Both the position numbers and the translations under genes were made by a program. The notes under the pieces were generated by a model. It saw only the letters and a program-made list of their open reading frames with translations, was not told the origin of the DNA and did not search any database. A stretch of DNA of 63,478 nt, filler included, from Stramenopiles sp. TOSAG23-6 (taxonomy: Eukaryota), in NCBI GenBank assembly GCA_900128565.1. It is 8 parts of 8 records of this genome, joined end to end, with 100 filler letters (N's around TTAATTAATTAA, not from the genome) between each part and the next. Parts side by side here need not be neighbours in the genome. Positions count along the whole stretch, not along the records: positions 1 to 8,875 come from LT636410.1; positions 8,976 to 17,826 come from LT636411.1; positions 17,927 to 26,741 come from LT636412.1; positions 26,842 to 35,656 come from LT636413.1; positions 35,757 to 44,552 come from LT636414.1; positions 44,653 to 53,433 come from LT636415.1; positions 53,534 to 62,278 come from LT636416.1; 1 more part is not named here. One strand, 5' to 3'. Shown here piece by piece: positions 1 through 63,478 of this stretch (within the stretch, counting starts at the first letter, position 1; the number at the start of each line of letters is the position of its first letter).

Positions 1-46
1 ATTTTGTACCTAACAAATTTCGAATTTAATTTTTTTTACAATACAT

Positions 47-425
47 GTCTTCAATCGGGGCTGAAATTTTTAAAAATCGTCTCCTGCAGTTTATTTACAA
101 ATTGCTTGGAGGTTTTAACTCCCCATCAAGCTTAGTGTCAATAGCAACTGCTTCCAGTGTTTTAATCATGGTATTGGAAATTACCCGATCTCCCCATTCT
201 TCCAGGAGGGCATTTCGTCGGATATTTAGGAAGTTTCTATTTACAATGGCTACTAGTGGGTGTATTGTTGGTTCTGTTGGGGTAGGCATTAAATTTTGGA
301 TGGAGTCGTCAGAAGAGCAGCGTACACTTTTTCGAAAAGCTTTTTCCTTTTTAAAGCGACCGGGAACTTTACCATCTATTGCTGTGATTGCTTTGATGAT
401 AAAATTTACACGTCGCAAGTTTTGA
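47..425 (+). CDS. Last exon of an unknown, probably membrane, protein (5'-partial)
   Basis: Follows the 3' half of a family intron (1-46, ends CAATACAT); open frame to TGA 423-425 with hydrophobic stretches. Confidence 0.5.
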
Positions 426-562
426 TGAATTTAATGTATTACTTGACAATAATACACTATGAATTATAATATAAATCCAGGAAATGTTAGGTTTTGCAAA
501 TTTTTTTCTTTTTATTACATTCTTTTATAAATCTTTTGAAATCAAGTGTAAAAAATATCAAG

Positions 563-1075
563 TTACAAAGCCTTCGTGTGCCTTCCAGTAGCAATAAGTC
601 TATCACCCACTTTCAGTTTCACTTCCGTAAAACCTAACGTTTTACCAGACTTTAGAACACGACCTTCTATTTTGATTGTTTCTCCAGTTTTTGCAGGCGA
701 GCAAAACGACGTGTTCAACTCAACACTAACACCTGGTTTCAATGGGTTGACACTCAAGAGTGCTAGAGTACCAACTATATCAATAAGAGTTGAAGTAGCT
801 CCACCGTGAAGGGTCCCAAAAGAGTTTAAGAGTTTTTCTGTTACTTGAATGCTACATTCAACCTTGTTTCTTTCAATTCGGTCGATTTGAAGCCCAGTGA
901 AGACACTATCAAACCGACCAGGAAATGAAAAAAACTTTCCAAGAAGAGCGTTAGCTCCTTTCAAAGCAGCTTTTTCAATGAAAGATGTTGGTTTTTTTTG
1001 TGAGCTCATATACCTTAGACAACCATTCGTTGAGTTCGAAACTATTCTTGGCAACATGGGGTATCGAGACACCAT
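563..1075 (-). CDS. PaaI/hotdog-fold acyl-CoA thioesterase (ACOT13-like)
   Basis: N..GTLHGG..STLID and GVSVELN..F motifs; ends ATGRHTK. Confidence 0.9.
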   Translation of the reverse strand: MVSRYPMLPRIVSNSTNGCLRYMSSQKKPTSFIEKAALKGANALLGKFFSFPGRFDSVFTGLQIDRIERNKVECSIQVTEKLLNSFGTLHGGATSTLIDIVGTLALLSVNPLKPGVSVELNTSFCSPAKTGETIKIEGRVLKSGKTLGFTEVKLKVGDRLIATGRHTKAL

Positions 1076-1413
1076 ATTTATCTAATGTGATCCAAAATAT
1101 TTAGCAAGACCAAGACGGTGAATCTTTAAGATTTTTCGATGACAATTAGTCATTGAATTTTGGTGGCCACTTTGACAAGTCAGTTTGTTTGCGTGAGTTT
1201 GCGTTGGAATTTCGCGACCCAGGATTTCGATTTGATTTCGTGGGTGGAATTTCGGAATTTATTTTTTTACTTTTTCGTTCTTTTTTCGTATCTTCTATTT
1301 GAAGTATATCTATATCTTGTCAACTTTCAATGCTACAAAGAAGTCTGTATCTGTGGATCGCTGACCAGTGATTTATTTCCAGTAATTTACTATATCAATG
1401 AGAAGAAAACCAA

Positions 1414-3645
1414 ATGGGGAAGCATCCNATTGATAATATATCTCTTCCAAAGTTAAAACACCTTCATAGAAAGCTTACTTCCACTAATAAAAATTGTTTG
1501 GATTTTGTGTCAGACCTTTTAAACAATAGGAGTGAAACCAATATTCCATGGAGTCAACTACGCGAAGCACTACGACGTATTTACAAGCTTTCCACTTACG
1601 AGTGTGCATCAATGGCATCATTATTTGATGTACGTGGAAACAAGTCTGTAGACAAAACTGAATTTTTGGCATTCGTGGAATGTAAAGAGAATAAACTAAT
1701 AACATTTGCTAATTTGATTCATAACAGAAGACGGAAAATGTTTCATCAAAATCGACAAAANCAAGATCAAATGTCCACCAAGAAAAATAACAAACTTCAA
1801 CTTGGAGNTTCTTATACTAGCTTATCTATATCTTCCTCAGATGAAGGTGAACCAGAAGAATATTTGAATNATCGAAAATACCATGGGCATCGCTCTCTCA
1901 CAGCAGCGACCGAGCATTGGCTGCGATCTCACACACTAGCACGTAAATCAGTCCTCTGTGAGGATACAAAAAATTCAGCTGTTCGACAAAGATTGTCGCA
2001 NCAAAATCAAGATTCGCTCAATACATTTGATTCTGAAGTATCAGTGAATAATTCTACTCGAAATATTCCAAAACAATTGACGTCGATTCAGACCAAAGAG
2101 ACCAAAGAATATANAAAACAAAACAAAAGGTATCGAATCAAACATTTTACCAACCGACATCGCCGAGTAAGTTTATCTCAACTTCAAAATTTACATCGTA
2201 AGTTAAATATGGAAATCCCGTATACACAAACAAGGGCAATGCTTGAGAAGAGAAACAAAAGAACAAAAAGTTCACAATTTTCTCAAATTTTGATATGGGT
2301 TGGAAGTGATCAAAATGGTCATTTGCTATGGACTAAATTTCGAGAGTCAATGCGTCGAATTTATAAACTGACACCAATAGAATGTGATCATTTAGCTTTA
2401 TTATTCGATCCAGATTCGTCGGGTTTTATAATTTGCTCAGAAATTATAGCATTTGTCGAATGTAGTTATTNTAATTTAGCAGAGTTTAATGCTCGCATTC
2501 ATAAGAAACGCAAAATAGTGAGTATGCAAATGCCAAAAAAAGAAAGGATGTTAACATATTCTAGTAATAGAAATATAAATCCAGAGGAATTATTTCGAAA
2601 CAATAGTGAAATTACTACTAATACATTCAACAGTGACATATACTTATCTGAAACTCCCAAGAGCAATACGTTGAGTGAGTTGGCACAGCCGAAGTCTGTT
2701 ACCCATGGTCAAAGCAAACATATAGATTCCACTACTAATACCAATGTAAATAAATGTCATAAAGATTTCACAGAGAGTGTATTAAAACCATCTACTGAAG
2801 AATGGATTGAAAAACAGAATAATTTTCGTGTGAACGAAAATAAAAGGATAGAAAAAGCTTCTGGAATTAGACCTGGATACACCCACCCTCTCCATAAGTT
2901 GTCCTTGGAAACAGTCATCAGACTTCACAACAAATTGAATAGGCTAGTATTGTGCAACACTAGCGATAAATATGAAAAACATCATATTAATACATCTTTT
3001 GCATTCAGCGTATTTCTCACGGCATTGAATAAAAAATCTTATTCCAGAAACTATTGTATGTCATGGGCAGTATTTCGACAAAAAATCCGAGAAAATTACA
3101 ATCTGAATTCAATAGAATGNGATCATTTAGCTTTATTATTNGGTGTACATGAGATGAGCAAAATTAACATGAATGANTTTTTAGATTTTGTGAAGTGTAA
3201 AGAGAATGAAATTATTACATTTTGTAANATTCTATTTTATCGAAAAAACAACCAATCAAAAGATAACAAACAATTTGAGAAAAATCGATCAAATTTTGTT
3301 CACCGTAAAAGTACAAATGCATCNACANTAGAAAAGTCCCCAGATATCAAAATTCTATTAGAAAATAAGGCAAAGTCAAAATTTCAGGAATTTTCAGATA
3401 TTGAAATTCTACTAGAAAATAAGGCAAAGTTGAAATTCCAGGAATTAGATGTCTTTAATCGAGGAATACTAGATTCGAAACAATATCAAANGTTTGTTGA
3501 ATGGCTTTGGAGTGAAGTTGAAGCCAATAGTGGCAGACAAAATTCATATGACACAGACACAGTTACATCCCAATGTTGTAAGTCACAGAGNTATTCGATT
3601 TTCAAGAGATGGTTTAATAATTATGTATCAATGAAGAATCATTGA
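1414..3645 (+). CDS. 743-aa protein with three repeated EF-hand-like modules
   Basis: Long intronless ORF; module LH.KL...W..FRE..R.IY.L...EC.HLA.LFD...EF..FV.C repeated three times. Confidence 0.7.
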   Translation: MGKHXIDNISLPKLKHLHRKLTSTNKNCLDFVSDLLNNRSETNIPWSQLREALRRIYKLSTYECASMASLFDVRGNKSVDKTEFLAFVECKENKLITFANLIHNRRRKMFHQNRQXQDQMSTKKNNKLQLGXSYTSLSISSSDEGEPEEYLNXRKYHGHRSLTAATEHWLRSHTLARKSVLCEDTKNSAVRQRLSXQNQDSLNTFDSEVSVNNSTRNIPKQLTSIQTKETKEYXKQNKRYRIKHFTNRHRRVSLSQLQNLHRKLNMEIPYTQTRAMLEKRNKRTKSSQFSQILIWVGSDQNGHLLWTKFRESMRRIYKLTPIECDHLALLFDPDSSGFIICSEIIAFVECSYXNLAEFNARIHKKRKIVSMQMPKKERMLTYSSNRNINPEELFRNNSEITTNTFNSDIYLSETPKSNTLSELAQPKSVTHGQSKHIDSTTNTNVNKCHKDFTESVLKPSTEEWIEKQNNFRVNENKRIEKASGIRPGYTHPLHKLSLETVIRLHNKLNRLVLCNTSDKYEKHHINTSFAFSVFLTALNKKSYSRNYCMSWAVFRQKIRENYNLNSIEXDHLALLXGVHEMSKINMNXFLDFVKCKENEIITFCXILFYRKNNQSKDNKQFEKNRSNFVHRKSTNAXTXEKSPDIKILLENKAKSKFQEFSDIEILLENKAKLKFQELDVFNRGILDSKQYQXFVEWLWSEVEANSGRQNSYDTDTVTSQCCKSQXYSIFKRWFNNYVSMKNH

Positions 3646-3873
3646 AAATTACCCGTCATTTCACCATGTGGTACAGTAATTTATAAATGAATAAATAAAG
3701 CAATCTTTCATAAGAAAAAATAAAATCGATTCTTGATGTAGATTTTTGTTTTGTATATCAAAGTTTATTTTTAAAATTAAGATATTTATTTCAGTTTTTT
3801 CACTGATCATTTTTTTTCGTACGAAATTTTATACCTAATAATTTTTTTTAATTTTTTCACTAATCATTGCTTA

Positions 3874-4947
3874 CTACTTTTCATCGATATCATACAAATG
3901 TGGAGACACATACTTATTCATAGTAAACATTGTTACTTTTTTTCTTCCCATAAGTTTTGAAAACTTCTTATCACAGATAATTTGTCGTTTATCATCAGGA
4001 TTTTGTAAGTTATGCTCACGAATATACACCCAGAGCAATTTCACAACCTGTCCGCGAGATGATTGTGGTTTACCAATTATTGCTTGAAGGTCCGTCGAAC
4101 ATTTCCACTCTTTATGAAAGCCTGTGTTTTTCTTCTCACCTTCTGCAGAAACCTTTCGCTTTTTCTTTTTCACCTTTTTCTTTTTTTGGGTTTTTCTTGG
4201 TGGCTCATCACTCTCGTCACCACTCTCATCACTATTGCTTTCTTCATCTTCACTCGAAATTTCTTTCTTCACTACTTTCTTTTTCTTTGTCTTTTTTGTA
4301 TTCGTCTTTTTTTTTGGTTTCTTCGAAGATGGNGATTTATTACCCACTACTTCATCGGAATTATATAAATGTGAAGTCACNTACTTATTCATAGAAAACA
4401 TTGTTACTTTTTTTCTGCCACCCATGATTTTTTCAAAGTTTGCGTCACAGATAATTTGTCGTTTATCCTTCGGATTCTGTAAGTTATGCTCACGAATATA
4501 CACCCAAAGCAATTTCACACACTGTCCGCGAGATGATTTTGGTGTACCAATAACCTTTTGAAGAGCATTTGAACAGTTTAGTTCTTTATGAAATCCTGTG
4601 TTTTTCTTCTCACCTTCTGCTTTTTTCTTTCTTTTNTTCTTCTTTTTTGGAGCTTCGTCTTCACTTTCACTAGAACTCGATTCAGATCGAGATGTTTTCT
4701 TTCGCTTCTTTGGAGTGGCCTTTTTTTTGTTAGCTTTGTCTAAAAAAGAAAGTATCTCCTTTTTAATCACGTCCTTCTGCGATTTCAAGCAAATCCCGTT
4801 GAACTCAGCTTCAATTGTCTTACGCACAATTCTAATGGATAATTCTTCTAAAGGTAGCCTACTTAAAATACTTNCAATAGATTTTTTCAGCTGACCCTTG
4901 GTAGGCATCTCCATGTTCTCTTCATTTTCAACTGATTTCTTCGCCAT
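3874..4947 (-). CDS. DEK-C plus two SWIB/MDM2 domains (UAF30-like)
   Basis: Two near-identical SSRGQ.VKLLWVYIREHNLQNP.DKRQIICD units; ATG at 4947. Confidence 0.9.
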   Translation of the reverse strand: MAKKSVENEENMEMPTKGQLKKSIXSILSRLPLEELSIRIVRKTIEAEFNGICLKSQKDVIKKEILSFLDKANKKKATPKKRKKTSRSESSSSESEDEAPKKKXKRKKKAEGEKKNTGFHKELNCSNALQKVIGTPKSSRGQCVKLLWVYIREHNLQNPKDKRQIICDANFEKIMGGRKKVTMFSMNKXVTSHLYNSDEVVGNKXPSSKKPKKKTNTKKTKKKKVVKKEISSEDEESNSDESGDESDEPPRKTQKKKKVKKKKRKVSAEGEKKNTGFHKEWKCSTDLQAIIGKPQSSRGQVVKLLWVYIREHNLQNPDDKRQIICDKKFSKLMGRKKVTMFTMNKYVSPHLYDIDEK

Positions 4948-5549
4948 GCTTCTCACAATGTTTCGCTGGATATACGTACTTGAACTCGATATTGTTCTGC
5001 GTGTACAACACACGCGCAAAAATGGATCTGATCTAAGATCGAAATGACCGTTACCCGGTTCCCCATAAATAATTTTTTACTAGATAAAGAATACAACTAT
5101 ACCGGTAGAATCTATATACAAAATATTATCTAACGAATTCANAANANAAGAGTATAATACTATTAATACACATTATCATGTATCATTAAAAATCATGAAC
5201 AACATTTTTTTAAAGCGCGAGCCTTTTTATTTTATTTCGTGTGATGTTATTAATTTTGGTACAAAAAGTGTACCTAAGCAATTCATTAACGAGTAGTATA
5301 TATCCAGACTTTTGCCTTATGAGACTTTTCTGATTACGACAGTTCGATCCTTTCGGTGAAATTTTTATAATAAAAACACAGTTTTACACAGACATACATA
5401 CATTATAGAAACAATTGTAGAAAAACAATGGTAATATAACAGAGTACGCGGTGCCCGGTAACAAACAGTATTATATATCGAAAAACTTCAGCGTTGGAAG
5501 AGCTGAGACTATAATTAAACCAAAGTGCANAGCAATATCCTGACACTGC

Positions 5550-6394
5550 TTAGCGATTAGCTTTTGCAACACGCTCGATTTCATCCTTCTTCTTAATAGA
5601 GTAAGCATTGGATGAACCTTTTGAAGCGTTGATGATTTCGTCAGCGAGGCACTCTGCAACGGTTTTTACATTGCGGAAAGTAGCCTCACGTGCGCCAGTA
5701 GCAATTAAGAAAACTGCCTGGCAAACACGACGAAATGGTGAGACATCGACAGCTTGGCGGCGAACGATACCAGCAGCACCAATACGGGTAGAATCCTCAC
5801 GTGGTCCAGCGTTGATGATAGCATCAACGAGAACTTGGATTGGATTACGGTCAGTGAGCAAGAAAATAATCTCGAACGCATGGCGAACGATGTTAACTGC
5901 GAGTTGCTTTTTACCAGCATTGCGACCGTGAAACATAAGAGCATTAGCAAGGCGCTCAACAATTGGGCACTGAGCTTTGCGGAAACGTTTCACTTGGTAG
6001 CGACCACCAGTGTGTGGGAGATAAGTTGCGAACTTTGGCTTTACAGCAATGTAGTCCTCTAGCGAGATGTCGTTAATTTCGACGTCATCGAAAGTCCTGT
6101 GTTGNGCGAAGTTGAGANAAAAGTTTAGATGATTGAGTAAATAAGTCTATATGAATATACGTTATATATNTGGGGAAATTGTATACAATGGAAATGTAAA
6201 CCAAAATACGCTGAAGAGTACTTCCGCCGCTGGTAGGTGAAACTACCAGAAAGACAGAGAGCGCATTTGGACTATTGAGCACTGCGTATCATAAGCACNC
6301 ATAATAGTCTCGTTTGCAATACGAAAAGTTATGTTTNAGTCATCAAGATTACTTACCATTTGTTGAAAAGCTTGATATCAGCTCCGTCGGCCAT
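5550..6394 (-). CDS. RPS5: 40S ribosomal protein S5 (uS7); exons 6394-6357 and 6096-5550
   Basis: [42 protein letters not shown]; canonical GTAAGT..CAG intron 6356-6097. Confidence 0.97.
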
Positions 6395-6616
6395 ATTGAA
6401 AGGTTTGTTTTGTGGTAATTAGAAAGGTCATCCCGAGCAAGAAGCGGACACACAACAAGAAGAGCCGACCTTGCTGGAAATCGCAAAAGAAAGAACTGAC
6501 TTGTTTATTGGAACAAACCTGTTTCAATTTTTAATGGAACAAACATGTTTTTATACGACTCACACAATTTTATAATAATTATTAATTTTACAAAAAAACA
6601 TCGAATTCAATTCACA

Positions 6617-7669
6617 CTATGAATGATACTTGTATCCGGTATCCGTATCTACCATTTCTGTCATTCTATTTCTTGAATTTCTTGAATTTCGTGTTCTTTT
6701 CGTTTTTTTTGTACCTCTAGCAACACATCGAGCAACGCAGACTAAAACCAATGCAAGAATCGCAACAACACACTCAAAAATACCAAGTAAAATAAAAACA
6801 AATGCAGATTTCTTAAAAAGTTTCTGGAAGGCATCACTACAAGTTACTTCATCTGTCATAACAGAACCTAATTTAAATGGACCACTTAAGATTTCACCTT
6901 TGTTGGCTCCTTCTAGAAGAAACTTTTTTCCTTCACCTGGNAGAGGACTGTATTGTGAAAAAATACAAAAAAAAATCGTTAGGTACGAAATTTTCTATGA
7001 AAAAAAACTAAGTTTGAAATTCATGATGAAAATCTACTAATTGCATGTAAACACATTGGTCATCATATACGGATGTGCTCTATCATATCCACAACAATTA
7101 AAGAATTTTTGAGTCTTCATCCAACTACCATATGTAAATGGATCTTGACATTCTTCGGCAACACAGCCTTTTGGACCAGGTAGTCCNAAATGTAGGTTAA
7201 TATATTCAATGCTTTTCCTGCTCAAGGACAATGAAGTTTCGGATGTCTTTTCTTTGCCACTAATTGGTGTATTCAAATCAATTTCATTAGAATAGTTGAG
7301 AGAATATACACCGCAAGTAATATGGACTATGGAAAACGCAGTAACAAATATGATAAATATATACATTGGCCATCTTGCAGCATTGTGATCCATATCACTT
7401 CCGTCAGAGTTTCGCCGGATAGCCTGTGAGCGCATCTGACAACTACCAACAATTCCACAAAGAGATAAAACAGCCATTGCTAAGGCAATCGAGCCACATA
7501 TTATCAGAATGTAATCAGGAAGACCCAACAAATCTACGTGGTTAAACAAAATGTGACCAGCGAGACTGAGTGCAATTAGACTCAACACAAGCATTATTGA
7601 CGTTAGAGTAATCAAAAGAAAACCTAGACGCCTACCGCAGTTCGTACAACACATTTCAATATTACACAT
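6617..7669 (-). CDS. Tetraspanin-like membrane protein; family intron 7037-6948 (GT-AG)
   Basis: Three N-terminal TM segments, CCG loop motif, one C-terminal TM; frame restored by the intron. Confidence 0.75.
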
Positions 7670-7950
7670 GTTTCAATATATTGAATAGATACCAGTGGCA
7701 GAAGGAGTATTACTTAATTTCCCCCAACAGATTAAATTTATATATTATCGAAACAAAGAGTTCAATTTCAAAGACATCAATCATATAATATTGATTTTGA
7801 AAAAACAGTCAAAATGATTCTCGAGAATCTTTGGTACCGGGTACCATTGGTTACGCTTAACAAATTATTATGTAAAAATAAAATATAATGTATTAAAAGA
7901 AACCAATTTATTTTTTCCTTATTCAATATAATGCAATACTATACCACAAA

Positions 7951-8559
7951 TCACTCGTATATTGTGACTTTACTTCGGGAGCCTTTTTTCGATACATTAA
8001 ACATTTTTTCAACTGGGATTTGAAATTTATCACGCAATAACACTGGAAGATCGAATGCAATGTCGCCCTGTACTTGAATTTCTTTACCCCCCGATGCAGT
8101 CTTAGATACAGCCGATCCACAAGCAAACTTTTTACCCATCAGTTTTGCAGCAGACTTTAAATCAACATCAAACTTCTCAAGGCCTGTAATAACTGTGACA
8201 AATTTACGTTTGTTGCGCTGAATTTGACTGATGAGAACTTCCTGGACACCTTTCAGAGCGTCTTTCTTCCTGGATTTTTGTTTTGATGCCTTTATTTTCC
8301 GCTTACTTGAATGTTCATTATCTACGGTGGAAGCGCCATCACTAGCAATCATCATATTTTCTAAATATACCTCAAGGTCATCCATTTCATTTTCCTCCCA
8401 CCACTTCATTGCTTCTTCTTTCTTTACAGTGTGACTAACGTATTCAAGAGGGAAACCTGTTACACCACAATATTTAACTTCGGTGCCTTCTGAAAACAGA
8501 GGNAATCCCATATTATTATATCGTGGGCCTTTATCTTCTTCATCAGAGTAGTCAGACAT
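7951..8559 (-). CDS. DENR: Density-regulated protein/TMA22 (SUI1 domain)
   Basis: YCGVTGFPLEY N-terminal motif; RNKRKFVT.ITGL..F..DLK.AAK..GKKFACG and EIQVQGD. Confidence 0.9.
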   Translation of the reverse strand: MSDYSDEEDKGPRYNNMGXPLFSEGTEVKYCGVTGFPLEYVSHTVKKEEAMKWWEENEMDDLEVYLENMMIASDGASTVDNEHSSKRKIKASKQKSRKKDALKGVQEVLISQIQRNKRKFVTVITGLEKFDVDLKSAAKLMGKKFACGSAVSKTASGGKEIQVQGDIAFDLPVLLRDKFQIPVEKMFNVSKKGSRSKVTIYE

Positions 8560-8875
8560 TGTAAAAGGTCCTCAATACTACAAAATTATTACTACTTCTA
8601 TCGTACCTTGTACTAAAAAGTTCGATAGGTAAAGAGTGCGGGTCACAACATTAATCATTGACTGCTTGCTGACTAATTTTATTTTTTTTTGAGAAAGAGC
8701 CGAGAGCAGGTCTGTCTGTTCACAATATAATATTTGTTTGTGAACGTTTCATATTTCAGCACTTTCTAAAGATTTTTTTTTATTTTTTAAACTTGGCCAA
8801 CACTTACATTTTCTTTTAGCTTAGAACAATTGTGCTAGATTGTTATTCCAAATATCCCATAAAATATATTTGGAA

Positions 8876-8975
8876 NNNNNNNNNNNNNNNNNNNNNNNNN
8901 NNNNNNNNNNNNNNNNNNNTTAATTAATTAANNNNNNNNNNNNNNNNNNNNNNNNNNNNNNNNNNNNNNNNNNNN
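8876..8975. other. Artificial contig spacer (others at 17827-17926, 26742-26841, 35657-35756, 44553-44652, 53434-53533, 62279-62378)
   Basis: Identical 100-nt N-TTAATTAATTAA-N blocks with stops in six frames; the contigs between them do not increase in length along the window. Confidence 0.97.
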
Positions 8976-9031
8976 TCGTACGAAATTTTGTACCTAACGA
9001 TTTTTTTTTGAAATATTTTTCCAAAATACAA

Positions 9032-9174
9032 TGTCAGCCACATTTGATCAGCTTTTAAGTAATAATCATAGTAATCCACCACCACCACCACCATATAGGG
9101 ATATCAACGATATGAGGTTTCCTCCTGTTTCCCCGAATTTAGTCAGTAAAACGAGTTTTAGTGATTTGATTTAA
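9032..9174 (+). CDS. Short last exon of an unknown gene (poly-Pro)
   Basis: Follows a family intron 3' half ending AATACAA; open frame to TAA. Confidence 0.4.
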
Positions 9175-9379
9175 ATAAAAAAAAATCCTAAAAAATGTTT
9201 TACAAAAATTTATTTTCTATTTACAAAACCTAACCCTAGTAACCTAACCCTAATACAAATATAGCTGTTGACATCACTTTCAACGGACGATAGAAAAATA
9301 ACAGTCCTCTCCATGTAGTGTTGTAACTTGTAGTTCGTATATCCAGTTTACATATCCAAGTTAAAAGTAGGTACTTAAA

Positions 9380-10950
9380 ATGATTGCAGAGATTCTAAAA
9401 AATAAAATTATAACAAGGTATACCTTTGTACTTTGTATAATTGTAGCATTTGAGTCAACAGAAGCGGCAACGCTTGCACCTGCACACTCTGCACAACATC
9501 ATGGACACCATGCAATGCTACAAAGTAAAATACTCCAACATAACCTAGGCCTTTCAGCAAAACCTCACGAATATCCAACAAACCATCGAGACAGTATTGC
9601 CGCAATCCGCTTATATACTGCCGGGGAAGATGAATCAGAACATAAGCTAGACCTTCAGAAGGGAACATCTCCAGTAGGTCTTGATTTAGGGGGAACTTTA
9701 GCAAAATTAGTTTACTTTGAATCTGCTGACACTGTAGACGCTACACATGAACTTGATCTTGAATCACCTTTGGAAAGTTTCTCTTTAGATTTTGAATCAG
9801 GACAATTACATTTCCTTTCTTTTGCATCGAATGAATATCAGGAAAATTTGAAAAGATTAAATGAAGAAGAAGGAATCTCACCAGATATTAAACTTTGTGC
9901 GACAGGTGGTGGAGCTACTAAATTAAAACAAGACTTGGTGAGCATACAAGAAGAAGATGAAATTCAGATGCTAAGAGTTGGAATGAATTTTGTGCTTTCG
10001 CATTTCAAAGCTGAATTATTTTTTTATAATGCACAAGACACACGCGTACCATGTATGTTTTTTTTTTTTTTTTTTCAATTTCGAATTTCGAAGTACCACT
10101 TGAAGAAGAAATAAAATATCCGTATTTACTGGTGAATATTGGATCTGGTGTCAGCATTATAAATGTTACTGGACCAGGTGAAGATAATTTTACGCGATGT
10201 GGTGGTACAGCAATTGTATGTTATCCACTACTATTTCAAATATTTAATATAGTTTTTTTTCCTATGAAAATTTGTACCTAACAAAAAATAATTTTGAAAA
10301 TAGATTTTTTTATACTAATTGGCGGAGGAACTTTTTTTGGTCTTTCGAAATTTCTGACAAATATCAGAACTTTTGATGAAGCTTTAGATCTTGCTAATGA
10401 TGGTGATAGCACAAAAGTGAATTTAACGGTCAAGGATATTTATGTATGTTTTATTTTTTTTCAAATTCCAATTTTTTTTTCATACGAAATTTTGTACCTA
10501 ACAAAAAACATTTGAAATATTTTTCCAAACTACATGGTGGTCCCTATAAAGATTTACCTGAAAATTTGACTGCGGCATATTTTGGAAAGAACAAACCAGC
10601 TCATGTGGAAAGGGCTGATCTTATTGAAGCAGCGCTTGAAATGGTATCTAGTGCTATAGGTGCAATTGCAGGTTTACAAGCCTACAAACGTCACTCAAGT
10701 GCAATTATGTAAGTTTCAAAGTTTCAAATATTTTCAAATATATTTTTTTCGTAATAGATTTTGTATCTCACAAAAAAAAATGTAAGATATTGTACAAAAA
10801 TATAGATTCACAGGAAGTTTCCTCAAAAACAACGAAACAGCAATGAAGAAACTAACACAGCTAGTGGATGGCAAAAGAGCATTATTCTTTAAAAATGATG
10901 GGTACTTTGGTGCTCTAGGCTCATTACTTGAATGTGAAAAAACTCTATAA
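9380..10950 (+). CDS. PANK: Type II pantothenate kinase (Fumble family); introns 10053-10093, 10216-10320, 10444-10535, 10709-10805
   Basis: [57 protein letters not shown]. Confidence 0.93.
10216..10320 (+). mobile_element. Introner-like intron, GT-TT
   Basis: Removal restores GGTAI-GGGTF; nearest AGs give a stop or frameshift; AATTG direct repeat. Confidence 0.85.
10444..10535 (+). mobile_element. Introner-like intron, GT-AT
   Basis: Removal restores KDIY-GG; first downstream AG is out of frame. Confidence 0.9.
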
Positions 10951-11164
10951 AAATCATAAAAATCCTACTTTTTGTTTGTATTTTGTTTTAATTTCGAAAA
11001 TGTTCGAAAATGTTCGAAATATTTCGAACCGTATCCTTAAAATCGTAGTACGAGAGGATATATATCCAGAATCTGTACCATATCTTTGCTGGATAATTCG
11101 AAGAAGGTTGTTTCAAAGGCTCACATTTTGGACATCTGTCATCCTTTAAAATACCACCAATAGA

Positions 11165-12016
11165 ATGTACCTTAGAATTTTTTTACCCTTTTTCATTGTA
11201 TCCCTTGTAGTAGCTAGAAAAGAAACAATAAAAGATCTTGTAGCTAGAAAATCCAATCTTGTTAAGAAAAACACTTTAGAGAGAAAAGAACTTCTAACCA
11301 CAACGGAAAGAGTCGCTAGAAAAGAACATATATCCAAGAAAGTGACCAACACTGAAACACATAATGCCGAGAAACAATCAAAACACAAAGAGAGTGCTGC
11401 TGAGACTATTACCACAAATGAAAGTGCCGCCGTAAATGAGAAAAATGAAAAAGTACCAGAAGCAATATCTCCTCAACCTCAACCTCAATACAAAGCTGCA
11501 CACACCAGTGATGGTTGGCTTCATTGGACACGTGAATCATGCCGAAATGCACAAAATGCGTACGCTGATTTACTTGTAAAAATTTTGCAACGTAATTTTG
11601 AAACCAAACATAAAATAATGCCAACTGACCTTGTGAAATCCATAAGAGATAAAGCCGATGTCCTTAAGATAGACAACAGTTATCGTAATGGAGTTAATAT
11701 TTTGATTGAGGCATTAAACAAAATCGAACCAGTCGACACAAATAGTTACTATTTACAAGGAAATACGAATCAGCAAAAGAATGCCCATGGAAATGTACCG
11801 GACGCACAGGCTATTTTTGATGGTAAAACAAAGTGTCTGTCAGGGTGTAAAATTAGGGCTGAAACTCGTTGTACGGAGCAGGGTCAAAAAGCTTTAAACC
11901 AAGCTTATGATGAAATTATAAGGAACTATTATTCGATGCATATTGGTAAACCATTTATAGAATGTGGTTGGAAGAATTTTTTTTGGTTTGGTGGTTGTGA
12001 AAAGAAAGTATCCTAA
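11165..12016 (+). CDS. Hypothetical secreted protein
   Basis: 283-aa ORF with signal-peptide-like N-terminus and Cys-containing C-terminus. Confidence 0.65.
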   Translation: MYLRIFLPFFIVSLVVARKETIKDLVARKSNLVKKNTLERKELLTTTERVARKEHISKKVTNTETHNAEKQSKHKESAAETITTNESAAVNEKNEKVPEAISPQPQPQYKAAHTSDGWLHWTRESCRNAQNAYADLLVKILQRNFETKHKIMPTDLVKSIRDKADVLKIDNSYRNGVNILIEALNKIEPVDTNSYYLQGNTNQQKNAHGNVPDAQAIFDGKTKCLSGCKIRAETRCTEQGQKALNQAYDEIIRNYYSMHIGKPFIECGWKNFFWFGGCEKKVS

Positions 12017-12096
12017 ATAAAATAATTACTCATTTATATTCAACTGTTCTTCTACAAGTTGAGAACTTCCTTCAACACCAAGCATTAACAAACTAA

Positions 12097-13159
12097 TTAT
12101 TTATAGTGTTCTAGAAATATAGTACTTCCTTCAACACCAAGCATTAACAAACCACTTGATATAAAAGCACGAATACAAACAGGAGATAAACCTCGCCAAA
12201 GTTCCTTATATCCATTTTTCTTCACAATATGTGTAATACTTTTGTATAGGCTAATATTTGTAGGTAAAGTGCCAATTTGTTGTCTCGATTTTATAATATC
12301 CATTGGCAAAACTGAAGCCCAAGCGATTGAAGCTGCTAAACCACCACAGAACGGAAATCGTAAGAAATAAAGATTTTCAATAAAAGAATTCGAAGTTCGA
12401 GTCGTTTTAGTTAAGACATGTGTTTCAGGTATTTGTTGGGGTATCCAGGGTTCCATGCAATCCATACTCTCTTCTGTGTCATTCCATACATGTATTGTAA
12501 AAAAAACACGGAATCACAAAAAAATCGTTAGGTACGAAAGTTCGTACGAAAAAAGTTTCAAAAAAAATAATAAATTTGAAATTTAAAAAAAAAAAAAGTA
12601 CATGCATTTTTGATTCGAGTGTTTGTGTTGTACACTTATATACTGAAAAGAAAATTCCATAATATGGAATGTCACGTGCCCAGATTGCTGTTAAACCTCG
12701 AAATAAACCATTTATACCTTCAATTTGTAACAAGTGTTGAAGACATTTGAGTGGACCTGACATATTGCCACTCCGTGTTGTGGCTGATTGTAATCTACAT
12801 TTGATTGCTTCTGGACCGCATATGACTGCACTACTTATAAAACCAGTGAATGAACCTAATAAAATTTCGGTTTTAAAAGAGAGTTTTGCTTTTTCCTCAG
12901 ATACAAAACGTCGTAACGCACCATTAATCGTAAACACAACCATATTTTCTAAACATGACACAGAAAGAGCAGGGACTGCACCTTTGTATAAAGCAGTAAA
13001 TCCCTCAACACGTATTGTCTTCGTGGTACAATGAATAGGCCCTCTAAACACATTTGGAGAATATGTTTGCAAACGAACTTTTATCGTGTCCATTGGTAAT
13101 CCACCATAGGTAGAAAGAGTCCCACCAACAAGTCCCGAAAAAGCGTCCTGCCAAGTCAT
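12097..13159 (-). CDS. Mitochondrial carrier (SLC25, ornithine/carnitine-like); family intron 12601-12490 (GT-AT)
   Basis: Three PX[D/E]XXKX[R/K]XQ signatures: PMDTIKVRLQ, PEAIKCRLQ, PMDIIKSRQQ. Confidence 0.92.
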
Positions 13160-13624
13160 GAATACTAATAAATATGAAGTACTATATTATATTCTATAGC
13201 TTGTCTAGTGTATTCGAAGTTTCAAGCATCATTGCCCGAGCAATATTTGATCTATCTAATGGAAGGTGAACTGGAATGATATCAGTTGACTTACTATACG
13301 GTCTCAGTTGTAGTCCAGTTATCCCTCGAATTGTTTTTCAAATGAATTAGAAATTCTAAACAAAAATAAATTATTCTTTTTTGAAGGTTTTACACTTACT
13401 TGTTTTTTTTGTCGTCGTCTTTGTTGTTGTTGTTGTGAACGTGGAAGTTTCACAATTTTCCCTAACCCTAACGCTAACCCTAGCTAATATTTGGGTCAAG
13501 CTCAAGCAGCTCAAGCTTTTCCCAAACAAGAATGAGATCTAGTCAAACTTCTTCAAGTGCAACATTTTAATTAATATTTATTATATGGATTGGCAATAAA
13601 GATATTATAGCCAAAGTGTATACT

Positions 13625-16600
13625 ATGTGGGGCTATGGTGCTAGCTCATCGGGAGGTACTGCAGATATATTTGACGGAAACGAGGCATTATTGACAGAAA
13701 TGGAGGCGCAAAATGCACTTTTTGATGTGTGTAGAATTGGTGGACATACGGGAGCATTGGATAAGCTGATAAAGGTATACAAAGTAAATTTGTCAAGTTT
13801 TAATGATGAAGGTTTCACCCCATTACATGTAGCTGTATTGAATGGTAAGGTTGATATTGTTCGTACATTGTTACGTTCTGGTTCACCGCTACTTGTTTCA
13901 CGCGAAGGAATTACTCCAGTTCAGATTACAAAAGGATTGAGTGTTAATGTAGTTGATAAAATTATGCAAGTCTTTAGAGCTGAGATGCTTCATCAGGTGG
14001 CAATAGGTAATGTAGTACGTTTAAATGAACTTGTCAAATCTGGTCTTTCTGTGAACACCCGTGATGGTACAAAAGAAAATGGCACATTACTGCACTGGGC
14101 TTGCAGCTTCAAGCAAATCAAAGTTATTCAGTTTTTGCTTCAAAAAGGTTGTAATCCAAATAATCTCAATTCTTTTGGTGCCACGGCTTTACATGAAGCT
14201 GCAATATCTGGAGATATGAAAACTGTCGTAGAACTTCTTAAATATGGCGCTAAAAAAGATATTTTAGGATCATGTGTGTTTTATTTTTTTGAAAATTTGG
14301 ATTTTTTTTTCGTACGAAATTTTGTACCTAACAAAAACTTTTAATTTTTTTTTGAAATATTTTTCCAAAATACATCAGGAAAGTTCTCTAATTCAACTCC
14401 ATATGACATTTCAATACAATTTGGACAAAACGAACAAATATCTTCACTTCTATTACCTGGTATTATAAATCCTTTTCATTTAAAAACGTCTACACAGAAC
14501 ATTTCATTGGATCAAACTCCCACAAAAAAAATATTTGACTCAGTTCTGTCAAAAAATAGAATAAAAAATAGTATAAAAAATTGTGATGAGTTTACAAGTG
14601 AAAAAATGTCCATTCGATCAATGTCACTTAGAAAATCACTTTTGTTTTTAGGTATTGATGATGATCACTTTGATAGTACATCTTATCCGATAACATTTCA
14701 TACAAAAAATACAAAAAATACAAAAAATACAAAAAATATAAAAAATATAAAAAATACAAAAATTTTATTTATCGGAGGTATTGGTCAAAATGAACATTCT
14801 ATCGGAGATTTTATCTTTTCTCCAAATGTCTCAAAACATTCAAATTGTAGATGGATAAAACGTGTATCAAAGAATAATACAAAAAACAATCAACAAATTG
14901 ATTCATGCATGGTTCGACATTGTATGTTTTTTTTAATACATTTTTTTTTCTACAATTTTTTTTTTTCTAAAAAAAAAAAAAAAAAAAATTAAAATTTTTT
15001 TTTATACGAAATTTCATACCTAACAAAAATGTAATTTTTTTTTTTAAATATTTTTTTACAAATACATCAAGTATACATCTTCTTGAAAGATCTATAATTT
15101 TAACTATTGGTGGAGGTGCACAATGTTGGTCTTTTGGGAAAGTATTTAGTGGAATTTTTACATTACATTCAGAACATGTTTCAAATTGGATAAAACAAAA
15201 ATATAACCCTAACCCTAATACCCTCCAAAATGTTGTACAAAAAAAAAAAAAAAATTGTATAAATACGTTAAATACATTGACGTCACTTTGCAAAAATGAA
15301 AGTGACATCGAACAACAAAATTACACAGAAAATAATATTAATTATAATCATTTTAATGCAATTACTATTCCAAGTATAGGAGCTAAAATAATCAAAACAG
15401 TTTTGGAAAAATTTGTTTGTTTTTAGTATGAATTTTTTTTTTTTTTTTGAATTTTTTTGAATTTTTTTAGAATTTTTTTTTTTAATAAAAATTTCATACC
15501 TAACAAAATTCTGAATTTTTTTTTGAAATATTTCTTCACAAATACATCATCTTTTTGATAAAAGTAGGAAAATCAAACCTTCTTCCTCTACAGAAGATAT
15601 ACTTGTAATTCCTGTATTATACAATTCAAAAGTATCAAATCTAATTAAAAATTTGAAAAATTTGAAAAATTTGAAAAATTTGAAAAATATTTGTACTTTT
15701 GGTATTGATGAAATTTTGAATACTTTTATTGAAAAAAAGGTAAAAAAAATGATTGTACAAGAAAAATCAAAAACCAATTCAAAATGTACTTTTACAAATT
15801 TTGAAGAAAAAGAAGAAACATATCGTAAAATTGTATCGGAATCATTTTGTAGTAGTCTACAACAAATTGAATGTATTTATATCCCTAACCCTAACCCTAC
15901 TACAAATCATGTAGAAAAAAAACAAAAAAATCAAAAAAATCAAAAAAATGCCTCAATTTCACGGCAATATGCTCAAAAAAAAGCAAAAGCCAAACTTCTT
16001 GATCGTGTATCTAATGTGAATGTAAAACCGACTCATAAAAATAGTTGGATTAATGCAGCTCAAAAAAATACAAAAAATGAAACAATAAATAAATTCGAAA
16101 TTAAAAATACAAAACATGAAAAAAATACAAAAAATGAAACAATAAATAAATTCGAAATTGAAAANCAACAAGAGAGNAACCCTAACCCTACTACAAATAC
16201 TACTACTATTCAACAAATTCAGTCAATTGTCGCTCAAAAAAAAGATACAAAATTGTTAAAGGTTGCATGTACGTTTACTTTTTTTTTTCATACGAAATTT
16301 TGTACCTAAAGATAACAAAACAAAAAAGATTTTTTTTTAAATTTAAAAAAAAAAAATTTTAAATTAATTTTTTTTTCATAGTAAATTTTGTACCTAACAA
16401 AAAAAAAATCAAAAAAAAAAATAATAATTTTCACAATACAGTAGAACAAATTAATCAATATGATAATTCAAGATTAATCTCGACTATTCCAACAGTTCAA
16501 TCATCACCATTATTAATAATTGATGAAATTGATGATAAAAACATATTCGATGATTGTGTTTTAATACCTTTTAAAGAGTATGAAACAGTTATAAAGTATT

Positions 16601-17715
16601 TACATTTTTGGTCCAATGGGGAAAATTTACCAAAAGTATCAAAAATATCAAAAATATCAAAAATATCAAAAAATAAAAATTTGATAATTTCGAATAAAAC
16701 ATCAAAAACATCAAAAACATCAAAAAAAAATAAGAAATTATTTGATTGGTCTGAATTACCACGGATTGCATCATTTTCTTTATATATGATTGAAAAAAAT
16801 ATAATGAATCCATCATGTACTATACAAAAAAAAAATCCAAGATATTTAATTCCTGATAATATTATATTTGACCATTTAAAACAATTGTTACAATCTTTAG
16901 GGTTAGGGTTTCATGAAAATGGTAAACATGTTGAAAATGTTGAAAATGGTGAAAATGGTGAAAATGGTAAACATGTTGAAAATGTTGAAAATGGTAAAAA
17001 TATTAAAAATGGTAAAAATATTAAAAATGATGAAAATGGTAAAAATATTAAAAACAGTAAAAACAGTAAAAATGTTGAAAAAAACAGTAAAAACAGTAAA
17101 AATATTGGGAGTATAATGCATATAGAAGTCAGAGGAAATAAAACTGTAGAAGAGACTTTATTAAGTACAGAATTTCCTAGTAAAAAAAATATTCTCAACA
17201 AAAAGTCAAATATTTCATTAGGTACAGAATTTCCTAGTAAAAAAAATATTTTTAAAGGTATTCCAAAAAAATGGGAAAGAATAGGAAAAAATGAAGTATT
17301 AGTGATACCAAATGATTCTTTTCAATGTACACCTTGGACTATTCCTACAGTGAATGAAAAATTATGGCCATTACTCGCTAGAATTTTTGAAGTACGTTTT
17401 TTTTTTTTTAAATTTTAAAATTTTTAAAATTTTTTTTTGTAGTAAATTTTGTACCTAACAAAAAAAAAAAAAAAAATTTTTAAATATTTTTCAAAAATTA
17501 AATGTTCGTCTTGTTGTACGAAAAGCTCGAATTGATACTGGACTCAAACGTCAAAGTAAATGCATTTTATTATGGCCTATTCCGAAAAATCCTTCTACAT
17601 GGCATCCAACTCCACCAATGCAAACTATTAATGAACCAGCTGCTGAAGGTATTGATACATGGGTTCATGTCTACCAGCATGGATATCATTTTACTTTTGA
17701 TATTTTAAAGGTAAT
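13625..17715 (+). CDS. Ankyrin-repeat protein running into a TYW2/TRM12-like region (3'-partial); introns 14274-14375, 14922-15067, 15415-15547, 16269-16441, 17392-about 17503, and 17716 into the spacer
   Basis: GFTPLHVA, TLLHWA and GATALHEA ankyrins; distal PKKWERIG..ARID.G.KRQS..WVHVYQHG..F.FDILKVM resembles TYW2; one frame after intron removal. Confidence 0.7.
14274..14375 (+). mobile_element. Introner-like intron, GT-AT
   Basis: Use of the CAG 3 nt downstream would create TGA; the AT end keeps the frame open. Confidence 0.85.
16913..17105 (+). repeat. Coding 9-nt tandem expansion (ENG/ENV/KNI/KNS)
   Basis: RAAAATRNT-type periodicity; similar arrays at 14700-14760, 15646-15690 and 16635-16725. 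Confidence 0.85.
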
Positions 17716-17719
17716 GTAT

Positions 17720-17753
<34 letters not shown>

Positions 17754-17978
17754 TAAATTTTTTACCTAACAAAAAAAAAAAAAAAAATTTAAAACAAAAA
17801 AATTTTATAGGAAATTTTGTACCTAANNNNNNNNNNNNNNNNNNNNNNNNNNNNNNNNNNNNNNNNNNNNTTAATTAATTAANNNNNNNNNNNNNNNNNN
17901 NNNNNNNNNNNNNNNNNNNNNNNNNNCAAAATTTCGTACGAAAAATAAATTCGAAATTGAAAAAAAAATAAAACATAC

Positions 17979-19283
17979 ATACGAATCCAAAAATTGTTTT
18001 TTGTTTTTTTTGTATTTTCGGTTGACACTTTTACATCTTCATCATCTAATGACGTTTGTATTGTATTTGTACCATTTTTTGTACCCTTTTTTTTTGTATC
18101 TAATTTAGTATAATCGTTCAAACGTCTTCGTTTGTTGCGTTTGTTGTGATGAAAGTTTATACTCTCCAATTGTTCAACTTTGGTGTTTTTCAATGTTTTA
18201 GTATTTTTGTACACAAATGAATCATTATTTATACCAGATTTCGTACCTAACGAACACTCCTCTACTATTGCTGGTCGTGTAGTCACACCATTCATATACG
18301 CCAATGGCAAACGCAAATTCTCCAAGAATACATCATGTATTTTGGGGAAATATTTTCAATTGTTTTTTGTTAGGTACAAAATTTCGTACGAAAAATAAAT
18401 AAATTTAAATTTGATCCTGAAAACATACATGTAATACACCATTTTCTATAGATTCGTTAGTAAATAACTTGAAATCAGAAACAGACGTAGCTACCCTAGG
18501 TATACTACTATTATCCAAAGCAACTGTAGACTCCAAAACAGTTTTCCAACTACGAATTTCTACTTGTACTATATACGTTTTACAGACTTTATTTCTTGAT
18601 TGTAGAGAATCAATACCAATACTATTAATGGTATTTCGATCATTAGGGTTAGGGTTAGGATTAGTGGTATTTCGATCATTAATTAACCCCTCTAGTAGTT
18701 TCCCATCATCGGTAAACAATAATAGGCCTTCAGTGTCAACGTCTAAGCGACCGACGTGGGGGACAGGTGGGTAATTAGCAGGCAAAATACTGTAACATGA
18801 AGGATACCTATGCTTCACTTGACCTGGAGCATTTCTCATTGACGTAACACCTCTTGGTTTATTCAACATATAGTAAAAGAAGGCAGGAGGTTTACCCTTC
18901 TTGACCCGGCGTTTATTCCTAGAAGTCACGACATACGTATTTACATGTTTTGATTTGCATTTTCCTCCTACAGTAGAGGCTATTTCTGCAGCAATACTCT
19001 GGGAAGGATACGGATAAACAGTGCGACCAATTCGTTCCATTGAACGAACAACATCTGCGATACCTAGTTTGGGTCTGCTCTTATTTTGTAGTGCTGTCGA
19101 TTTCTTTTGTTGTCTCTGAAGTCGTGTTAATAACTTTGCCATTTGCTTTTTTCTTCGAGCATCCTTTTTGGGGTTTGAATACTTTGATATATCCAATAAC
19201 TCAGTGTTTGCTAGTCTCTTCTTTGTCTTCCGACCTAACGTGGAAATTGCATGAACTGCAGTCGAAGCAGTTTTGCTATTCAT
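17979..19283 (-). CDS. RsuA/RluB-family pseudouridine synthase (3'-partial); family intron 18428-18335 (GT-AT)
   Basis: YYMLNKPRGV, HVGRLDVDTEGLLLFTDDG, KTYIVQV. Confidence 0.88.
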
Positions 19284-19606
19284 GTGTATCTCAATTTCTA
19301 TATTAATAGCCTCTGATAGGCAATAGACTACGTGTAAATCCTACTACTCCGCACACTTTAGAATGGCTACTAGTAGTAGTAGAGGTACTCTACTGTAGCT
19401 AGTGCTATCGAGTATAGTAGTGAACAAGACTTTGGGCTGACTTGTTACAACTTACAAGTTGGGTTTTTTTTTTCCATCGCCAAGCGCGACAGGTTTGTTC
19501 ACAACTTTCTTTTTTTCAGTTACGTTTTCATTTTTTCTCATCTCTCATCATCATCCTTTTTTTCAGAGAATATCTTACTTTACTCCACTGTAGACATTAC
19601 AACAAA

Positions 19607-22600
19607 ATGTCACAAATACTAATTAATTGGCTGAATGAAGAACTTGGTTTAAGTTCGCAAGTTACATCTGTAACTGATGACTTTAGAAATGGATATCTAA
19701 TTGGTGAGGTTCTCTATCGTTTCAACCAAGTTGGCGACTTTAAGCTGAACTTTCGTAACCTACCCAGTGCAAATGCAAAAATCCGAAACTTTTGCTTACT
19801 CGAACCCGCACTTCGTCGAATGGGTATTCAATTCAACTCTAATATGGCGTACGCTATAATTTCCGGTAATAAAGGGCCTACTGAAAGTCTTTTATATGAA
19901 ATTAAAATGACGATTGATAAACTAAAATGTGGTCCACGGGTAGGACGGACTCGAGGTGACGGAAAAGTTGAGGCTCTAAGTAATATAGCTCTAAAACCTC
20001 GAAAGGCGTCATATGATGCCAAGCAAAGTTTACACTTTGAGAAGTCTATTCGAAATTTAGTAGAAGGAGAAAATGAAGTTCAAATGAAAGCTCATTTAAA
20101 TAAGTTTGGTGAATTTACAAAGAAGCAAGAAGAACTTCGATTGATTGAAAACGAAAAAGAAAAGAAGGCTAAGGAACAACAGCGTCTATATATGCAGCAG
20201 CTATCTGTTCAACGAATTGAAGCAAAAAGACGACGTAAATTAATTGAACTAGATCAAAAACGAACGCCGAAACATACACATCGTAAAAAAATACGTGAAC
20301 AAAGAAAAATAGATTTTGAAAACCGTAAAATAGAAAAAAATATCGTAGAAAAAGAGAGAAAAATTGAGGAAGGTCGTAATGAAGTCATCCAAGAAATTTC
20401 TGCATTTGAAGCTGCATTAGAACGTCGTGGTGGTCCTATAACAGGTGAGCTTGAAGCATTGGGACCTGGAATTGTCAGTAGCAGTAGTAAGGACGAGTTT
20501 GATGCTCGGTTAATTGGATTGTCTAGTACTCCATTTGAACAACGTTTAGCTGCAAATGAACATTTACAAAGAATGAAGATGGCAAAACAATCCATGAAAT
20601 TTGATCAAAGTGAAAGAGATCGCAGACGTGTCAGATTTTTATCCCACGTACTTAGTAGTCGTAGTAAACAGATGCAAATACAAAACGATAAATGGATTTC
20701 TACGTTGCTCACTCGTGACTGTAATACAGAAGTTGCTTTGAATTCAGAACTACAAATTATACGAAGGCACAAAAATGTTATTGTTCAGAATCGCGAATAT
20801 AGAGAAGGAGAATACCGAAAACAAGAAGCAGTTGATGCAATTCTTTTCAATGAACTAGAAAAAACACTTCTTGAAAGTTACCAGACTGGTTTTTCTGCAA
20901 ATAATAGCAGACATGGGAAACGACTCATGGATAGTTTACATCGTTGTGAGAAAGCTCAATTCCAAGATCGATTTTTGTTTTGTTCTACAATACTTCAAAA
21001 ATGTATAAATTTTGCGATAGAAATTGTAAATCAAAGACAACTCCGCAATAGTTTACAAGACAAACTTCCGTGTGTGAATGATGGCGATGCAAATATGAAT
21101 CTCCCAAGAAACATGTATGTTTTATTTTTTTTCAAATTCGAATGTTTTTTCGTACGAAATTTTGTACCTAACGATTTTTTTTTTAATATTTTTCCAAAAT
21201 ACATAATTAGAGATGCCAGAACTATATTTGGTTCAAAATTAAATATGAGCTCCTTAACAGACTGTGTTGCCAAGCAAGATGATGCAGCGGATTCCCCTAT
21301 AAATGTGGGAGTTGTGTCGGTTCATAATTTAACTCCGGGTATGGAAATTATCGCAGAACGCCAGACAGAAGATTTTCTTTCGCAAACACTCCAGCATCAG
21401 AGTAAGGATAAGCAAAGCGTACCAAGTGGTACTGAATGTGCTACACTTGGGCAGATTGTAGATACTATTCAAATTAGAACCACGCCAGTTCCAGAGAAAA
21501 AACGACCAGTGGATATACCCAATTTTCCACTACAAATATGCGTTGTTGGTGATTCACATTCAGGAAAATCAGAGCTTGCAATTCATTTGGGAAATACTTT
21601 TGGACTTGTTGTATTAAACGTCGAAGATCTAGCTGTTGATGCGATTTCAATAGATGGAGATAGCTGTGGCATGGATATAAAATCCACCTTGGAGACAGGT
21701 GGTGCATTAAGTGATGAGACGGTAGTAAGTCTAATTGTGGAAAAAGTCAAATCTGTGGCTGATGATCCAATGATGAATGGTTCTCCCGATGCGGATGGAT
21801 GTAAAGGCTGGGTTCTTGATGGTTTTCCAAGAACAGCTGTACAATGTCTTCTACTTGAGAAAGCAATGTCAGGATTTGCTCTTGATGCAGCAGAGCAAGA
21901 AAAGAAAAGGCGCCAACCCTCAAAAGTAGCCCCTCGTCCATCTACATCTATAAAAGAATATCCCCCTGAATCAGTCTTCAATGTTGTAATACAGTTGAAT
22001 GCACCCCAAGAAGTTCTTCAAAGAAGGGCAAACGGAAACTTCGTGCAAAAATCCAATGGAAATGTATATCATATTATGGATTCACCGCCTAAACTCCAAG
22101 ATGGGGTTTTACGCGAACTTCAACTTTTACCGGATGAAAGTTTTGCAAGAGTTTCACTTCCAGACTTCTTAGCAAAAGAGAATTTGGAATCTCCAGATTT
22201 GAAACAATTGCAGTATATGTTTAATAATTATATAGAGATCGATGCATCTCAAATGGACAAATCAGTGATATTGAGTGAAGCAACAAAATCCGTAAAAAGT
22301 TTTATTGATAAAGATAACGAGGAAAAACAATCTGCAAAAGATATTGAAGCAAAGAAATTATCTGATATAACGAACTTTGGAGATATTGTGGGTAACTATT
22401 TATCTTCTGGTGAAACATTTGAATCGCCAGTTGCTCCCATTGAAGCTGACGATAATACTGAAGAACGTCAAGAACAAGAACCAAGGGAAAATGTCGAAGG
22501 TGTATCAGGTCTTAAATGGTGTATCAATGAATCTGGTTCTGCAACTGATCCTGATGGAAATGTAGTACAATTGACCCGTTTGGATTTCGAAACCTTGGAA

Positions 22601-24970
22601 TATGATAATCCGCAAGCTGGCGAAGAAGGGCAAGATCAAAAGCTTCGTATTTCGATTATGTGGGAAAAGTCCCTAGAAGAATCAACCAAGCAGGAGAATA
22701 CTGAAGTTGATACAAACCCTAGTGAAGATACAAACCCTAGTGAAGATACAAACAAAGTTGATGAGGCTAATACGAATTCAGATGATAATGGGAACAACAA
22801 TATAGATAGTAATGATACCGAAGGCGAGGAATCAAAACCAAGCAAACTTTTAGGAATCGTGCATAAGTCTCAGATATTATCTGTTGTAGTGAAGAAGTCA
22901 CCTTGGTTTACTGTAGATGCATTGTCAACCATAACAAACGGCCCCTTGGGTAATGATGATATTGCAGAAATGATGACAAAACAATGGAATGAAGTGGAAA
23001 ATCCATTTATTGAAGGAATTAAAGCCGTCCTAGCTCAAATAAGTGCTGATCGTACACTTGCCCAAGTTCACTTGGCGAACAAGCGGTCAGAATTTATCAA
23101 ATTCCTTCAACGACCGGATAATAAACAGAGTCTGGTGGAAGAATTTCAAAAAAGCTTCAATGCAATACCAAGAGATATGCGATACGAAGAGAAGGTAAAA
23201 CATGAACTCAATTTGAGGATAAATGAATTGTGTGAGGCGCTACACAAAGAAACTGAGCAACGCAATGAAGAGGCAGAAGCCAAGATAAATTTCACGAAGA
23301 GTGATATGTGGATGGAAACAGCAACATGGATTATGTGTGCGCATACAATGAAAGCAGTTCGATTATGTGTTGAAAAGTTTTGGCGCCAAACAAAGTTTTT
23401 AAAGGACTTTCAAAGCATTGCTTCTGGAAATATCCCAGAGGCAGGTTCGAATCCAAATGTTGAAGCAGAAGATTCAAATGATACATCTACAGGTTTGGAA
23501 ATGCTCCCACCAGATATAACAACATTATTTATGAAATCTTTACCTCCAAAAGATATGTTTTCTAATCCACCACCAGAGGAGTCATTGACAAGTGATCCAT
23601 TGGAACAAGTTAAGACTGCACTTCAATCTCTTCTTGATAAATTAGAAAATCTATCTCATACTGAAGGGTATGCTTCAAATGGTGATTCAATTGACGAAGA
23701 AGAAGGAAAAATGGATGTAAATGGTCAATCTTTGTTTGCTCAAGGATGGCAAGAGTGCAAGACCCAATTGTCGTTTTGGGTTGATTCTATTTGTACTAAG
23801 ATAGTTACTTCTCTTGTTGAAGATACTACAAACGCATATACTGCAATGGGAAAATTATGCCATGATAGAATGTATCATGAAATATCTGTGATAAAAACTT
23901 TGAAGGCAAAATTATGCAATTGTGTGGACGCATCAGAACCATTAGCACATCCAATATTATTAGACGGTATAACAGCAAGCATTGATCAATCGAAACGTAT
24001 GTACTCATCTGAAGTTGTAAAACATACGGTTGACATACAAGTACAGGATGATGAGTCATTTGATACTTATGCACTTTCACCTAGACAGCAAAATTCTTTA
24101 GTAGAATTATTTAAATCTGCATCGGGTCAAAGAGCTCATATGTTTCCAAGTGTCATAGTTGATATATTCCAAAGACTCAGTAATTCGACAGGTGGTCAAC
24201 TACCAGACATTTGGTTGAAAGCATTATCGTCGCGATCGCGGTGTCAAAATTTTGTGCGGAGTTTTCTTTCTTTAGGTAAGAATATAATTAATTGGAGGGA
24301 CATTTCAATGTTATTATGGAGACTAAGTTTAGGATCATTAGCAAGGCCTGGTGTAGATGCATTAATTGCTCTTTGGAACACTGCAACTGAAGTTGCTGAT
24401 GGCGGATCTACACTGACCAAAGATCAATGGATGGCGCTACCTTTTTGGCTAGACTTGCCCGAAGTCGTCGCGGAAAATATTTATGCTGGAAAATTGGCAA
24501 AAGAAAATTTACATTCTTGTTGGTCGGATAGTATTGGACGAATACGTTACACCGATGCATTGCTTTCGCTTTGTGTCATGCCAAGACAAGTAGGAGATTC
24601 CAATGGAACCACCGCAAGAGAAGGATTTTGGAAGGCTTGTCAGATGACAGGTACTAAAGATGAGAAAGCCATCTCTACTGATACATTACTCCAAGTAATG
24701 GATAATTCAGGTCATGATTTTAAAGCAGTAGACAACTATATGCAAGCATCAAAATTGGATTTTATTTCGCTAGATAAAATTATGCAAATTCTAGGCGATG
24801 TTGCTCAAAGAGATGGAGGTAATGGTATTGTAACTATATACACAGATCATGTAATCACATCTATTTTATCGCCAATTGAAACAGACAACGAAAATAGTCA
24901 AGTAAATGATGATAAAAATGAAAATGAAAACTGCATAGAACAAAATGACGAAAATTTAGACGAAAGTTAA
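19607..24970 (+). CDS. SPEF2: SPEF2/CPC1-like axonemal protein (CH domain plus adenylate-kinase-like domain); in-frame family intron from 21115
   Basis: MSQILINWLNEEL..FRNGYLIGEVL N-terminus; G..HSGKS and GWVLDGFPRT..Q motifs. Confidence 0.8.
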   Translation: MSQILINWLNEELGLSSQVTSVTDDFRNGYLIGEVLYRFNQVGDFKLNFRNLPSANAKIRNFCLLEPALRRMGIQFNSNMAYAIISGNKGPTESLLYEIKMTIDKLKCGPRVGRTRGDGKVEALSNIALKPRKASYDAKQSLHFEKSIRNLVEGENEVQMKAHLNKFGEFTKKQEELRLIENEKEKKAKEQQRLYMQQLSVQRIEAKRRRKLIELDQKRTPKHTHRKKIREQRKIDFENRKIEKNIVEKERKIEEGRNEVIQEISAFEAALERRGGPITGELEALGPGIVSSSSKDEFDARLIGLSSTPFEQRLAANEHLQRMKMAKQSMKFDQSERDRRRVRFLSHVLSSRSKQMQIQNDKWISTLLTRDCNTEVALNSELQIIRRHKNVIVQNREYREGEYRKQEAVDAILFNELEKTLLESYQTGFSANNSRHGKRLMDSLHRCEKAQFQDRFLFCSTILQKCINFAIEIVNQRQLRNSLQDKLPCVNDGDANMNLPRNMYVLFFFKFECFFVRNFVPNDFFFNIFPKYIIRDARTIFGSKLNMSSLTDCVAKQDDAADSPINVGVVSVHNLTPGMEIIAERQTEDFLSQTLQHQSKDKQSVPSGTECATLGQIVDTIQIRTTPVPEKKRPVDIPNFPLQICVVGDSHSGKSELAIHLGNTFGLVVLNVEDLAVDAISIDGDSCGMDIKSTLETGGALSDETVVSLIVEKVKSVADDPMMNGSPDADGCKGWVLDGFPRTAVQCLLLEKAMSGFALDAAEQEKKRRQPSKVAPRPSTSIKEYPPESVFNVVIQLNAPQEVLQRRANGNFVQKSNGNVYHIMDSPPKLQDGVLRELQLLPDESFARVSLPDFLAKENLESPDLKQLQYMFNNYIEIDASQMDKSVILSEATKSVKSFIDKDNEEKQSAKDIEAKKLSDITNFGDIVGNYLSSGETFESPVAPIEADDNTEERQEQEPRENVEGVSGLKWCINESGSATDPDGNVVQLTRLDFETLEYDNPQAGEEGQDQKLRISIMWEKSLEESTKQENTEVDTNPSEDTNPSEDTNKVDEANTNSDDNGNNNIDSNDTEGEESKPSKLLGIVHKSQILSVVVKKSPWFTVDALSTITNGPLGNDDIAEMMTKQWNEVENPFIEGIKAVLAQISADRTLAQVHLANKRSEFIKFLQRPDNKQSLVEEFQKSFNAIPRDMRYEEKVKHELNLRINELCEALHKETEQRNEEAEAKINFTKSDMWMETATWIMCAHTMKAVRLCVEKFWRQTKFLKDFQSIASGNIPEAGSNPNVEAEDSNDTSTGLEMLPPDITTLFMKSLPPKDMFSNPPPEESLTSDPLEQVKTALQSLLDKLENLSHTEGYASNGDSIDEEEGKMDVNGQSLFAQGWQECKTQLSFWVDSICTKIVTSLVEDTTNAYTAMGKLCHDRMYHEISVIKTLKAKLCNCVDASEPLAHPILLDGITASIDQSKRMYSSEVVKHTVDIQVQDDESFDTYALSPRQQNSLVELFKSASGQRAHMFPSVIVDIFQRLSNSTGGQLPDIWLKALSSRSRCQNFVRSFLSLGKNIINWRDISMLLWRLSLGSLARPGVDALIALWNTATEVADGGSTLTKDQWMALPFWLDLPEVVAENIYAGKLAKENLHSCWSDSIGRIRYTDALLSLCVMPRQVGDSNGTTAREGFWKACQMTGTKDEKAISTDTLLQVMDNSGHDFKAVDNYMQASKLDFISLDKIMQILGDVAQRDGGNGIVTIYTDHVITSILSPIETDNENSQVNDDKNENENCIEQNDENLDES
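21115..21204 (+). mobile_element. Introner-like intron, GT-AT (in-frame TAG at 21210 is an alternative end)
   Basis: Near-consensus copy; ACAT direct repeat; 90 nt, read through by the ORF track. Confidence 0.8.
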
Positions 24971-25443
24971 TTTCAATAAATTTAAAATGTTGTAATATTT
25001 TCTGATTACTTGTAAAATGTTTTGATGACGAAATATTTCGTTTTTGTTTTATCTAGATTTGAATGAAATTTATGAAAAATATCCTGTTGTCGAGTATTTT
25101 GAACTCGAACAAGATTGGATATCTTTTCCAGGAAGATTTTCTGTATTCAAATGAAAATGAGGAACGAGATGGTGTAGCTATGCGCTGCAATTGTCATTGC
25201 ACTGCTCACACTTTTCACCTCCAGACTTTAAAAAATATAATCTCGAAATCTCTCGAAATCTAAATCGAAATCAGCTGCGATCGATCAATCGATGATGGCC
25301 GCTTCAGTCTTCTATAATTACACACGTTGATATTTAATTTTGCTACCTCTCTTCCTCTCTGTTCAAAGTCAAGAATTGTACCATTATATATGGTTAATTT
25401 TTGAGTACCTGAATTCACAATTTATATCTTTATTTATTAATAT

Positions 25444-26643
25444 ATGAGTAGGCTTGATGTACACCGAGTCCAAAAGGCAGGTTTAGTTGAGCTTCGTGGT
25501 AGACTGGGTTGGAAAGAACGCTTTGTTGTTCTCGAGCGAGATTTATTCATTTGTTATAAGTCTGCGCCACCACCTGTAGTTATAGGCTGTGATAATTTCT
25601 GTAGCGATGCTATGTTTGAAATATTTTGTGGCATTCCCTCTAAAAGTTTAGAACTCCGTTCAGCCGTAGTTGTAACTTTCGAAGATGAATCTGGAAACCC
25701 TACAATGGAACTATCATCTAAAACTGATTCGTGTTGTTTTACAATCTCAACAACCAGTCAAGGTTCGTATCGTTTCCGCTGTAATAGTATAAGTGAAAAA
25801 AAAAGCTGGTTTGATTTACTTTCATCGTCTAGCTCATTTCAGGGTTATCGTCAATTTGGGCGTAATTCAGTTGCGATTTCCTTAAAAAGTGGACATTCTT
25901 TAGGTGAAGCCAGATTGAGACAAGGTTTTCTACTAAAACGGGGCGCTTTTTTAGGTATAGAAGAGTGGCATCGTCGATATTTCGTTCTAGATGCCTTAGA
26001 TCTACACTATTATACTGAACAACCAACACCTGATTCAAAGCCTCGGGCTAGTTGGAATCTTAATGATGTAATCGTTGTAAGAGAATCCTTACTTAAAAAG
26101 TTTGCTTTCGCCCTTGAAGCTTGTCCTGGGAAGAGTGTAAAGGCGAAACTACGAAGTATAAGTTGTACTGGAATTTCAGAAAACCATCGTGAAAACCTTG
26201 GCATCATTGAAAGTACTAATGGTGAAATTACGAGTGATTCTGGTGGTCGACAATTACATCATCCAAATAGTTCAAATAGTAGAATGATTTTATATTGCGA
26301 AACGTCAAATGAAAAAGATCGAAAAAGTTGGATTTCCGATATTTTGCATAACATATGGTTATTAGCATTAACACCAAATAGTAATAGAAGTGTTGTATCT
26401 CAAAGACATCAAATACAAATGAACTCAATCGATGATTCGTGTGTTGATGGAAAAAATTCTGAATTCTCTGGAATGAAAAGAACCAAAACGAATGAGTCAC
26501 AAGATTTGATTTCCTTTGAAGATCAAAATGAAAAAGAATGTCAATCGTTTCAAAAAAATCAAAAAAATCAAAAACGATGTAAAGAATCGAATTATATTTC
26601 ACAAATTGATAAACAACTTTCGTCGTCAATGTTGTGGAATCAT
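25444..26643 (+). CDS. Tandem PH-domain protein (3'-partial)
   Basis: KAG......R.GWKERFVVL and RQGFLLKRG....EWHRRYFVL with terminal W helices; family intron starts at 26644. Confidence 0.8.
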
Positions 26644-26892
26644 GTATGTTTTATTTTTTTTCAAATTCGTTTTTTTTTCATACGAAATTTTGTACCTAAC
26701 AAATTTTAGTTTTTTTTTTTTTGAAATATTTTTCCAAAATANNNNNNNNNNNNNNNNNNNNNNNNNNNNNNNNNNNNNNNNNNNNTTAATTAATTAANNN
26801 NNNNNNNNNNNNNNNNNNNNNNNNNNNNNNNNNNNNNNNNNGTACCTAACAAATTTTAGTTTTTTTTTTTGAAATATTTTTCCAAAATACAT

Positions 26893-28560
26893 ACAGTTTC
26901 TGAAATTTGGTCCGAACTCGAAACAAAATATCCTGGTCTTTGTCGAAATGATAATCATTCCCATGACATGTTACCTACAAGACGCTATGGGCTAGCAGAT
27001 AAACAAGCAGTATTTACACGTCAGATTCTACGGAACAGGTATGTTTTTTTTTTTTAATTATTTGAAGTTTTTTTTTCGTACGAAATTTCGTACCTAACAA
27101 AAACAAAAAAATATTTTTTTCACAATACAGACAATCTAAGAAATTGTATAGTGCTCTTAATACAATTTTACCTCCTTGGGATGGTTTCACGTATGATTGT
27201 CAGGATATATTAGATAATCCCAAAACTAGTCAAGTAACTGCGAATAGTGTTGTATGTTTTCAAAATTGATTTTTTTACCTATTTTTTTTTGGATCAATTT
27301 TTTTCATAGAAAAAAAATATTTTTTTTTTTCATTGAAAATTTCATACCTAACGATTTTTTTTTCTTGCTCAAAAAAAATATATTTTTCACAATACATGTA
27401 GTTTCACAAGATCGATGGTGCCTTTACCCTCCATCTTTAGGTAATCCTCAACGGCAGACAAATAATCCTGGCGCACATTTAGACATTTGTCCGTGGCAAT
27501 ATTTGTCTATTAATGGGCCAAATCAAACACGAAATGTACGTTTTCATCTTGAATTCATTTTTTTTTTAGTACGAAATTTCGTACCTAACAAAAAACAATT
27601 TTGAAATATTTTTACACAATACATTATTCTGAAGAAACAAATATTGATAATTTAAGGTATAAAAATGGTCTATATGATTTTAGAGCAGAGATCAACTGTG
27701 TGAAAGGAAAATTTGGTCCACATAACCAAGGTATTCTCAACCTCATTGATGCATGTTTTCATCATTCTATTTTTTACTAAAAATTCTTTGTATTACATTT
27801 TGTAATTTTTTGACAAAAAAAAAAGTTTTTTTCAAAAATCATTTTTTAAATTTTTTTTCGTACCAAATTTTGTACCTAATTATTTTTTTTACTCAAAAAA
27901 AAAATATCTTTCACAATACATAATCGTGCTGAAGATGGAGGGACAGCTGTCGTTCCAGGATTTCATAAATGCTATCCCAAATGGAGCCAGTCTCTTGGTA
28001 CTTATAAGGAAAATCGAGTCGGTCAACGTCGCCGAGGGAATTCTTACGTTTTTTCTAATCCCTATGTATATTTTCATTATGAATTTTTTACCTAAAGTTT
28101 TTTTTTCATACGAAATTTTGTACCTAACGAATTTCAAATTTCTGAAATGTTTTTTCACAAAATATGATCCTATTCATAAATTAATGAGAAGGGTTACGTT
28201 ACGAGCTGGATCACTTTTGTTATGGAATCAATGTACTGTTCATGGAGCACAACCTAATACATCTGATAGGCCACGTGTAGCACAATTTGTTCGTGGTTTT
28301 CGATTTGTACGTTTTCAAAATTGAATGTATCTTTTTTTTTAGTGCGAAATTTTGTACCTGACAAAAAAATTAAATTGAAAATATTTTTTCACAATACTTG
28401 GTGAACTTTCTGACGAAAGAAGAAAAGCAAGAGCTAAAAAAATATTACAAGAAATTAAACAAGCAAATTTACTAAAAGAATTAACACCTCTATCCAAACA
28501 CGTTTTTGGTATTGATGAAGATTATACATCGTACCAAAACCTTAACCCTAANCCNACTGT
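26893..28560 (+). CDS. PhyH-like Fe(II)/2-oxoglutarate dioxygenase (5'-partial, end approximate); introns 27039-27130, 27252-27397, 27536-27624, 27751-27921, 28066-28165, 28307-28399
   Basis: HLD, QGILNLID|NRAEDGGTAVVPGFH, RAGSLLLWNQ..VHG..PN.S.RPR. Confidence 0.85.
27751..27921 (+). mobile_element. Introner-like intron, GC-AT
   Basis: GCATGTTTT..GTACCAAATTTTGTACCTAAT..CAATACAT; removal gives LNLID-NRAEDGG. Confidence 0.85.
28307..28399 (+). mobile_element. Introner-like intron, GT-TT
   Basis: Ends CAATACTT; upstream exon ends TT; frame restored. Confidence 0.75.
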
Positions 28561-28659
28561 TTNAAAAAAAAANGAAAAAANGAAANGAAACCATGATCAG
28601 TGTAGAAGGAGATCTGACTTTCAGTTGATTATAAATTAATTTACTTTATTCATAATATT

Positions 28660-29922
28660 TTATACTTCTGGTTGAAGTTCTTCAATTTCATGTTCAGGTT
28701 CAGGTTGAATTATAACATCTTTGAGACGGTTTTCCCCAAAAGGGAGCTCTGCCCCAGGAACCCGATACACAATATCTCGGTTGCCGCGGCGAAGAAGGCT
28801 TTTATGAACGTTTTTCTTTCCCGATATATATTTTTCCCCAATATTATGAATTAGATCCAGCAAAACATGGGGCACTTGAACAAAAGCAAGTAATTGCTCA
28901 GCATTCAAAAGTTTAATATTACGAAAAACACAATTAGGGTTGGCAAACTGAAAAGTTACTCGTCCGTATTTTTCAAACATAGTACCACTCAATCCGTACT
29001 TGTCTTCGATCCTAAATGACATATTACCCGTGGGTATACTTTCGCCTCGGGGGCCAAATTTTTCAAAACATTCATTTAGGCCAACGTTTCCCAATCCTAC
29101 AGCTTCAGGCATTTGGCTAAATAAATCAAATATATGTCCAGCTGTTTTGTTCAATTTGGCTATCTCGCTTGCGTCCTCTGGACTTCCTATCATAGCCGTT
29201 AACAAAATATCTGGATTTTCTCGCATAAACTCTGGAACGTATCCGAAATCCAAGTCGTCTTCTAGAGCGGTCTTTACTACGTCAGCATCATGTTTCAGTC
29301 TGTCAGATAAAAGTTGAAACATCTGACTTTTGATTCCACTAGACATGAACCTGGCTTTATCATCAAAAATATTCAAATGATTGCAATTTTCTTTTAGAGA
29401 TTCATATTGAAGCATTTCACTAGGGTGACAAATTCCTACGCGAAGTGATAGCATAGCAGATATAACCTCCTCATCACATTGCATGTCAACTGGAATTCTT
29501 TCATAGTTCAGTTTAGAGCGGTATAATGTCGCGACAAGAACATCTCGATCAACCTGTAAAGCTCTCGGTATTTTTTTAAGAATCCAATCGCAATCCTCTG
29601 CTGTAGATTCAGTATCAGCATGTCTTTTCAATAGCGCAATTACCACGTCTTTATCGTTTACCAACTCGCCAACGTCTTTCCATATAGTGCTTGAAGTGTC
29701 ATAATAATTGAAACGAGTAACCTCTTTTATAACTTGGTCCTTATCATGCCAGTCTATTGCGTCGCGCAAAATAGAGCTTTTATTGTAAGAATCAGGATCG
29801 CCCATTTTGTCGTGCCAAAGAGAGTGGCGCCAAATAGAGCTGTTATCGTCAGAATCCATTGCTTTGGTTGTAAAACAAAGAATCGCCATCGCGCTTAACA
29901 CAAGTATAGCTTTTGAGATCAT
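28660..29922 (-). CDS. Secreted protein with DUF4116-like repeats
   Basis: Signal peptide; repeated D[KR/E][DE]VV..AL units; intronless. Confidence 0.7.
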   Translation of the reverse strand: MISKAILVLSAMAILCFTTKAMDSDDNSSIWRHSLWHDKMGDPDSYNKSSILRDAIDWHDKDQVIKEVTRFNYYDTSSTIWKDVGELVNDKDVVIALLKRHADTESTAEDCDWILKKIPRALQVDRDVLVATLYRSKLNYERIPVDMQCDEEVISAMLSLRVGICHPSEMLQYESLKENCNHLNIFDDKARFMSSGIKSQMFQLLSDRLKHDADVVKTALEDDLDFGYVPEFMRENPDILLTAMIGSPEDASEIAKLNKTAGHIFDLFSQMPEAVGLGNVGLNECFEKFGPRGESIPTGNMSFRIEDKYGLSGTMFEKYGRVTFQFANPNCVFRNIKLLNAEQLLAFVQVPHVLLDLIHNIGEKYISGKKNVHKSLLRRGNRDIVYRVPGAELPFGENRLKDVIIQPEPEHEIEELQPEV

Positions 29923-30246
29923 TTTCAAGGTGATAAATTTTGATGATTACTTGGATCAATCAAAATTGTGGTACCTGTCTATAGAATCTAATCTATAGAG
30001 ACACACTGACTGACGCTGACTGACTTCTTGGTAAAAAGTACACTATGAAGTTCACCCTTCTTTCAGCATTCTTTGAAACTTCTTTTGAAATCAGGACAAA
30101 ACTCACTATACAAAATCACGAAATCCGATAATAAAAATAAAAAAGTGATCGACACGTGCTGGTCATACTTTTAGTTCATCCTATTATTTCACACTAGTCC
30201 CTGAAATACTTATTCTTGTTCGAATACCAATACATTTTCTTTCACG

Positions 30247-30564
30247 ATGCGCATCTTTGCTGCCGTAAGACGCATAGCTACACATAGTAGAGGCAGTGCT
30301 CTTCACACTAGTAGAAAGTCACATCGAGGTCCTCACTTTGGAAACGTTGGTGGAGAGTCTATGAGTCAAGGGTCAATGGGTTCAACTATGGGCGGCTCCG
30401 GTAGAAGGTCCATGGGCTCAGATAGTTTAGGAGGCTCTGGGACATTCCGTACTCATGCTCAACGCAATGCTTTACGGCGTGCGAAAATTGGTGGTATGGT
30501 AGCTTTAGTTGATTCACGTGACTTATTCCTTGCATGCTTGGGCGATGACGACGACGGAACGTAA
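30247..30564 (+). CDS. Small protein with presequence-like N-terminus ending DDDDGT; canonical intron 30561-30723 within the last codon
   Basis: Arg/Ser-rich N-terminus; GTAAGT..CAG intron. Confidence 0.6.
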   Translation: MRIFAAVRRIATHSRGSALHTSRKSHRGPHFGNVGGESMSQGSMGSTMGGSGRRSMGSDSLGGSGTFRTHAQRNALRRAKIGGMVALVDSRDLFLACLGDDDDGT

Positions 30565-31316
30565 GTTATTTTTTACCTCATACACTTTGTGTTTCTTTCT
30601 TCCAAAATAGTTTCCCTTTGTTTCATTTAGTAAGTATACACCTCACCGAGTTCTCCACATTCCATCATATCATGAGATTTAATAGTTAACGAGTAATTTG
30701 CGGTTTTATTTTCTCATATACAGATAATAAGTTGGCTGTCATGTTCCTCTTTTGCTCGTGAGCTCTGGTCTCTCTATGGGTATTAGTAGTACTCTCAGTC
30801 TTATTGCTGGTCTATTTGGTGTGATATGTCAGTTCTCACAAAGCCCACTCCACCTGCGTTGTCGATTATTTGGAATCATGTGTCTATAAATACGAACGAT
30901 TCTCCTGTATTAAGTATTACTCTCACACAGGACGGTGACGCCATCTCCATTTTAAATATTTTCATTTGCAATTTTCATCTTCAAAATAAATTAATATATT
31001 AGAATTTAGATTGTTTTTATTCGATAATATATTCTACTTTGAAACGTACTATTCAACCTAGCCGGCTTGCTTGCATGATCGAATTAGTGGCCTAAATGTA
31101 AGATATGCAGTTAACATCATGGTCATGGTCATGGAAACAAACGAATTCATCGAGCGGGCTAGTCACACGTGGCATTAAAATTTAAAATACTACTTTGGAA
31201 TATACGGGTACCGGTATAAATGCTACCTTGGTAGTCGAGTCACTTTTGTCCAACGACCGATTAAACCCTTTATTGCTGGACATCGATCGATCAATCGATC
31301 AATAGCGGATACTCTA

Positions 31317-32309
31317 ATGAGTGATGTCGAAGAAGAATATCAAGTTCCACTTGAAGCTTTCCCAAAGGAAGGTCCTCGGCACTACATATTTCGCCGAGTT
31401 CATGGGGAAGATGTACTTCAAAATGTGAAAGAATTGAAATGTGAGGGCGGTCTTGAAGTCTCTTCTAAAGGGGATAGCGCGCTTCTTTACGCCAAGTTTG
31501 GAGAGGAAGGGGGGCATGGTGGTGAAATTCGTGCTATCATGTACAACATAGATCCGGAAGATCTGAGTTACAACAACTCCAGAGAAGTTTTTCCGAGCCA
31601 CAAAAAAGCATTCTTTCGTGCTGACGCTTCAACAGCTTGGGTTGACTACGGCGTGTGGAACGGTCCCATTCACCGCAGTGGAGGGCTCGGTTGTGGATTC
31701 ATAGGTCAGGTTTGTGAGTTTGGTGCCCATTACGCAGAAGCAGGGAAAGTGGGTGACCTGGCGGAAGATCCTTGGTCATTCAGGGGAATTACTGCACTTA
31801 TCAGTGTGGTGGACGAGCCACCGATTGAATCGATTCCTGAAGAACATCGACATTTAATACCACCTGAATTTAAACCGCTACCGAAAGGTACCCTTTTATT
31901 CACTTTATATTTCGATGATGGATCAGGTCACTATGGTAAAAGCGCGCCTATTCCTTTAAATCTTATGTTTGAACCAGTAAAGGAATGTGATGCTACTGTA
32001 TCAGTTGTACGTCTTCTTTTTCAATTTCGAACTTATTTTTTTTGGTACGTAATTTCGTACCTAACAATTTTTACAAAAAAAAAATTCACAATATATGTAC
32101 CGCCCCACGTTGCGGAGCATATCCGGAGCATAAAGAAAAATAAGAAAAAAGATCAAAAAGTTGGAGGTGACAATCATGAAAAAGTTAGAGATGACAATCA
32201 GATGAAAAAAAGTATCAATAAAAGAGACGCATCTACTCAGGAATTTCAACCAAATCAAAAAATGAAGCAAAATAATCCAAACAAAAAAGCTAAACATAAT
32301 ATAAAATGA
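31317..32309 (+). CDS. Hypothetical protein; in-frame family intron 32007-32096 (GT-AT)
   Basis: Long ORF with coding-like composition; 90-nt T-rich insert carrying the core motif. Confidence 0.7.
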   Translation: MSDVEEEYQVPLEAFPKEGPRHYIFRRVHGEDVLQNVKELKCEGGLEVSSKGDSALLYAKFGEEGGHGGEIRAIMYNIDPEDLSYNNSREVFPSHKKAFFRADASTAWVDYGVWNGPIHRSGGLGCGFIGQVCEFGAHYAEAGKVGDLAEDPWSFRGITALISVVDEPPIESIPEEHRHLIPPEFKPLPKGTLLFTLYFDDGSGHYGKSAPIPLNLMFEPVKECDATVSVVRLLFQFRTYFFWYVISYLTIFTKKKFTIYVPPHVAEHIRSIKKNKKKDQKVGGDNHEKVRDDNQMKKSINKRDASTQEFQPNQKMKQNNPNKKAKHNIK

Positions 32310-32497
32310 AGATTTTCACATCTACAAAAGAAATGATTTAGGTACAAAATTTCATAGTAAAAAAATACTTTCAAATTCAAGCTGTTGCATCAAAATATAA
32401 ATTTTATTTATTTGTCTCTGAAATTTCTTCATTTTTTTTCAATTTCAATTTTTTTTATTTGTTTTTCGTACAAAATTTTGTACCTAGCTAACAAAAT

Positions 32498-34418
32498 TCA
32501 CTCAGTTTTTAAAAACGATACAAACTTTTCTAATACATTTGGAGGCGAAATACCAAATGCATAACCTACGGAGCACAAATTTTTCGCTAGAGCAGCTGAT
32601 AATACTTTGTGAAAAAATATTTCAAGAAGAAAAAAAATGTTACTTTTGAAATATTTTGAAAAAAAAAAAAAAAAAAAAAATGTTAGGTATGAAATTTCTT
32701 ACGAAAAAAAAACGATGAAACGTACATGGAATTCCAATCTTATTTCGTTCTCGACTCTCATTCATCTCCTTTTCTCCCGGTACTAAAATAGGACCTGGCG
32801 CTTCTTCAGCAAGTGGTAGCCCATGCAAAATATCGCACAAAGTTTGCATTCTTTCAGCATAATTTTCAGTTCCAAATTTTGCAGGATCAACACAGATAAA
32901 ATATTGTAAAAAAATATTTCAAAAACATTTTTTGATTTTTTTTTGTAAGGTACGAAATTTACTATGAAAAAAAAATGAAATGAAAGAAAGCAATTTACAA
33001 ACATTGACCTAATTCCGCTGGTTCTTTTCTGTCTTTTGTATTTGGATTCATAACCATACCCAGTTGTGTACTAAATTTAGCTGAGTGACCTGCAAATACA
33101 CCACAGAGCATTTCAACCATCATGTATCATGAAAAAATATGTCAAATTCGAAATTTGTTAAGTATAAAAAATGTATACTAAAAAAATTTGAAATTGAAAA
33201 AAATAAATGTGAAATTGGAATGGATGATAAAAATATACATTCCAAGACAATATCCTTTATAACCATTGCCATGTATTGTGAAATAAAATGTTTACAGTTT
33301 GAATTTGTTAGGTACCAAAGTTTGTAACAAAATGTAGTACCAAAAAAAAAAAAAAAACTCAGGTACAAAATTTTGTACGAAAAAAAAATACAGGTGTTTC
33401 GGCTCCACCCAATGGAAGTAAGCCTCCGCCAGCAAATACTTCTTTGCACACACGAGTAGGACGACCTTTGCTGTCGAGACCCCATTGAGAGTTTTTTGGT
33501 AGAGGTTTTCCCTCTCGCATATAAACTTCAACTTTACCTAATGGAATTACATATTGAAAAAATATATTTAAAGTATACAACAACGTTAGTTTTTGTACCA
33601 TTACCAAAATTAACAAAATTAGCAAAATTCGTTAAAAAAACAAAAATTAAAATGTATCGTGTTTATCGTGTTTATCGTACATGTATTTTGGAAAAATATT
33701 TCAAAAAAAAAATAATTTCGTACGAAAAAAAAATCGAAATTAAAAAAAATAAAACATACACAGTTGTTGCTAAATCCACAGTGACGTCGTCTCCTTTTGC
33801 ACATGGTGCGGAAAATGCAATTGGGTTTGTTCCAATTGCTCGTTTTGCAGATCGAGTGGGAAACATCGTAGGGCTTGTGTTTGTCATACTCATACCAACA
33901 AGACCTTGTTTTGCGCATAGCATTGTATAGTATCCAGCGATGCCATAATGATTTGTGCGATGTGCTACAACCCACCCAACACCAATGTCTTTCGCCATTT
34001 TGATTGCAAGATCCATGCAATACTTACCTACTACTGCACCTTGAGCATTTCCTCCGTCAACACTCGCGCAACAGGGAGTTGAATGCACCACTCTAGGAAC
34101 TCCAGCAGGGTCGACGTTTCCAGCCGACAACTCAGAACAATAAAGCTCTAGACGGTTAACACCGTGACTTGTGATACCACGTAAGTCAGCTTCGACGAGA
34201 ACTTCTGCGACTGTAGCTGCATTTTCTGCAGTTGAACCAGCAGCTTCAAGACAAGACTGTGTGTACATTAAAAGATCTTTACGTGGAATTCTAACAAATA
34301 AATCAGATTTCCGTTGTTGTAACAACACGGCCCTTTTCTTTTTGCCCATATAACATCCTACTCCAACGCAACATGCACAAAAAGCTAAAGCTGGTAAGAC
34401 TTTGCCGTCAGAAGTCAT
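32498..34418 (-). CDS. Malate/L-lactate dehydrogenase Ldh_2 family; introns 33759-33549 (two units), 33391-33271, 33238-33122, 32998-32899, 32725-32602
   Basis: ADLRGITSHG, NHYGIAGYY, GTNPIAF, DLATTV|IPLGK, GYKGY.LGM|MVE, GQCF|ICVDP, ILVPGE. Confidence 0.93.
33122..33238 (-). mobile_element. Introner-like intron, GT-AT
   Basis: Removal restores GYKGYCLGM-MVE. Confidence 0.88.
33549..33759 (-). mobile_element. Two abutting family introns: 33759-33681 (GT-AT) and 33680-33549 (GT-GT)
   Basis: Internal AAAATACAT|GTACG junction; total removal gives DLATTV-IPLGKVE. Confidence 0.8.
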
Positions 34419-34756
34419 GGAATTAGCAAGTATGCCACAAATTAATTAGTATATTAATAATAGCTATTATGACATTGGATTGTCGATTTTTCGGTGTTAT
34501 TTCGATTTTTTTTTTATCCGTTTTTTTTTGACACGTCACGTGCTTGTCAGATATGATATTATATATACCTGGCATATGACATTTTTAAACAGTGTGTGGT
34601 CTTCTCGCGACTCATCTTGCCATCTTGATAATATACATTTGAATACTAAGAACCGTCCAGTGTGTATATGCAATTACCACATCGTATTTACTAACGAACA
34701 CATCGTCGATAAATATACTATAGGAAAACTAAATTTAACAAGATATATTCCTCTCA

Positions 34757-35569
34757 ATGGCACAAATTCAAACGCTGAGATCTCTGGTAGATGAAAGCTG
34801 GACGAAATCTACTGTGACAGTTCCTGGTACCCGCGGTGAATGCCTTGAAGTTTCTGTGATTTCGCCAACATCTGTACTGGTCCATTTCCGACAGACATCG
34901 ACTAACTCGGGGGCTACAGAGCGAAGCTGGTCTTTGGTTGACGAAAACGGTGAAAATCCCTGGAATGGTATATCTCGGACACAACTCCCAAACTCATCTT
35001 TCAACCTTCAAACGAAAAGTACTGGAGAACTGGTCGTAAATACTGATGCTTTAACGTTAGAAGTCAAAGGTGGAACTAATGACAAAGAAGCTCATTTGCA
35101 ACTTTGCTGGTACAGAAACGAAATGGAAGTTCCATTTGCAATGGATGTGAGTGTCGGTGCGTATACGTACAATCAGGGGACAACTTCGTCGCATTATATG
35201 AAGCGCTATGCATCAGAAAGTATTTACGGTCTAGGGGAATGTACAGGTGGAATTAATAGAGCTACTCCACCTCGTCGTTTTCGATTACTAGCTACCGATG
35301 CTTTAGGATATAATGCAGAGTATGTTTTATTTTTTTTCAATTTCGAATTTATTTTCGTACGAAATTTTGTACCTAACGATTTTTAGTTTTTTTTTTTTGA
35401 AATATTTTTCCAAAATACAAGACGTCAGATCCGACATATAAGCACACACCTTTTTTCATTGTTTACAATCCAGATCTTTGCATCGCATATGGAATGCTCT
35501 ACGATCAGCTTTGTGGGGGTGTACTTGACTTTGGAAAGGAAATTTCTGCTTTTCGAGGGGACTACAGAT
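34757..35569 (+). CDS. GH31 alpha-glucosidase, N-terminal part (3'-partial); intron 35320-35420
   Basis: IYGLGE.TG..NR, DALGYNAE|TSDPTYKHTPFFI, DFGKE. Confidence 0.85.
35320..35420 (+). mobile_element. Introner-like intron, GT-AA
   Basis: Near-consensus copy; the AG one base later shifts the frame and destroys DP.YKH.PF. Confidence 0.88.
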
Positions 35570-35830
35570 GTATGTTTTATTTTTTTTCAATTTCGAATTT
35601 ATTTTTTATAGTAAATTTTGTACCTAACGATTTTTTTTTGAAATATTTTTCCAAAANNNNNNNNNNNNNNNNNNNNNNNNNNNNNNNNNNNNNNNNNNNN
35701 TTAATTAATTAANNNNNNNNNNNNNNNNNNNNNNNNNNNNNNNNNNNNNNNNNNNNTTTCAAAAAAAAATTGTTAGGTACAAAATTTCGTACGAAAAAAA
35801 AATTCAAATTTGAAAAAAAATAAAACATAC

Positions 35831-36235
35831 ATTTTCGGCTGCAATATGAAGCGGTGTCTCTCCACCTCGACCTCCTTCATTAGTAGCTTTATCTCTCACA
35901 GAGGCACCGGATTTTAGAAGATATTTAACAACGTCGTAGTGCCCGGCTGCACAAGCTAAATGCAATGGTGTTCTAGCACCATTCGTTTTGATATGTACAT
36001 CAGCTTTAAAGAATACAAGGATTTGAACTACCTCGATATTTCCTGATTTAGCAGCCCAATGAAGTGGAGCGTTTCCGCCCGTTGTTTTGTCGTCTATACC
36101 TCCTACACCTACACTAAGTAGTTCGACAAGCTTTTCAAAGTCCCCAAGAAAGCAGGCTTGGTGTAATGGAGGATGTTTATGTAAAGGTAATCCACCGACT
36201 TCACGAGGTCCACCAGGAAGAACTTCCCGTGCCAT
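35831..36235 (-). CDS. Ankyrin-repeat protein (3'-partial)
   Basis: PLHQA, PLHWAA, TPLHLA, TPLHIAA; family intron begins at 35830. Confidence 0.85.
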
Positions 36236-36786
36236 ATTTAATATCTATTATATCAACACTAAATGTACAATATTCATGCTCAGCACAAGTATAGTATATG
36301 CGAATACTATATACTTTTGGAGATCTATTTTAGGATATGAAACTTTGTCAATGTGTTGCGTAGATTTATTTAATTTGTGAAGTTTGAGTTCTACTATCCA
36401 ATACTATTTGAGAGATCTTAATACTCGTGTTGGCCTATATGATTGTACTATATAGGTATAGGGTCCCGTATATTACTTTGCCTGTTACACGTACTTTGTT
36501 ATTAGCTATTACACAGTTATAATATGAAGGATAGAGTACCTTGTATATAAATGAGATATTCTATTAGGAAATTGCGGCTAGTCAAAAAGTGACAGTTTCA
36601 TAAACTGTCAAACGCAAAGCGAGGTTCAAGAATCAAGATACTAATAGGTCCTAATAGGACTATCCATTACGGTCACATCTTGATAGATCTTCTAAAAAGA
36701 ATATACAGTCACAAATATTTCTCAATATAGGAATTATATTGATTTTTCTTGTTGATTTTAATACCTGAAATGTACATATTACCATA

Positions 36787-39700
36787 ATGTCAGGGTTGAC
36801 ACTTCCACCTGTGCATGACAACCCGGCAAAAAGCGTCACAAATCCAAGTTTGAAACCTTCGCGGGAACTTGGACTTCGTTCACAAAGCGTCATTGACAAA
36901 ATACCAGAGGGATACGAAATGACAACACTTGGAACTTTAATACGTCTTCCTGGTATTAGTGTAGAAGCAAAGCATTCCGCAGCAGAAAGAATCCGTCAGG
37001 AGAAAATAAAAATGAGAGCAACGCAGAGAAAACTCCAAAGGCTAAAATCGTTTCGTCCAAATGAAACGAGGACTGGCCAAAAATTGAGACTTGAAAGTGC
37101 AAAGGTTGCACAAGACGAGTGGAAAGACTACAAAAATGCAAATAAGTGCAATACTTTAATGGCGCTAAAGGAAAGCATTAAAAACAATCCAGTCAATCCA
37201 GCAATGTATGTTTTATTTTTTTTCAAATTCGATTTTTTTTCGTACGAAACTTTGTACGTAACAATTTTTTTTTGAAAATATTTTCCAAAAATATATACAC
37301 TGGGCAATTGGAAGAAAATTATATAATAGTGGAAAGTGGCGCGAGGCATCAGCTTCATTAGAAACTGCTTTAAAACAAGGAATTCCGGAAAACGATATAG
37401 TTGAAGTATATGTTATGTTATCAGATTGTTTATATCATATGTATAAAGATGATGGTTTTCATGATAGTGCTTTGCTGTGGCGATCAAGAGAAATTGATCT
37501 AAAAGTATTACAGGATGTGAAGTATAACACCGATGAGAGGCTAATGCTACGTGTAGTAGAGTCTTGTAAAAGACTCGGAAAGCCACACCAAGCATTACAA
37601 GCAGCTGCAAGAGTACTTTCTTGTACTATTGATCAATTGGAGGATCACTTAAATCCAGGTACAGCAGAACTAAATGCAATACTTACCCCAGGGTCAAGTG
37701 ATGTTCAAAATATTATTTCGCCAAAAAAAAGTGATACAAAAGAGAAATGTAAATGTACAGTTGGTGATATAAATCCTCTAGGACATGAATTATCTTTACA
37801 AACAAGAATTTCGGCATTAATGACAATTGCGGAAATTCATCAAAGTTTAGAAAACTATGGAGAAAGTGTATCAGCTTTGAAGCAGATCGATGCATTAGTG
37901 AAGAAGGAATCAGAGAACAAAAACTCGAAAAATAATGAAAAAAATACAATTAGTTATAAAACAACTCGTGTTAATATCCTTCCAACACCCTACGTAAATT
38001 GGCATATCCCAGCTTTGCTAGGGCGTGCGTTACTACTGAGAGCAGGCGAGGCATCAGTTGAAGGTGAAGGGTATTGTACGTTTTCATCTTTAATTTTGAT
38101 TTTTTTTTTTTTTGTAAAAACAAATTTGTACCTAACGAATGTTGCATTATTAATATTTTTCACAATACTTGCGTTGGTGCTGAAGCAAAGCGAGTTTCGC
38201 GTGATCGAAAAGCAGCAAAGAAAATGTTTCTCACAGCAAGAAGAAATCAAGTACTCAGTGAACAACAACTCTTGGAAAGTAGATTATCGTCGTGTGAAGG
38301 TGGAAGATACGTACTTGAAAAGAAGTTAAGAAAAGGAAAAAACGGTAAATCTATTTTATCGAAAGCTGCAAAAAATCAAATCGAATTAGAAATATTAAAA
38401 AGTGTGCGAATTCGTGACCAGTTAGAAGAGAAACTATCCATTTGTGAAGATTTCCTTGCTCTTGATGAATCTAGTCCTGCAAAACAACGACAGTTATCCG
38501 AAGAATGGAGTGAACAATATGACACGTGGCTTGTTCTAGCAAAAGCACATAATGAAGCTGGACGGTTTTTCTTTGCTAATGACGCCTTTAGCGTTGCGAT
38601 GCGTTTAGGTGGTCATGATTCGTTTGGATTTGAGGAGTGGAGCATGAGTGCAAGGAATTTATATGCTTCGGGGAAAAAATATATTTCTTTAGCATTAACG
38701 GCTGCAAAAAATGCATTACATTTATCTCCTGAGGACTGGAACATGAAATGTGATTATCAACGTTGGCAAGGTTTACCTCAACCTGTCAAACCTACACGAA
38801 GTATTCTTCTAACAGAAGACGTCGCTGGGCTAAGTAAAGCAAGTTTAATAACAGAATGTCGTGCAAGAGGTCTTCCCGTAATTGGCGAAGAAAGTGTATT
38901 GAAACGACAACTATTGAATCGTGTGGGTAATGAAGATGTTGATGAGATGCGCAGATGGCAACAAAAGAAGTTTAAGCGCGAAGCTAGGGAGAAAATGGAG
39001 CGTATATCAGCGACGCGGATACAAACCCTTGCGCGAGGGAAACAAGCAAGAACTCTGGCAAAGACAAAGAGAGTTGTTAAATCTAGTCGGTGTCGTCGAT
39101 TGGTAGCCGCAAAATTACAGGTATATTGGCGAGGGGCAGTCGGACGATTGCGCTTTGCTGTTGCATGGGAGGCACGGAAAAGAAAAATAGAAGCACGCCT
39201 TGTAAAAGCAGCATCAGAGGCCGATTTATTAAAGTTGGATCGTATTTTAATTGATGCCGAAAAAGGCGAGGGTAATGGCGTTGGTATATACATTGAAGCC
39301 TGTGTTTTTGCACATGCAAGACAATGTTTGGTGAATTTATTAAAATTACCCGATGACGTCAGTAACATGACGCGAGGTCGGCGTTTAAGAACAAAAAAAG
39401 AGCTCAAACGCTTAGGGAAATTATCGATGAAAGAAGGAGTAACCGTATTGGAACATTATGATCCAAAACATTCAAGCGGTCTTAGTTGGCATGAAAAGAG
39501 AGGCATCATGCTTCCTAATGAAGAAGATACGATTGAAGTTGTAAATAGCGCTCCGCTGGTCCCACAAAATAATATTGGCCATTATCAAGAAAATTCATAT
39601 CAAAATGAGTGGCAAGAACAACAACAACAACAACAACCAAATAGTGATTGGGGTACACAACAACAATCAAATAGTGATTGGGGCACACAACAACAACCAA

Positions 39701-39792
39701 ACAGTTATTGGAATGATCAACCGGGGGACTGGGGACAACAACAACAATATGGACATTGGAATGAACAGCAACAACAAAACAATAATTATTAG
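36787..39792 (+). CDS. TPR-like/SAP-like/IQ-motif protein with a Q-rich tail; introns 37206-37296 (GT-AT), 38076-38170 (GT-TT)
   Basis: Three ORFs join in frame after intron removal; L..ECRARGL...G....L..L and ATRIQTLARG motifs. Confidence 0.75.
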
Positions 39793-40085
39793 GTATTTTT
39801 TACATTATAAAGTACACAGTTACAGAATATTTTATCCTAAAGCTTGCCTACATCATCAGCCTTACTTATCATCAATCATTTTTATATGTTAATTATTTCT
39901 GTGTGTATATGTTTTCATTTTTTTTTTTTTTTTCATAGTAAATTTTGTACCTAACAATTTTTTTTCAAATTTTTTTTAAAATAGTTTTTTTTTTTTCTCT
40001 TGACATATAGATTTACTTGCTTCTGTCTATCCAAAGATTATGAAGAAATCCATAAAACGGATATGATTACAATAGATTTATTAAT

Positions 40086-43000
40086 TTAAGCATCAAGTGA
40101 AAGTGTTTTTAAAAGTTCAAGAATACTTTTCGCAAACCCTAAACCCATATTTTGAAATATTTCGGTTGTAAAATGAATTCGTTTTGAAAGGTTTGATTGA
40201 CTGTCATTTTTAAAACATTTGTTTGACATATCAATATCTATGTATGCTGATTCTTTCAGAAATCCACCTCCAAACGTAGATTCAATCGTCATTGATCGAT
40301 CTACTCCAATATCCGCAAAGATAGACACGCGACCAAAGTATTGTGGAAAAATATTTCAAACAATTGATTTTATTGTTAGGTACGAAATTTTCTATGAAAA
40401 AACATAAATTTGAAATTAAAGTGGACAACGTACCAATTCCTTTTTTTAGGATGGGTCGTAAAAGTACACTGCTCTTCACTGAATCCAGGAATAAAATCTG
40501 TCATTAATTTTGCAAATCGTTTTGACTTCGTAGCGGCATCAGGATTTTCATTCTGAGGCCCATGTATCGTGAAAAAATATTTCAAAAATTTGATATCTTT
40601 TGTTAGGTATATATAAAACCTTTTAATCCTAAATTCATGGCTTACACATGATAAAATATAGTGTGAAATATAATCGAAATTTTACGTACTTCACCACACA
40701 GATACGCAAAGACTTGAGTTGCTCGACTATGAGCATGCATATCAGCAAATAATAAAACTCGATGATTATCGACATTTCTAGTCTCTTCATTTGCGTTAAA
40801 TGAATCAAATGTTGGTGTAGTTGCAGTGACATTTTTATCAACATATCTAATTTCCTTTGAAACACTGTCTAAAATGTCCCAATTTTCATAGGAATTATTT
40901 GTATTTGTACCATTTGTTTGAAAATCATTAGGGACGAAATTCCTATTCCGACAAGAATTTATGATGTCTTTCCAAAATAGAATTCCAGGACTCTGCGTCA
41001 GTGTAGGACACATGTACTGTGAAAAAATCTAGATCTCAAATTTATTAGGTATGAAATTTAGTATGAAAAAAAAAATGAAATTGAAATAAGACGTACATAT
41101 ACTGTCTATTTGGATCCAGACCACTAAGTGAGCATCTAGTTGTGCCACATATTACACCATCAACATTCAGCATTGGAACAACCTTAAATATGATGTGTTT
41201 TCGGAGTTCAACGGCGTCTTTTTCATTAGATACAATAAATGAAAGAAACCCGTCCATCATCCATGTATAGTGAAAAATATCTCAAATTTGAAATTTATTA
41301 TAAAAATAGAATATACATGGATACATAAAAACATATTTGGGTACGAAATTTGGTACGGAAAAAAATCATTATGAAAACGTACACGATGCAGGTGTTTCTC
41401 CAGGATGAACTCTTCCTGATATACAAACATAATACCGTTTATTGCGTTCAACTAAAGAGCTATTGTAATCTGTTATTGTAAGTAAAGGTATATCATTGCC
41501 AAGTAAAGTATGACAAAGTGTTCCTCTACGAACACAACATTTCATAGTAATTTGGGAGAGTTTTGATAAAAGTTGACTATATGTATATGGTTGACATGCA
41601 CTTCGGGAAAATGTGTTGAAAGTTTTTAAAAATCGTTAGGTACAATACAAAAACACAAGTGTAGGATTTGAAATCATAGAAATAAGCTAAAAAAAAACAT
41701 TTGAACAATACATTTGAACAATACATTTGAACAATACATTTGAACAACGTACAATGTGCAAAAAAAACTCGATCATTATCATGTGTAGCTGTATACTTCC
41801 ATGACAAGGTCGAACACCCAACGTATTGTTTTGAAGCAGCAGACAATATTTCTTTTTTTTTCTTTAAAAAATTTGCCATATGAAAATATCTGACGTCATG
41901 TCCTCCACGATACCATCCTTTAGAAATCAAGCCATCATTATTATTATCATTCTTACTACTACTATATGTGCTCATTTCTGAAAATATACACGGTTTCATT
42001 CCTCGTTTGTACATTGAGTCAGGTTTTTCTAAATTTACATGTATTGTAAAAAAATATTACAAAAATTTGTTTTTTGTAAATTACAAAATTTCATATGGAA
42101 AAAAAAATAAACAGCAATAATATCCAATATTACGTACAATATTAAACTTGTATGTTACACCCCGTCTAACATTAGAAATGGAAAAGTAGTACCATTGAGC
42201 ACATAGACCATTATTAATGTCCCCATTTAAGAGTAGTTCATATTCTTGAATATATGATTTTGTTTGTTCTCCAGACGGATGTATTTTGGGAAAATATTTA
42301 AAAATTTTGATTTTTTTTATTAGGTACAAAACCTTTTACATTTTGCACAAAATAAATATAATAAAGGATGAAAACATGCGTGATATTGCAAGGAGCCTAA
42401 TTGATAAGCCGATCCTAGGTTAGCTGACTCAAATGAACAATTAAATTCAAGGACGTTTTCTTTTCTCAAATTACCTCTTTCACTGAGTAGAGAAGGATAA
42501 GCAATGTTTTGTAAAAAAATATTTCAAACATTTGAAATCGTTAGGTACGAAATTTCGTACGAAAAAAAAATTGAAAAAAAAATAAAACGTACATGCGGTT
42601 TTTGAAAACTGGACGTTTTATACAATATTTACGATTACCATCATCATCTTTTTGAGGGGATACACATTTTAATACTTTCATTAATTCTTCACGATCAATC
42701 TTTTGTTGGTGACCAGTAGATGGCAATTCCATAGGTTTTATTGATTTTACACCCATTCTAGCATTTGTGCTTTTTTGATTTTTTTCGTTAGGGTTGGAAT
42801 TAGATTGTTCGAACAACCACTTTTGAGGAGATACAAACTCATATGAGTGGGGGAATAGTGAAATTACACCAACTTCTTGTGATGACCTTGAAGGATCAAA
42901 TTCCTCGAAATTATCATATATTTGCAACTTCTTTGACTGATTTATCATACTTTTTGCGCTAGATAGTTTTGTATCACACATTTTTGTATCACAAATTTTT

Positions 43001-44496
43001 GTATCATATATTTCTGTATCTTCAGGCCAACAATCAATTAAGCTTCCCTTCCGATTGGTTATATAAGAGCTTCCACTACGCTTTGGAAAACTATTTGCAG
43101 TTGATGATAGTGTTGATGCAGTTACAGCATCGGATCTATTTATGTTTGATACTTTACTAAAATTCACTACAGCAGAATCTGTGCAATAAGAGGCGGTACT
43201 TGGTAATTTTGAAATTAAATTTTTTTTTTTGGAACTAGAATTTGTACCTAACAAATTTCGAATTTGCTGAGTGACACCCCGTTTAGTGGAATTCGTATCA
43301 TCACTTTCAAATAAGACGCCATCTGAGACTGACCATGTTATCTTTTGCGTTGGATTATCAATGTCTCCAAATAAAAAATACTCGCACTTTTCTAGGCTAT
43401 CTGAATGTAATAATTTTTGCTTCTCATTCGTACCAAATTTCGTACCTAACGAATCACAATGGGTAAATTGTGCGGAATGCATGTCCCACAAAATTGATGC
43501 TGCATACATCAAAGAGTCTAGGGTTAGTGTTCGTGGTAGATTATCATTATAAAAATTACACTTATTATTTTCTATATTATTTGTTGTGTATCAAGAAAAA
43601 ATATTTTTGTTTTGTAAAAAAATCGTTAGGTACAAAATTTTCTATGAAAAAAAAACAATTATAAAAAAATAATGATGAACACCTACATTTTCCCCATGTA
43701 AAATCCAACACGTAATAAAAGAGAATACACCGAATCCTGTGAATCAATTTTATACGTATGATGCGACACATTTTTATCTTTGCTTTCCTCTTTTTCATTT
43801 GAACTCAATGAAGATAAAATCTGGGATTTCGTGTATTTTTCACCAACATTTTGTTCAATATTTTTCGTGACTTTCTTTACAGTTGTTTTTTTGCTTCGTT
43901 TAATTTTTCGCTTTGATATTTTAGATATTTTATTCATTCGTACCATTTTTGGTACTACTCCACCCATATATGCAATCTTCAAGTTGTATTTAGATGTAGT
44001 TATTAATCTCAATAATTGCAAACATTGTGACATTTGAAGAATATTATTTTGACATTTTTTAAGGTATTTAGGATTTTTAGGATTTTTAGGGTTAGGGTTA
44101 GGGTTTACAGTTGTACGAGTTTTTTTGTTTATTTGTTTCGGTTCTAATTGTTCTTGAATATCACTTATATACTCAAGCAAAATTTTAATACCACCTTTTG
44201 CAAAAAATGGATCACAGTCATCCAAAAAGTGAGAAAAAATGTAATGCAAAAACTGAAAAGCAATAGAGCCCATACATGTCATATTTTCCACATTTTTTGA
44301 AAATTTTGTTGGTGATATTGGAGATATTAATTTAATAAGAATGTGCAAACCTTCAATTTTAATGAGCCGATTGATGTTTGTGCTGCTAGTACTGCTTGGG
44401 TTCTTCATCTTCATTTTCTTTAATTTCGTGGGAATTCCGCAATAAATGACTAAAAGTTCAAGAGTTAAGTTAACTAACTTGTCATACTTACGATTG
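40086..44496 (-). CDS. Cytosolic carboxypeptidase (AGBL/CCP, M14), 5'-partial; introns 43686-43586, 42592-42504, 42379-42279, 42137-42039, 41752-41596, 41382-41263, 41096-41012, 40689-40562, 40433-40336
   Basis: FESANL, QWYYF, FNI|VNLEKPDS.Y..GMKP, FAH|CQPYTYS, RVHPGETPAS|W, PMLNVDGV..G..RCSLSGLDPNRQ, DMHAHS, TIESTF. Confidence 0.92.
41263..41382 (-). mobile_element. Introner-like intron, GT-AT
   Basis: Removal restores HPGETPAS-WMMDG. Confidence 0.9.
42039..42137 (-). mobile_element. Introner-like intron, GT-AT
   Basis: Removal restores YKFNI-VNLEKP; next AG is out of frame. Confidence 0.9.
43586..43686 (-). mobile_element. Introner-like intron, GT-AC
   Basis: Ends GATACAC at the family-aligned position; frame restored; first downstream AG is out of frame. 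Confidence 0.7.
44086..44105 (+). repeat. Interstitial (TTAGGG)n tract inside a coding exon (one of about 12 such sites)
   Basis: TTAGGGTTAGGGTTAGGGTT, read as NPNPNP on the coding strand. Confidence 0.8.
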
Positions 44497-44741
44497 ATGT
44501 ATTTTGGAAAAATATTTCAAAAAAAAATTGTTAGGTACAAAATTTCGTACGANNNNNNNNNNNNNNNNNNNNNNNNNNNNNNNNNNNNNNNNNNNNTTAA
44601 TTAATTAANNNNNNNNNNNNNNNNNNNNNNNNNNNNNNNNNNNNNNNNNNNNTTTTTTTCAAATTCGATTTTTTTTTCGTACGAAATTTTGTACCTAACA
44701 AATTTAGGTTTTTTTTTTTGAAATATTTTTCCAAAATACAT

Positions 44742-46836
44742 CGGTTTACGATCATTTCAATTTGATTCAATTGTCAATGAAAAAGGTAGTCAAAAGCTTG
44801 TATTCGAAAACACAAACTCGATGGTCACTGACTTTCTGAATGGATATAATGCCACGATAATCATGTATGGACAAACTGGCTCCGGAAAAACACATACAAT
44901 GTTTGGTCCTCCTGTAGGCTCACTTGGCACCCATGTACATTTTATTTTTTTTTTTTACAAAAAAATCGATTTTTTTTTTGTACGAAATTTCGTACCTAAC
45001 AAAAAAAATAAAAAAAATATTTTTTCACAATTAATATACAAAGGAAGACACAACGTGGTCTTGTACCACGAATTTGTGAGGAAGTTTTATCTTGTATTAG
45101 AATACGTAGAGAACGAGGCATTACGTGTACATTTTTATCATGCATTTTAAATTTATTTATTTTCGTACGAAAATTTGTACCTAATGATTTTATTCTTAAA
45201 TATTTTTTTACAGTACGTGTGAGCTCAGTGTTTCATATATTGAAATCTACGGCCGTTCTGTAACTGATTTGTTATCAGGAGGAAGTCAAGTGGGCCATTC
45301 CAGAGTATCTGCTCAAAGATTTGTGTTAGCTGGACATGCAAAACGTATTGTTCAATCCATGTACGTTTTATTTTTTTTTTTTACAAAAAAATTGAATTTA
45401 TTTTTTTGTACGAAATTTCGTACCTAACAAAAAAAATAAAAAAATATATTTTTTCACAATCCATGTCAGATATTGATTCAATATTGACTGATGGAGATTT
45501 ACAAAAGAGAAGGGCAGCAACAGCAATGAATAAACGTTCATCAAGAGCACATTCCTTATTTATTCTAACCTTAGCAATGGAGGCACCGCAATCTTCTTCT
45601 AATGAAAATTCTAATTCTAATGATACAAAAGGCAATGTTTGTATACAAAGTCAATTATTTCTTGCAGATCTTGGAGGAAGTGAACAAGTTAAGAAAAGTA
45701 AAGTAAAAGCTGGCAGTTTGAGAGAAGGTATAGGATTTGTCCTTGGTCAACACATGAGAGAGGCTATATACATTAATACTGGATTACTTGCCCTTAAACA
45801 TTGTATTTCAGCATTAAATAGAGGTGATTCGTTTATTCCATATCAAAATGATAAATTAACCATGCTACTTTCACCAGCTCTAGGAGGTAATTCAAAAGCT
45901 TGTGTGATTGTATGTGCTAGTATGGACGATTCCAATGCTAGTGAGACATTGCAGGCCTTGCGCTTTGGGGAAAAATGTATGCGGGTAAAAAATGATGCTT
46001 TTCAGAAAAAGTCGACAGTGAGCCATCTTGTCAAAAAGATAGATCAAGAAATGCTTCAACTAGAAGAAACTATTCGTAAAAAAGAAAGATGGGAAACAAA
46101 AGAAGAAAGAAAGATAGATTCATTGGCAGAAGAAGGTACCCATGCTGCGGTTTTAAATAAACAAGGTGGAGAAATTATTCGCGTTGGATGTTTGTTTTAT
46201 TTTTTTTCAAATTTTGAATTTATTTTTCGTACGAAATGTTGTACCTAACGAATTTTTTTTGAAATATTTTTCCAAAAAACATGTCTAGTTGGAGCTGAAA
46301 CCGAAAGAGCTAGACTTGAAGTATTAATTGCAAAAAGAGCTGATCTCATGGGAGAACAAATTGATATGTCATTACCCGAATCTGGTTTTGGTGGTAAATA
46401 TGGAGGTAAAATTGATGCATTAGGAGGACACAGTGCTACAAGATTTGCAGCTAGCTCTACAGATCAAGGGTTGTTTATTGATGGTAAAAACGCAGGTCAA
46501 TGTATGTTTTTTTTTTTTCAATTTTGAGTTGTTTTTTTCGTACGAAATGTTGTATGTAACGCTTTTTTTTTTGAAATATTGTTTTGAAACACATGGACTG
46601 GCTCTCACAGTGTTGAGGATGACATTGGAATGAAACATATACGAATACTCCCAGAATCTGGACACTTTGAGGTTTGTGTTCCACGAGGAAATTCGTATTT
46701 TATTAGGGAATGTGGAAAGGATATATCACTTGCAAAGACAGTCCGTGATCAAGTGTGGCAGTGGAATATGAATGGTAGATCGAAAGCATTTATTAGAAAA
46801 GCAATTCAGAGAATACAAACTATACCTACATCATGA
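44742..46836 (+). CDS. Kinesin motor protein (5'-partial); introns 44935-45035, 45127-45218, 45361-45464, 46190-46282, 46502-46594
   Basis: YGQTGSGKTHTM, SYIEIY, MNKRSSRAH, LADLGGSE, IPYQNDKLT.LL..ALGGN, ETLQALRFG. Confidence 0.92.
45361..45464 (+). mobile_element. Introner-like intron, GT-AT, with a 10-nt direct repeat
   Basis: CAATCCAT|GT at both junctions. Confidence 0.88.
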
Positions 46837-46931
46837 TTTGTTTTGGGTGGTTTTGGGTTACGTACAAAATTCTCTACGAAAAAAAAAAAAAGAAAAACAT
46901 ATAAATTTTAAGTGAAATAATTAAATTTATC

Positions 46932-47921
46932 TTAGTCTTTATTTATTTTACTCAATCTTTCTATAATATGAATAGACAAACGACGTCTTAATAATTCCGT
47001 AGAATGAATAAATGAAGCAACATTTGCTAATATCATTGTGAATGTGCCAGTTTCTACTAAAAATTGCATAGGTTTAAAAATCAAAGCTAGAGATAATAAT
47101 GAAGCTGTAACAAAATATAATGTTGGAATTATGGCAGCAATTGATCCTAACTGACGGTTTTGCCACTGTAAAAAAAGAAGACATCGAAAACACTGCGAAA
47201 GTTTAGGGTTAGGGTTTTTTTTAGTTGTTTTTGTTTTTAAGGACTTTATTTTTTTCTTGTATTCTATTCTTTGCGAAATGTATTCTTCAAAAGAAGTGCC
47301 ACGAAAAAAATACCGATATACTGAAGCAAAGTGAAACCAACAGACTAAATCGAGAGAAATCCATTTCAAACGTCCGAGAAGCCATAACTGAGTGGATAGA
47401 CTTGGCTCAATTTGAGGCCACTGTCGTCGTAACAAACTTACAAGCATTCCTCGTATATATTCTGCAAATGAAAATATAAACGATGTAAATATTGCAATTT
47501 TCATGCCAAATTGGCCTAGGGGGAAACCCTTTGTGACAGAAAGTGAAGTCTTTCGCCGCGTTATTGAATTGCGAAGCAGGCAGAAGTGTATAATAATTAA
47601 GCAGACAGACCAAACTGAATACGATATACTCAGCCATTTCTTTTCAAGCCTATTATCAATTAGTGGGACAGTCGGAGGAAGCTCACTCATACGACCAAAA
47701 ATCGCCTCGTATTGAAGTCTACACTTTTTAGATGAGGTATTATGGCTTCCTGCCATTTCAAACCAGGCAAGTTTCGTTCGAAAACCGTATGGGTTTGGAA
47801 ATTGTGCTGGTCTTTCTAAATAGTCAATTACTTTTGAAAAATACTGAAATTGCCACAGAAGATTAGTTCCCGCACAAAAACTGAATATAAGCGCCTTGGT
47901 TAACGGGGTACTATTGACCAT
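46932..47921 (-). CDS. Hypothetical multi-pass membrane protein
   Basis: 329-aa ORF with several hydrophobic segments. Confidence 0.65.
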   Translation of the reverse strand: MVNSTPLTKALIFSFCAGTNLLWQFQYFSKVIDYLERPAQFPNPYGFRTKLAWFEMAGSHNTSSKKCRLQYEAIFGRMSELPPTVPLIDNRLEKKWLSISYSVWSVCLIIIHFCLLRNSITRRKTSLSVTKGFPLGQFGMKIAIFTSFIFSFAEYIRGMLVSLLRRQWPQIEPSLSTQLWLLGRLKWISLDLVCWFHFASVYRYFFRGTSFEEYISQRIEYKKKIKSLKTKTTKKNPNPKLSQCFRCLLFLQWQNRQLGSIAAIIPTLYFVTASLLSLALIFKPMQFLVETGTFTMILANVASFIHSTELLRRRLSIHIIERLSKINKD

Positions 47922-48212
47922 TATTCGTATTATTTTAGTCTACATTAATTTTATCAGCAAGAATTATTTCTATTAACATCAGTTTTTCAGTAATTTTCAC
48001 TTGCTACTTTAATTTCGAAATAATGTCGAAATTTTCAAATTTTTTTTTTACTTGATTTTTTCGTGTTTGTCGCTCCTATAATATAATATTATATATAGCA
48101 TCAACACCCCTAGAAATATACTAGTATTAGTACAACTCGTATTTACTACTATAGTAGCCAGCACTAGCTAGGATAGTGTCCATGATCTTACTTATACTAG
48201 TATTGTCTAATA

Positions 48213-49076
48213 ATGTTGCACTATTTGATCAAAAGTATTATATTCGTATGTCTAATTTTTAGAGTAGCAGACGCTACGTCAACTAAAGCACTGGAATTAG
48301 AAATATTAGCTAAGGGCGCAATTGAATATGCCATCTTGAAATATTTAGAGCATCCAGATAACAAATGCTTTACAACACTGAAGCCCAGCACAAACAAAAT
48401 GTACGGTTATGATTTACTACGTTTATCCTCTAAGAAAGCATCAGATATGAAACATTTTGAAGATGTAGAACAAACGGAGTTAATTGCTGATTTAATTGCG
48501 AACGATCTCTTTATTTTTCTTAATGAATTACGTGAGTTTATCATGTCACAAAGTAGTTTGAACAGTACTAGTTCATTATTAGAACTATTCGAAAGTACTT
48601 CTATTGTACCTAATTGGAAGACATTTGAAATCATTCCATTACCTTCGCTTCGATCTCCAAAGTATAGCAATACACGAGCACCTGAAAATATTGAAACTTC
48701 GGGGAAGCAGAGTAAACTAACACCCCTTTCCTCACACTTTCGTAATAAAGCCTTGCAACAATACTACTCTAATGATAATCCAACAAATAAAGATGAACTT
48801 CCAGGGACAGAATTCTTTCGCCCTTTCAATGCAGTTTTGGAACCAAATAATAAAAACCTTGTTAAATGTAGAGGAAGACTCAAAGTAATTAAATCAAGCG
48901 TTCCTGAAAACAAATGCGACTTTTGTAGAACTTTGTATTACGAAAATTGTCTTCTTAGGGGTGCACCATTCGAAAAAAAAGACGGTCCATCTATCGGCGG
49001 AGCAGTAATCAAAGGACATAATAATGTCAATTCTCCTCCCGGTGTTCAAAATTTAGGATATGGTATAGATACATAA
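48213..49076 (+). CDS. Hypothetical secreted protein
   Basis: 287-aa ORF with signal-peptide-like start. Confidence 0.6.
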   Translation: MLHYLIKSIIFVCLIFRVADATSTKALELEILAKGAIEYAILKYLEHPDNKCFTTLKPSTNKMYGYDLLRLSSKKASDMKHFEDVEQTELIADLIANDLFIFLNELREFIMSQSSLNSTSSLLELFESTSIVPNWKTFEIIPLPSLRSPKYSNTRAPENIETSGKQSKLTPLSSHFRNKALQQYYSNDNPTNKDELPGTEFFRPFNAVLEPNNKNLVKCRGRLKVIKSSVPENKCDFCRTLYYENCLLRGAPFEKKDGPSIGGAVIKGHNNVNSPPGVQNLGYGIDT

Positions 49077-49138
49077 AATTCATACAAAATGAGTGACTTT
49101 AAACGAGTTTTATTCTTAATACTTTTCTCTTTAACTCT

Positions 49139-51110
49139 TTAACGCCTTCTTGGAGCTTTGTGTTTCTTCTTTGCATCTGCTTTCATTGCTTTAATCCGCT
49201 TATTTACATTTTTTTGTTGCTCTTTGAGGGATACCTTCATTTTTTGTCGTACAGCAGATGAAAATTTAACCATACCAAAATTTTTCTTCCTTGTTTTTTC
49301 AATATTTGTACTTCCTCCGCCTTTTTCCTTGGAACCATATTTATCACGACCTTCTCGCACTGCTTGTAACCGTTCTTCCTTCTTTTGCCTCTGTTTAAAG
49401 GAATAACCAAGAAGCATACCTGCAGACACACAAGTTGTACTTGCACTAACACCACCAACTGTATTTTCATACTCTTCATCTGAATCATTATCGCTATTCA
49501 AATCGCCGTCAGAACTGCCCCAGTCATCATCAGAATTAGTACTGTTTTTATTCACCGATGTTTTTATAGTTTGTGCGCCATATGCATCAGGTTTTGCACC
49601 CTTCACATGCTCTTTGCCACGATCTCGTGTGTGAAGTAATTCAGGATATAACACACGAACATCATTTATCAAACCACGTGCAGCTATCACAACTCCTTTA
49701 TCATTATATTTTTTATACTCTGCTAAATCTCTAATTAAAGGTTTCAATTCAGGCTCTGATAAAATATGAGGTACTCTTGCGCAAACCGCACGAATAGTAT
49801 TAATACCAATGGCGATGACGTCACCCGGCCTTCGATCAGTGATGAAGTTGTCTGCAATACCACGTAATACTGGTACTAAATCATCAGCAGGAACTAAATC
49901 GTGACAAGCCTGCACAAGATAGGCAAGGATACTCGTAACTTGAGGTTGAGTAGGCGACGCGGTGTACCTTTGGAGGTGTGAATATAAATTCAATAAGATG
50001 AGCTTGTGACGTCCAACAACTCTGGACAACAAATTCATCATCACAACTTTTACATCAAAGTTTTGATTAGTTTGTCTTAACTTTTTAAACAATCTCTCGG
50101 TAAACCCTTGCGGATCACTAATCGAATCAATTGCAGGGAAAAGATTCGTCACTGGACGAATTTTACCGTTCTGCATTTGAGATCGCATCCGTTTAGTTTT
50201 TTTTAATGCTGAAGCCATCACGCGTTGGCGTTTTCTCGTTTTTTTGGCATGTCGATTATGTAATTTAATTTCCTTCACCGTGACAATTGTAGAATACTCT
50301 TCGGTTTCTTCTTCTTTTGTGTCATGGTGCATCCTTGCTTCTATGTATTGTAAAAAAATATATATTTTTTGTAATTGTTTTTGTTAGGTACAAAATTTCG
50401 AATGAAAAAAAACATTCGAAATTGAAAAAAAATTAAACATACATTCCAAGAAAAAACTGCATAGCAGCAGCAGCGACTTTCGCCTCAGGATGAAAGACCG
50501 CATTTGCAATGACATTGACAGTCCGAGAATCGGTCCATACTCTTCTTCTGTATAATTCTGTCAGAACTGCAAGAGCTTTGCGGGAAATGGCAGGGGTATC
50601 ATTATTTACCTGCTTGAACACGAAATACTGAGTCTGTTTGATTTCTTTAGTATTATGACCCTTTTGAAAATGATTACGAACATCCGCAACAATGAAAGCA
50701 AACATATCTTTACGGAGCTGTTTGTCTTCGCATGCAAAAAGTCGGAAGAATAGTGTGAATAAAGGAATAGCACCGAGTAAACCTCTATTACGTATGAGTA
50801 CTAAAGCTTGAACAATGACTTGACGCATTTTTGGCTGCATGACAGCAAAGTGCTTTCCAACAAGATCGATAAGCTGAGATGGAAACATTTCCATATCACG
50901 AGGGTAACAAGGCATCACTTGACTCAAGAACTGAACAAGAGAAGCAAAGTGAGGGGCCTTCTGATTTGCTTGGAGTTGAAATATTTCGAGTTCTGACTGA
51001 AAATGAGAAAACTGCATCTGAAACTCCTGCTTATATGCGTCGGGATCGCGTTTGACACGATTTTGGAGCAGTGGAAGATCTGCCGTCATTCTTTCACTGG
51101 ATGCATCCAT
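49139..51110 (-). CDS. SDA1: 60S ribosome biogenesis factor SDA1; intron 50442-50343 (GT-AT)
   Basis: LPLLQNRVKRDP.AY..EF, WTDSRTVNVIA, DPQGF.E.LF, QACHDLVP, GSTN.EK.RKKNF.M. Confidence 0.93.
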
Positions 51111-51221
51111 ATTGATTAATTAATGTAAATGCACTAATCTACTCAAAGTTGGACCAAATAGCAAGTTTTATGTTAGTCTTGCTGCTGATATCAATAGGCG
51201 AGACGTGTAAAATGAACAATT

Positions 51222-51258
51222 TTTTGGGCTGAATCGAAAAAATGGGACAAACCTGTTT
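51222..51258 (-). promoter_or_regulatory. Candidate ribosome-biogenesis promoter module (also 54751-54787 and 6507-6550)
   Basis: ACAKGTTTGTYCCAWT in the same orientation about 90-150 nt upstream of SDA1, PWP1 and RPS5. Confidence 0.55.
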
Positions 51259-51514
51259 TTTTTTGAGCTCCTAAATTCGAAATTGGAAAAAAATGCGTTT
51301 TGGCGGGTTTTTTTCAAAGGTGTCGTTTTGGCGCCAAGGAGGTCCGAATAAGAAAAAACTACGTACAGCAAAGCTAAAGCCTGAACTTCAAGGGGGCAGC
51401 ATTCTACGTATACAAGTGAAATTAACTATATTAGCAACTACGTATTCCGATATCAGTAATTACAAGACGTTGAAAAAAGTTTAGAAATATATATTCTTGG
51501 TGAAGAACAAAGTG

Positions 51515-51916
51515 ATGGCGAGGACTAAATCAAGTAGTAGATCACGTTTAGTCGGGGGCAAAGTTCCCTCCAAGGAAGCAGCCGCAGCGTCGCGAAAAAA
51601 AGATAAACGAAAGGGTACAAAACCTCGCCGTCTTAGACCAGGAACAGGAGCACTTCGTGAGATTAAAAAGTATCAAAAAAGTACCGACTTGCTTATACGT
51701 CGTCTACCCTTTGGTCGCTTAGTCAGAGAAGTTCAGTTGAATTTCAACCACGAAGCGTTACGCTGGGAGGCTAGAGCTTTAGAAGCACTCCAGACTGCAT
51801 CTGAGCAGTATCTTGTAGAATTATTTGAAGATGCAAATCTTTGCGCTATTCATGCCCGTCGAGTGACGATGATGGTCAGAGATATTCAATTAGCGAGGAG
51901 GATTAGAGGGCAATAA
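51515..51916 (+). CDS. CENH3: Centromeric histone H3 variant
   Basis: H3 fold with divergent N-tail, longer loop 1 and W in place of F (LRW). Confidence 0.85.
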
Positions 51917-52495
51917 GTTGTGCTCCATTATATTGTCTTTTTCGTTGCTAAGTAAGTGGTGGAACTCTTTGTCAAAAATTTGATCGTACAATAGTTTTAT
52001 GCTACTTGATTTATTGTGTATCGTAGTAGACGGTTCTACAAAATTATGTAGCTACACTATCAAATTTGCCTATCGTATGGACTTGTTCCTTGAGCTCAAT
52101 CTGTACCATGACTTATGAGTTTGACTCGTTAATCTGCCCTAATCATTTCTCTCTTTTCTTATAATTTTTTACGAATATATCGTATTCTGAAGCAATAAAT
52201 ATAATCAGATCTGTATATATTCTGGGGTTCCTTTTGTATGTGTATTTCTTTTCTCTCTCGGGGTAATTTTTAATTTTTTGTACAAGGAATATTCAATAGT
52301 ACCTAGCTACACGAAAAAAAAAAGCTGGTTTTCGTGTTTTTGTGTTTTCTTTTGCCCTTTGTGCCTTTTCTTCGTGAACGGCCGCATTAAATTTATTCGA
52401 AAAATTTGGTTTGTTATTAATTTGGAATACATACAATACCCGAAATACAAACTATCACTCATGCGTGAGAATAGAATATCAATACATTTGTAGTC

Positions 52496-53374
52496 ATGGA
52501 GCCATTGGCTAAAACTTCGAAATTTCAAATGCCATTTAGTCGAAAAAGAACTCGTACTGGTTCTTTAGGTGCTGTCGATTTCCCCCCTCGAGTTACACCT
52601 TTCAGTTCATCCCATTCTTTACCACCAACAAGGAGTAGGTCTCAAACGCCTTCTGATTTGAATGACTCTACCTTCAAAAAGTCTCACAATATATTTAGAA
52701 AAAACGCGTTGCGCCGTACAAGTTCTGCCCATGTAAGAGGAAGAGACCCAAGTTCATTTACAAATTTAAGAAATTTAAGATCTTTGTATCCTTTTCATAC
52801 AAAACTGCCTCGTGGTACAACTGCAAGTGGTGACTGGACAGCTGAAAGCCTACGAACTTTATCTACAGCACAACAGAAACTTTTGTGCCGAAAATTTTCC
52901 GGCAAAGCACCATCAAGATGTTTACTTTGGCTCCAACAATGTGGCGTTGATATATCCCCTGGATATCGTCATCGAATTGAAGAGGACTACTGTAGTCGTT
53001 TGGACGAGGTATTTGGTACTCGGAATGTAAAATGCGTTGCTAATGATTTACTATATCACACACCATTGATAGATGATGCCGCATTTTACTCTGTCGGTCG
53101 TGGACGTAGTCTCCCCATCGAAAAGTCATTTGCAGTGAAAAGAATTTTATGCGTTGTTTGTGAATGCACAGGTCTTAATTATGTATGTTTTATTTTTTTC
53201 TTACAAAAAAATCGAATTTATTTTTTTTTTCGTACGACATTTTGTACCTAACGAATTAAAAACATATATTTTTCACAATATATGCACCAATGCTCCCCGA
53301 AATATTGGCGCTTATGCTTGAACCTTGCGAAGATGATGAACTTTTGGACGGCCAAAACCTTAACTCTAAAGGGT
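52496..53374 (+). CDS. Probable TBC/Rab-GAP-like protein (3'-partial); intron 53183-53283 (GT-AT)
   Basis: KRIL......GLNY|APMLPEILALML after intron removal. Confidence 0.55.
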
Positions 53375-53587
53375 GTTTGTTTTATTTTTTTTCAATTTCG
53401 AATTTATTTTTCGTACGAAATTTTGTACCTAACNNNNNNNNNNNNNNNNNNNNNNNNNNNNNNNNNNNNNNNNNNNNTTAATTAATTAANNNNNNNNNNN
53501 NNNNNNNNNNNNNNNNNNNNNNNNNNNNNNNNNTACGAAATTTTGTACCTAACGATTTTCTTTTTGAAATATTTTTTCATCATACAT

Positions 53588-53692
53588 TCTCTTTATGATG
53601 CTGTTCTAAGCCCAGACGCTGGTTATACTGATGCAGCGGACATTATGATATATACTCCAGCTCAAGTAAGACAATTACTGGGAGTTGTTTGA
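53588..53692 (+). CDS. Last exon of an unknown gene
   Basis: Follows a family intron end (CATACAT); open to TGA. Confidence 0.4.
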   Translation, partial: SLYDAVLSPDAGYTDAADIMIYTPAQVRQLLGVV

Positions 53693-53793
53693 CTTTTGAA
53701 ATACAATAAAGAAATTAAGAAATTTTGTAGCAAAATTCTTTTACAAGTTTGATGTCTTATTTGTAGTATTTATATAAAAGACTTTTTCACTAT

Positions 53794-54552
53794 TTAACAA
53801 CATGTATCTGTACCACCACCTTCATATGCGTGTGAAACACCTTTGATATCTTGTCCTCTAGTTGAATTAGCAGCCATTAAGGTTGGATTTTCAATAACCT
53901 TTTGAACAACTTCTTTGAAAACTTGCTGAATCCCAACTTTTGTTTTGGCGCTTGCTTCAATAAATAACATTCCACGAGATCGTGCCCAAGCTGCACCCTC
54001 TTTCCAACTCACTTCTCTTTCATCGTCCATGTCAATTTTGTTTCCTACGAGAAGCTTCACAACATCCTTTCCTCCAGAAGGGCAGTAGACTTCAGTTTCT
54101 TCCAACCAAGGGCCTAGATTTTCAAAAGTTTCTCGTCGAGTAATATCATAGCATAATATAATGCCTTGAGCACCTCTATAATATGAAGACGTCAATGTTC
54201 TAAATCGTTCTTGTCCAGCAGTATCCCATATAGTCATTTTTGCCGTTTTCCCAGCTATTTGCATAATCTTCACTTTGAAATCAACACCAATAGTTGACTG
54301 CATGGTTGAATCAAATGTGTCGTCAGTGAAACGCTGTAGAAAGAAAGTAAGAAAAAAGATACACACTATGAGAAAACTATTTCGGTATTAAGCATATGCA
54401 ACAAAGCATAGAAAAACTATCCATAGAATATAATACAATAAAAATATATGTAAGCTGTTTGAAAAATTCTTACTTACCAGAAGAATTGAACTTTTTCCTA
54501 CTCCCGCATCGCCTATTAATAAGAGTTTAAGAAGATGATCATAGTCACTCAT
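53794..54552 (-). CDS. RAB18: Rab18 GTPase; canonical intron 54477-54334
   Basis: GDAGVGKSSILL|RFTDD.FD, TIGVDFKVK, WDTAGQERFRTLTSSYYRGAQG, terminal CC. Confidence 0.93.
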
Positions 54553-54853
54553 CGTCGCTACTATTTTAACTTAGATTTATATATAGTATAAGCAATACGC
54601 TGTAAATGATACTTAAAGCACAGAAATAATTAAAACGATGAGCAAGGAAAATGTCGGCAAAGCCTGCTGTGCACAAAAATTTTAATTTTCTTCAAAGAAA
54701 GTTGAAAAAACCTCCTCAATCAAAAAAAATGACAAATAAATGAGACATCCGACATGTTTGTTCCATTTTTGATTCAGCGCGAAAATTGAAATTTGTTGTC
54801 ACTGGTAGAATAGTACCAAGTTTGTATTTAGTAAACTACAGTATATCAAAACA

Positions 54854-56404
54854 ATGATATCTGCCGTATGCTGGGCACGTAAATCGACAATGAAGGCCCA
54901 GCCTTCTGTCGTCCAAGAACCAACAGAGTCAGAGATGATTGAAATGCGCCGTGCTGCAGAGCTTGAGTGTATCGAAGTTGAAGCAACAAAGAAAGCTAAA
55001 GCTGCTGCTGCTGCCATGGACAAAATCTCGAACTCCGTTTCAACTGATTGTATGGTGGAAGATGTTTTACCTGCTGAATTCGACATGGAAAACTACGATA
55101 ATGATGAAGAAGAACATGATGAAAGTGCATTGCTTTCTCAAGTTTTAGGGATAAACAATATGACGTACCACAACGATAACGCTGAAGACCCGTACATTAC
55201 TCTCAAAGAAGGAAACGATTCTGACACCGATGAGGAAGAAGACTTACGCTTGAAATCGAGTGATTGTATTATTCTTGCAGCAAAGGCTGAAGAAGAATAC
55301 AGTTGCTTAGAAGTTCATGTGTATGAAGCAGATACGGGGAACTTTTATGTTCATCATGATATGGCACTGCCTGCCTTTCCTTTATGTGTAGAGTGGCTCG
55401 ATTGTTGTGGTCATAATGCTGAGATGGGTAGTTTCGTCGCAGTGGGAAGTTTCCGTCCTCAAGTAGAATTGTGGGATTTGAATACTATCGGTGCAATGGA
55501 ACCTGTTCTTACATTGGGTGGTATGGAAGATGGAACAGTAATTCCTGACAGTCACACAAGTGCTGTTCTAGGTTTGTCATGGAACGCATCTCAACGCAAT
55601 CTACTTCTCTCTGCTTCTGCCGATCACACTGTAAAATTGTGGGATGTCAGTGAAGGTCGATGTGCTCTCACTATGCGTCACCACAACGATAAAGTGTCTT
55701 CAGTACGTTGGAATCCTGTAGAAACTTCTGTTTTAGCATCTTGCTCTTTTGACCGTTCTGCTGTTGTGTTGGACGTTCGGTCACATTTAGAAGGTTTAAA
55801 GTTGTCGCTGTTAGATGATGCTGAGGAACTTCAGTGGAACCCACACAACCCTGCTCTACTTCTTACTGCTACTGAATCAGGTGCAGTGTGTTGTCATGAT
55901 GTTCGAGTTGCATCTTCTAGTAAGGGAAAAGATCAAAATAGATCAACTCTGTGGACGTTACAGGCGCATAATAAATCTATTACGTCTTTATCATTAAGTC
56001 CATTGATACCGGGTATACTGGCAACATCTTCTGTAGATAAATCAGTCAAAGTTTGGGATATTTCAGGTCCAAAGCCAATTTGTATTGCTTCAAAAAACAT
56101 GCAAATTGGACCATTATACTCTGCTTCATTTAATCCTGAGCATCCCTTCCTTCTCTCAGTAGGTGGTGATGATGGACGACTAGCTGTTTGGGAGACTTCG
56201 GAACAAACTGCGATTGAAAAACGTTTTGCTGGTCGTGTCTTGGATGAGCCACCTTTTCAAAATTGTCACAAGAATGAAAAAAAGGACACAAATAATTCAG
56301 AAATGAACGAAATTGATGTACCTGTTTTAGGAGATTGTATGAAACGTGTAGGACCAAAAGTTAAGAAAATGAAAAAAAACAAGAAGAAGAAAGGTAGACG
56401 ATAA
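54854..56404 (+). CDS. PWP1: Periodic tryptophan protein 1 (WD40)
   Basis: MISAVCW, DPYITL, LEVHVYE...NFYVHHD..LPAFPLC.EW, WD40 repeats; intronless. Confidence 0.92.
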   Translation: MISAVCWARKSTMKAQPSVVQEPTESEMIEMRRAAELECIEVEATKKAKAAAAAMDKISNSVSTDCMVEDVLPAEFDMENYDNDEEEHDESALLSQVLGINNMTYHNDNAEDPYITLKEGNDSDTDEEEDLRLKSSDCIILAAKAEEEYSCLEVHVYEADTGNFYVHHDMALPAFPLCVEWLDCCGHNAEMGSFVAVGSFRPQVELWDLNTIGAMEPVLTLGGMEDGTVIPDSHTSAVLGLSWNASQRNLLLSASADHTVKLWDVSEGRCALTMRHHNDKVSSVRWNPVETSVLASCSFDRSAVVLDVRSHLEGLKLSLLDDAEELQWNPHNPALLLTATESGAVCCHDVRVASSSKGKDQNRSTLWTLQAHNKSITSLSLSPLIPGILATSSVDKSVKVWDISGPKPICIASKNMQIGPLYSASFNPEHPFLLSVGGDDGRLAVWETSEQTAIEKRFAGRVLDEPPFQNCHKNEKKDTNNSEMNEIDVPVLGDCMKRVGPKVKKMKKNKKKKGRR

Positions 56405-56873
56405 CTATGAAATTTAATTTTTTTAAATGGTATTATAAAGTATTTTTCAGTCAATTTCGGATTTCTTAGATATAAAATGTTACAAAATTTTTAATGTAGT
56501 AATACATTTCAAAAAAAAATGAATTAGAATTTTGATTACTATATTTTGAATTTGCTATAATAGCTAATAATATATTCATACGTAATATAATAATATTATA
56601 ATAATTACTATTATAAATAAAACAGATCAAGTTGAGATTATTGAAGATGTTACCAAAGAAAAAGTAGTGTTGTTTTCATCATGTTTTTGTTTTTACCAAT
56701 TTCAAAATTTTTTTTTTCAAACAAACACCAAATTTTTTTTAATCAAAAAAAAAACATTTTTAAGTTCTAAAAGTTTTCTTCGCCAAGCGATATCAGAATA
56801 ATAGATTTAGATTCTTCAATAATATATTCAACTAGGCGGCGTGCGATTACTAGTATACTGATTATAGATTTTA

Positions 56874-59800
56874 ATGACATCAGCTTCAAATCAATTGGTT
56901 CGTGTCCTTTCTAAACTTCCTGGCCTTTCTAATGTCGACTATGACTTGTTGAAAACTCTCGATTGGCCTGTGCGTGTAAGGATATTAGTCACCTTGCTTG
57001 CTACCATTGGAAGACATGATGCTTCGCATCAATTAGAAGAACTTTTAACTAAAAAAATGTGGTCACATAGTCGCGCATCTCAACTTTGTTTTGATGAACT
57101 CTCAAGACTCGGTGCACATCGAGTTACAGACGGTTCCACTCCGAAAAACCTTCTCGAAGATCGTGAACGATGTGTAGCAATATTTACGTTCCTACTTCAG
57201 AAAGCACGTCTCTGGAATTTTACGAGGAAGCAAAACCATAAGAAAGAAGAAATGGGGAGGAATGCAATGTTTCATTCTGGACAACGGGTTGAAGCACTAT
57301 GGGCACAAGGACAAGATCCTCAGCATGGTAATCGGTATTTTGGTGCTAAAGTGATTGAAGTATTGGGGGAAGAAAAGTATAAACTGCAGTATGATGATGG
57401 CGGTATAGACCCAAATGTGTTGGGGTTACATATGCGTGTGTTTGCAGAACCTAGGCGAAAATCAAAATATAAAAAAAAATGTAAAAATGATTTTAAAAGT
57501 ACAAATAAAAGTGTTCAAAGTATACGAGGATCTGGGGCTAATGCTGTACAAGGATTGCATTTTAAAAGTACAAATTTAAAAAGTACAAATAAAAGTGTTC
57601 AAAGTATACCAGAATCTAAGTTAGGGTTAGACAAATTTCAAGAATCACAGAATCACTTTGATGATTCGGAAAATAAATCTTCAAGCAAAACTACAACAAA
57701 TCTTTACTGGCCCGCAGAATTACCAACAAATAAAACTAGAGAAAATATACAAACAAAAAATACAAAACATAAAACTAATAAAAACAACACAACAAAAAAT
57801 ACACGAAGTGCTAAAATAGAATTTTTTACAACCACTGAAATATCGAAAGATCATAAAAGTAGTAGGCATTGCAGTGATTCCGAAAAAGATATTCTCATTC
57901 AAAATTTAAAATCTGAGCTCTCTCAATTAAACAACTCTCATAATGCTTTATTACAAAAATTTCACTTGTATTGTGATGAAATTTCAGATGATAGAATTGA
58001 CTTTACTTATGAATCTACATTACATAGGAAATCAGAGAGGAAATCGAATATGGATAGCCCTAACCCTAATCTTAATGATGCAGAGTTGGAGAGGACATGT
58101 GGAAGGTCTGCTGCTGGTCTTTTTACTTCTATTGGAAAGCCAAAAAGACATTCAATAAAACAAAATGATACAAACAATGCAAAGAATACGTCTGGAATAA
58201 AACCAAATGTTCTCAATACTTGTACGTTTTCAAAAATGAATTTTTACCAATTTCGATTTTTTTTTCATAGATAATTTTGTACTTAACGATTTGTTTTACT
58301 AAAATTTTTGGTTTCACAATACAGCAAAGAATGATTCAATATGGAAGAAAAGATCGCTTTTATTGAGTGCACAAAATTTACAACTGAAACGTCAAATATA
58401 TTTATTGTCTACTGCAGCCACTTTGCGAGAAGATTTCGTGACGACTACAGATAATGTTTTGTGCGAAGTGGATGAAATAATTTCCAATTTAATAGAATCC
58501 AATAATGAATCATCTTTGGGAGGTCATGTTGATAATAGTTTAGGATATAACAATTTTTTATGTAAACAAAAAAAACAAAAAAAACAAAATGTTTTTCAAG
58601 ATACTACTCAAAATACTCAAAATATTCAAAATACCCAAAAAGATGAGCACAATTTTCGATCATTGCGGAATATAATGGAAAATATCAAAAGTCTTCAAGA
58701 TACTTTGCATGTATGTTTTATTTTTTTCAATTTTTTAACTAAATTTGTTTTCGTACGAAATGTTGTACCTAACAATTGTTTTTTTACGAACAAAAAATTT
58801 TTTTTTTCACAAAACATGCTTCAAAGAGAATGTCCGGACGAGCCATGGAACAAAAAATGCATGTCAATAGTTTTTCAATGTCATTTTTGAAACGCAAAAG
58901 TGGTACAACAACCTCAACAAATACTACCACTACGAGTATAAATAATACAGATGATAATTTATTAAGCGTATCTGAAATATGTAAAGGATTAAATAATATA
59001 GATACTGGCAACGAAAGTTTAGACGATGAAACATTATTTCTAGATTTGAGTAAAGTAAATCATTTAGAGCAGAACGTGATTGAGATTTGTTCACACTTGC
59101 TGAAATTATTACCAAAACTTCAATTGAGTGCAGCTGCGACACCACATCTAGTACAGACTACTGGTACATCTCGTAAAGTTGCAAGTCATGTTCAACATTT
59201 GTCTAATTGTACGCGATCTTTAGTATTAGCTCTAGGTGGTATAGGCGCTTTGTTACCATCACAGCCTAACCTTAATCTTTTATCTGATAATTCCTTGTTT
59301 CAAGCGAATTATGATGATACTAATATAGAAAGTAATGCAGAAACATTGGAATCAACATTAATGAGGATATTGTCCCAAGAACTCCCACCTTCTCGCGCAG
59401 TTGATCGATGTACCAATTTAGTACGTAAATATATCAAATCTTATGAACGATCTAATTTGTTAGTAAAGCAATCACTGTGCACTGAACTTTCCGCTTTTAG
59501 AGATACGCGCCAACTTGAAGCTGCAGTAGCACAAAGGTTAATTGCGGGTTTACGAAAAGTAAGTGATTCCCATCTTTTACAAATCTGTAGGTCAGTTAAG
59601 AAGCCTTTGGAAATAATCTCTGAATGTTTTGAAGAATATCAAATTGCACGAGATTGGCCAAAAATGAAAAATAAATCAAAAAAAACGGAAAATATTCAAA
59701 CAACTGAAATTGATCCAATATTAAAAGTGAAACAGTTTCTTGCCACTTTTGAGTCTTATGCTGATGATATTCGAAAAGCGTCCAATGAACTTCAAAAATA

Positions 59801-59951
59801 TGTGCAAAAAACGGTAAAGCATTCTGAAACATTAATTGATACTTATGATGGAGAGCGGTGTCATATTTTAGAAAATGTTTCAGAAATGTCAAAAACAAAA
59901 TATTTTGCACCAATTATACTCCAAAAAAGTGACGATGTTGATGTCAATTAA
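56874..59951 (+). CDS. Hypothetical Tudor-like/coiled-coil protein; introns 58222-58324 (GT-AG), 58711-58817 (GT-AT)
   Basis: GQRVEALW..YF.AKV......Y.LQYDDG; three ORFs join in frame. Confidence 0.7.
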
Positions 59952-60013
59952 AAAAAATAAATTTTGAAATTTAATCTTGTTCAAACATTGTATAAAAATT
60001 GTTCAGCTGTATT

Positions 60014-62278
60014 TTATAATCGAGCACATAAGATTGTCGTATCATCAATTTCTTCTAATTCGGGCCTACAACACTCATTTTGCTCTAGTTCAATGCTTGT
60101 ATCCAGGTTCTCAATATTAATATTTGTGTCGGTTATTTCCATGAGCTTCGAATGTCGCTGCTGCTTATGAATTGTATCTTTTGTAAGTATTGTAGATCGA
60201 CGGACTTTCATTTCTTTCATCTCGACACCCTTTTGAGACTTTTTTCGTGTTTTCCCATCCATTTTTTGTGTTTTCCCAAAATATTTGTACAGACATGTCA
60301 TTATTAAAAGTGAAAAAAGAACACCACAAATAATATATGGTAGAAGTGCGGGAATGGTTGGTTTCCAGGGAAATGCTGGATCGCCGAGAATGAAATTCTG
60401 CATTGGACTGCCGTCGCTATAATTTACAAGATAGGTAACACGTGTCACCTTGATATTGCCCCCATAATTCGATACTTTGAAGGGAAGAGGTGGAGTATGT
60501 GTAGCTGCTTTGTACCTGAAAAGATTACTCAGATCAACTTCATCGAAAATATTTTCCCCAATATTTTTATTGTCAGCTTCGGTTGACCAAGTAACGCTTA
60601 AACGTAACTGTACACATTTGGTGAGATGACTCTGATTCGAAGAAGAATGTACAGAGTCAATACATTTTTTAGTATTATTGACTTGCTCAATTGATGATGT
60701 TGAACTTGTGACAAATATACCCCGACCATTTGATTGTTCCTCTTCTAATCGACGAAACTTGGAATTTCGACTTGACGTAGGGTTATGTTCATTTTGTTCG
60801 GTTTTATATCTTTTCGAATATTCTTTCATCCAATGACCATTATCTGAATATTTCCACATAAAAAGTTGATCTAAACTTTTATCATACATCAAGTTATCTC
60901 CCCATTCACGTAACATTAGATATTCATCTGTAGTACTGTCATTATCGTCATCTTTAAATAACAGAGAGAAGACACATTCTGTTTTTGCAACTTCAAATTG
61001 TATAACTCCAGGTGGTAGATTTTCACAATATTTGCCATGATAACCTGTGTCACAAACACATCCACGTTTATTTTCAATACACGTCCCGTTAAAAGAGCAG
61101 TGCTTCAGTGATTCACATTCCTTTCCATTTATATCAATGTCACATTCTTCACCTTGCCAGCCATAAAAACAATCGCATTTTGTTGTGCCTTTTGCGGTTT
61201 CCGAAACAACACAACGACCATGATCTCCACACTCGATATCTTTACATAATGGACTTGACAATGGTGGTGCGATCTCGCAACGATTACCAGTATAAGCATT
61301 AGTGCAGAGACATAAACCACTTTCCGCATGACACGTGCCATTTGTTTCACAAGGAACTTCTACACAAGACTTTTTTATAGGAATATCACAATAATCACCA
61401 GTGAATCCATTCTTTGGATTGCATTTGCATTTACCTGTTATTTCATTAATACAAATTCCTCCATTCTGACATACAGATTTATTCGTTCTGTGGTTGATAC
61501 ATTTTGTGCACATCTTTCCCTCTAAAAGTTTCGTTACTTTATGCTGTAGATGATGACGCTCATGACACAAAATATCCTTGGTATCTGTAAGAGTTTTCGA
61601 AATGTTACGAAAGTGTTCTAATTGGATACAGCACGAAAGTCGATTCTTTTCAGAAACATTCGCATGATCCGAAGAATTCATGAAAGCGCAAGCACCCTCA
61701 TGTATTGTAAGGTATTGAGCCATACAAGAAAGACCACAATAATCAGAAGCAACGTCCAACATTTCTTTATATACTTTACTTTGATAGCTGGCGAATACTT
61801 TAGTGGATACATTCGGAGGAGCGCATACGCCACTTCTCTTTGTAAGTGCATCAATTTCTCTACAACAATCTTCAGAAGGGAGTGATATGCTTCGACGTTC
61901 TGTCTTTGCTTGAAGTGGTGAATAGATAACATTTGATTTGTTACACGAACCCCTTTTTAAATTTAATGCTGCTACCTTGCAACGTATATCATTTTTGCAA
62001 TAGTCGCCAGTGAAACCTTCTTTGCACTTACAAAAACATGAACCAAATTTGCCAGAAGCAACACCATTATTTTGGCAAGGTTTATTGTCTTTACCTGTGG
62101 TACAAGGTATTTGATATTCACAATGATTTCCAGTGAAACCTTTTTTGCACTTACAACAACATGAACCAAATTTACCAGAAGCTAGGCCATCATTTTGGCA
62201 AGGTTTATTGTCTTTACCTGTGCTACAAGGCAATCGATCTTCACAATAATCGCCAGTGAAACCTTCTTTGCACTTACA
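60014..62278 (-). CDS. EGF-repeat single-pass membrane protein (5'-partial)
   Basis: Many C.C..G[FY]TG..C units, near-identical 117-nt tandem repeats at the contig end, C-terminal TM. Confidence 0.85.
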   Translation of the reverse strand, partial: CKCKEGFTGDYCEDRLPCSTGKDNKPCQNDGLASGKFGSCCCKCKKGFTGNHCEYQIPCTTGKDNKPCQNNGVASGKFGSCFCKCKEGFTGDYCKNDIRCKVAALNLKRGSCNKSNVIYSPLQAKTERRSISLPSEDCCREIDALTKRSGVCAPPNVSTKVFASYQSKVYKEMLDVASDYCGLSCMAQYLTIHEGACAFMNSSDHANVSEKNRLSCCIQLEHFRNISKTLTDTKDILCHERHHLQHKVTKLLEGKMCTKCINHRTNKSVCQNGGICINEITGKCKCNPKNGFTGDYCDIPIKKSCVEVPCETNGTCHAESGLCLCTNAYTGNRCEIAPPLSSPLCKDIECGDHGRCVVSETAKGTTKCDCFYGWQGEECDIDINGKECESLKHCSFNGTCIENKRGCVCDTGYHGKYCENLPPGVIQFEVAKTECVFSLLFKDDDNDSTTDEYLMLREWGDNLMYDKSLDQLFMWKYSDNGHWMKEYSKRYKTEQNEHNPTSSRNSKFRRLEEEQSNGRGIFVTSSTSSIEQVNNTKKCIDSVHSSSNQSHLTKCVQLRLSVTWSTEADNKNIGENIFDEVDLSNLFRYKAATHTPPLPFKVSNYGGNIKVTRVTYLVNYSDGSPMQNFILGDPAFPWKPTIPALLPYIICGVLFSLLIMTCLYKYFGKTQKMDGKTRKKSQKGVEMKEMKVRRSTILTKDTIHKQQRHSKLMEITDTNINIENLDTSIELEQNECCRPELEEIDDTTILCARL

Positions 62279-62378
62279 NNNNNNNNNNNNNNNNNNNNNN
62301 NNNNNNNNNNNNNNNNNNNNNNTTAATTAATTAANNNNNNNNNNNNNNNNNNNNNNNNNNNNNNNNNNNNNNNNNNNN

Positions 62379-63096
62379 GGAACAAATAATTTTGCAATTG
62401 GTGTACGTTTATCTTTTTTTTTAATTTTTTGTCAATTTTTTCCCAACGTATTTCAATGCAATTTTTTTTTTTGTACTTTTGAAATGGTACTTTCGAAACA
62501 GTTACCATTCCAGAAAGTACAACTTGTTCTTCTTGTCTAACATATTCGTCTAATTTTGTAACTGCATCTTGCTGATTATTTGCATTTTCGTCTGTCCAAG
62601 ATAAAACTCCAGTGTTATGAAGACGGAAATAAAAAGGTTTCCAAGAATATGATAAAAACTGCTTCTTTATATTTCGCCGGAGCAAAATTCCCTGCATGAC
62701 AGGGTAAGACATATCAAAATCAAATGGACTAGATTGAGCACCACGAACCCTTTCAAAGCATACCCCCTGGTTTAAAAAAGCTCCACTCATAGCACGACGC
62801 TTGCGTTCTCCAAAAGAACGCTTACGAAGGTTAGTCTTTGCATCCTGAGACAAACTAGTTTTTAGACCCTGAGAAGTACTCGGAGATAAACCGGATTTTC
62901 TAGGTGACCAATTTTCAACGGTATCCACGTATTCATCAGATGTGTCAGATTCTTCGTCTGTTGAAGATATGGTTTGCACGGCAGGTTTTTTTTTAACGCG
63001 GCGTAAACTTTTAGAGACGACTAAACTTGTAGTCGGAGACGACGGAAATTGCTCTTTCACAGGTCGACTTTTACCACCCCACGTGAACCTTTTCAT
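62379..63096 (-). CDS. PH-domain protein (3'-partial)
   Basis: MQGILLRR......SWKPFYFRL...GVLSW. Confidence 0.7.
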
Positions 63097-63478
63097 GCCT
63101 CGAGAAGTATTACGGTAGATTAGCCAAGTTGCGATTTCTTGTAATGATCAATAGTTTTCTTTAATAGCTGTAGAAAATAATAATTAAGAAGAATGCAGCA
63201 GCTGCTGCTCTCATAAGATGGAAAAGAAAGTTTGAGCGAGCGAGCGAGTTGCGAGTGTTGTGTTTGAAAAAGTACAGGAGCCGTCGGCTAAATTATAAAT
63301 TGGATAAAATAAAATCATGCTCCAGCTGGGTGGTCCGTTAATTAAAAACAGTTGTTATGGTAGTAGCTATCCTAACGTATGTTAAGTTGTTGTAGTAGGT
63401 AGTGCTACACTACTAATACACTTATCTTACATATTCTTATTTTCGACATTATTGTAAGCTACTCTAAGATGAACTCAG

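What the first reader, a model, noticed from the sequence alone, without database searches (positions are those of the whole stretch)
1..58817. Dominant intron family with non-AG 3' ends (mostly GT-AT): candidate undescribed splicing system
Seen: 47 complete copies (manual count) of one family interrupt conserved genes, always in the sense orientation. They have a U2-like donor GTAYGT, a highly conserved TGTACCTAAC branch-like site and a 3' block GAAATATTTTTYCAMAATAYNN. Ends are AT 32, AG 6, TT 5, GT 2, AA 1, AC 1. In many copies the non-AG end is forced by protein motifs (PanK DIY|GG, CCP FNI|VNL, FAH|C and PAS|W, Ldh_2 LGM|MVE) and the nearest AG gives a stop or frameshift. Roughly a quarter do have an in-frame AG 3-21 nt away and are placed by family alignment only. 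Known: the U2 spliceosome nearly always needs AG, with G(-1) contacting donor G(+1) and A(-2) contacting the branch A. Mass non-canonical introns are known in Fritillaria, Amoebophrya and euglenids, with other termini. Inference: this organism's spliceosome has relaxed the terminal G and locates the acceptor by other cues.
Basis: partly seen in the sequence, partly recalled or inferred. Interest (0 to 1): 0.96.

Follow-up and report, generated by a model that had tools for sequence, protein, structure and literature searches.

The report
Introner family with non-AG intron ends
Almost every intron in this stretch of a marine protist's genome is a copy of one small mobile-looking element that starts with the usual GT but mostly ends in AT instead of the near-universal AG, so it is a natural test case for how the splicing machinery finds the end of an intron.

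Summary
I count 48 complete copies of one intron family (reader: 47). They start with GT 46 and GC 2. They end with AT 33, AG 6, TT 5, GT 2, AA 1 and AC 1. Removing each copy at the family-predicted end keeps a long open frame in 46 of 48, against 10-13 of 48 at out-of-frame offsets. Fourteen non-AG junctions align without gaps to homologues of kinesin, Ldh_2, cytosolic carboxypeptidase and PanK. One polyA-RNA contig skips exactly 40336-40433, an unambiguous GT..TT intron. This looks like a target-site duplication. I read the family as a transposon-like introner that carries its own donor, branch site and 3' block and takes its last two bases from the duplicated target. It therefore needs a spliceosome that does not require AG. 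This is a new variant of a known kind (Micromonas and Chrysochromulina introners, Fritillaria, Amoebophrya), not a new splicing system. RNA evidence is thin and the spliceosome itself could not be examined.

The parts
6948..7037 (-). complete copy, GTAGAT..AG
   Evidence: profile hit; open frame
10053..10087 (+). 35-nt remnant of the 5' part of a copy in PanK (GTATGT..AT); status unclear
   Evidence: sequence; exon frames differ by 2 nt; spacing to PDB PanK numbering roughly fits removal
10216..10320 (+). complete copy, GT..TT, exon ends TT
   Evidence: PDB PanK2 numbering is contiguous across the junction
10444..10535 (+). complete copy, GT..AT, after DIY
   Evidence: frame; no AG alternative that keeps an ORF
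10709..10805 (+). diverged copy, GTAAGT..AG
   Evidence: frame
12490..12601 (-). complete copy, GT..AT
   Evidence: frame
14274..14375 (+). complete copy, GT..AT
   Evidence: frame
14922..15067 (+). complete copy, GT..AT
   Evidence: frame
15415..15547 (+). complete copy, GTTTGT..AT
   Evidence: frame
16269..16441 (+). complete copy with duplicated branch region, GT..AG
17392..17503 (+). complete copy, GT..AT (end placed by frame)
18335..18428 (-). complete copy, GT..AT
   Evidence: frame
21115..21204 (+). complete copy, GT..AT, itself stop-free inside an 1848-codon ORF
26644..26892 (+). copy interrupted by an assembly gap, GT..AT
27039..27130 (+). complete copy, GT..AG, exon ends AG
   Evidence: frame
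27252..27397 (+). complete copy, GT..AT
   Evidence: frame
27536..27624 (+). complete copy, GT..AT
   Evidence: frame
27751..27921 (+). copy starting GCATGT, ..AT; donor uncertain
   Evidence: frames ambiguous
28066..28165 (+). complete copy, GTATAT..AT
   Evidence: two frames open
28307..28399 (+). complete copy, GT..TT, exon ends TT
   Evidence: frame
32007..32096 (+). complete copy, GT..AT
   Evidence: frame
32602..32725 (-). Ldh_2 intron 5, GT..AT
   Evidence: gap-free against homologues
32899..32998 (-). Ldh_2 intron 4, GTAAAT..TT, exon ends TT
   Evidence: gap-free after re-placing the donor
33122..33238 (-). Ldh_2 intron 3, GT..AT (LGM|MVE)
   Evidence: gap-free
33271..33391 (-). Ldh_2 intron 2, GT..AT
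   Evidence: in frame, but one residue more than the homologues
33549..33759 (-). Ldh_2 intron 1, composite (a copy without branch motif sits in its 5' part), GT..GT, exon ends GT
   Evidence: gap-free after re-placing the 3' end
35320..35420 (+). complete copy, GT..AA
   Evidence: frame
37206..37296 (+). complete copy, GT..AT
   Evidence: frame
38076..38170 (+). complete copy, GT..TT, exon ends TT
   Evidence: frame
39905..40010 (+). diverged copy, GTATAT..AG
   Evidence: short ORF near the gene's end
40336..40433 (-). carboxypeptidase intron, GT..TT; boundaries cannot slide
   Evidence: polyA-RNA contig joins 40335 to 40434 (X5 record 26); gap-free
40562..40689 (-). complete copy, GT..AT
   Evidence: frame; the protein region is variable
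41012..41096 (-). complete copy, GT..AT, with unused AGs 5 and 17 nt before the end
   Evidence: gap-free; X5 record 27 leaves the genome at 41020
41263..41382 (-). complete copy, GT..AT (PAS|W), with an unused AG 18 nt before the end
   Evidence: gap-free; the public model that uses that AG gains 6 residues
41596..41752 (-). complete copy, GT..AT (FAH|C)
   Evidence: gap-free
42039..42137 (-). complete copy, GT..AT (FNI|VNL)
   Evidence: gap-free
42279..42379 (-). copy starting GCATGT, ..AT; boundaries uncertain
   Evidence: frame only; about 12 extra residues against homologues here
42504..42592 (-). complete copy, GT..AT
   Evidence: frame
43586..43686 (-). complete copy, GTAGGT..AC
   Evidence: frame; the nearest AG (+14) is out of frame
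44935..45035 (+). kinesin intron, GT..AT
   Evidence: frame; lies in a variable loop
45127..45218 (+). kinesin intron, GT..GT, exon ends GT, with an unused AG 5 nt before the end
   Evidence: gap-free
45361..45464 (+). kinesin intron, GT..AT; its last 8 nt repeat the exon's last 8
   Evidence: gap-free
46190..46282 (+). kinesin intron, GTTTGT..AT
   Evidence: gap-free; the in-frame AG at +6 would delete 2 conserved residues
46502..46594 (+). kinesin intron, GT..AT
   Evidence: gap-free
50343..50442 (-). SDA1 intron, GT..AT; an in-frame AG at +9 is not excluded
53183..53283 (+). complete copy, GT..AT
   Evidence: two frames open
53375..53587 (+). copy interrupted by an assembly gap, GTTTGT..AT
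58222..58324 (+). complete copy, GT..AG
   Evidence: frame
58711..58817 (+). complete copy, GT..AT
   Evidence: frame
1..46 (+). 3' part of a copy cut by the window edge (..ATACAT)
8976..9031 (+). 3' part of a copy after an assembly gap
17716..17826 (+). 5' part of a copy running into an assembly gap
17927..17978 (-). 5' part of a copy running into the same gap
35570..35656 (+). 5' part of a copy running into a gap
35756..35830 (-). 5' part of a copy running into the same gap
44497..44552 (-). 3' part of a copy after a gap
44653..44741 (+). 3' part of a copy after the same gap (first kinesin intron seen)
3806..3848 (+). partial copy between two convergent genes
32326..32380 (-). partial copy downstream of Ldh_2
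32430..32491 (+). partial copy downstream of the + gene that ends near 32309
46856..46887 (-). partial copy downstream of a - strand ORF
17146..17250 (-). two tandem partial copies, antisense, inside the + ORF 16363-17415
18204..18255 (+). partial copy, antisense, inside the - ORF 17882-18355
43207..43259 (+). partial copy, antisense, inside the - ORF 42544-43590
43415..43457 (+). partial copy, antisense, inside the same - ORF

Best explanation
A family of short (85-173 nt, a few longer) non-autonomous, transposon-like 'introner' elements has spread through the genes of this low-GC marine protist, which looks like a stramenopile by its proteins. It now supplies essentially every intron in the window. 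Each copy brings its own signals: a major-type donor (GTAYGT), a palindrome (TTTCGTACGAAA), a branch motif (TGTACCTAAC), a T-rich tract and a 3' block (..TTTYCAMAATAC). The excised segment runs from the donor G to exactly 2 nt past that block. Those 2 nt tend to repeat the last 2 nt of the upstream exon, as a 2-3 bp target-site duplication would. Removing 'element + one repeat' therefore restores the original coding sequence. Insertion strongly favours sites ending in T (mostly AT, often followed by G), so most introns are GT..AT. Other targets give TT, GT, AG, AA or AC. The host spliceosome must therefore perform the second step without reading AG. It keeps a pyrimidine at -3 and usually A at -2, and it ignores AGs that lie nearby. 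Shown here: the family, the termini, the frame and homologue fit, one exact RNA joint, and the flank repeat. Inferred: DNA-level transposition, use of the major spliceosome, and how the 3' site is measured (most likely from the 3' block or T tract rather than from the branch point, whose distance varies from 31 to 81 nt).
For: Family and termini. Frame: 46 of 48 in frame at the stated end against 10-13 of 48 at out-of-frame offsets. RNA: contig X5 record 26, from a polyA RNA-seq run, joins 40335 to 40434 and skips a 98-nt GT..TT copy whose boundaries cannot slide. Record 27 stops matching the genome at 41020, which is what splicing of 41012-41096 predicts, because the exon's last 9 nt resemble the intron's last 9 (my reading). 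Homologues: 20 junctions were examined in four genes. Of these, 14 are gap-free and all 14 are non-AG (9 AT, 3 TT, 2 GT); 5 are undecidable and 1 has one extra residue. AG is bypassed: 8 of 48 copies hold an unused AG at least 10 nt after the branch A, and 5 of those are homologue-validated. A public gene model, P0243, is 100% identical over the query exon but uses other junctions; it shows a 2-residue deletion and 3- and 6-residue insertions against all homologues and then reads into an intron. Flank repeat: the exon's last 2 nt equal the intron's last 2 nt in 28 of 48 copies, against 18.05 +- 2.2 under permutation (P=4e-5). Among the 15 non-AT ends, 7 match against 1.5 expected. The locus-specific match is present at -1 to -3 and absent at -4 to -6. 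Copies whose flanks match are slightly closer to the consensus (0.721 against 0.684, one-sided P=0.045). The donor is fixed at GT: this follows from the RNA joint, and at 42137 the alternative cut 2 nt to the left would give FNN where 6 of 6 homologues have a hydrophobic residue, against FNI in my model. DNA-level insertion is suggested by five antisense fragments inside ORFs and by partial copies outside coding sequence, and by a short terminal inverted repeat, ATGTATGTT/AAAATACAT, 9 nt at 89%. Precedent: introners that carry the 5' site and take the 3' site from the duplication (passages of PMC9860276 and PMC11282704).
Against: Only one exact RNA joint was seen. Its contig differs from the window at 9 of 241 letters on one side, so it comes from a related strain and could in principle be transcribed from an allele that never had the insert. 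At that very copy the flanks do not repeat (TG against TT). Three contigs of another RNA library run straight through intron sequence: X3 records 19, 20 and 22, covering most of 41012-41096 and all of 41263-41382 and 43586-43686. They may be unspliced RNA or DNA carry-over. The flank repeat is absent in 20 of 48 copies. For the 21 AT/AT copies it cannot be told apart from 'element ends in AT and prefers AT sites'. Two boundaries that add to the repeat count (33759 and 32998) were re-placed by me after seeing an alignment, though not by using the repeat. No empty site, autonomous element or transposase was found; 38 translations were scanned against Pfam. The inverted repeat is short and AT-rich. 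All 48 complete copies are in the sense orientation, which an RNA-mediated spread would also predict. For 14 of 40 non-AG copies an in-frame AG lies within -25..+40, and it is excluded by homologues for only three of them (46190, 41382, 41096). The SDA1 intron at 50442 may use the AG at +9. No snRNA or spliceosomal protein was available.
Confidence: 0.6

Rival explanations
1. The copies spread through RNA: an excised intron reverse-splices into another transcript, is reverse-transcribed and recombines into the gene. The similarity between exon end and intron end then reflects a site preference and not a duplication. The splicing consequence (non-AG ends) is the same; only the origin differs.
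For: All 48 complete copies are in the sense orientation and inside transcribed regions. No transposase or autonomous copy was found in the window. The one RNA-defined junction has no flank repeat. Fungal introners without duplications or inverted repeats have been read this way (passage of PMC9860276).
Against: The locus-specific match of non-AT dinucleotides (TT four times, GT twice, AG once; 7 of 15 against 1.5 expected) is not predicted by a fixed site preference. Five antisense fragments inside ORFs and partial copies outside coding sequence are not expected from reverse splicing. Selection alone can produce a sense bias.
Confidence: 0.15
2. The family is removed by a transformed minor (U12-like) spliceosome. 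That machinery is known to tolerate varied 3' dinucleotides and relies on long, rigid donor and branch motifs.
For: Donor and branch motifs are long and highly conserved. Among Physarum's greatly expanded U12-type introns, GT-AT makes up 17% of the 1,425 non-canonical ones, and that expansion was linked to a transposon with a 2-bp duplication (passages of bioRxiv 10.1101/2020.10.12.336362).
Against: None of 48 donors is [AG]TATCC; they are GTACGT 16, GTATGT 15 and relatives. The branch motif is TACCTAAC, not TTCCTTRAC. The branch A lies 31-81 nt (median 38) from the 3' end, whereas the Physarum motif sits 9-12 nt from it. The conservation is expected anyway among copies of one repeat. These would be nearly all the organism's introns.
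Confidence: 0.08
3. Where the flanks repeat, the true cut sites lie 2 nt to the left, so these are AT..AC introns. AT-AC is a terminal pair that spliceosomes are known to accept. In this reading the element carries the AC and takes its 5' AT from the duplication.
For: 15 of 48 copies can formally be read as AT..AC, because sliding the boundaries gives the same mRNA. AT-AC pairs handled by the major spliceosome are in print (abstract of PMC1557818 in the listing).
Against: The donor consensus GTAYGT is in register with a cut before the G. The one joint that cannot slide is GT..TT. At 42137 the left-shifted cut would give FNN where homologues have FN plus a hydrophobic residue. The reading would leave TT..AC, GT..AC, AG..AC and mismatched copies unexplained (33 of 48).
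Confidence: 0.07
4. The inserts are removed at the DNA level (like ciliate eliminated sequences), or are missing from many alleles, so that no unusual splicing is needed. Alternatively, splicing uses nearby AGs and the proteins simply carry small insertions and deletions.
For: The joined contig stems from a related strain (9 differences in 241 letters). The tool could not say whether the joined form also stands in DNA runs (table 5b not given). 14 of 40 non-AG copies have an in-frame AG nearby.
Against: Every complete copy carries donor, branch and T-tract signals in the sense orientation. 20 of 40 non-AG copies have no AG alternative that keeps an ORF. The gene model built on other junctions (P0243) is visibly worse against homologues. 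Contigs that contain introns occur in an RNA library.
Confidence: 0.05

Closest known systems
[quoted passage not shown]
   Same: Hundreds of base pairs or less, many similar copies at unrelated positions in genes, and co-oriented with transcription. The element supplies the donor and the duplicated target supplies the intron's last bases. Excision restores the original reading frame.
   Different: In those cases the co-opted bases are AG, so a standard spliceosome suffices, and the duplications are 3-4 bp. Here the duplicated bases are mostly AT (33 of 48 ends), only about 2-3 bp repeat, and AG is neither required nor preferred.
Non-canonical MITE-derived introns of the tunicate Fritillaria borealis (Henriet et al. 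2019, seen only as described in passages of PMC11282704)
   Same: A mass of recently gained, transposon-derived introns with non-AG ends. An exonic trinucleotide before the intron (TAC there, mostly CAT or NAT here) is mirrored at the intron's 3' end. The host's major spliceosome is thought to have become tolerant.
   Different: Fritillaria's commonest pairs are AG-AC and AG-AT, so its 5' end is non-canonical too. Here the 5' end is canonical (GT 46 of 48), with a yeast-like donor and branch consensus. The lineage is a protist, not an animal.
Amoebophrya non-canonical introner elements (PMC7789003, passages)
   Same: A marine protist; repeated introns with direct repeats of a few nt across the exon/intron boundaries; most introns non-canonical.
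   Different: Amoebophrya shows no dominant dinucleotide pair, has 8-20 nt inverted repeats that can pair the intron ends, and appears to lack U1. Here there is one dominant pair (GT..AT), a clear U1-type donor and no supported end-pairing structure.
Expanded U12-type introns of Physarum polycephalum (bioRxiv 10.1101/2020.10.12.336362, passages)
   Same: Thousands of introns thought to be created by a transposon with a 2-bp duplication. GT-AT is among the tolerated termini.
   Different: Donor and branch motifs differ, and the branch to 3' end distance differs (31-81 nt here against 9-12 nt there). There the non-canonical ends are 0.8% of introns; here they are 42 of 48.

Membership tests
Introner elements (transposon-derived spliceosomal introns) | Many sequence-similar introns at unrelated positions in different genes | tested here: met
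   48 complete copies in at least 20 genes within 63 kb; they are 52-84% identical to the consensus and the best pair is 91% identical.
Introner elements (transposon-derived spliceosomal introns) | Copies are removed from the mRNA so that the coding sequence is restored | tested here: met
   46 of 48 are in frame. 14 of 20 junctions examined are gap-free against homologues. One exact joint is seen in a polyA-RNA contig. RNA support rests on that single contig.
Introner elements (transposon-derived spliceosomal introns) | Target-site duplication at the boundaries, with a locus-specific match | tested here: met
   28 of 48 against 18.05 +- 2.2 (P=4e-5). Non-AT ends match in 7 of 15 against 1.5 expected. 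Positions -1 to -3 only. 20 of 48 do not match.
Introner elements (transposon-derived spliceosomal introns) | Terminal inverted repeats | tested here: inconclusive
   A 9-nt, 89% complementary pair was found at the very ends in 2 of the 4 copies examined. The pairing is short and AT-rich. In 24 aligned copies 77% of cells pair, but covariation is not above shuffles.
Introner elements (transposon-derived spliceosomal introns) | Presence/absence polymorphism, or an autonomous partner element | tested here: inconclusive
   No relatives were found in metagenome contigs. There was no transposase hit in 38 translations. The whole genome is not held.
Major (U2-type) spliceosomal introns | GT (or GC) donor with a U1/U6-type hexamer | tested here: met
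   GT 46 and GC 2 of 48; GTACGT 16 and GTATGT 15. That these fit U1/U6 is established knowledge and was not tested here.
Major (U2-type) spliceosomal introns | CTRAY-type branch site upstream of a pyrimidine tract | tested here: met
   TGTACCTAAC with at most 1 mismatch gives 56 hits. The branch A lies 31-81 nt from the end, with a T-rich tract between. Actual use as a branch was not tested.
Major (U2-type) spliceosomal introns | AG at the 3' end | tested here: not met
   AG in 6 of 48. All 14 homologue-validated junctions are non-AG.
Minor (U12-type) introns | [AG]TATCCTT donor | tested here: not met
   0 of 48 (hexamer table).
Minor (U12-type) introns | TTCCTTRAC branch site close to the 3' end | tested here: not met
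   The motif is TACCTAAC and the shortest distance is 31 nt.
Minor (U12-type) introns | Presence of U11, U12, U4atac and U6atac snRNAs | not testable with these tools
   No Rfam hit in the window; no genome is held.
Euglenid-type nonconventional introns / Amoebophrya introners | Stable pairing that brings the two intron ends together | tested here: not met
   The RNAalifold consensus energy is -0.08 kcal/mol with no terminal helix. The named terminal helix is broken at position 4 in 11 of 24 copies.

The most novel reading that the evidence does not exclude
This organism's main spliceosome no longer reads the AG at all. It cuts at a fixed place, 2 nt past an intronic 3' block with only a pyrimidine at -3 and mostly A at -2, and it passes over good-looking AGs 3-18 nt upstream and 6-21 nt downstream. 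Nearly all of its introns are GT..AT products of one mobile element. If so, it would be the first lineage with a canonical, yeast-like donor and branch consensus but a re-specified 3' splice site. It would also show that an introner can invade without needing AG at its target.
Probability: 0.35. Interest if true: 0.85.

Novelty: new variant of a known kind. Interest (0 to 1): 0.68.

Why it matters
Three reasons.

1. **Mechanism.** Recognition of the 3' AG in the second catalytic step is one of the most conserved features of splicing. Here the donor and branch site stay canonical while the last base, and sometimes the last two, are free. That isolates 3' site choice from the other signals and makes it testable with minigenes, lariat mapping and comparison of Prp8, Slu7, Prp18, Prp22 and the snRNAs.

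2. **Evolution.** It shows how far the rule 'the element brings one splice site and the duplicated target brings the other' can go when the host tolerates non-AG ends. Any AT site in a gene becomes a possible landing place, which may explain why essentially every intron in the window is a copy.

3. **Practice.** Gene finders that insist on GT-AG mis-model these genes. The one public model I could compare (P0243) has insertions, a deletion and a truncation exactly at these junctions. Protein sets and functional inferences for such lineages may therefore be systematically damaged. In addition, 6 of the 7 scaffold gaps in the window abut copies of the family, so the element also limits assembly.

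Tried and rejected
- **Whole genome and earlier notes.** Neither the spliceosome genes nor other notes could be consulted.
- **Read laying.** Most listed 'joints' there link different copies of the repeat and say nothing. Parts without cover say nothing. The very high summed depth over copy sequence in X1 and X2 only shows that many similar copies stand in those libraries.
- **Relatives in metagenome contigs.** A protein-based scan with a kinesin exon found none. An exact 24-nt family pattern failed twice for lack of an answer and then gave 0 hits. No empty sites or further copies could be gathered.
- **Rfam.** No hit on the window.
- **RNA structure as the ruler for the 3' end.** There is no consensus fold. 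A terminal helix (nt 1-4 and 6-7 with -6..-3 and -9..-8) pairs in 77% of cells, but covariation is not above shuffles (24 of 500 shuffles reach the score) and the helix is broken at position 4 in 11 of 24 copies. Rejected as a functional helix; kept as a possible relic of an inverted repeat.
- **Carboxypeptidase exon searches.** A representative search with a carboxypeptidase exon gave only one weak hit. Pfam on single exons was too weak to place junctions.
- **SDA1 junction (50442).** Pfam and PDB alignments leave a 3-residue uncertainty in an acidic linker, so GT..AT against AG at +9 stays open.
- **PanK exon after DIY.** No PDB match, so the 'GG' side of DIY|GG rests on frame and on my recall of the motif.
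- **A 3-bp duplication that would include the donor G (ATG).** Rejected, because the first base of exon 2 is G in only 24 of 48 copies and shows no locus-specific match.
- **First models of two Ldh_2 introns.** 33759-33540 and 33002-32900 were rejected after the alignment showed a 3-residue and a 1-residue gap. They were replaced.

Full report
**What is there**

The window is low-GC eukaryotic DNA (29-38% GC). It is a scaffold with seven 100-nt gap fillers and scattered single Ns.

The branch-like motif TGTACCTAAC, allowing one mismatch, occurs 56 times against 2.74 expected; the largest of 100 shuffles gave 7. A profile built from five clean copies and iterated once with nhmmer finds 66 hits or pieces. 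Two of these are reverse-strand self-hits caused by an internal palindrome.

Aligned copies share this plan:
- a donor GTAYGT followed by a T run;
- a short AATTTCGAAT-like segment and another T run;
- the palindrome TTTCGTACGAAA;
- TTT and TGTACCTAAC;
- a variable A/T stretch;
- GAAATATTTTTYCAMAATAC, and then two more bases.

**Catalogue and termini**

I placed donors and 3' blocks by simple weight matrices, then checked each copy by reading frame and, where possible, by homologues.

The final list has 48 complete copies; two of them run across assembly gaps.
- Starts: GT 46, GC 2.
- Ends: AT 33, AG 6, TT 5, GT 2, AA 1, AC 1.
- Position -3 is C 36, T 9, A 3. Position -2 is A 41, T 5, G 2. Position -1 is T 40, G 6, A 1, C 1.

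As a control, at least 30 open codons on both sides are kept in 46 of 48 copies at the stated end. This falls to 10-13 of 48 when the end is moved by 1, 2 or 4 nt.

Of the 40 non-AG copies in the earlier 46-copy list, 20 have no AG within -25..+40 that keeps an ORF. Fourteen have an AG at a multiple of 3 (my reading of the list).

I moved six boundaries by hand:
- 10216, 17392, 41752 and 43686 by frame and motif;
- 33759 and 32998 after a first alignment showed gaps.

**Are the non-AG ends real?**

*RNA.* Four marine metatranscriptome runs hold parts of the region.
- It skips 40336-40433, which on the minus strand is GTACGT...ATACTT.
- Neither boundary can slide, because the neighbouring bases differ. 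This is a GT..TT removal.
- The contig has 9 differences in 241 letters on one side, so it comes from a related strain. An insert-free allele cannot be excluded, and the tool gave no DNA comparison.

Record 27 of the same run stops matching the genome at 41020 with 12 letters left over. That is where a spliced molecule should stop, because the last 9 nt of the upstream exon and of intron 41012-41096 differ at one base. This is my inference, not a listed joint.

Against this, three contigs of run X3 run through intron sequence (records 19, 20, 22). They may be unspliced RNA or DNA carry-over.

*Homologues.* I spliced the genes by coordinate inside scripts and aligned them with fetched relatives.
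- **Kinesin.** Junctions at 45127 (GT..GT), 45361, 46190 and 46502 (all GT..AT) fall in conserved blocks without a gap. 44935 lies in a variable loop.
- **Ldh_2.** Four of five junctions are gap-free: 33759-33549 GT..GT, 33238-33122 AT, 32998-32899 TT, 32725-32602 AT. One, 33391-33271, leaves one extra residue.
- **Cytosolic carboxypeptidase.** Five of eight are gap-free: FNI|VNL, FAH|C, PAS|W, RQY|M, and RN|CGRV, which is the RNA-supported one. The other three lie in variable regions.
- **PanK.** The exon before 10216 ends at residue 209(+1) of PDB chain 5e26_A and the exon after 10320 starts at residue 211.

Altogether 14 of 20 junctions examined are exact. All 14 are non-AG: 9 AT, 3 TT, 2 GT.

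*AG is passed over.* Eight of 48 copies contain an AG at least 10 nt after the branch A and before the end that is used. Five of these are among the validated junctions. Examples:
- TTTACAG lies 5 nt before the end of 45127-45218.
- CACAG lies 5 nt before the end of 41012-41096.
- At 46190 an in-frame AG 6 nt downstream would delete two conserved residues.

A public predicted protein, P0243, is 100% identical to the query exon but uses other junctions. Against all homologues it shows VQ for VNLE, an added CTA, and an added YIFHYT that comes from the AG 18 nt inside intron 41263-41382. It then reads into intron 41012-41096.

The last two bases of the upstream exon equal the last two bases of the intron in 28 of 48 copies. 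Permuting the pairing gives 18.05 +- 2.2, with a maximum of 28 in 50,000 permutations (P=4e-5).
- AT/AT pairs are uninformative on their own.
- Among the 15 copies that do not end in AT, 7 match (TT four times, GT twice, AG once) against 1.5 expected.
- Position by position, the locus-specific match is 35 against 25.5 at -2, 22 against 15.8 at -3 and 38 against 34.5 at -1. There is none at -4 to -6, and none between the intron's first bases and exon 2.
- The exon's last base is T in 39 of 46 copies and the base before it is A in 28 of 46. The first base of exon 2 is G in 24 of 48.
- Copies whose flanks match are slightly closer to the family consensus (0.721 against 0.684, one-sided P=0.045), as expected if the repeat decays with age.

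This is the signature used to call target-site duplications in introners (methods passage of PMC9860276).

One consequence is that 15 of 48 copies could formally be written AT..AC, and only 8 of 48 cannot slide at all. I keep the cut before the G for three reasons:
- the donor consensus is in register with it;
- the joint that cannot slide is GT..TT;
- at 42137 the left-shifted reading would give FNN where 6 of 6 homologues have FN plus a hydrophobic residue.

**Other signs of a mobile DNA element**

- A 9-nt inverted repeat, ATGTATGTT/AAAATACAT at 89%, lies at the very ends of two of four copies examined. It is short and AT-rich.
- Five partial copies lie antisense inside long ORFs of the other strand.
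- Four partial copies lie outside coding sequence, between or after genes.
- Six of the seven scaffold gaps abut copies, as expected if the assembler broke at a high-copy repeat.
- In two RNA libraries more than 1,100 contigs each lay on the copies at 90-100% likeness. So very many copies exist in the source populations.
- No transposase was found among 38 ORF or exon translations scanned against Pfam. The neighbours are ordinary genes: ribosomal protein S7/S5, SUI1, a mitochondrial carrier, ankyrin repeats, SPEF2-like, PH domains, Ldh_2, GH31-like, TPR, carboxypeptidase, kinesin, SDA1, Ras, WD40 and EGF repeats.

**How the 3' end might be found**

The branch A lies 31-81 nt (median 38) from the end, so the end is not set by distance from the branch. 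It is always 2 nt past the 3' block.

RNA structure does not explain it. RNAalifold finds no consensus fold (-0.08 kcal/mol). A helix between the first and last bases pairs in 77% of cells, but covariation is no better than shuffles and position 4 is broken in 11 of 24 copies.

What remains is a pyrimidine at -3, mostly A at -2, and the T-rich block just upstream. I infer that the second-step site is chosen from these, with the last base free. This is inference; no component of the machinery could be examined.

**Comparison with what is known**

- Introners that carry the 5' site and co-opt the 3' site from the duplication are described for Micromonas IE1 and Chrysochromulina. There the co-opted bases are AG (passages of PMC11282704 and PMC9860276).
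- In Fritillaria most introns are AG-AC or AG-AT. [quoted passage not shown]
- Amoebophrya has no dominant pair and has long inverted repeats (passages of PMC7789003).
- Physarum's U12-type expansion includes GT-AT among rare non-canonical ends (passage of 10.1101/2020.10.12.336362).

The present family combines a canonical donor and branch site with a duplication-derived, mostly AT, 3' end. I did not find that combination in print:
- no paper holds 'introner' together with 'GT-AT';
- none holds 'non-canonical introns' together with 'MAST-4';
- searches gave only the works above;
- two papers on single-cell genomes of uncultured marine protists do not use the words 'splice' or 'canonical' in their main text.

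Supplements were closed, and about 1.7 million PMC articles are not searchable.

By best protein hits the organism looks like a stramenopile. The kinesin is at most 60% identical to entries named for Incisomonas, Rhizochromulina, Ochromonas, Triparma and diatoms.

**Verdict**

- The inference of a 3' site that does not need AG is supported, but by thin RNA evidence.
- 'Undescribed splicing system' is better replaced by 'introner whose duplicated target supplies a non-AG 3' end, in a host that tolerates it'.
- I file it as a new variant of a known kind, of clear interest to people who work on splicing and intron gain.

Noticed in passing
window 17146-17250 (-), 18204-18255 (+), 43207-43259 (+), 43415-43457 (+): Partial family copies (central part with the branch motif, both ends missing) lie antisense inside long ORFs of the opposite strand. 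They would be translated, for example as ..SLGTKFGTNE.. in the N-terminal part of the carboxypeptidase gene. They may be exonised antisense insertions.
   Followed up: partly
window 10053-10087 (+): A 35-nt remnant of a copy's 5' part (GTATGT, a T run, CAATTTCGAAT) sits in PanK between two exons whose frames differ by 2 nt. It has no branch motif. It could be a very short intron, a miscounted T run, or a broken gene.
   Followed up: partly
window 8876-8975, 17827-17926, 26742-26841, 35657-35756, 44553-44652, 53434-53533 (and 62279-62378): Six of the seven 100-nt scaffold gaps (44 N, a 12-nt six-frame stop linker, 44 N) abut family copies. At three of them the copies face each other from opposite strands. 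The contigs evidently end in the repeat, so adjacency across these gaps rests on scaffolding only.
   Followed up: partly
window 27751 and 42379 (-): Two copies start GCATGTTTTCATC where the others have GTATGT or GTACGT. Either they use a GC donor or the cut lies 4 nt further on at GTTTTC. At 42379 the protein also has about 12 residues more than its homologues.
   Followed up: partly
protein P0243 against window 40336-42592 (-): A public predicted CDS is identical to the window's exons but is spliced at other sites. It carries a 2-residue deletion and 3- and 6-residue insertions, and it ends inside an intron. This suggests that gene sets for this kind of genome are systematically mis-modelled.
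   Followed up: yes
window 33549-33759 (-): The first Ldh_2 intron is composite. A copy that lacks the branch motif (33681-33759) is followed by about 130 nt with its own CTAAC and a family-like 3' block ending in GT. It looks like one copy nested in or fused to another.
   Followed up: partly
window 21115-21204 (+): This copy is stop-free and its length (90 nt) is a multiple of three. It sits inside a continuous 1848-codon ORF, so retaining it would add 30 residues without breaking the protein.
   Followed up: no
window 44935-45035 and 45361-45464 (+): The two most similar copies in the window (91% identical) lie 326 nt apart in the same kinesin gene. In the second, the last 8 nt of the intron repeat the last 8 nt of the upstream exon.
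   Followed up: no
window 46595-46830 (+): After the last kinesin intron the reading frame runs on for about 70 residues beyond the point (W-x-x, then stop) where all aligned homologues end.
   Followed up: no
window 16269-16441 (+) and 17146-17250 (-): The branch-site region is duplicated in tandem within single copies.
   Followed up: no
window 41680-41745 (-): Intron 41596-41752 holds four tandem repeats of a 16-nt unit (GTTCAAATGTATTGTT-like) just after its donor.
   Followed up: no

What the first reader, a model, noticed from the sequence alone, without database searches (positions are those of the whole stretch)
21113..21204. Introns have MITE/introner architecture with inverted termini
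Seen: copies read (A)T|GTATGTTTT...AAAATACA(T), so the two ends are reverse-complementary. An inner TTTCAA...TTGAAA pair and a central palindrome add to this. 40 of 47 copies are preceded by exonic T, unlike the usual AG|GT context. Known: introners of Micromonas and Aureococcus are non-autonomous DNA transposons that supply splice sites from their termini or target-site duplication. Inference: the element is roughly (T)GTA...TAC(A), and the variable last 1-2 nt come from the target site, which would explain why AG is absent. End pairing in the RNA could also bring the splice sites together. No transposase is present in this window.
Basis: partly seen in the sequence, partly recalled or inferred. 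Interest (0 to 1): 0.82.

Follow-up and report, generated by a model that had tools for sequence, protein, structure and literature searches.

The report
Repeated introns that end in AT
The genes of this marine protist are peppered with near-identical introns of about 90-100 bases that start normally with GT but mostly end in AT instead of AG and repeat the last exon letters at their own end, as expected of a mobile element that copies itself in as an intron.

Summary
I delimited 42 complete copies, plus 12 cut by assembly gaps, of one intron family: 5' GTAYGT (often GTATGTTTT), an extended branch block ending in TACCTAAC, a T-run, and a 3' motif ...ACAATAC plus 2 nt. Cutting 2 nt after TAC keeps the reading frame in 41 of 42 copies. 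Kinesin, LDH2-type dehydrogenase and pantothenate kinase homologues confirm the junctions. Only 4 of 42 copies end in AG and 29 end in AT. The next AG downstream is in frame in 12 of 38, which is chance.

The last exon nucleotides are repeated at the intron's end. At least 2 nt match in 26 of 42 copies (16.2 expected, permutation p = 2e-5), including AG/AG, TT/TT and GT/GT pairs.

The inverted termini are weak: 3-4 nt (6 with the flanking AT), no covariation, and no fold better than shuffles. I found no transposase.

Conventional GTAAGT...YAG introns coexist in the Rab and RPS5 genes. Antisense fragments of the element lie inside long ORFs, and contigs break inside copies.

Best reading: an introner-like family with a non-AG 3' splice site, in a probable MAST-3 stramenopile. 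No RNA reads or empty-site alleles could be examined.

The parts
21113..21114 (+). Last two exon nucleotides (AT) before the focal intron. They are repeated as the intron's last two nucleotides.
21115..21204 (+). Focal intron, 90 nt by the family rule (GT...AT). A 96-nt GT...AG reading ending at 21210 is also in frame.
21115..21123 (+). 5' splice site GTATGTTTT
21148..21159 (+). Perfect 12-nt palindrome (TTTCGT/ACGAAA) in the conserved block upstream of the branch site
21165..21172 (+). Branch-site motif TACCTAAC, 33 nt before the 3' end
21195..21204 (+). 3' motif CAAAATAC followed by the terminal AT
10216..10320 (+). Family intron in the pantothenate kinase gene. Homology sets its length at 105 nt, with a 4-nt direct repeat AATT. 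An AG 22 nt after the branch A is skipped.
10444..10535 (+). Family intron, AT/AT, young subfamily
27039..27130 (+). Family intron with an AG/AG boundary repeat (canonical GT-AG)
28307..28399 (+). Family intron with a TT/TT boundary repeat
38076..38170 (+). Family intron with a TT/TT boundary repeat
32899..32998 (-). Family intron in the LDH2-type gene, TT/TT. The 5' site was set by homology (LGQCF|ICVDP).
33122..33238 (-). Family intron in the LDH2-type gene. The junction GYKGYCLG-M-MVEMLCG has the same length as in five homologues.
33549..33759 (-). Composite 211-nt intron, GT/GT. A young copy that lacks the branch block abuts an older intron-like part.
44935..45035 (+). Kinesin intron 1; 93% identical to kinesin intron 3
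45127..45218 (+). Kinesin intron 2, GT/GT, with a 5-nt boundary repeat
45361..45464 (+). Kinesin intron 3, with an 8-nt boundary repeat
46190..46282 (+). Kinesin intron 4
46502..46594 (+). Kinesin intron 5
6097..6356 (-). Conventional intron GTAAGT...CACAG in the ribosomal protein S5 (uS7) gene. Not a family member.
54334..54477 (-). Conventional intron GTAAGT...CTACAG in a Rab GTPase gene. Not a family member.
43208..43490 (+). Two partial family copies (43208-43260 and 43419-43490), antisense to and inside the 349-aa ORF 42541-43590 on the minus strand
17154..17255 (-). Two tandem partial family cores, antisense to and inside the plus-strand ORF 16363-17418
26644..26741 (+). Family copy cut off by a contig end. 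It is one of 11 of 14 linker-adjacent contig ends that lie inside a copy.

Best explanation
These are spliceosomal introns of one introner-like repeat family in a probable MAST-3 marine stramenopile.

Each unit carries its own strong 5' splice site (GTAYGT, often GTATGTTTT). It also carries a roughly 25-nt conserved block ending in the branch site TACCTAAC, a T-rich stretch, and a 3' motif ...ACAATAC.

Inferred origin: the unit entered genes as DNA and duplicated about 2 nt of the target, most often AT within (C)AT|G. The left copy of that duplication stays as the end of the exon. The right copy becomes the last two nucleotides of the intron.

Inferred splicing: the cut runs from |GT to the end of the right copy, which restores the original reading frame. 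The 3' splice site is therefore YAT (or TT, GT, AG) rather than YAG. It lies 31-47 nt after the branch A, and AGs lying in between are passed over.

Shown here: the family, the boundaries to within the repeat, the rarity of AG at the 3' end, the boundary repeat, and coexistence with ordinary GT-AG introns.

Inferred only: insertion as DNA, the duplication mechanism, and which spliceosome does the cutting.
For: Family:
- 42 complete copies and 12 copies truncated at contig ends, in unrelated genes on both strands.
- Pairwise identity has a median of 0.63 against 0.54 for shuffles (shuffle maximum 0.63) and reaches 0.93. The focal copy has 10 partners at 0.75 or above.
- 11 of 14 linker-adjacent contig ends lie inside a copy, so the assembler broke on them.

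Boundaries:
- The catalogued 3' end gives the longest junction-spanning ORF, against shifts of +1 and +2, in 41 of 42 copies, with 1 tie.
- Splicing the five kinesin introns gives one 536-aa ORF. It aligns without a gap at 4 of 5 junctions to seven orthologues; the fifth junction falls in a variable loop.
- The LDH2-type junctions fit the homologue sequences. The window's exon ends were read: GYKGYCLG-M-MVEMLCG against GYKGYGLAMMVE, and LGQCF-ICVDP against LGQCFVCLDP.
- The pantothenate kinase junction allows exactly one residue between GTA and GGG, as in PANK2 and yeast CAB1.

Non-AG 3' ends:
- Terminal dinucleotides are AT 29, AG 4, TT 4, GT 2, and TA, AA and AC 1 each.
- The next downstream AG is in frame in 12 of 38 copies, which is chance.
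- 7 of 40 copies skip an AG lying between the branch site and the 3' end.

Boundary repeat:
- The exon end matches the intron end over at least 2 nt in 26 copies (16.2 expected, p = 2e-5), at least 3 nt in 13 (6.1 expected, p = 4e-4) and at least 4 nt in 5 (1.4 expected, p = 0.004).
- Six matching pairs are not AT (p = 1.8e-4).
- Without the two copies whose ends I set from homology, 24 of 40 match (p = 4e-4) and 4 non-AT pairs remain (p = 0.0045).
- In the pantothenate kinase intron the cut follows the 4-nt repeat AATT rather than the TAC+2 rule.

The motifs are not a general need of this cell's spliceosome: the Rab and RPS5 genes have GTAAGT...YAG introns without any family motif.

Entry as DNA in either orientation: five partial antisense hits at three sites lie inside three long ORFs.

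Intron phases are 18:10:14, not different from even (p = 0.32).
Against: - No RNA evidence. Read laying could not be used, so every junction rests on reading frame and protein homology. Where the exon end and the intron end are identical, the cut could sit 1-2 nt to the left (AT...AC or TG...CA).
- 16 of 42 copies have no 2-nt boundary match. The matches vary from 2 to 8 nt, unlike a fixed duplication.
- The young copy inside the composite intron 33759-33549 has GT before it and AT at its own end.
- Intron 32725: the family rule puts its end at 32602, but homology (FHKVL against LHKNL in P0008) favours 32614. That end is ...ATATTTT|, with no TAC motif and no repeat.
- The LDH2-type junction at intron 33391 leaves one residue more than in the homologues.
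- The terminal inverted repeat is only 3-6 nt and does not co-vary.
- No transposase was found in the window.
- No empty-site allele or orthologous gene structure could be examined. The metagenome scan returned only loci of 37-47% identity.
- A 19-mer from the family found nothing related in the two other collections.
Confidence: 0.6

Rival explanations
1. The same family is cut by a transformed minor (U12-like) spliceosome rather than the major one. The long, rigid 5' site and branch site mark a second intron class, and the minor system is known to tolerate non-AG ends. This rivals only the splicing step, not the mobile origin.
For: - Two sharply different intron classes occur in one window: GTAAGT...YAG and GTATGTTTT...TACCTAAC...AT.
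- The 5' motif is conserved over 9 nt. It matches the Physarum minor-type variant GTATCTTT at every position but +5.
- In Physarum, GT-AT makes up 17% of non-canonical minor introns. Minor introns there also show inverted ends and a TA direct repeat, read by the authors as a transposon origin (passages of bioRxiv 10.1101/2020.10.12.336362).
Against: - The 5' site lacks the ATCC core. GTATGT with TAC(C)TAAC is the classic yeast-type major consensus (recalled).
- The branch A lies 31-47 nt from the 3' end, further than the 9-12 nt reported in Physarum.
- A T-rich tract is present.
- No snRNA gene reached threshold in the window. No genome is held, so U11, U12, U4atac and U6atac could not be sought.
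Confidence: 0.15
2. The introns are old and immobile. Their likeness reflects unusually long splice signals demanded by this lineage's spliceosome (convergence by selection), and the boundary repeat reflects a preferred exon context.
For: - The most conserved blocks are the 5' site, the branch region and the 3' motif.
- Many copies are only 60-70% alike.
- A diverged member in the pantothenate kinase gene (10710-10780) has GTAAGT and probably ends in AG, so the classes grade into each other.
- No empty site was seen.
Against: - Conventional introns without these motifs are present in the same window, so the motifs are not obligatory.
- Identity of 0.85-0.93 extends through the non-signal spacer.
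- Contigs break inside copies.
- A fixed context preference cannot explain the copy-by-copy matching of rare pairs such as AG/AG, TT/TT and GT/GT.
- Antisense fragments lie inside ORFs.
Confidence: 0.1
3. The family spreads as RNA. An excised intron reverse-splices into another transcript, is copied to DNA and recombines in. The terminal AT belongs to the unit, and exon ends in AT merely reflect where reverse splicing works.
For: - The intron's end is AT in 29 of 42 copies whatever the exon end. Eight copies pair an exon end of TT, AA, AC or CT with an intron end of AT.
- The young copy in the composite intron sits exactly at an exon-intron border, with GT before it and AT at its end.
- Nearly all full-length copies are in the sense orientation.
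Against: - Reverse splicing gives no reason for the non-AT pairs to match (6 observed, p = 1.8e-4).
- It gives no reason for repeats of 4-8 nt.
- It cannot place antisense copies inside ORFs.
Confidence: 0.1
4. The true cuts lie 2 nt to the left, so these are AT...AC introns (|ATGTATG...ATAC|).
For: - With AT on both sides the spliced product is identical, so 22 of 42 copies cannot tell the two readings apart.
- TAC occupies -5 to -3 in 27 of 42 copies.
- AT-AC is a known compatible pair (recalled).
Against: - The intron's first two nucleotides would then vary (AT 22, TT 10, eight other pairs) while positions +3 and +4 would be nearly invariant GT. That is unlike any known intron class.
- The four copies ending in AG are plain GT-AG under the unshifted reading.
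Confidence: 0.04
5. The units are removed from DNA, like ciliate internal eliminated sequences bounded by TA, and not from RNA.
For: TA...TA bounds can be drawn inside the termini (G-TA-TG...AA-TA-CAT), and that reading also keeps the frame.
Against: - The TA...TA reading would leave 6 extra nt (2 residues). The gap-free LDH2-type junction, kinesin junctions and pantothenate kinase junction exclude it.
- The units carry a 5' splice site, a branch site and a T-tract.
Confidence: 0.01

Closest known systems
Introner elements of Micromonas pusilla and Aureococcus (transposon-derived introns)
   Same: - Many near-identical short introns in unrelated genes.
- The element brings the 5' splice site, and the 3' site comes from a duplicated target.
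- A short boundary repeat and no coding capacity.
Source: passages of the review PMC11282704, (3-nt duplication, inverted termini, 3' AG co-opted from the duplication).
   Different: - Here the duplicated target is mostly AT, so the 3' splice site is not AG.
- The repeat is about 2 nt and of variable extent.
- The inverted termini are only 3-6 nt.
- The element also carries a long conserved branch-site block.
Non-canonical introns of the tunicate Fritillaria borealis
   Same: - Most introns escape the AG rule.
- A YAY triplet stands before the 5' site and forms the last three intron bases (passages of PMC13326754). Here YAY ends 28 of 42 introns and 15 of 42 upstream exons, against a 7% background.
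- A transposon origin with boundary repeats has been proposed, and rare conventional GT-AG introns coexist (review PMC11282704).
   Different: - Fritillaria introns mostly start with AG, not GT, and have no rigid branch motif.
- The host here is a stramenopile protist, so any likeness is convergent.
- Whether U2AF is duplicated here is unknown.
Non-canonical introns and introners of Amoebophrya (Syndiniales)
   Same: Repeated introns with 3-5 nt direct repeats across the exon/intron borders, inverted ends, no transposase inside, and coexistence with canonical introns (passages of PMC7789003).
   Different: - Amoebophrya has no fixed terminal dinucleotides at either end, and has inverted repeats of 8-20 nt that form hairpins.
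- Here GT (or GC in 2 copies) is kept at the 5' end in 42 of 42 copies, and the end pairing is weak.
Expanded minor (U12-type) introns of Physarum polycephalum
   Same: - A long conserved 5' site.
- Non-canonical ends including GT-AT.
- Inverted ends with a 2-nt direct repeat, read by the authors as the footprint of a DNA transposon (passages of bioRxiv 10.1101/2020.10.12.336362).
   Different: - The 5' site here is GTATGT, not GTATCY.
- The branch motif lies 31-47 nt from the 3' end, not 9-12 nt.
- No minor snRNAs could be examined.
Euglenid nonconventional introns
   Same: Non-canonical borders and repeats at the junctions that look like target-site duplications (review PMC11282704).
   Different: Euglenid introns lack GT, a branch motif and a pyrimidine tract, and depend on stable end pairing. 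Here all three signals are present and end pairing is not supported.

Membership tests
Introner elements (transposon-derived intron families) | Many introns in unrelated genes that are alike over their whole length | tested here: met
   42 complete and 12 truncated copies. Identity reaches 0.93 against a shuffle maximum of 0.63.
Introner elements (transposon-derived intron families) | Target-site duplication at the intron borders | tested here: met
   Statistically met: at least 2 nt match in 26 of 42 copies (16.2 expected, p = 2e-5); 6 non-AT pairs match (p = 1.8e-4). 16 copies have no match, and the match length varies from 2 to 8 nt.
Introner elements (transposon-derived intron families) | Terminal inverted repeats | tested here: inconclusive
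   GTAT/ATAC in 10 of 42 copies; a complementary run of 4 nt in 12 and of 3 nt in 11. No covariation (p = 0.32).
Introner elements (transposon-derived intron families) | Recent gain: empty sites in relatives, or positions specific to the lineage | not testable with these tools
The metagenome scan gave only distant loci. No genome is held.
Introner elements (transposon-derived intron families) | Insertions in either orientation, or outside introns | tested here: met
   Five partial antisense hits at three sites inside three long ORFs. They are partial, and the E-values range from 9e-7 to 3e-3.
MITE (miniature inverted-repeat transposable element) | Clear terminal inverted repeats of about 10 nt or more and a duplication of fixed length | tested here: not met
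   The termini pair over 3-6 nt only. The focal copy pairs 8 of 9 nt only when the flanking AT is counted. The boundary repeat varies in length.
MITE (miniature inverted-repeat transposable element) | An autonomous partner with the same ends that encodes a transposase | not testable with these tools
   None among 20 long ORFs of the window. The rest of the genome is not available.
U12-type (minor) introns | 5' site RTATCCTT | tested here: not met
   The first six nucleotides are GTATGT in 14 copies and GTACGT in 14, with other variants in the remaining 14. No copy has ATCC.
U12-type (minor) introns | Branch motif TTCCTTRAC close to the 3' end | tested here: not met
   TACCTAAC is exact in 31 of 42 copies and lies 31-47 nt from the end.
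U12-type (minor) introns | Minor snRNAs in the genome | not testable with these tools
   The Rfam scan of the window found nothing. No genome is held.
Fritillaria-type non-canonical introns | YAY triplet before the 5' site and as the last three intron bases | tested here: met
   Intron end 28 of 42, exon end 15 of 42, both 13 of 42; background 7%.
Fritillaria-type non-canonical introns | Non-GT 5' dinucleotide (mostly AG) | tested here: not met
   GT in 40 copies and GC in 2, of 42.
Ciliate-type TA-bounded eliminated sequences | Excision between two TAs that leaves one TA | tested here: not met
   It would leave two extra residues. The protein alignments show none.

The most novel reading that the evidence does not exclude
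In this uncultured stramenopile lineage a mobile element has created a second, numerically dominant class of introns. Their 3' splice site is set not by AG but by the element's end plus a copy of the last exon nucleotides (YAT, TT or GT). The spliceosome must therefore have evolved a relaxed or different way to choose 3' sites. This could be convergent with Fritillaria through altered U2AF, or it could use a transformed minor spliceosome. The published gene sets of such genomes, built on the GT-AG rule, would then be badly truncated.
Probability: 0.45. Interest if true: 0.85.

Novelty: new variant of a known kind. Interest (0 to 1): 0.7.

Why it matters
- It would add an independent, protist case to the very few genomes where most introns escape the AG rule. 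This case keeps a textbook 5' site and branch site, so it isolates the question of how a 3' splice site is chosen without AG.
- It would give a clean example of an intron-making element whose target duplication, rather than its own sequence, becomes the acceptor.
- There is a practical consequence. The only database protein identical to this window (P0001) is a gene model that runs straight through the first such intron into nonsense. Gene catalogues and completeness estimates for these uncultured marine grazers are therefore probably understated.
- Prior description. Papers on single-cell genomes of this group do not discuss splice sites in the passages I saw. In the main text of the one introner survey I opened (PMC12130899), 'MAST' and 'stramenopil' do not occur. 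For the second survey (bioRxiv 10.1101/2022.06.06.494994) I saw only the search listing, which counts 0 occurrences of 'stramenopile'. The species lists of both surveys are in supplements that I could not open, so a prior listing cannot be excluded.

Tried and rejected
RNA and population evidence:
- The look-up of sequencing runs listed coded DNA holders and three metatranscriptome runs with small shares of words. None was laid, so they count for nothing here, neither for habitat nor for expression.

Homologues for the focal junction:
- The search for homologous proteins found nothing.
- The search of protein representatives matched only the adenylate-kinase part downstream of the intron.
- BLASTP against P0241 gave no alignment across the junction.

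Related loci:
- A 19-nt family motif gave one chance hit in a Bacteroidales bin among prokaryote genomes and none in viral contigs.

Closed or empty tools:
- No whole genome is held.

Readings considered and rejected:
- A hidden AG just downstream as the general rule: in frame in 12 of 38 copies, which is chance.
- TA...TA bounds: they would add two residues, which the alignments exclude.
- Structural pairing of the ends: no covariation and no excess stability.
- Covariation of 5' position 4 with its partner: C-G in 3 of 17 copies with C against 0 of 22 with T, Fisher p = 0.074.

Other checks without result:
- PDB search for the third pantothenate kinase junction gave no alignment of the upstream exon, so the end of intron 10709 is unsettled.
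- The Rfam scan of the window found no snRNA.

I redid the analysis from coordinates.
Full report
WHAT THE WINDOW IS

The 63,478 bases are not one stretch of genome. Seven linkers (44 N, a 12-base all-frame stop sequence, 44 N) lie about 8.9 kb apart, at 8876, 17827, 26742, 35657, 44553, 53434 and 62279. The pieces between them shrink steadily in size. The window is therefore eight unrelated contigs joined end to end.

G+C is about 35% and long ORFs are open under the standard code.

The only database protein identical to a window ORF is P0001, a gene model whose source name carries a MAST-3 label. A kinesin of the window is 54% identical to a transcript-derived protein of Incisomonas (P0129). 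I take the organism to be a MAST-3-type marine stramenopile. No whole genome is held for it.

THE OBSERVATION

GTATGTTTT occurs 19 times in the window against 1.64 expected, and AAAATACA 27 times against 10.5 expected. No shuffle reached either count.

A scan for the branch-like motif TACCTAAC with at most one mismatch gave 85 hits. Most sit in the same context.

From these hits I built a catalogue of 42 complete copies on both strands:
- 30 copies came from an automatic rule: best match to the 5' 9-mer upstream of the branch motif, and best match to the 3' 8-mer downstream of it.
- 12 copies were set from printed coordinates.

A profile built from the 29 catalogue copies of at most 112 nt recovers all 42. 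It also finds 12 copies cut off by contig ends and several diverged or partial ones.

The common plan is as follows:
- An exon ending mostly in (C)AT.
- A 5' site GTAYGT. GTATGT and GTACGT occur 14 times each, and GC replaces GT in 2 copies.
- A T-run.
- In the young subfamily, an AAATTCGAATTT-like palindrome.
- A conserved block TTTCGTACGAAATTTTG followed by TACCTAAC, which is exact in 31 of 42 copies.
- A T-rich stretch.
- The 3' motif ...CA(C/A)AATAC followed by two nucleotides.

Copy lengths run from 85 to 211 nt, with most between 89 and 112.

ARE THEY INTRONS, AND WHERE ARE THE CUTS?

Frame test. For every copy I spliced from the G of the 5' site to the catalogued 3' end and measured the stop-free stretch spanning the junction. 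I then repeated this with the 3' end moved by +1 and +2. The catalogued end wins in 41 of 42 copies. The one tie lies beside an N. A few margins are thin: 16269, 53183 and 32725.

Kinesin gene. Removing five copies gives a single 536-residue ORF. Aligned with seven orthologues, it shows no gap at four junctions. The fifth junction falls in a variable loop.

LDH2-type dehydrogenase gene on the minus strand:
- The junction at intron 33238 reads GYKGYCLG-M-MVEMLCG, the same length as GYKGYGLAMMVE in five homologues.
- At intron 32998, homology (LGQCF-ICVDP against LGQCFVCLDP) moved my first choice of 5' site by 5 nt, to a GTAAAT site.
- At intron 33759, homology (DLATTV-IPLGKVE) shows that the intron runs on for 211 nt, to ...CAATATGT.

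Pantothenate kinase gene. PDB alignments leave exactly one residue between GTA and GGG, as in PANK2 (S209-L210-GGG) and yeast CAB1. The intron at 10216 is therefore 105 nt long, not 102.

These alignments also exclude a TA...TA reading, which would add two residues at every junction.

THE 3' END

The last two nucleotides are AT in 29 copies, AG in 4, TT in 4, GT in 2, and TA, AA and AC in 1 each.

Could an AG just downstream be the real acceptor? For the 38 copies that do not end in AG, the next AG is in frame in 12, which is the chance rate.

Seven of 40 copies pass over an AG lying between the branch A and the 3' end. One example is the pantothenate kinase intron, whose skipped AG sits 22 nt after the branch A.

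The branch A lies 31-47 nt from the 3' end (median 38), with one outlier at 81.

Position by position, the intron ends in T(36) A(38) C(33) A(35) T(35) of 42 copies.

For the focal copy alone the next AG is 6 nt away and in frame. Its end at 21204 therefore rests on the family pattern, because nothing homologous spans that junction.

THE BOUNDARY REPEAT

The two nucleotides before GT are AT in 22 copies, TT in 10 and other pairs in 10. They equal the intron's last two nucleotides in 26 of 42 copies (p = 4e-5 when partners are permuted).

Six of the matching pairs are not AT: AG/AG once, TT/TT three times and GT/GT twice (p = 1.8e-4). Two of these six had ends that I had fixed from protein homology. 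Without them, 24 of 40 copies match (p = 4e-4) and 4 non-AT pairs remain (p = 0.0045).

Counting how far the exon end and the intron end agree, reading backwards from the cut:

| Match length | Observed | Expected | p |
|---|---|---|---|
| at least 2 nt | 26 | 16.2 | 2e-5 |
| at least 3 nt | 13 | 6.1 | 4e-4 |
| at least 4 nt | 5 | 1.4 | 0.004 |

One copy matches over 8 nt (45361). There the intron's own motif departs from the family consensus in exactly the direction of the exon.

The pantothenate kinase case is telling. The cut does not follow the TAC+2 rule. It does follow a 4-nt repeat, AATT, of the exon end. In the statistics this copy was counted by the rule, as a mismatch, so the tests are conservative.

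This is the footprint expected if a unit running from GTA to TAC entered the DNA with a short duplication of the target, and if splicing removes the unit together with one copy of that duplication.

It is not clean:
- 16 copies have no match.
- Eight copies pair an exon end of TT, AA, AC or CT with an intron end of AT. This would fit later drift of the intron end toward a preferred AT, or an AT that belongs to the unit itself.
- The match length is not fixed.

Exon position -3 is C in 15 of 42 copies, and the first nucleotide of the next exon is G in 21 of 42. This suggests a preferred site (C)AT|G.

THE INVERTED TERMINI AND RNA PAIRING

In the focal copy the arms 21113-21121 and 21196-21204 pair at 8 of 9 positions, and the minimum-energy fold closes the ends with 6 base pairs. 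The fold is nevertheless no more stable than shuffles: -6.3 kcal/mol, z = +0.42, and 122 of 200 shuffles fold at least as well.

Across the 42 copies:
- The run of complementary bases starting at G+1 and at the C of TAC is 4 nt in 12 copies, 3 nt in 11 and shorter in 18.
- A copy's own ends pair no better than the ends of different copies (mean 2.38 against 2.34, p = 0.32).
- A count over ten positions gives 4.81 against 4.63 (p = 0.0135). Subfamily structure could explain that.
- When the 5' site has C at +4, its partner is G in 3 of 17 copies, against 0 of 22 when it has T (Fisher p = 0.074).
- Mean z over all copies against mononucleotide shuffles is -0.95.

I conclude that GTA...TAC is a real feature of the consensus, but it is too short to count as an inverted repeat of MITE grade. 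End pairing is not supported as a mechanism.

SIGNS OF MOBILITY

- Likeness over the whole unit. Pairwise identity has a median of 0.63, against 0.54 for shuffles (shuffle maximum 0.63). A core of copies stands at 0.80-0.93. The focal copy has 10 partners at 0.75 or above. Two kinesin introns are 93% alike.
- Assembly breaks. 11 of 14 contig ends next to linkers, and the start of the window, lie inside a copy.
- A second intron class. The ribosomal protein S5 gene (6097-6356, minus) and a Rab gene (54334-54477, minus) have GTAAGT...YAG introns with none of the family motifs. Their junctions read KLFNKW-TFDDV and GKSSILL-RFTDDTF; that these fit the conserved proteins is recalled, not tested. 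The family motifs are therefore not something every intron of this cell needs.
- Antisense fragments. The profile finds five partial antisense hits at three sites (17154-17192 and 17205-17255 in tandem, 18219-18256, 43208-43260 and 43419-43490; E from 9e-7 to 3e-3). They lie inside three long ORFs of the opposite strand, where they are read as peptides such as LGTEFPSKKNI. That is what is expected of DNA insertions in the orientation that cannot be spliced out.
- Intron phases are 18:10:14, not different from even (p = 0.32).
- A diverged member in the pantothenate kinase gene (10710-10780, E = 5e-5) has GTAAGT and probably an AG end. The two intron classes therefore touch.

WHAT IS MISSING

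- No transposase domain appears in 20 long ORFs.
- No snRNA gene reached threshold in the window.
- I could lay no reads, so there is no direct RNA junction and no empty-site allele.
- The one metagenome scan brought only distant loci that look bacterial.
- A 19-mer from the family found one chance match in prokaryote genomes and none in viral contigs.
- Intron positions in orthologues could not be compared, because only proteins of the relatives were available.

COMPARISON WITH WHAT IS KNOWN

- Micromonas. According to a review of which I read passages (PMC11282704), its introners are short DNA transposons with 3-nt duplications and inverted termini. The element gives the 5' site and the AG is co-opted from the duplication. 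The present family works the same way in outline, except that the duplicated target is mostly AT.
- Fritillaria borealis. [quoted passage not shown] They are handled by the major spliceosome with diverged U2AF paralogues (passages of PMC13326754). Here YAY ends 28 of 42 introns and 15 of 42 upstream exons, against a 7% background, but the 5' end stays GT.
- Amoebophrya. It has repeated non-canonical introns with 3-5 nt direct repeats and 8-20 nt inverted repeats (passages of PMC7789003).
- Physarum. Its expanded minor introns include GT-AT ends and show inverted ends with a TA repeat (passages of bioRxiv 10.1101/2020.10.12.336362). This keeps open the possibility that a transformed minor spliceosome cuts this family.

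PRIOR DESCRIPTION

- Papers on single-cell genomes of MAST lineages do not discuss splice sites in the passages I saw (PMC5778133; PMC8163842).
- In the main text of one introner survey (PMC12130899), 'MAST' and 'stramenopil' do not occur.
- A search for Incisomonas with intron and one for GT-AT, non-canonical introns and introner brought no description, judging from the listings only.
- The gene model P0001 reads through the first family intron into out-of-frame text. This shows that at least this model was built without recognising these introns.

VERDICT

The finding is real and interesting. This is an introner-like intron family with a non-AG acceptor and a boundary repeat, in a stramenopile where it has apparently not been described.

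The MITE-like inverted ends and the RNA end pairing are not.

The main weakness is the lack of RNA reads and of empty sites.

Noticed in passing
window 8876-8975, 17827-17926, 26742-26841, 35657-35756, 44553-44652, 53434-53533, 62279-62378: The window is a chain of eight contigs of about 8.9 kb, in descending size, joined by N44 / all-frame stop linker / N44. Neighbouring pieces are not neighbours in the genome.
   Followed up: yes
window 6097-6356 (-) and 54334-54477 (-): Conventional GTAAGT...YAG introns in the ribosomal protein S5 and Rab genes, with none of the family motifs. Two intron classes coexist.
   Followed up: partly
window 17154-17255 (-), 18219-18256 (+), 43208-43260 (+), 43419-43490 (+): Partial family copies lie antisense inside long ORFs and are read through as peptide (LGT.F..KKN-like). 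They look like exonised insertions in the unspliceable orientation.
   Followed up: partly
window 33549-33759 (-): Composite 211-nt intron. A young copy that lacks the branch block and ends in ...ATACAT is followed directly by GTACGA... and an older intron-like part with its own CTAAC and ...CAATATGT end. It could be a nested or twin intron.
   Followed up: partly
window 10053-10096 (+): A very short derivative in the pantothenate kinase gene: the 5' site, a T-run, a palindrome, then ...CGAAGTACCA. The frame allows a 41-nt GT...AG intron or a 44-nt one. There is no branch motif. Unresolved.
   Followed up: partly
window 32602-32725 (-): The family rule and protein homology disagree by 12 nt on the 3' end of this intron (32602 against 32614). 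The site may be an alternative acceptor, or a stretch of exon that resembles the 3' motif.
   Followed up: partly
window 41690-41745 (-): A 13-nt unit (CAAATGTATTGTT) repeated about four times in tandem, just after the 5' site of intron 41752.
   Followed up: no
window 9227-9260, 13459-13485, 15882-15905 and elsewhere: Short telomere-like CCCTAA runs lie inside or beside ORFs. Many predicted proteins carry NPNPNP stretches and KNTKN-like low-complexity stretches.
   Followed up: no
P0001 (gene model identical to window 33762-34420, minus strand): After DLATTV this database gene model continues with out-of-frame and intron-derived text, so it missed the family introns.
   Followed up: yes
window 30561-30610 (+): A possible 50-nt conventional intron, GTAAGT...CCAAAATAG. 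Its 3' end resembles the family's CCAAAATAC motif but ends in AG.
   Followed up: no
L081:6187-6205: A single exact match of the 19-nt family motif in a Bacteroidales metagenome bin. I took it as chance.
   Followed up: no
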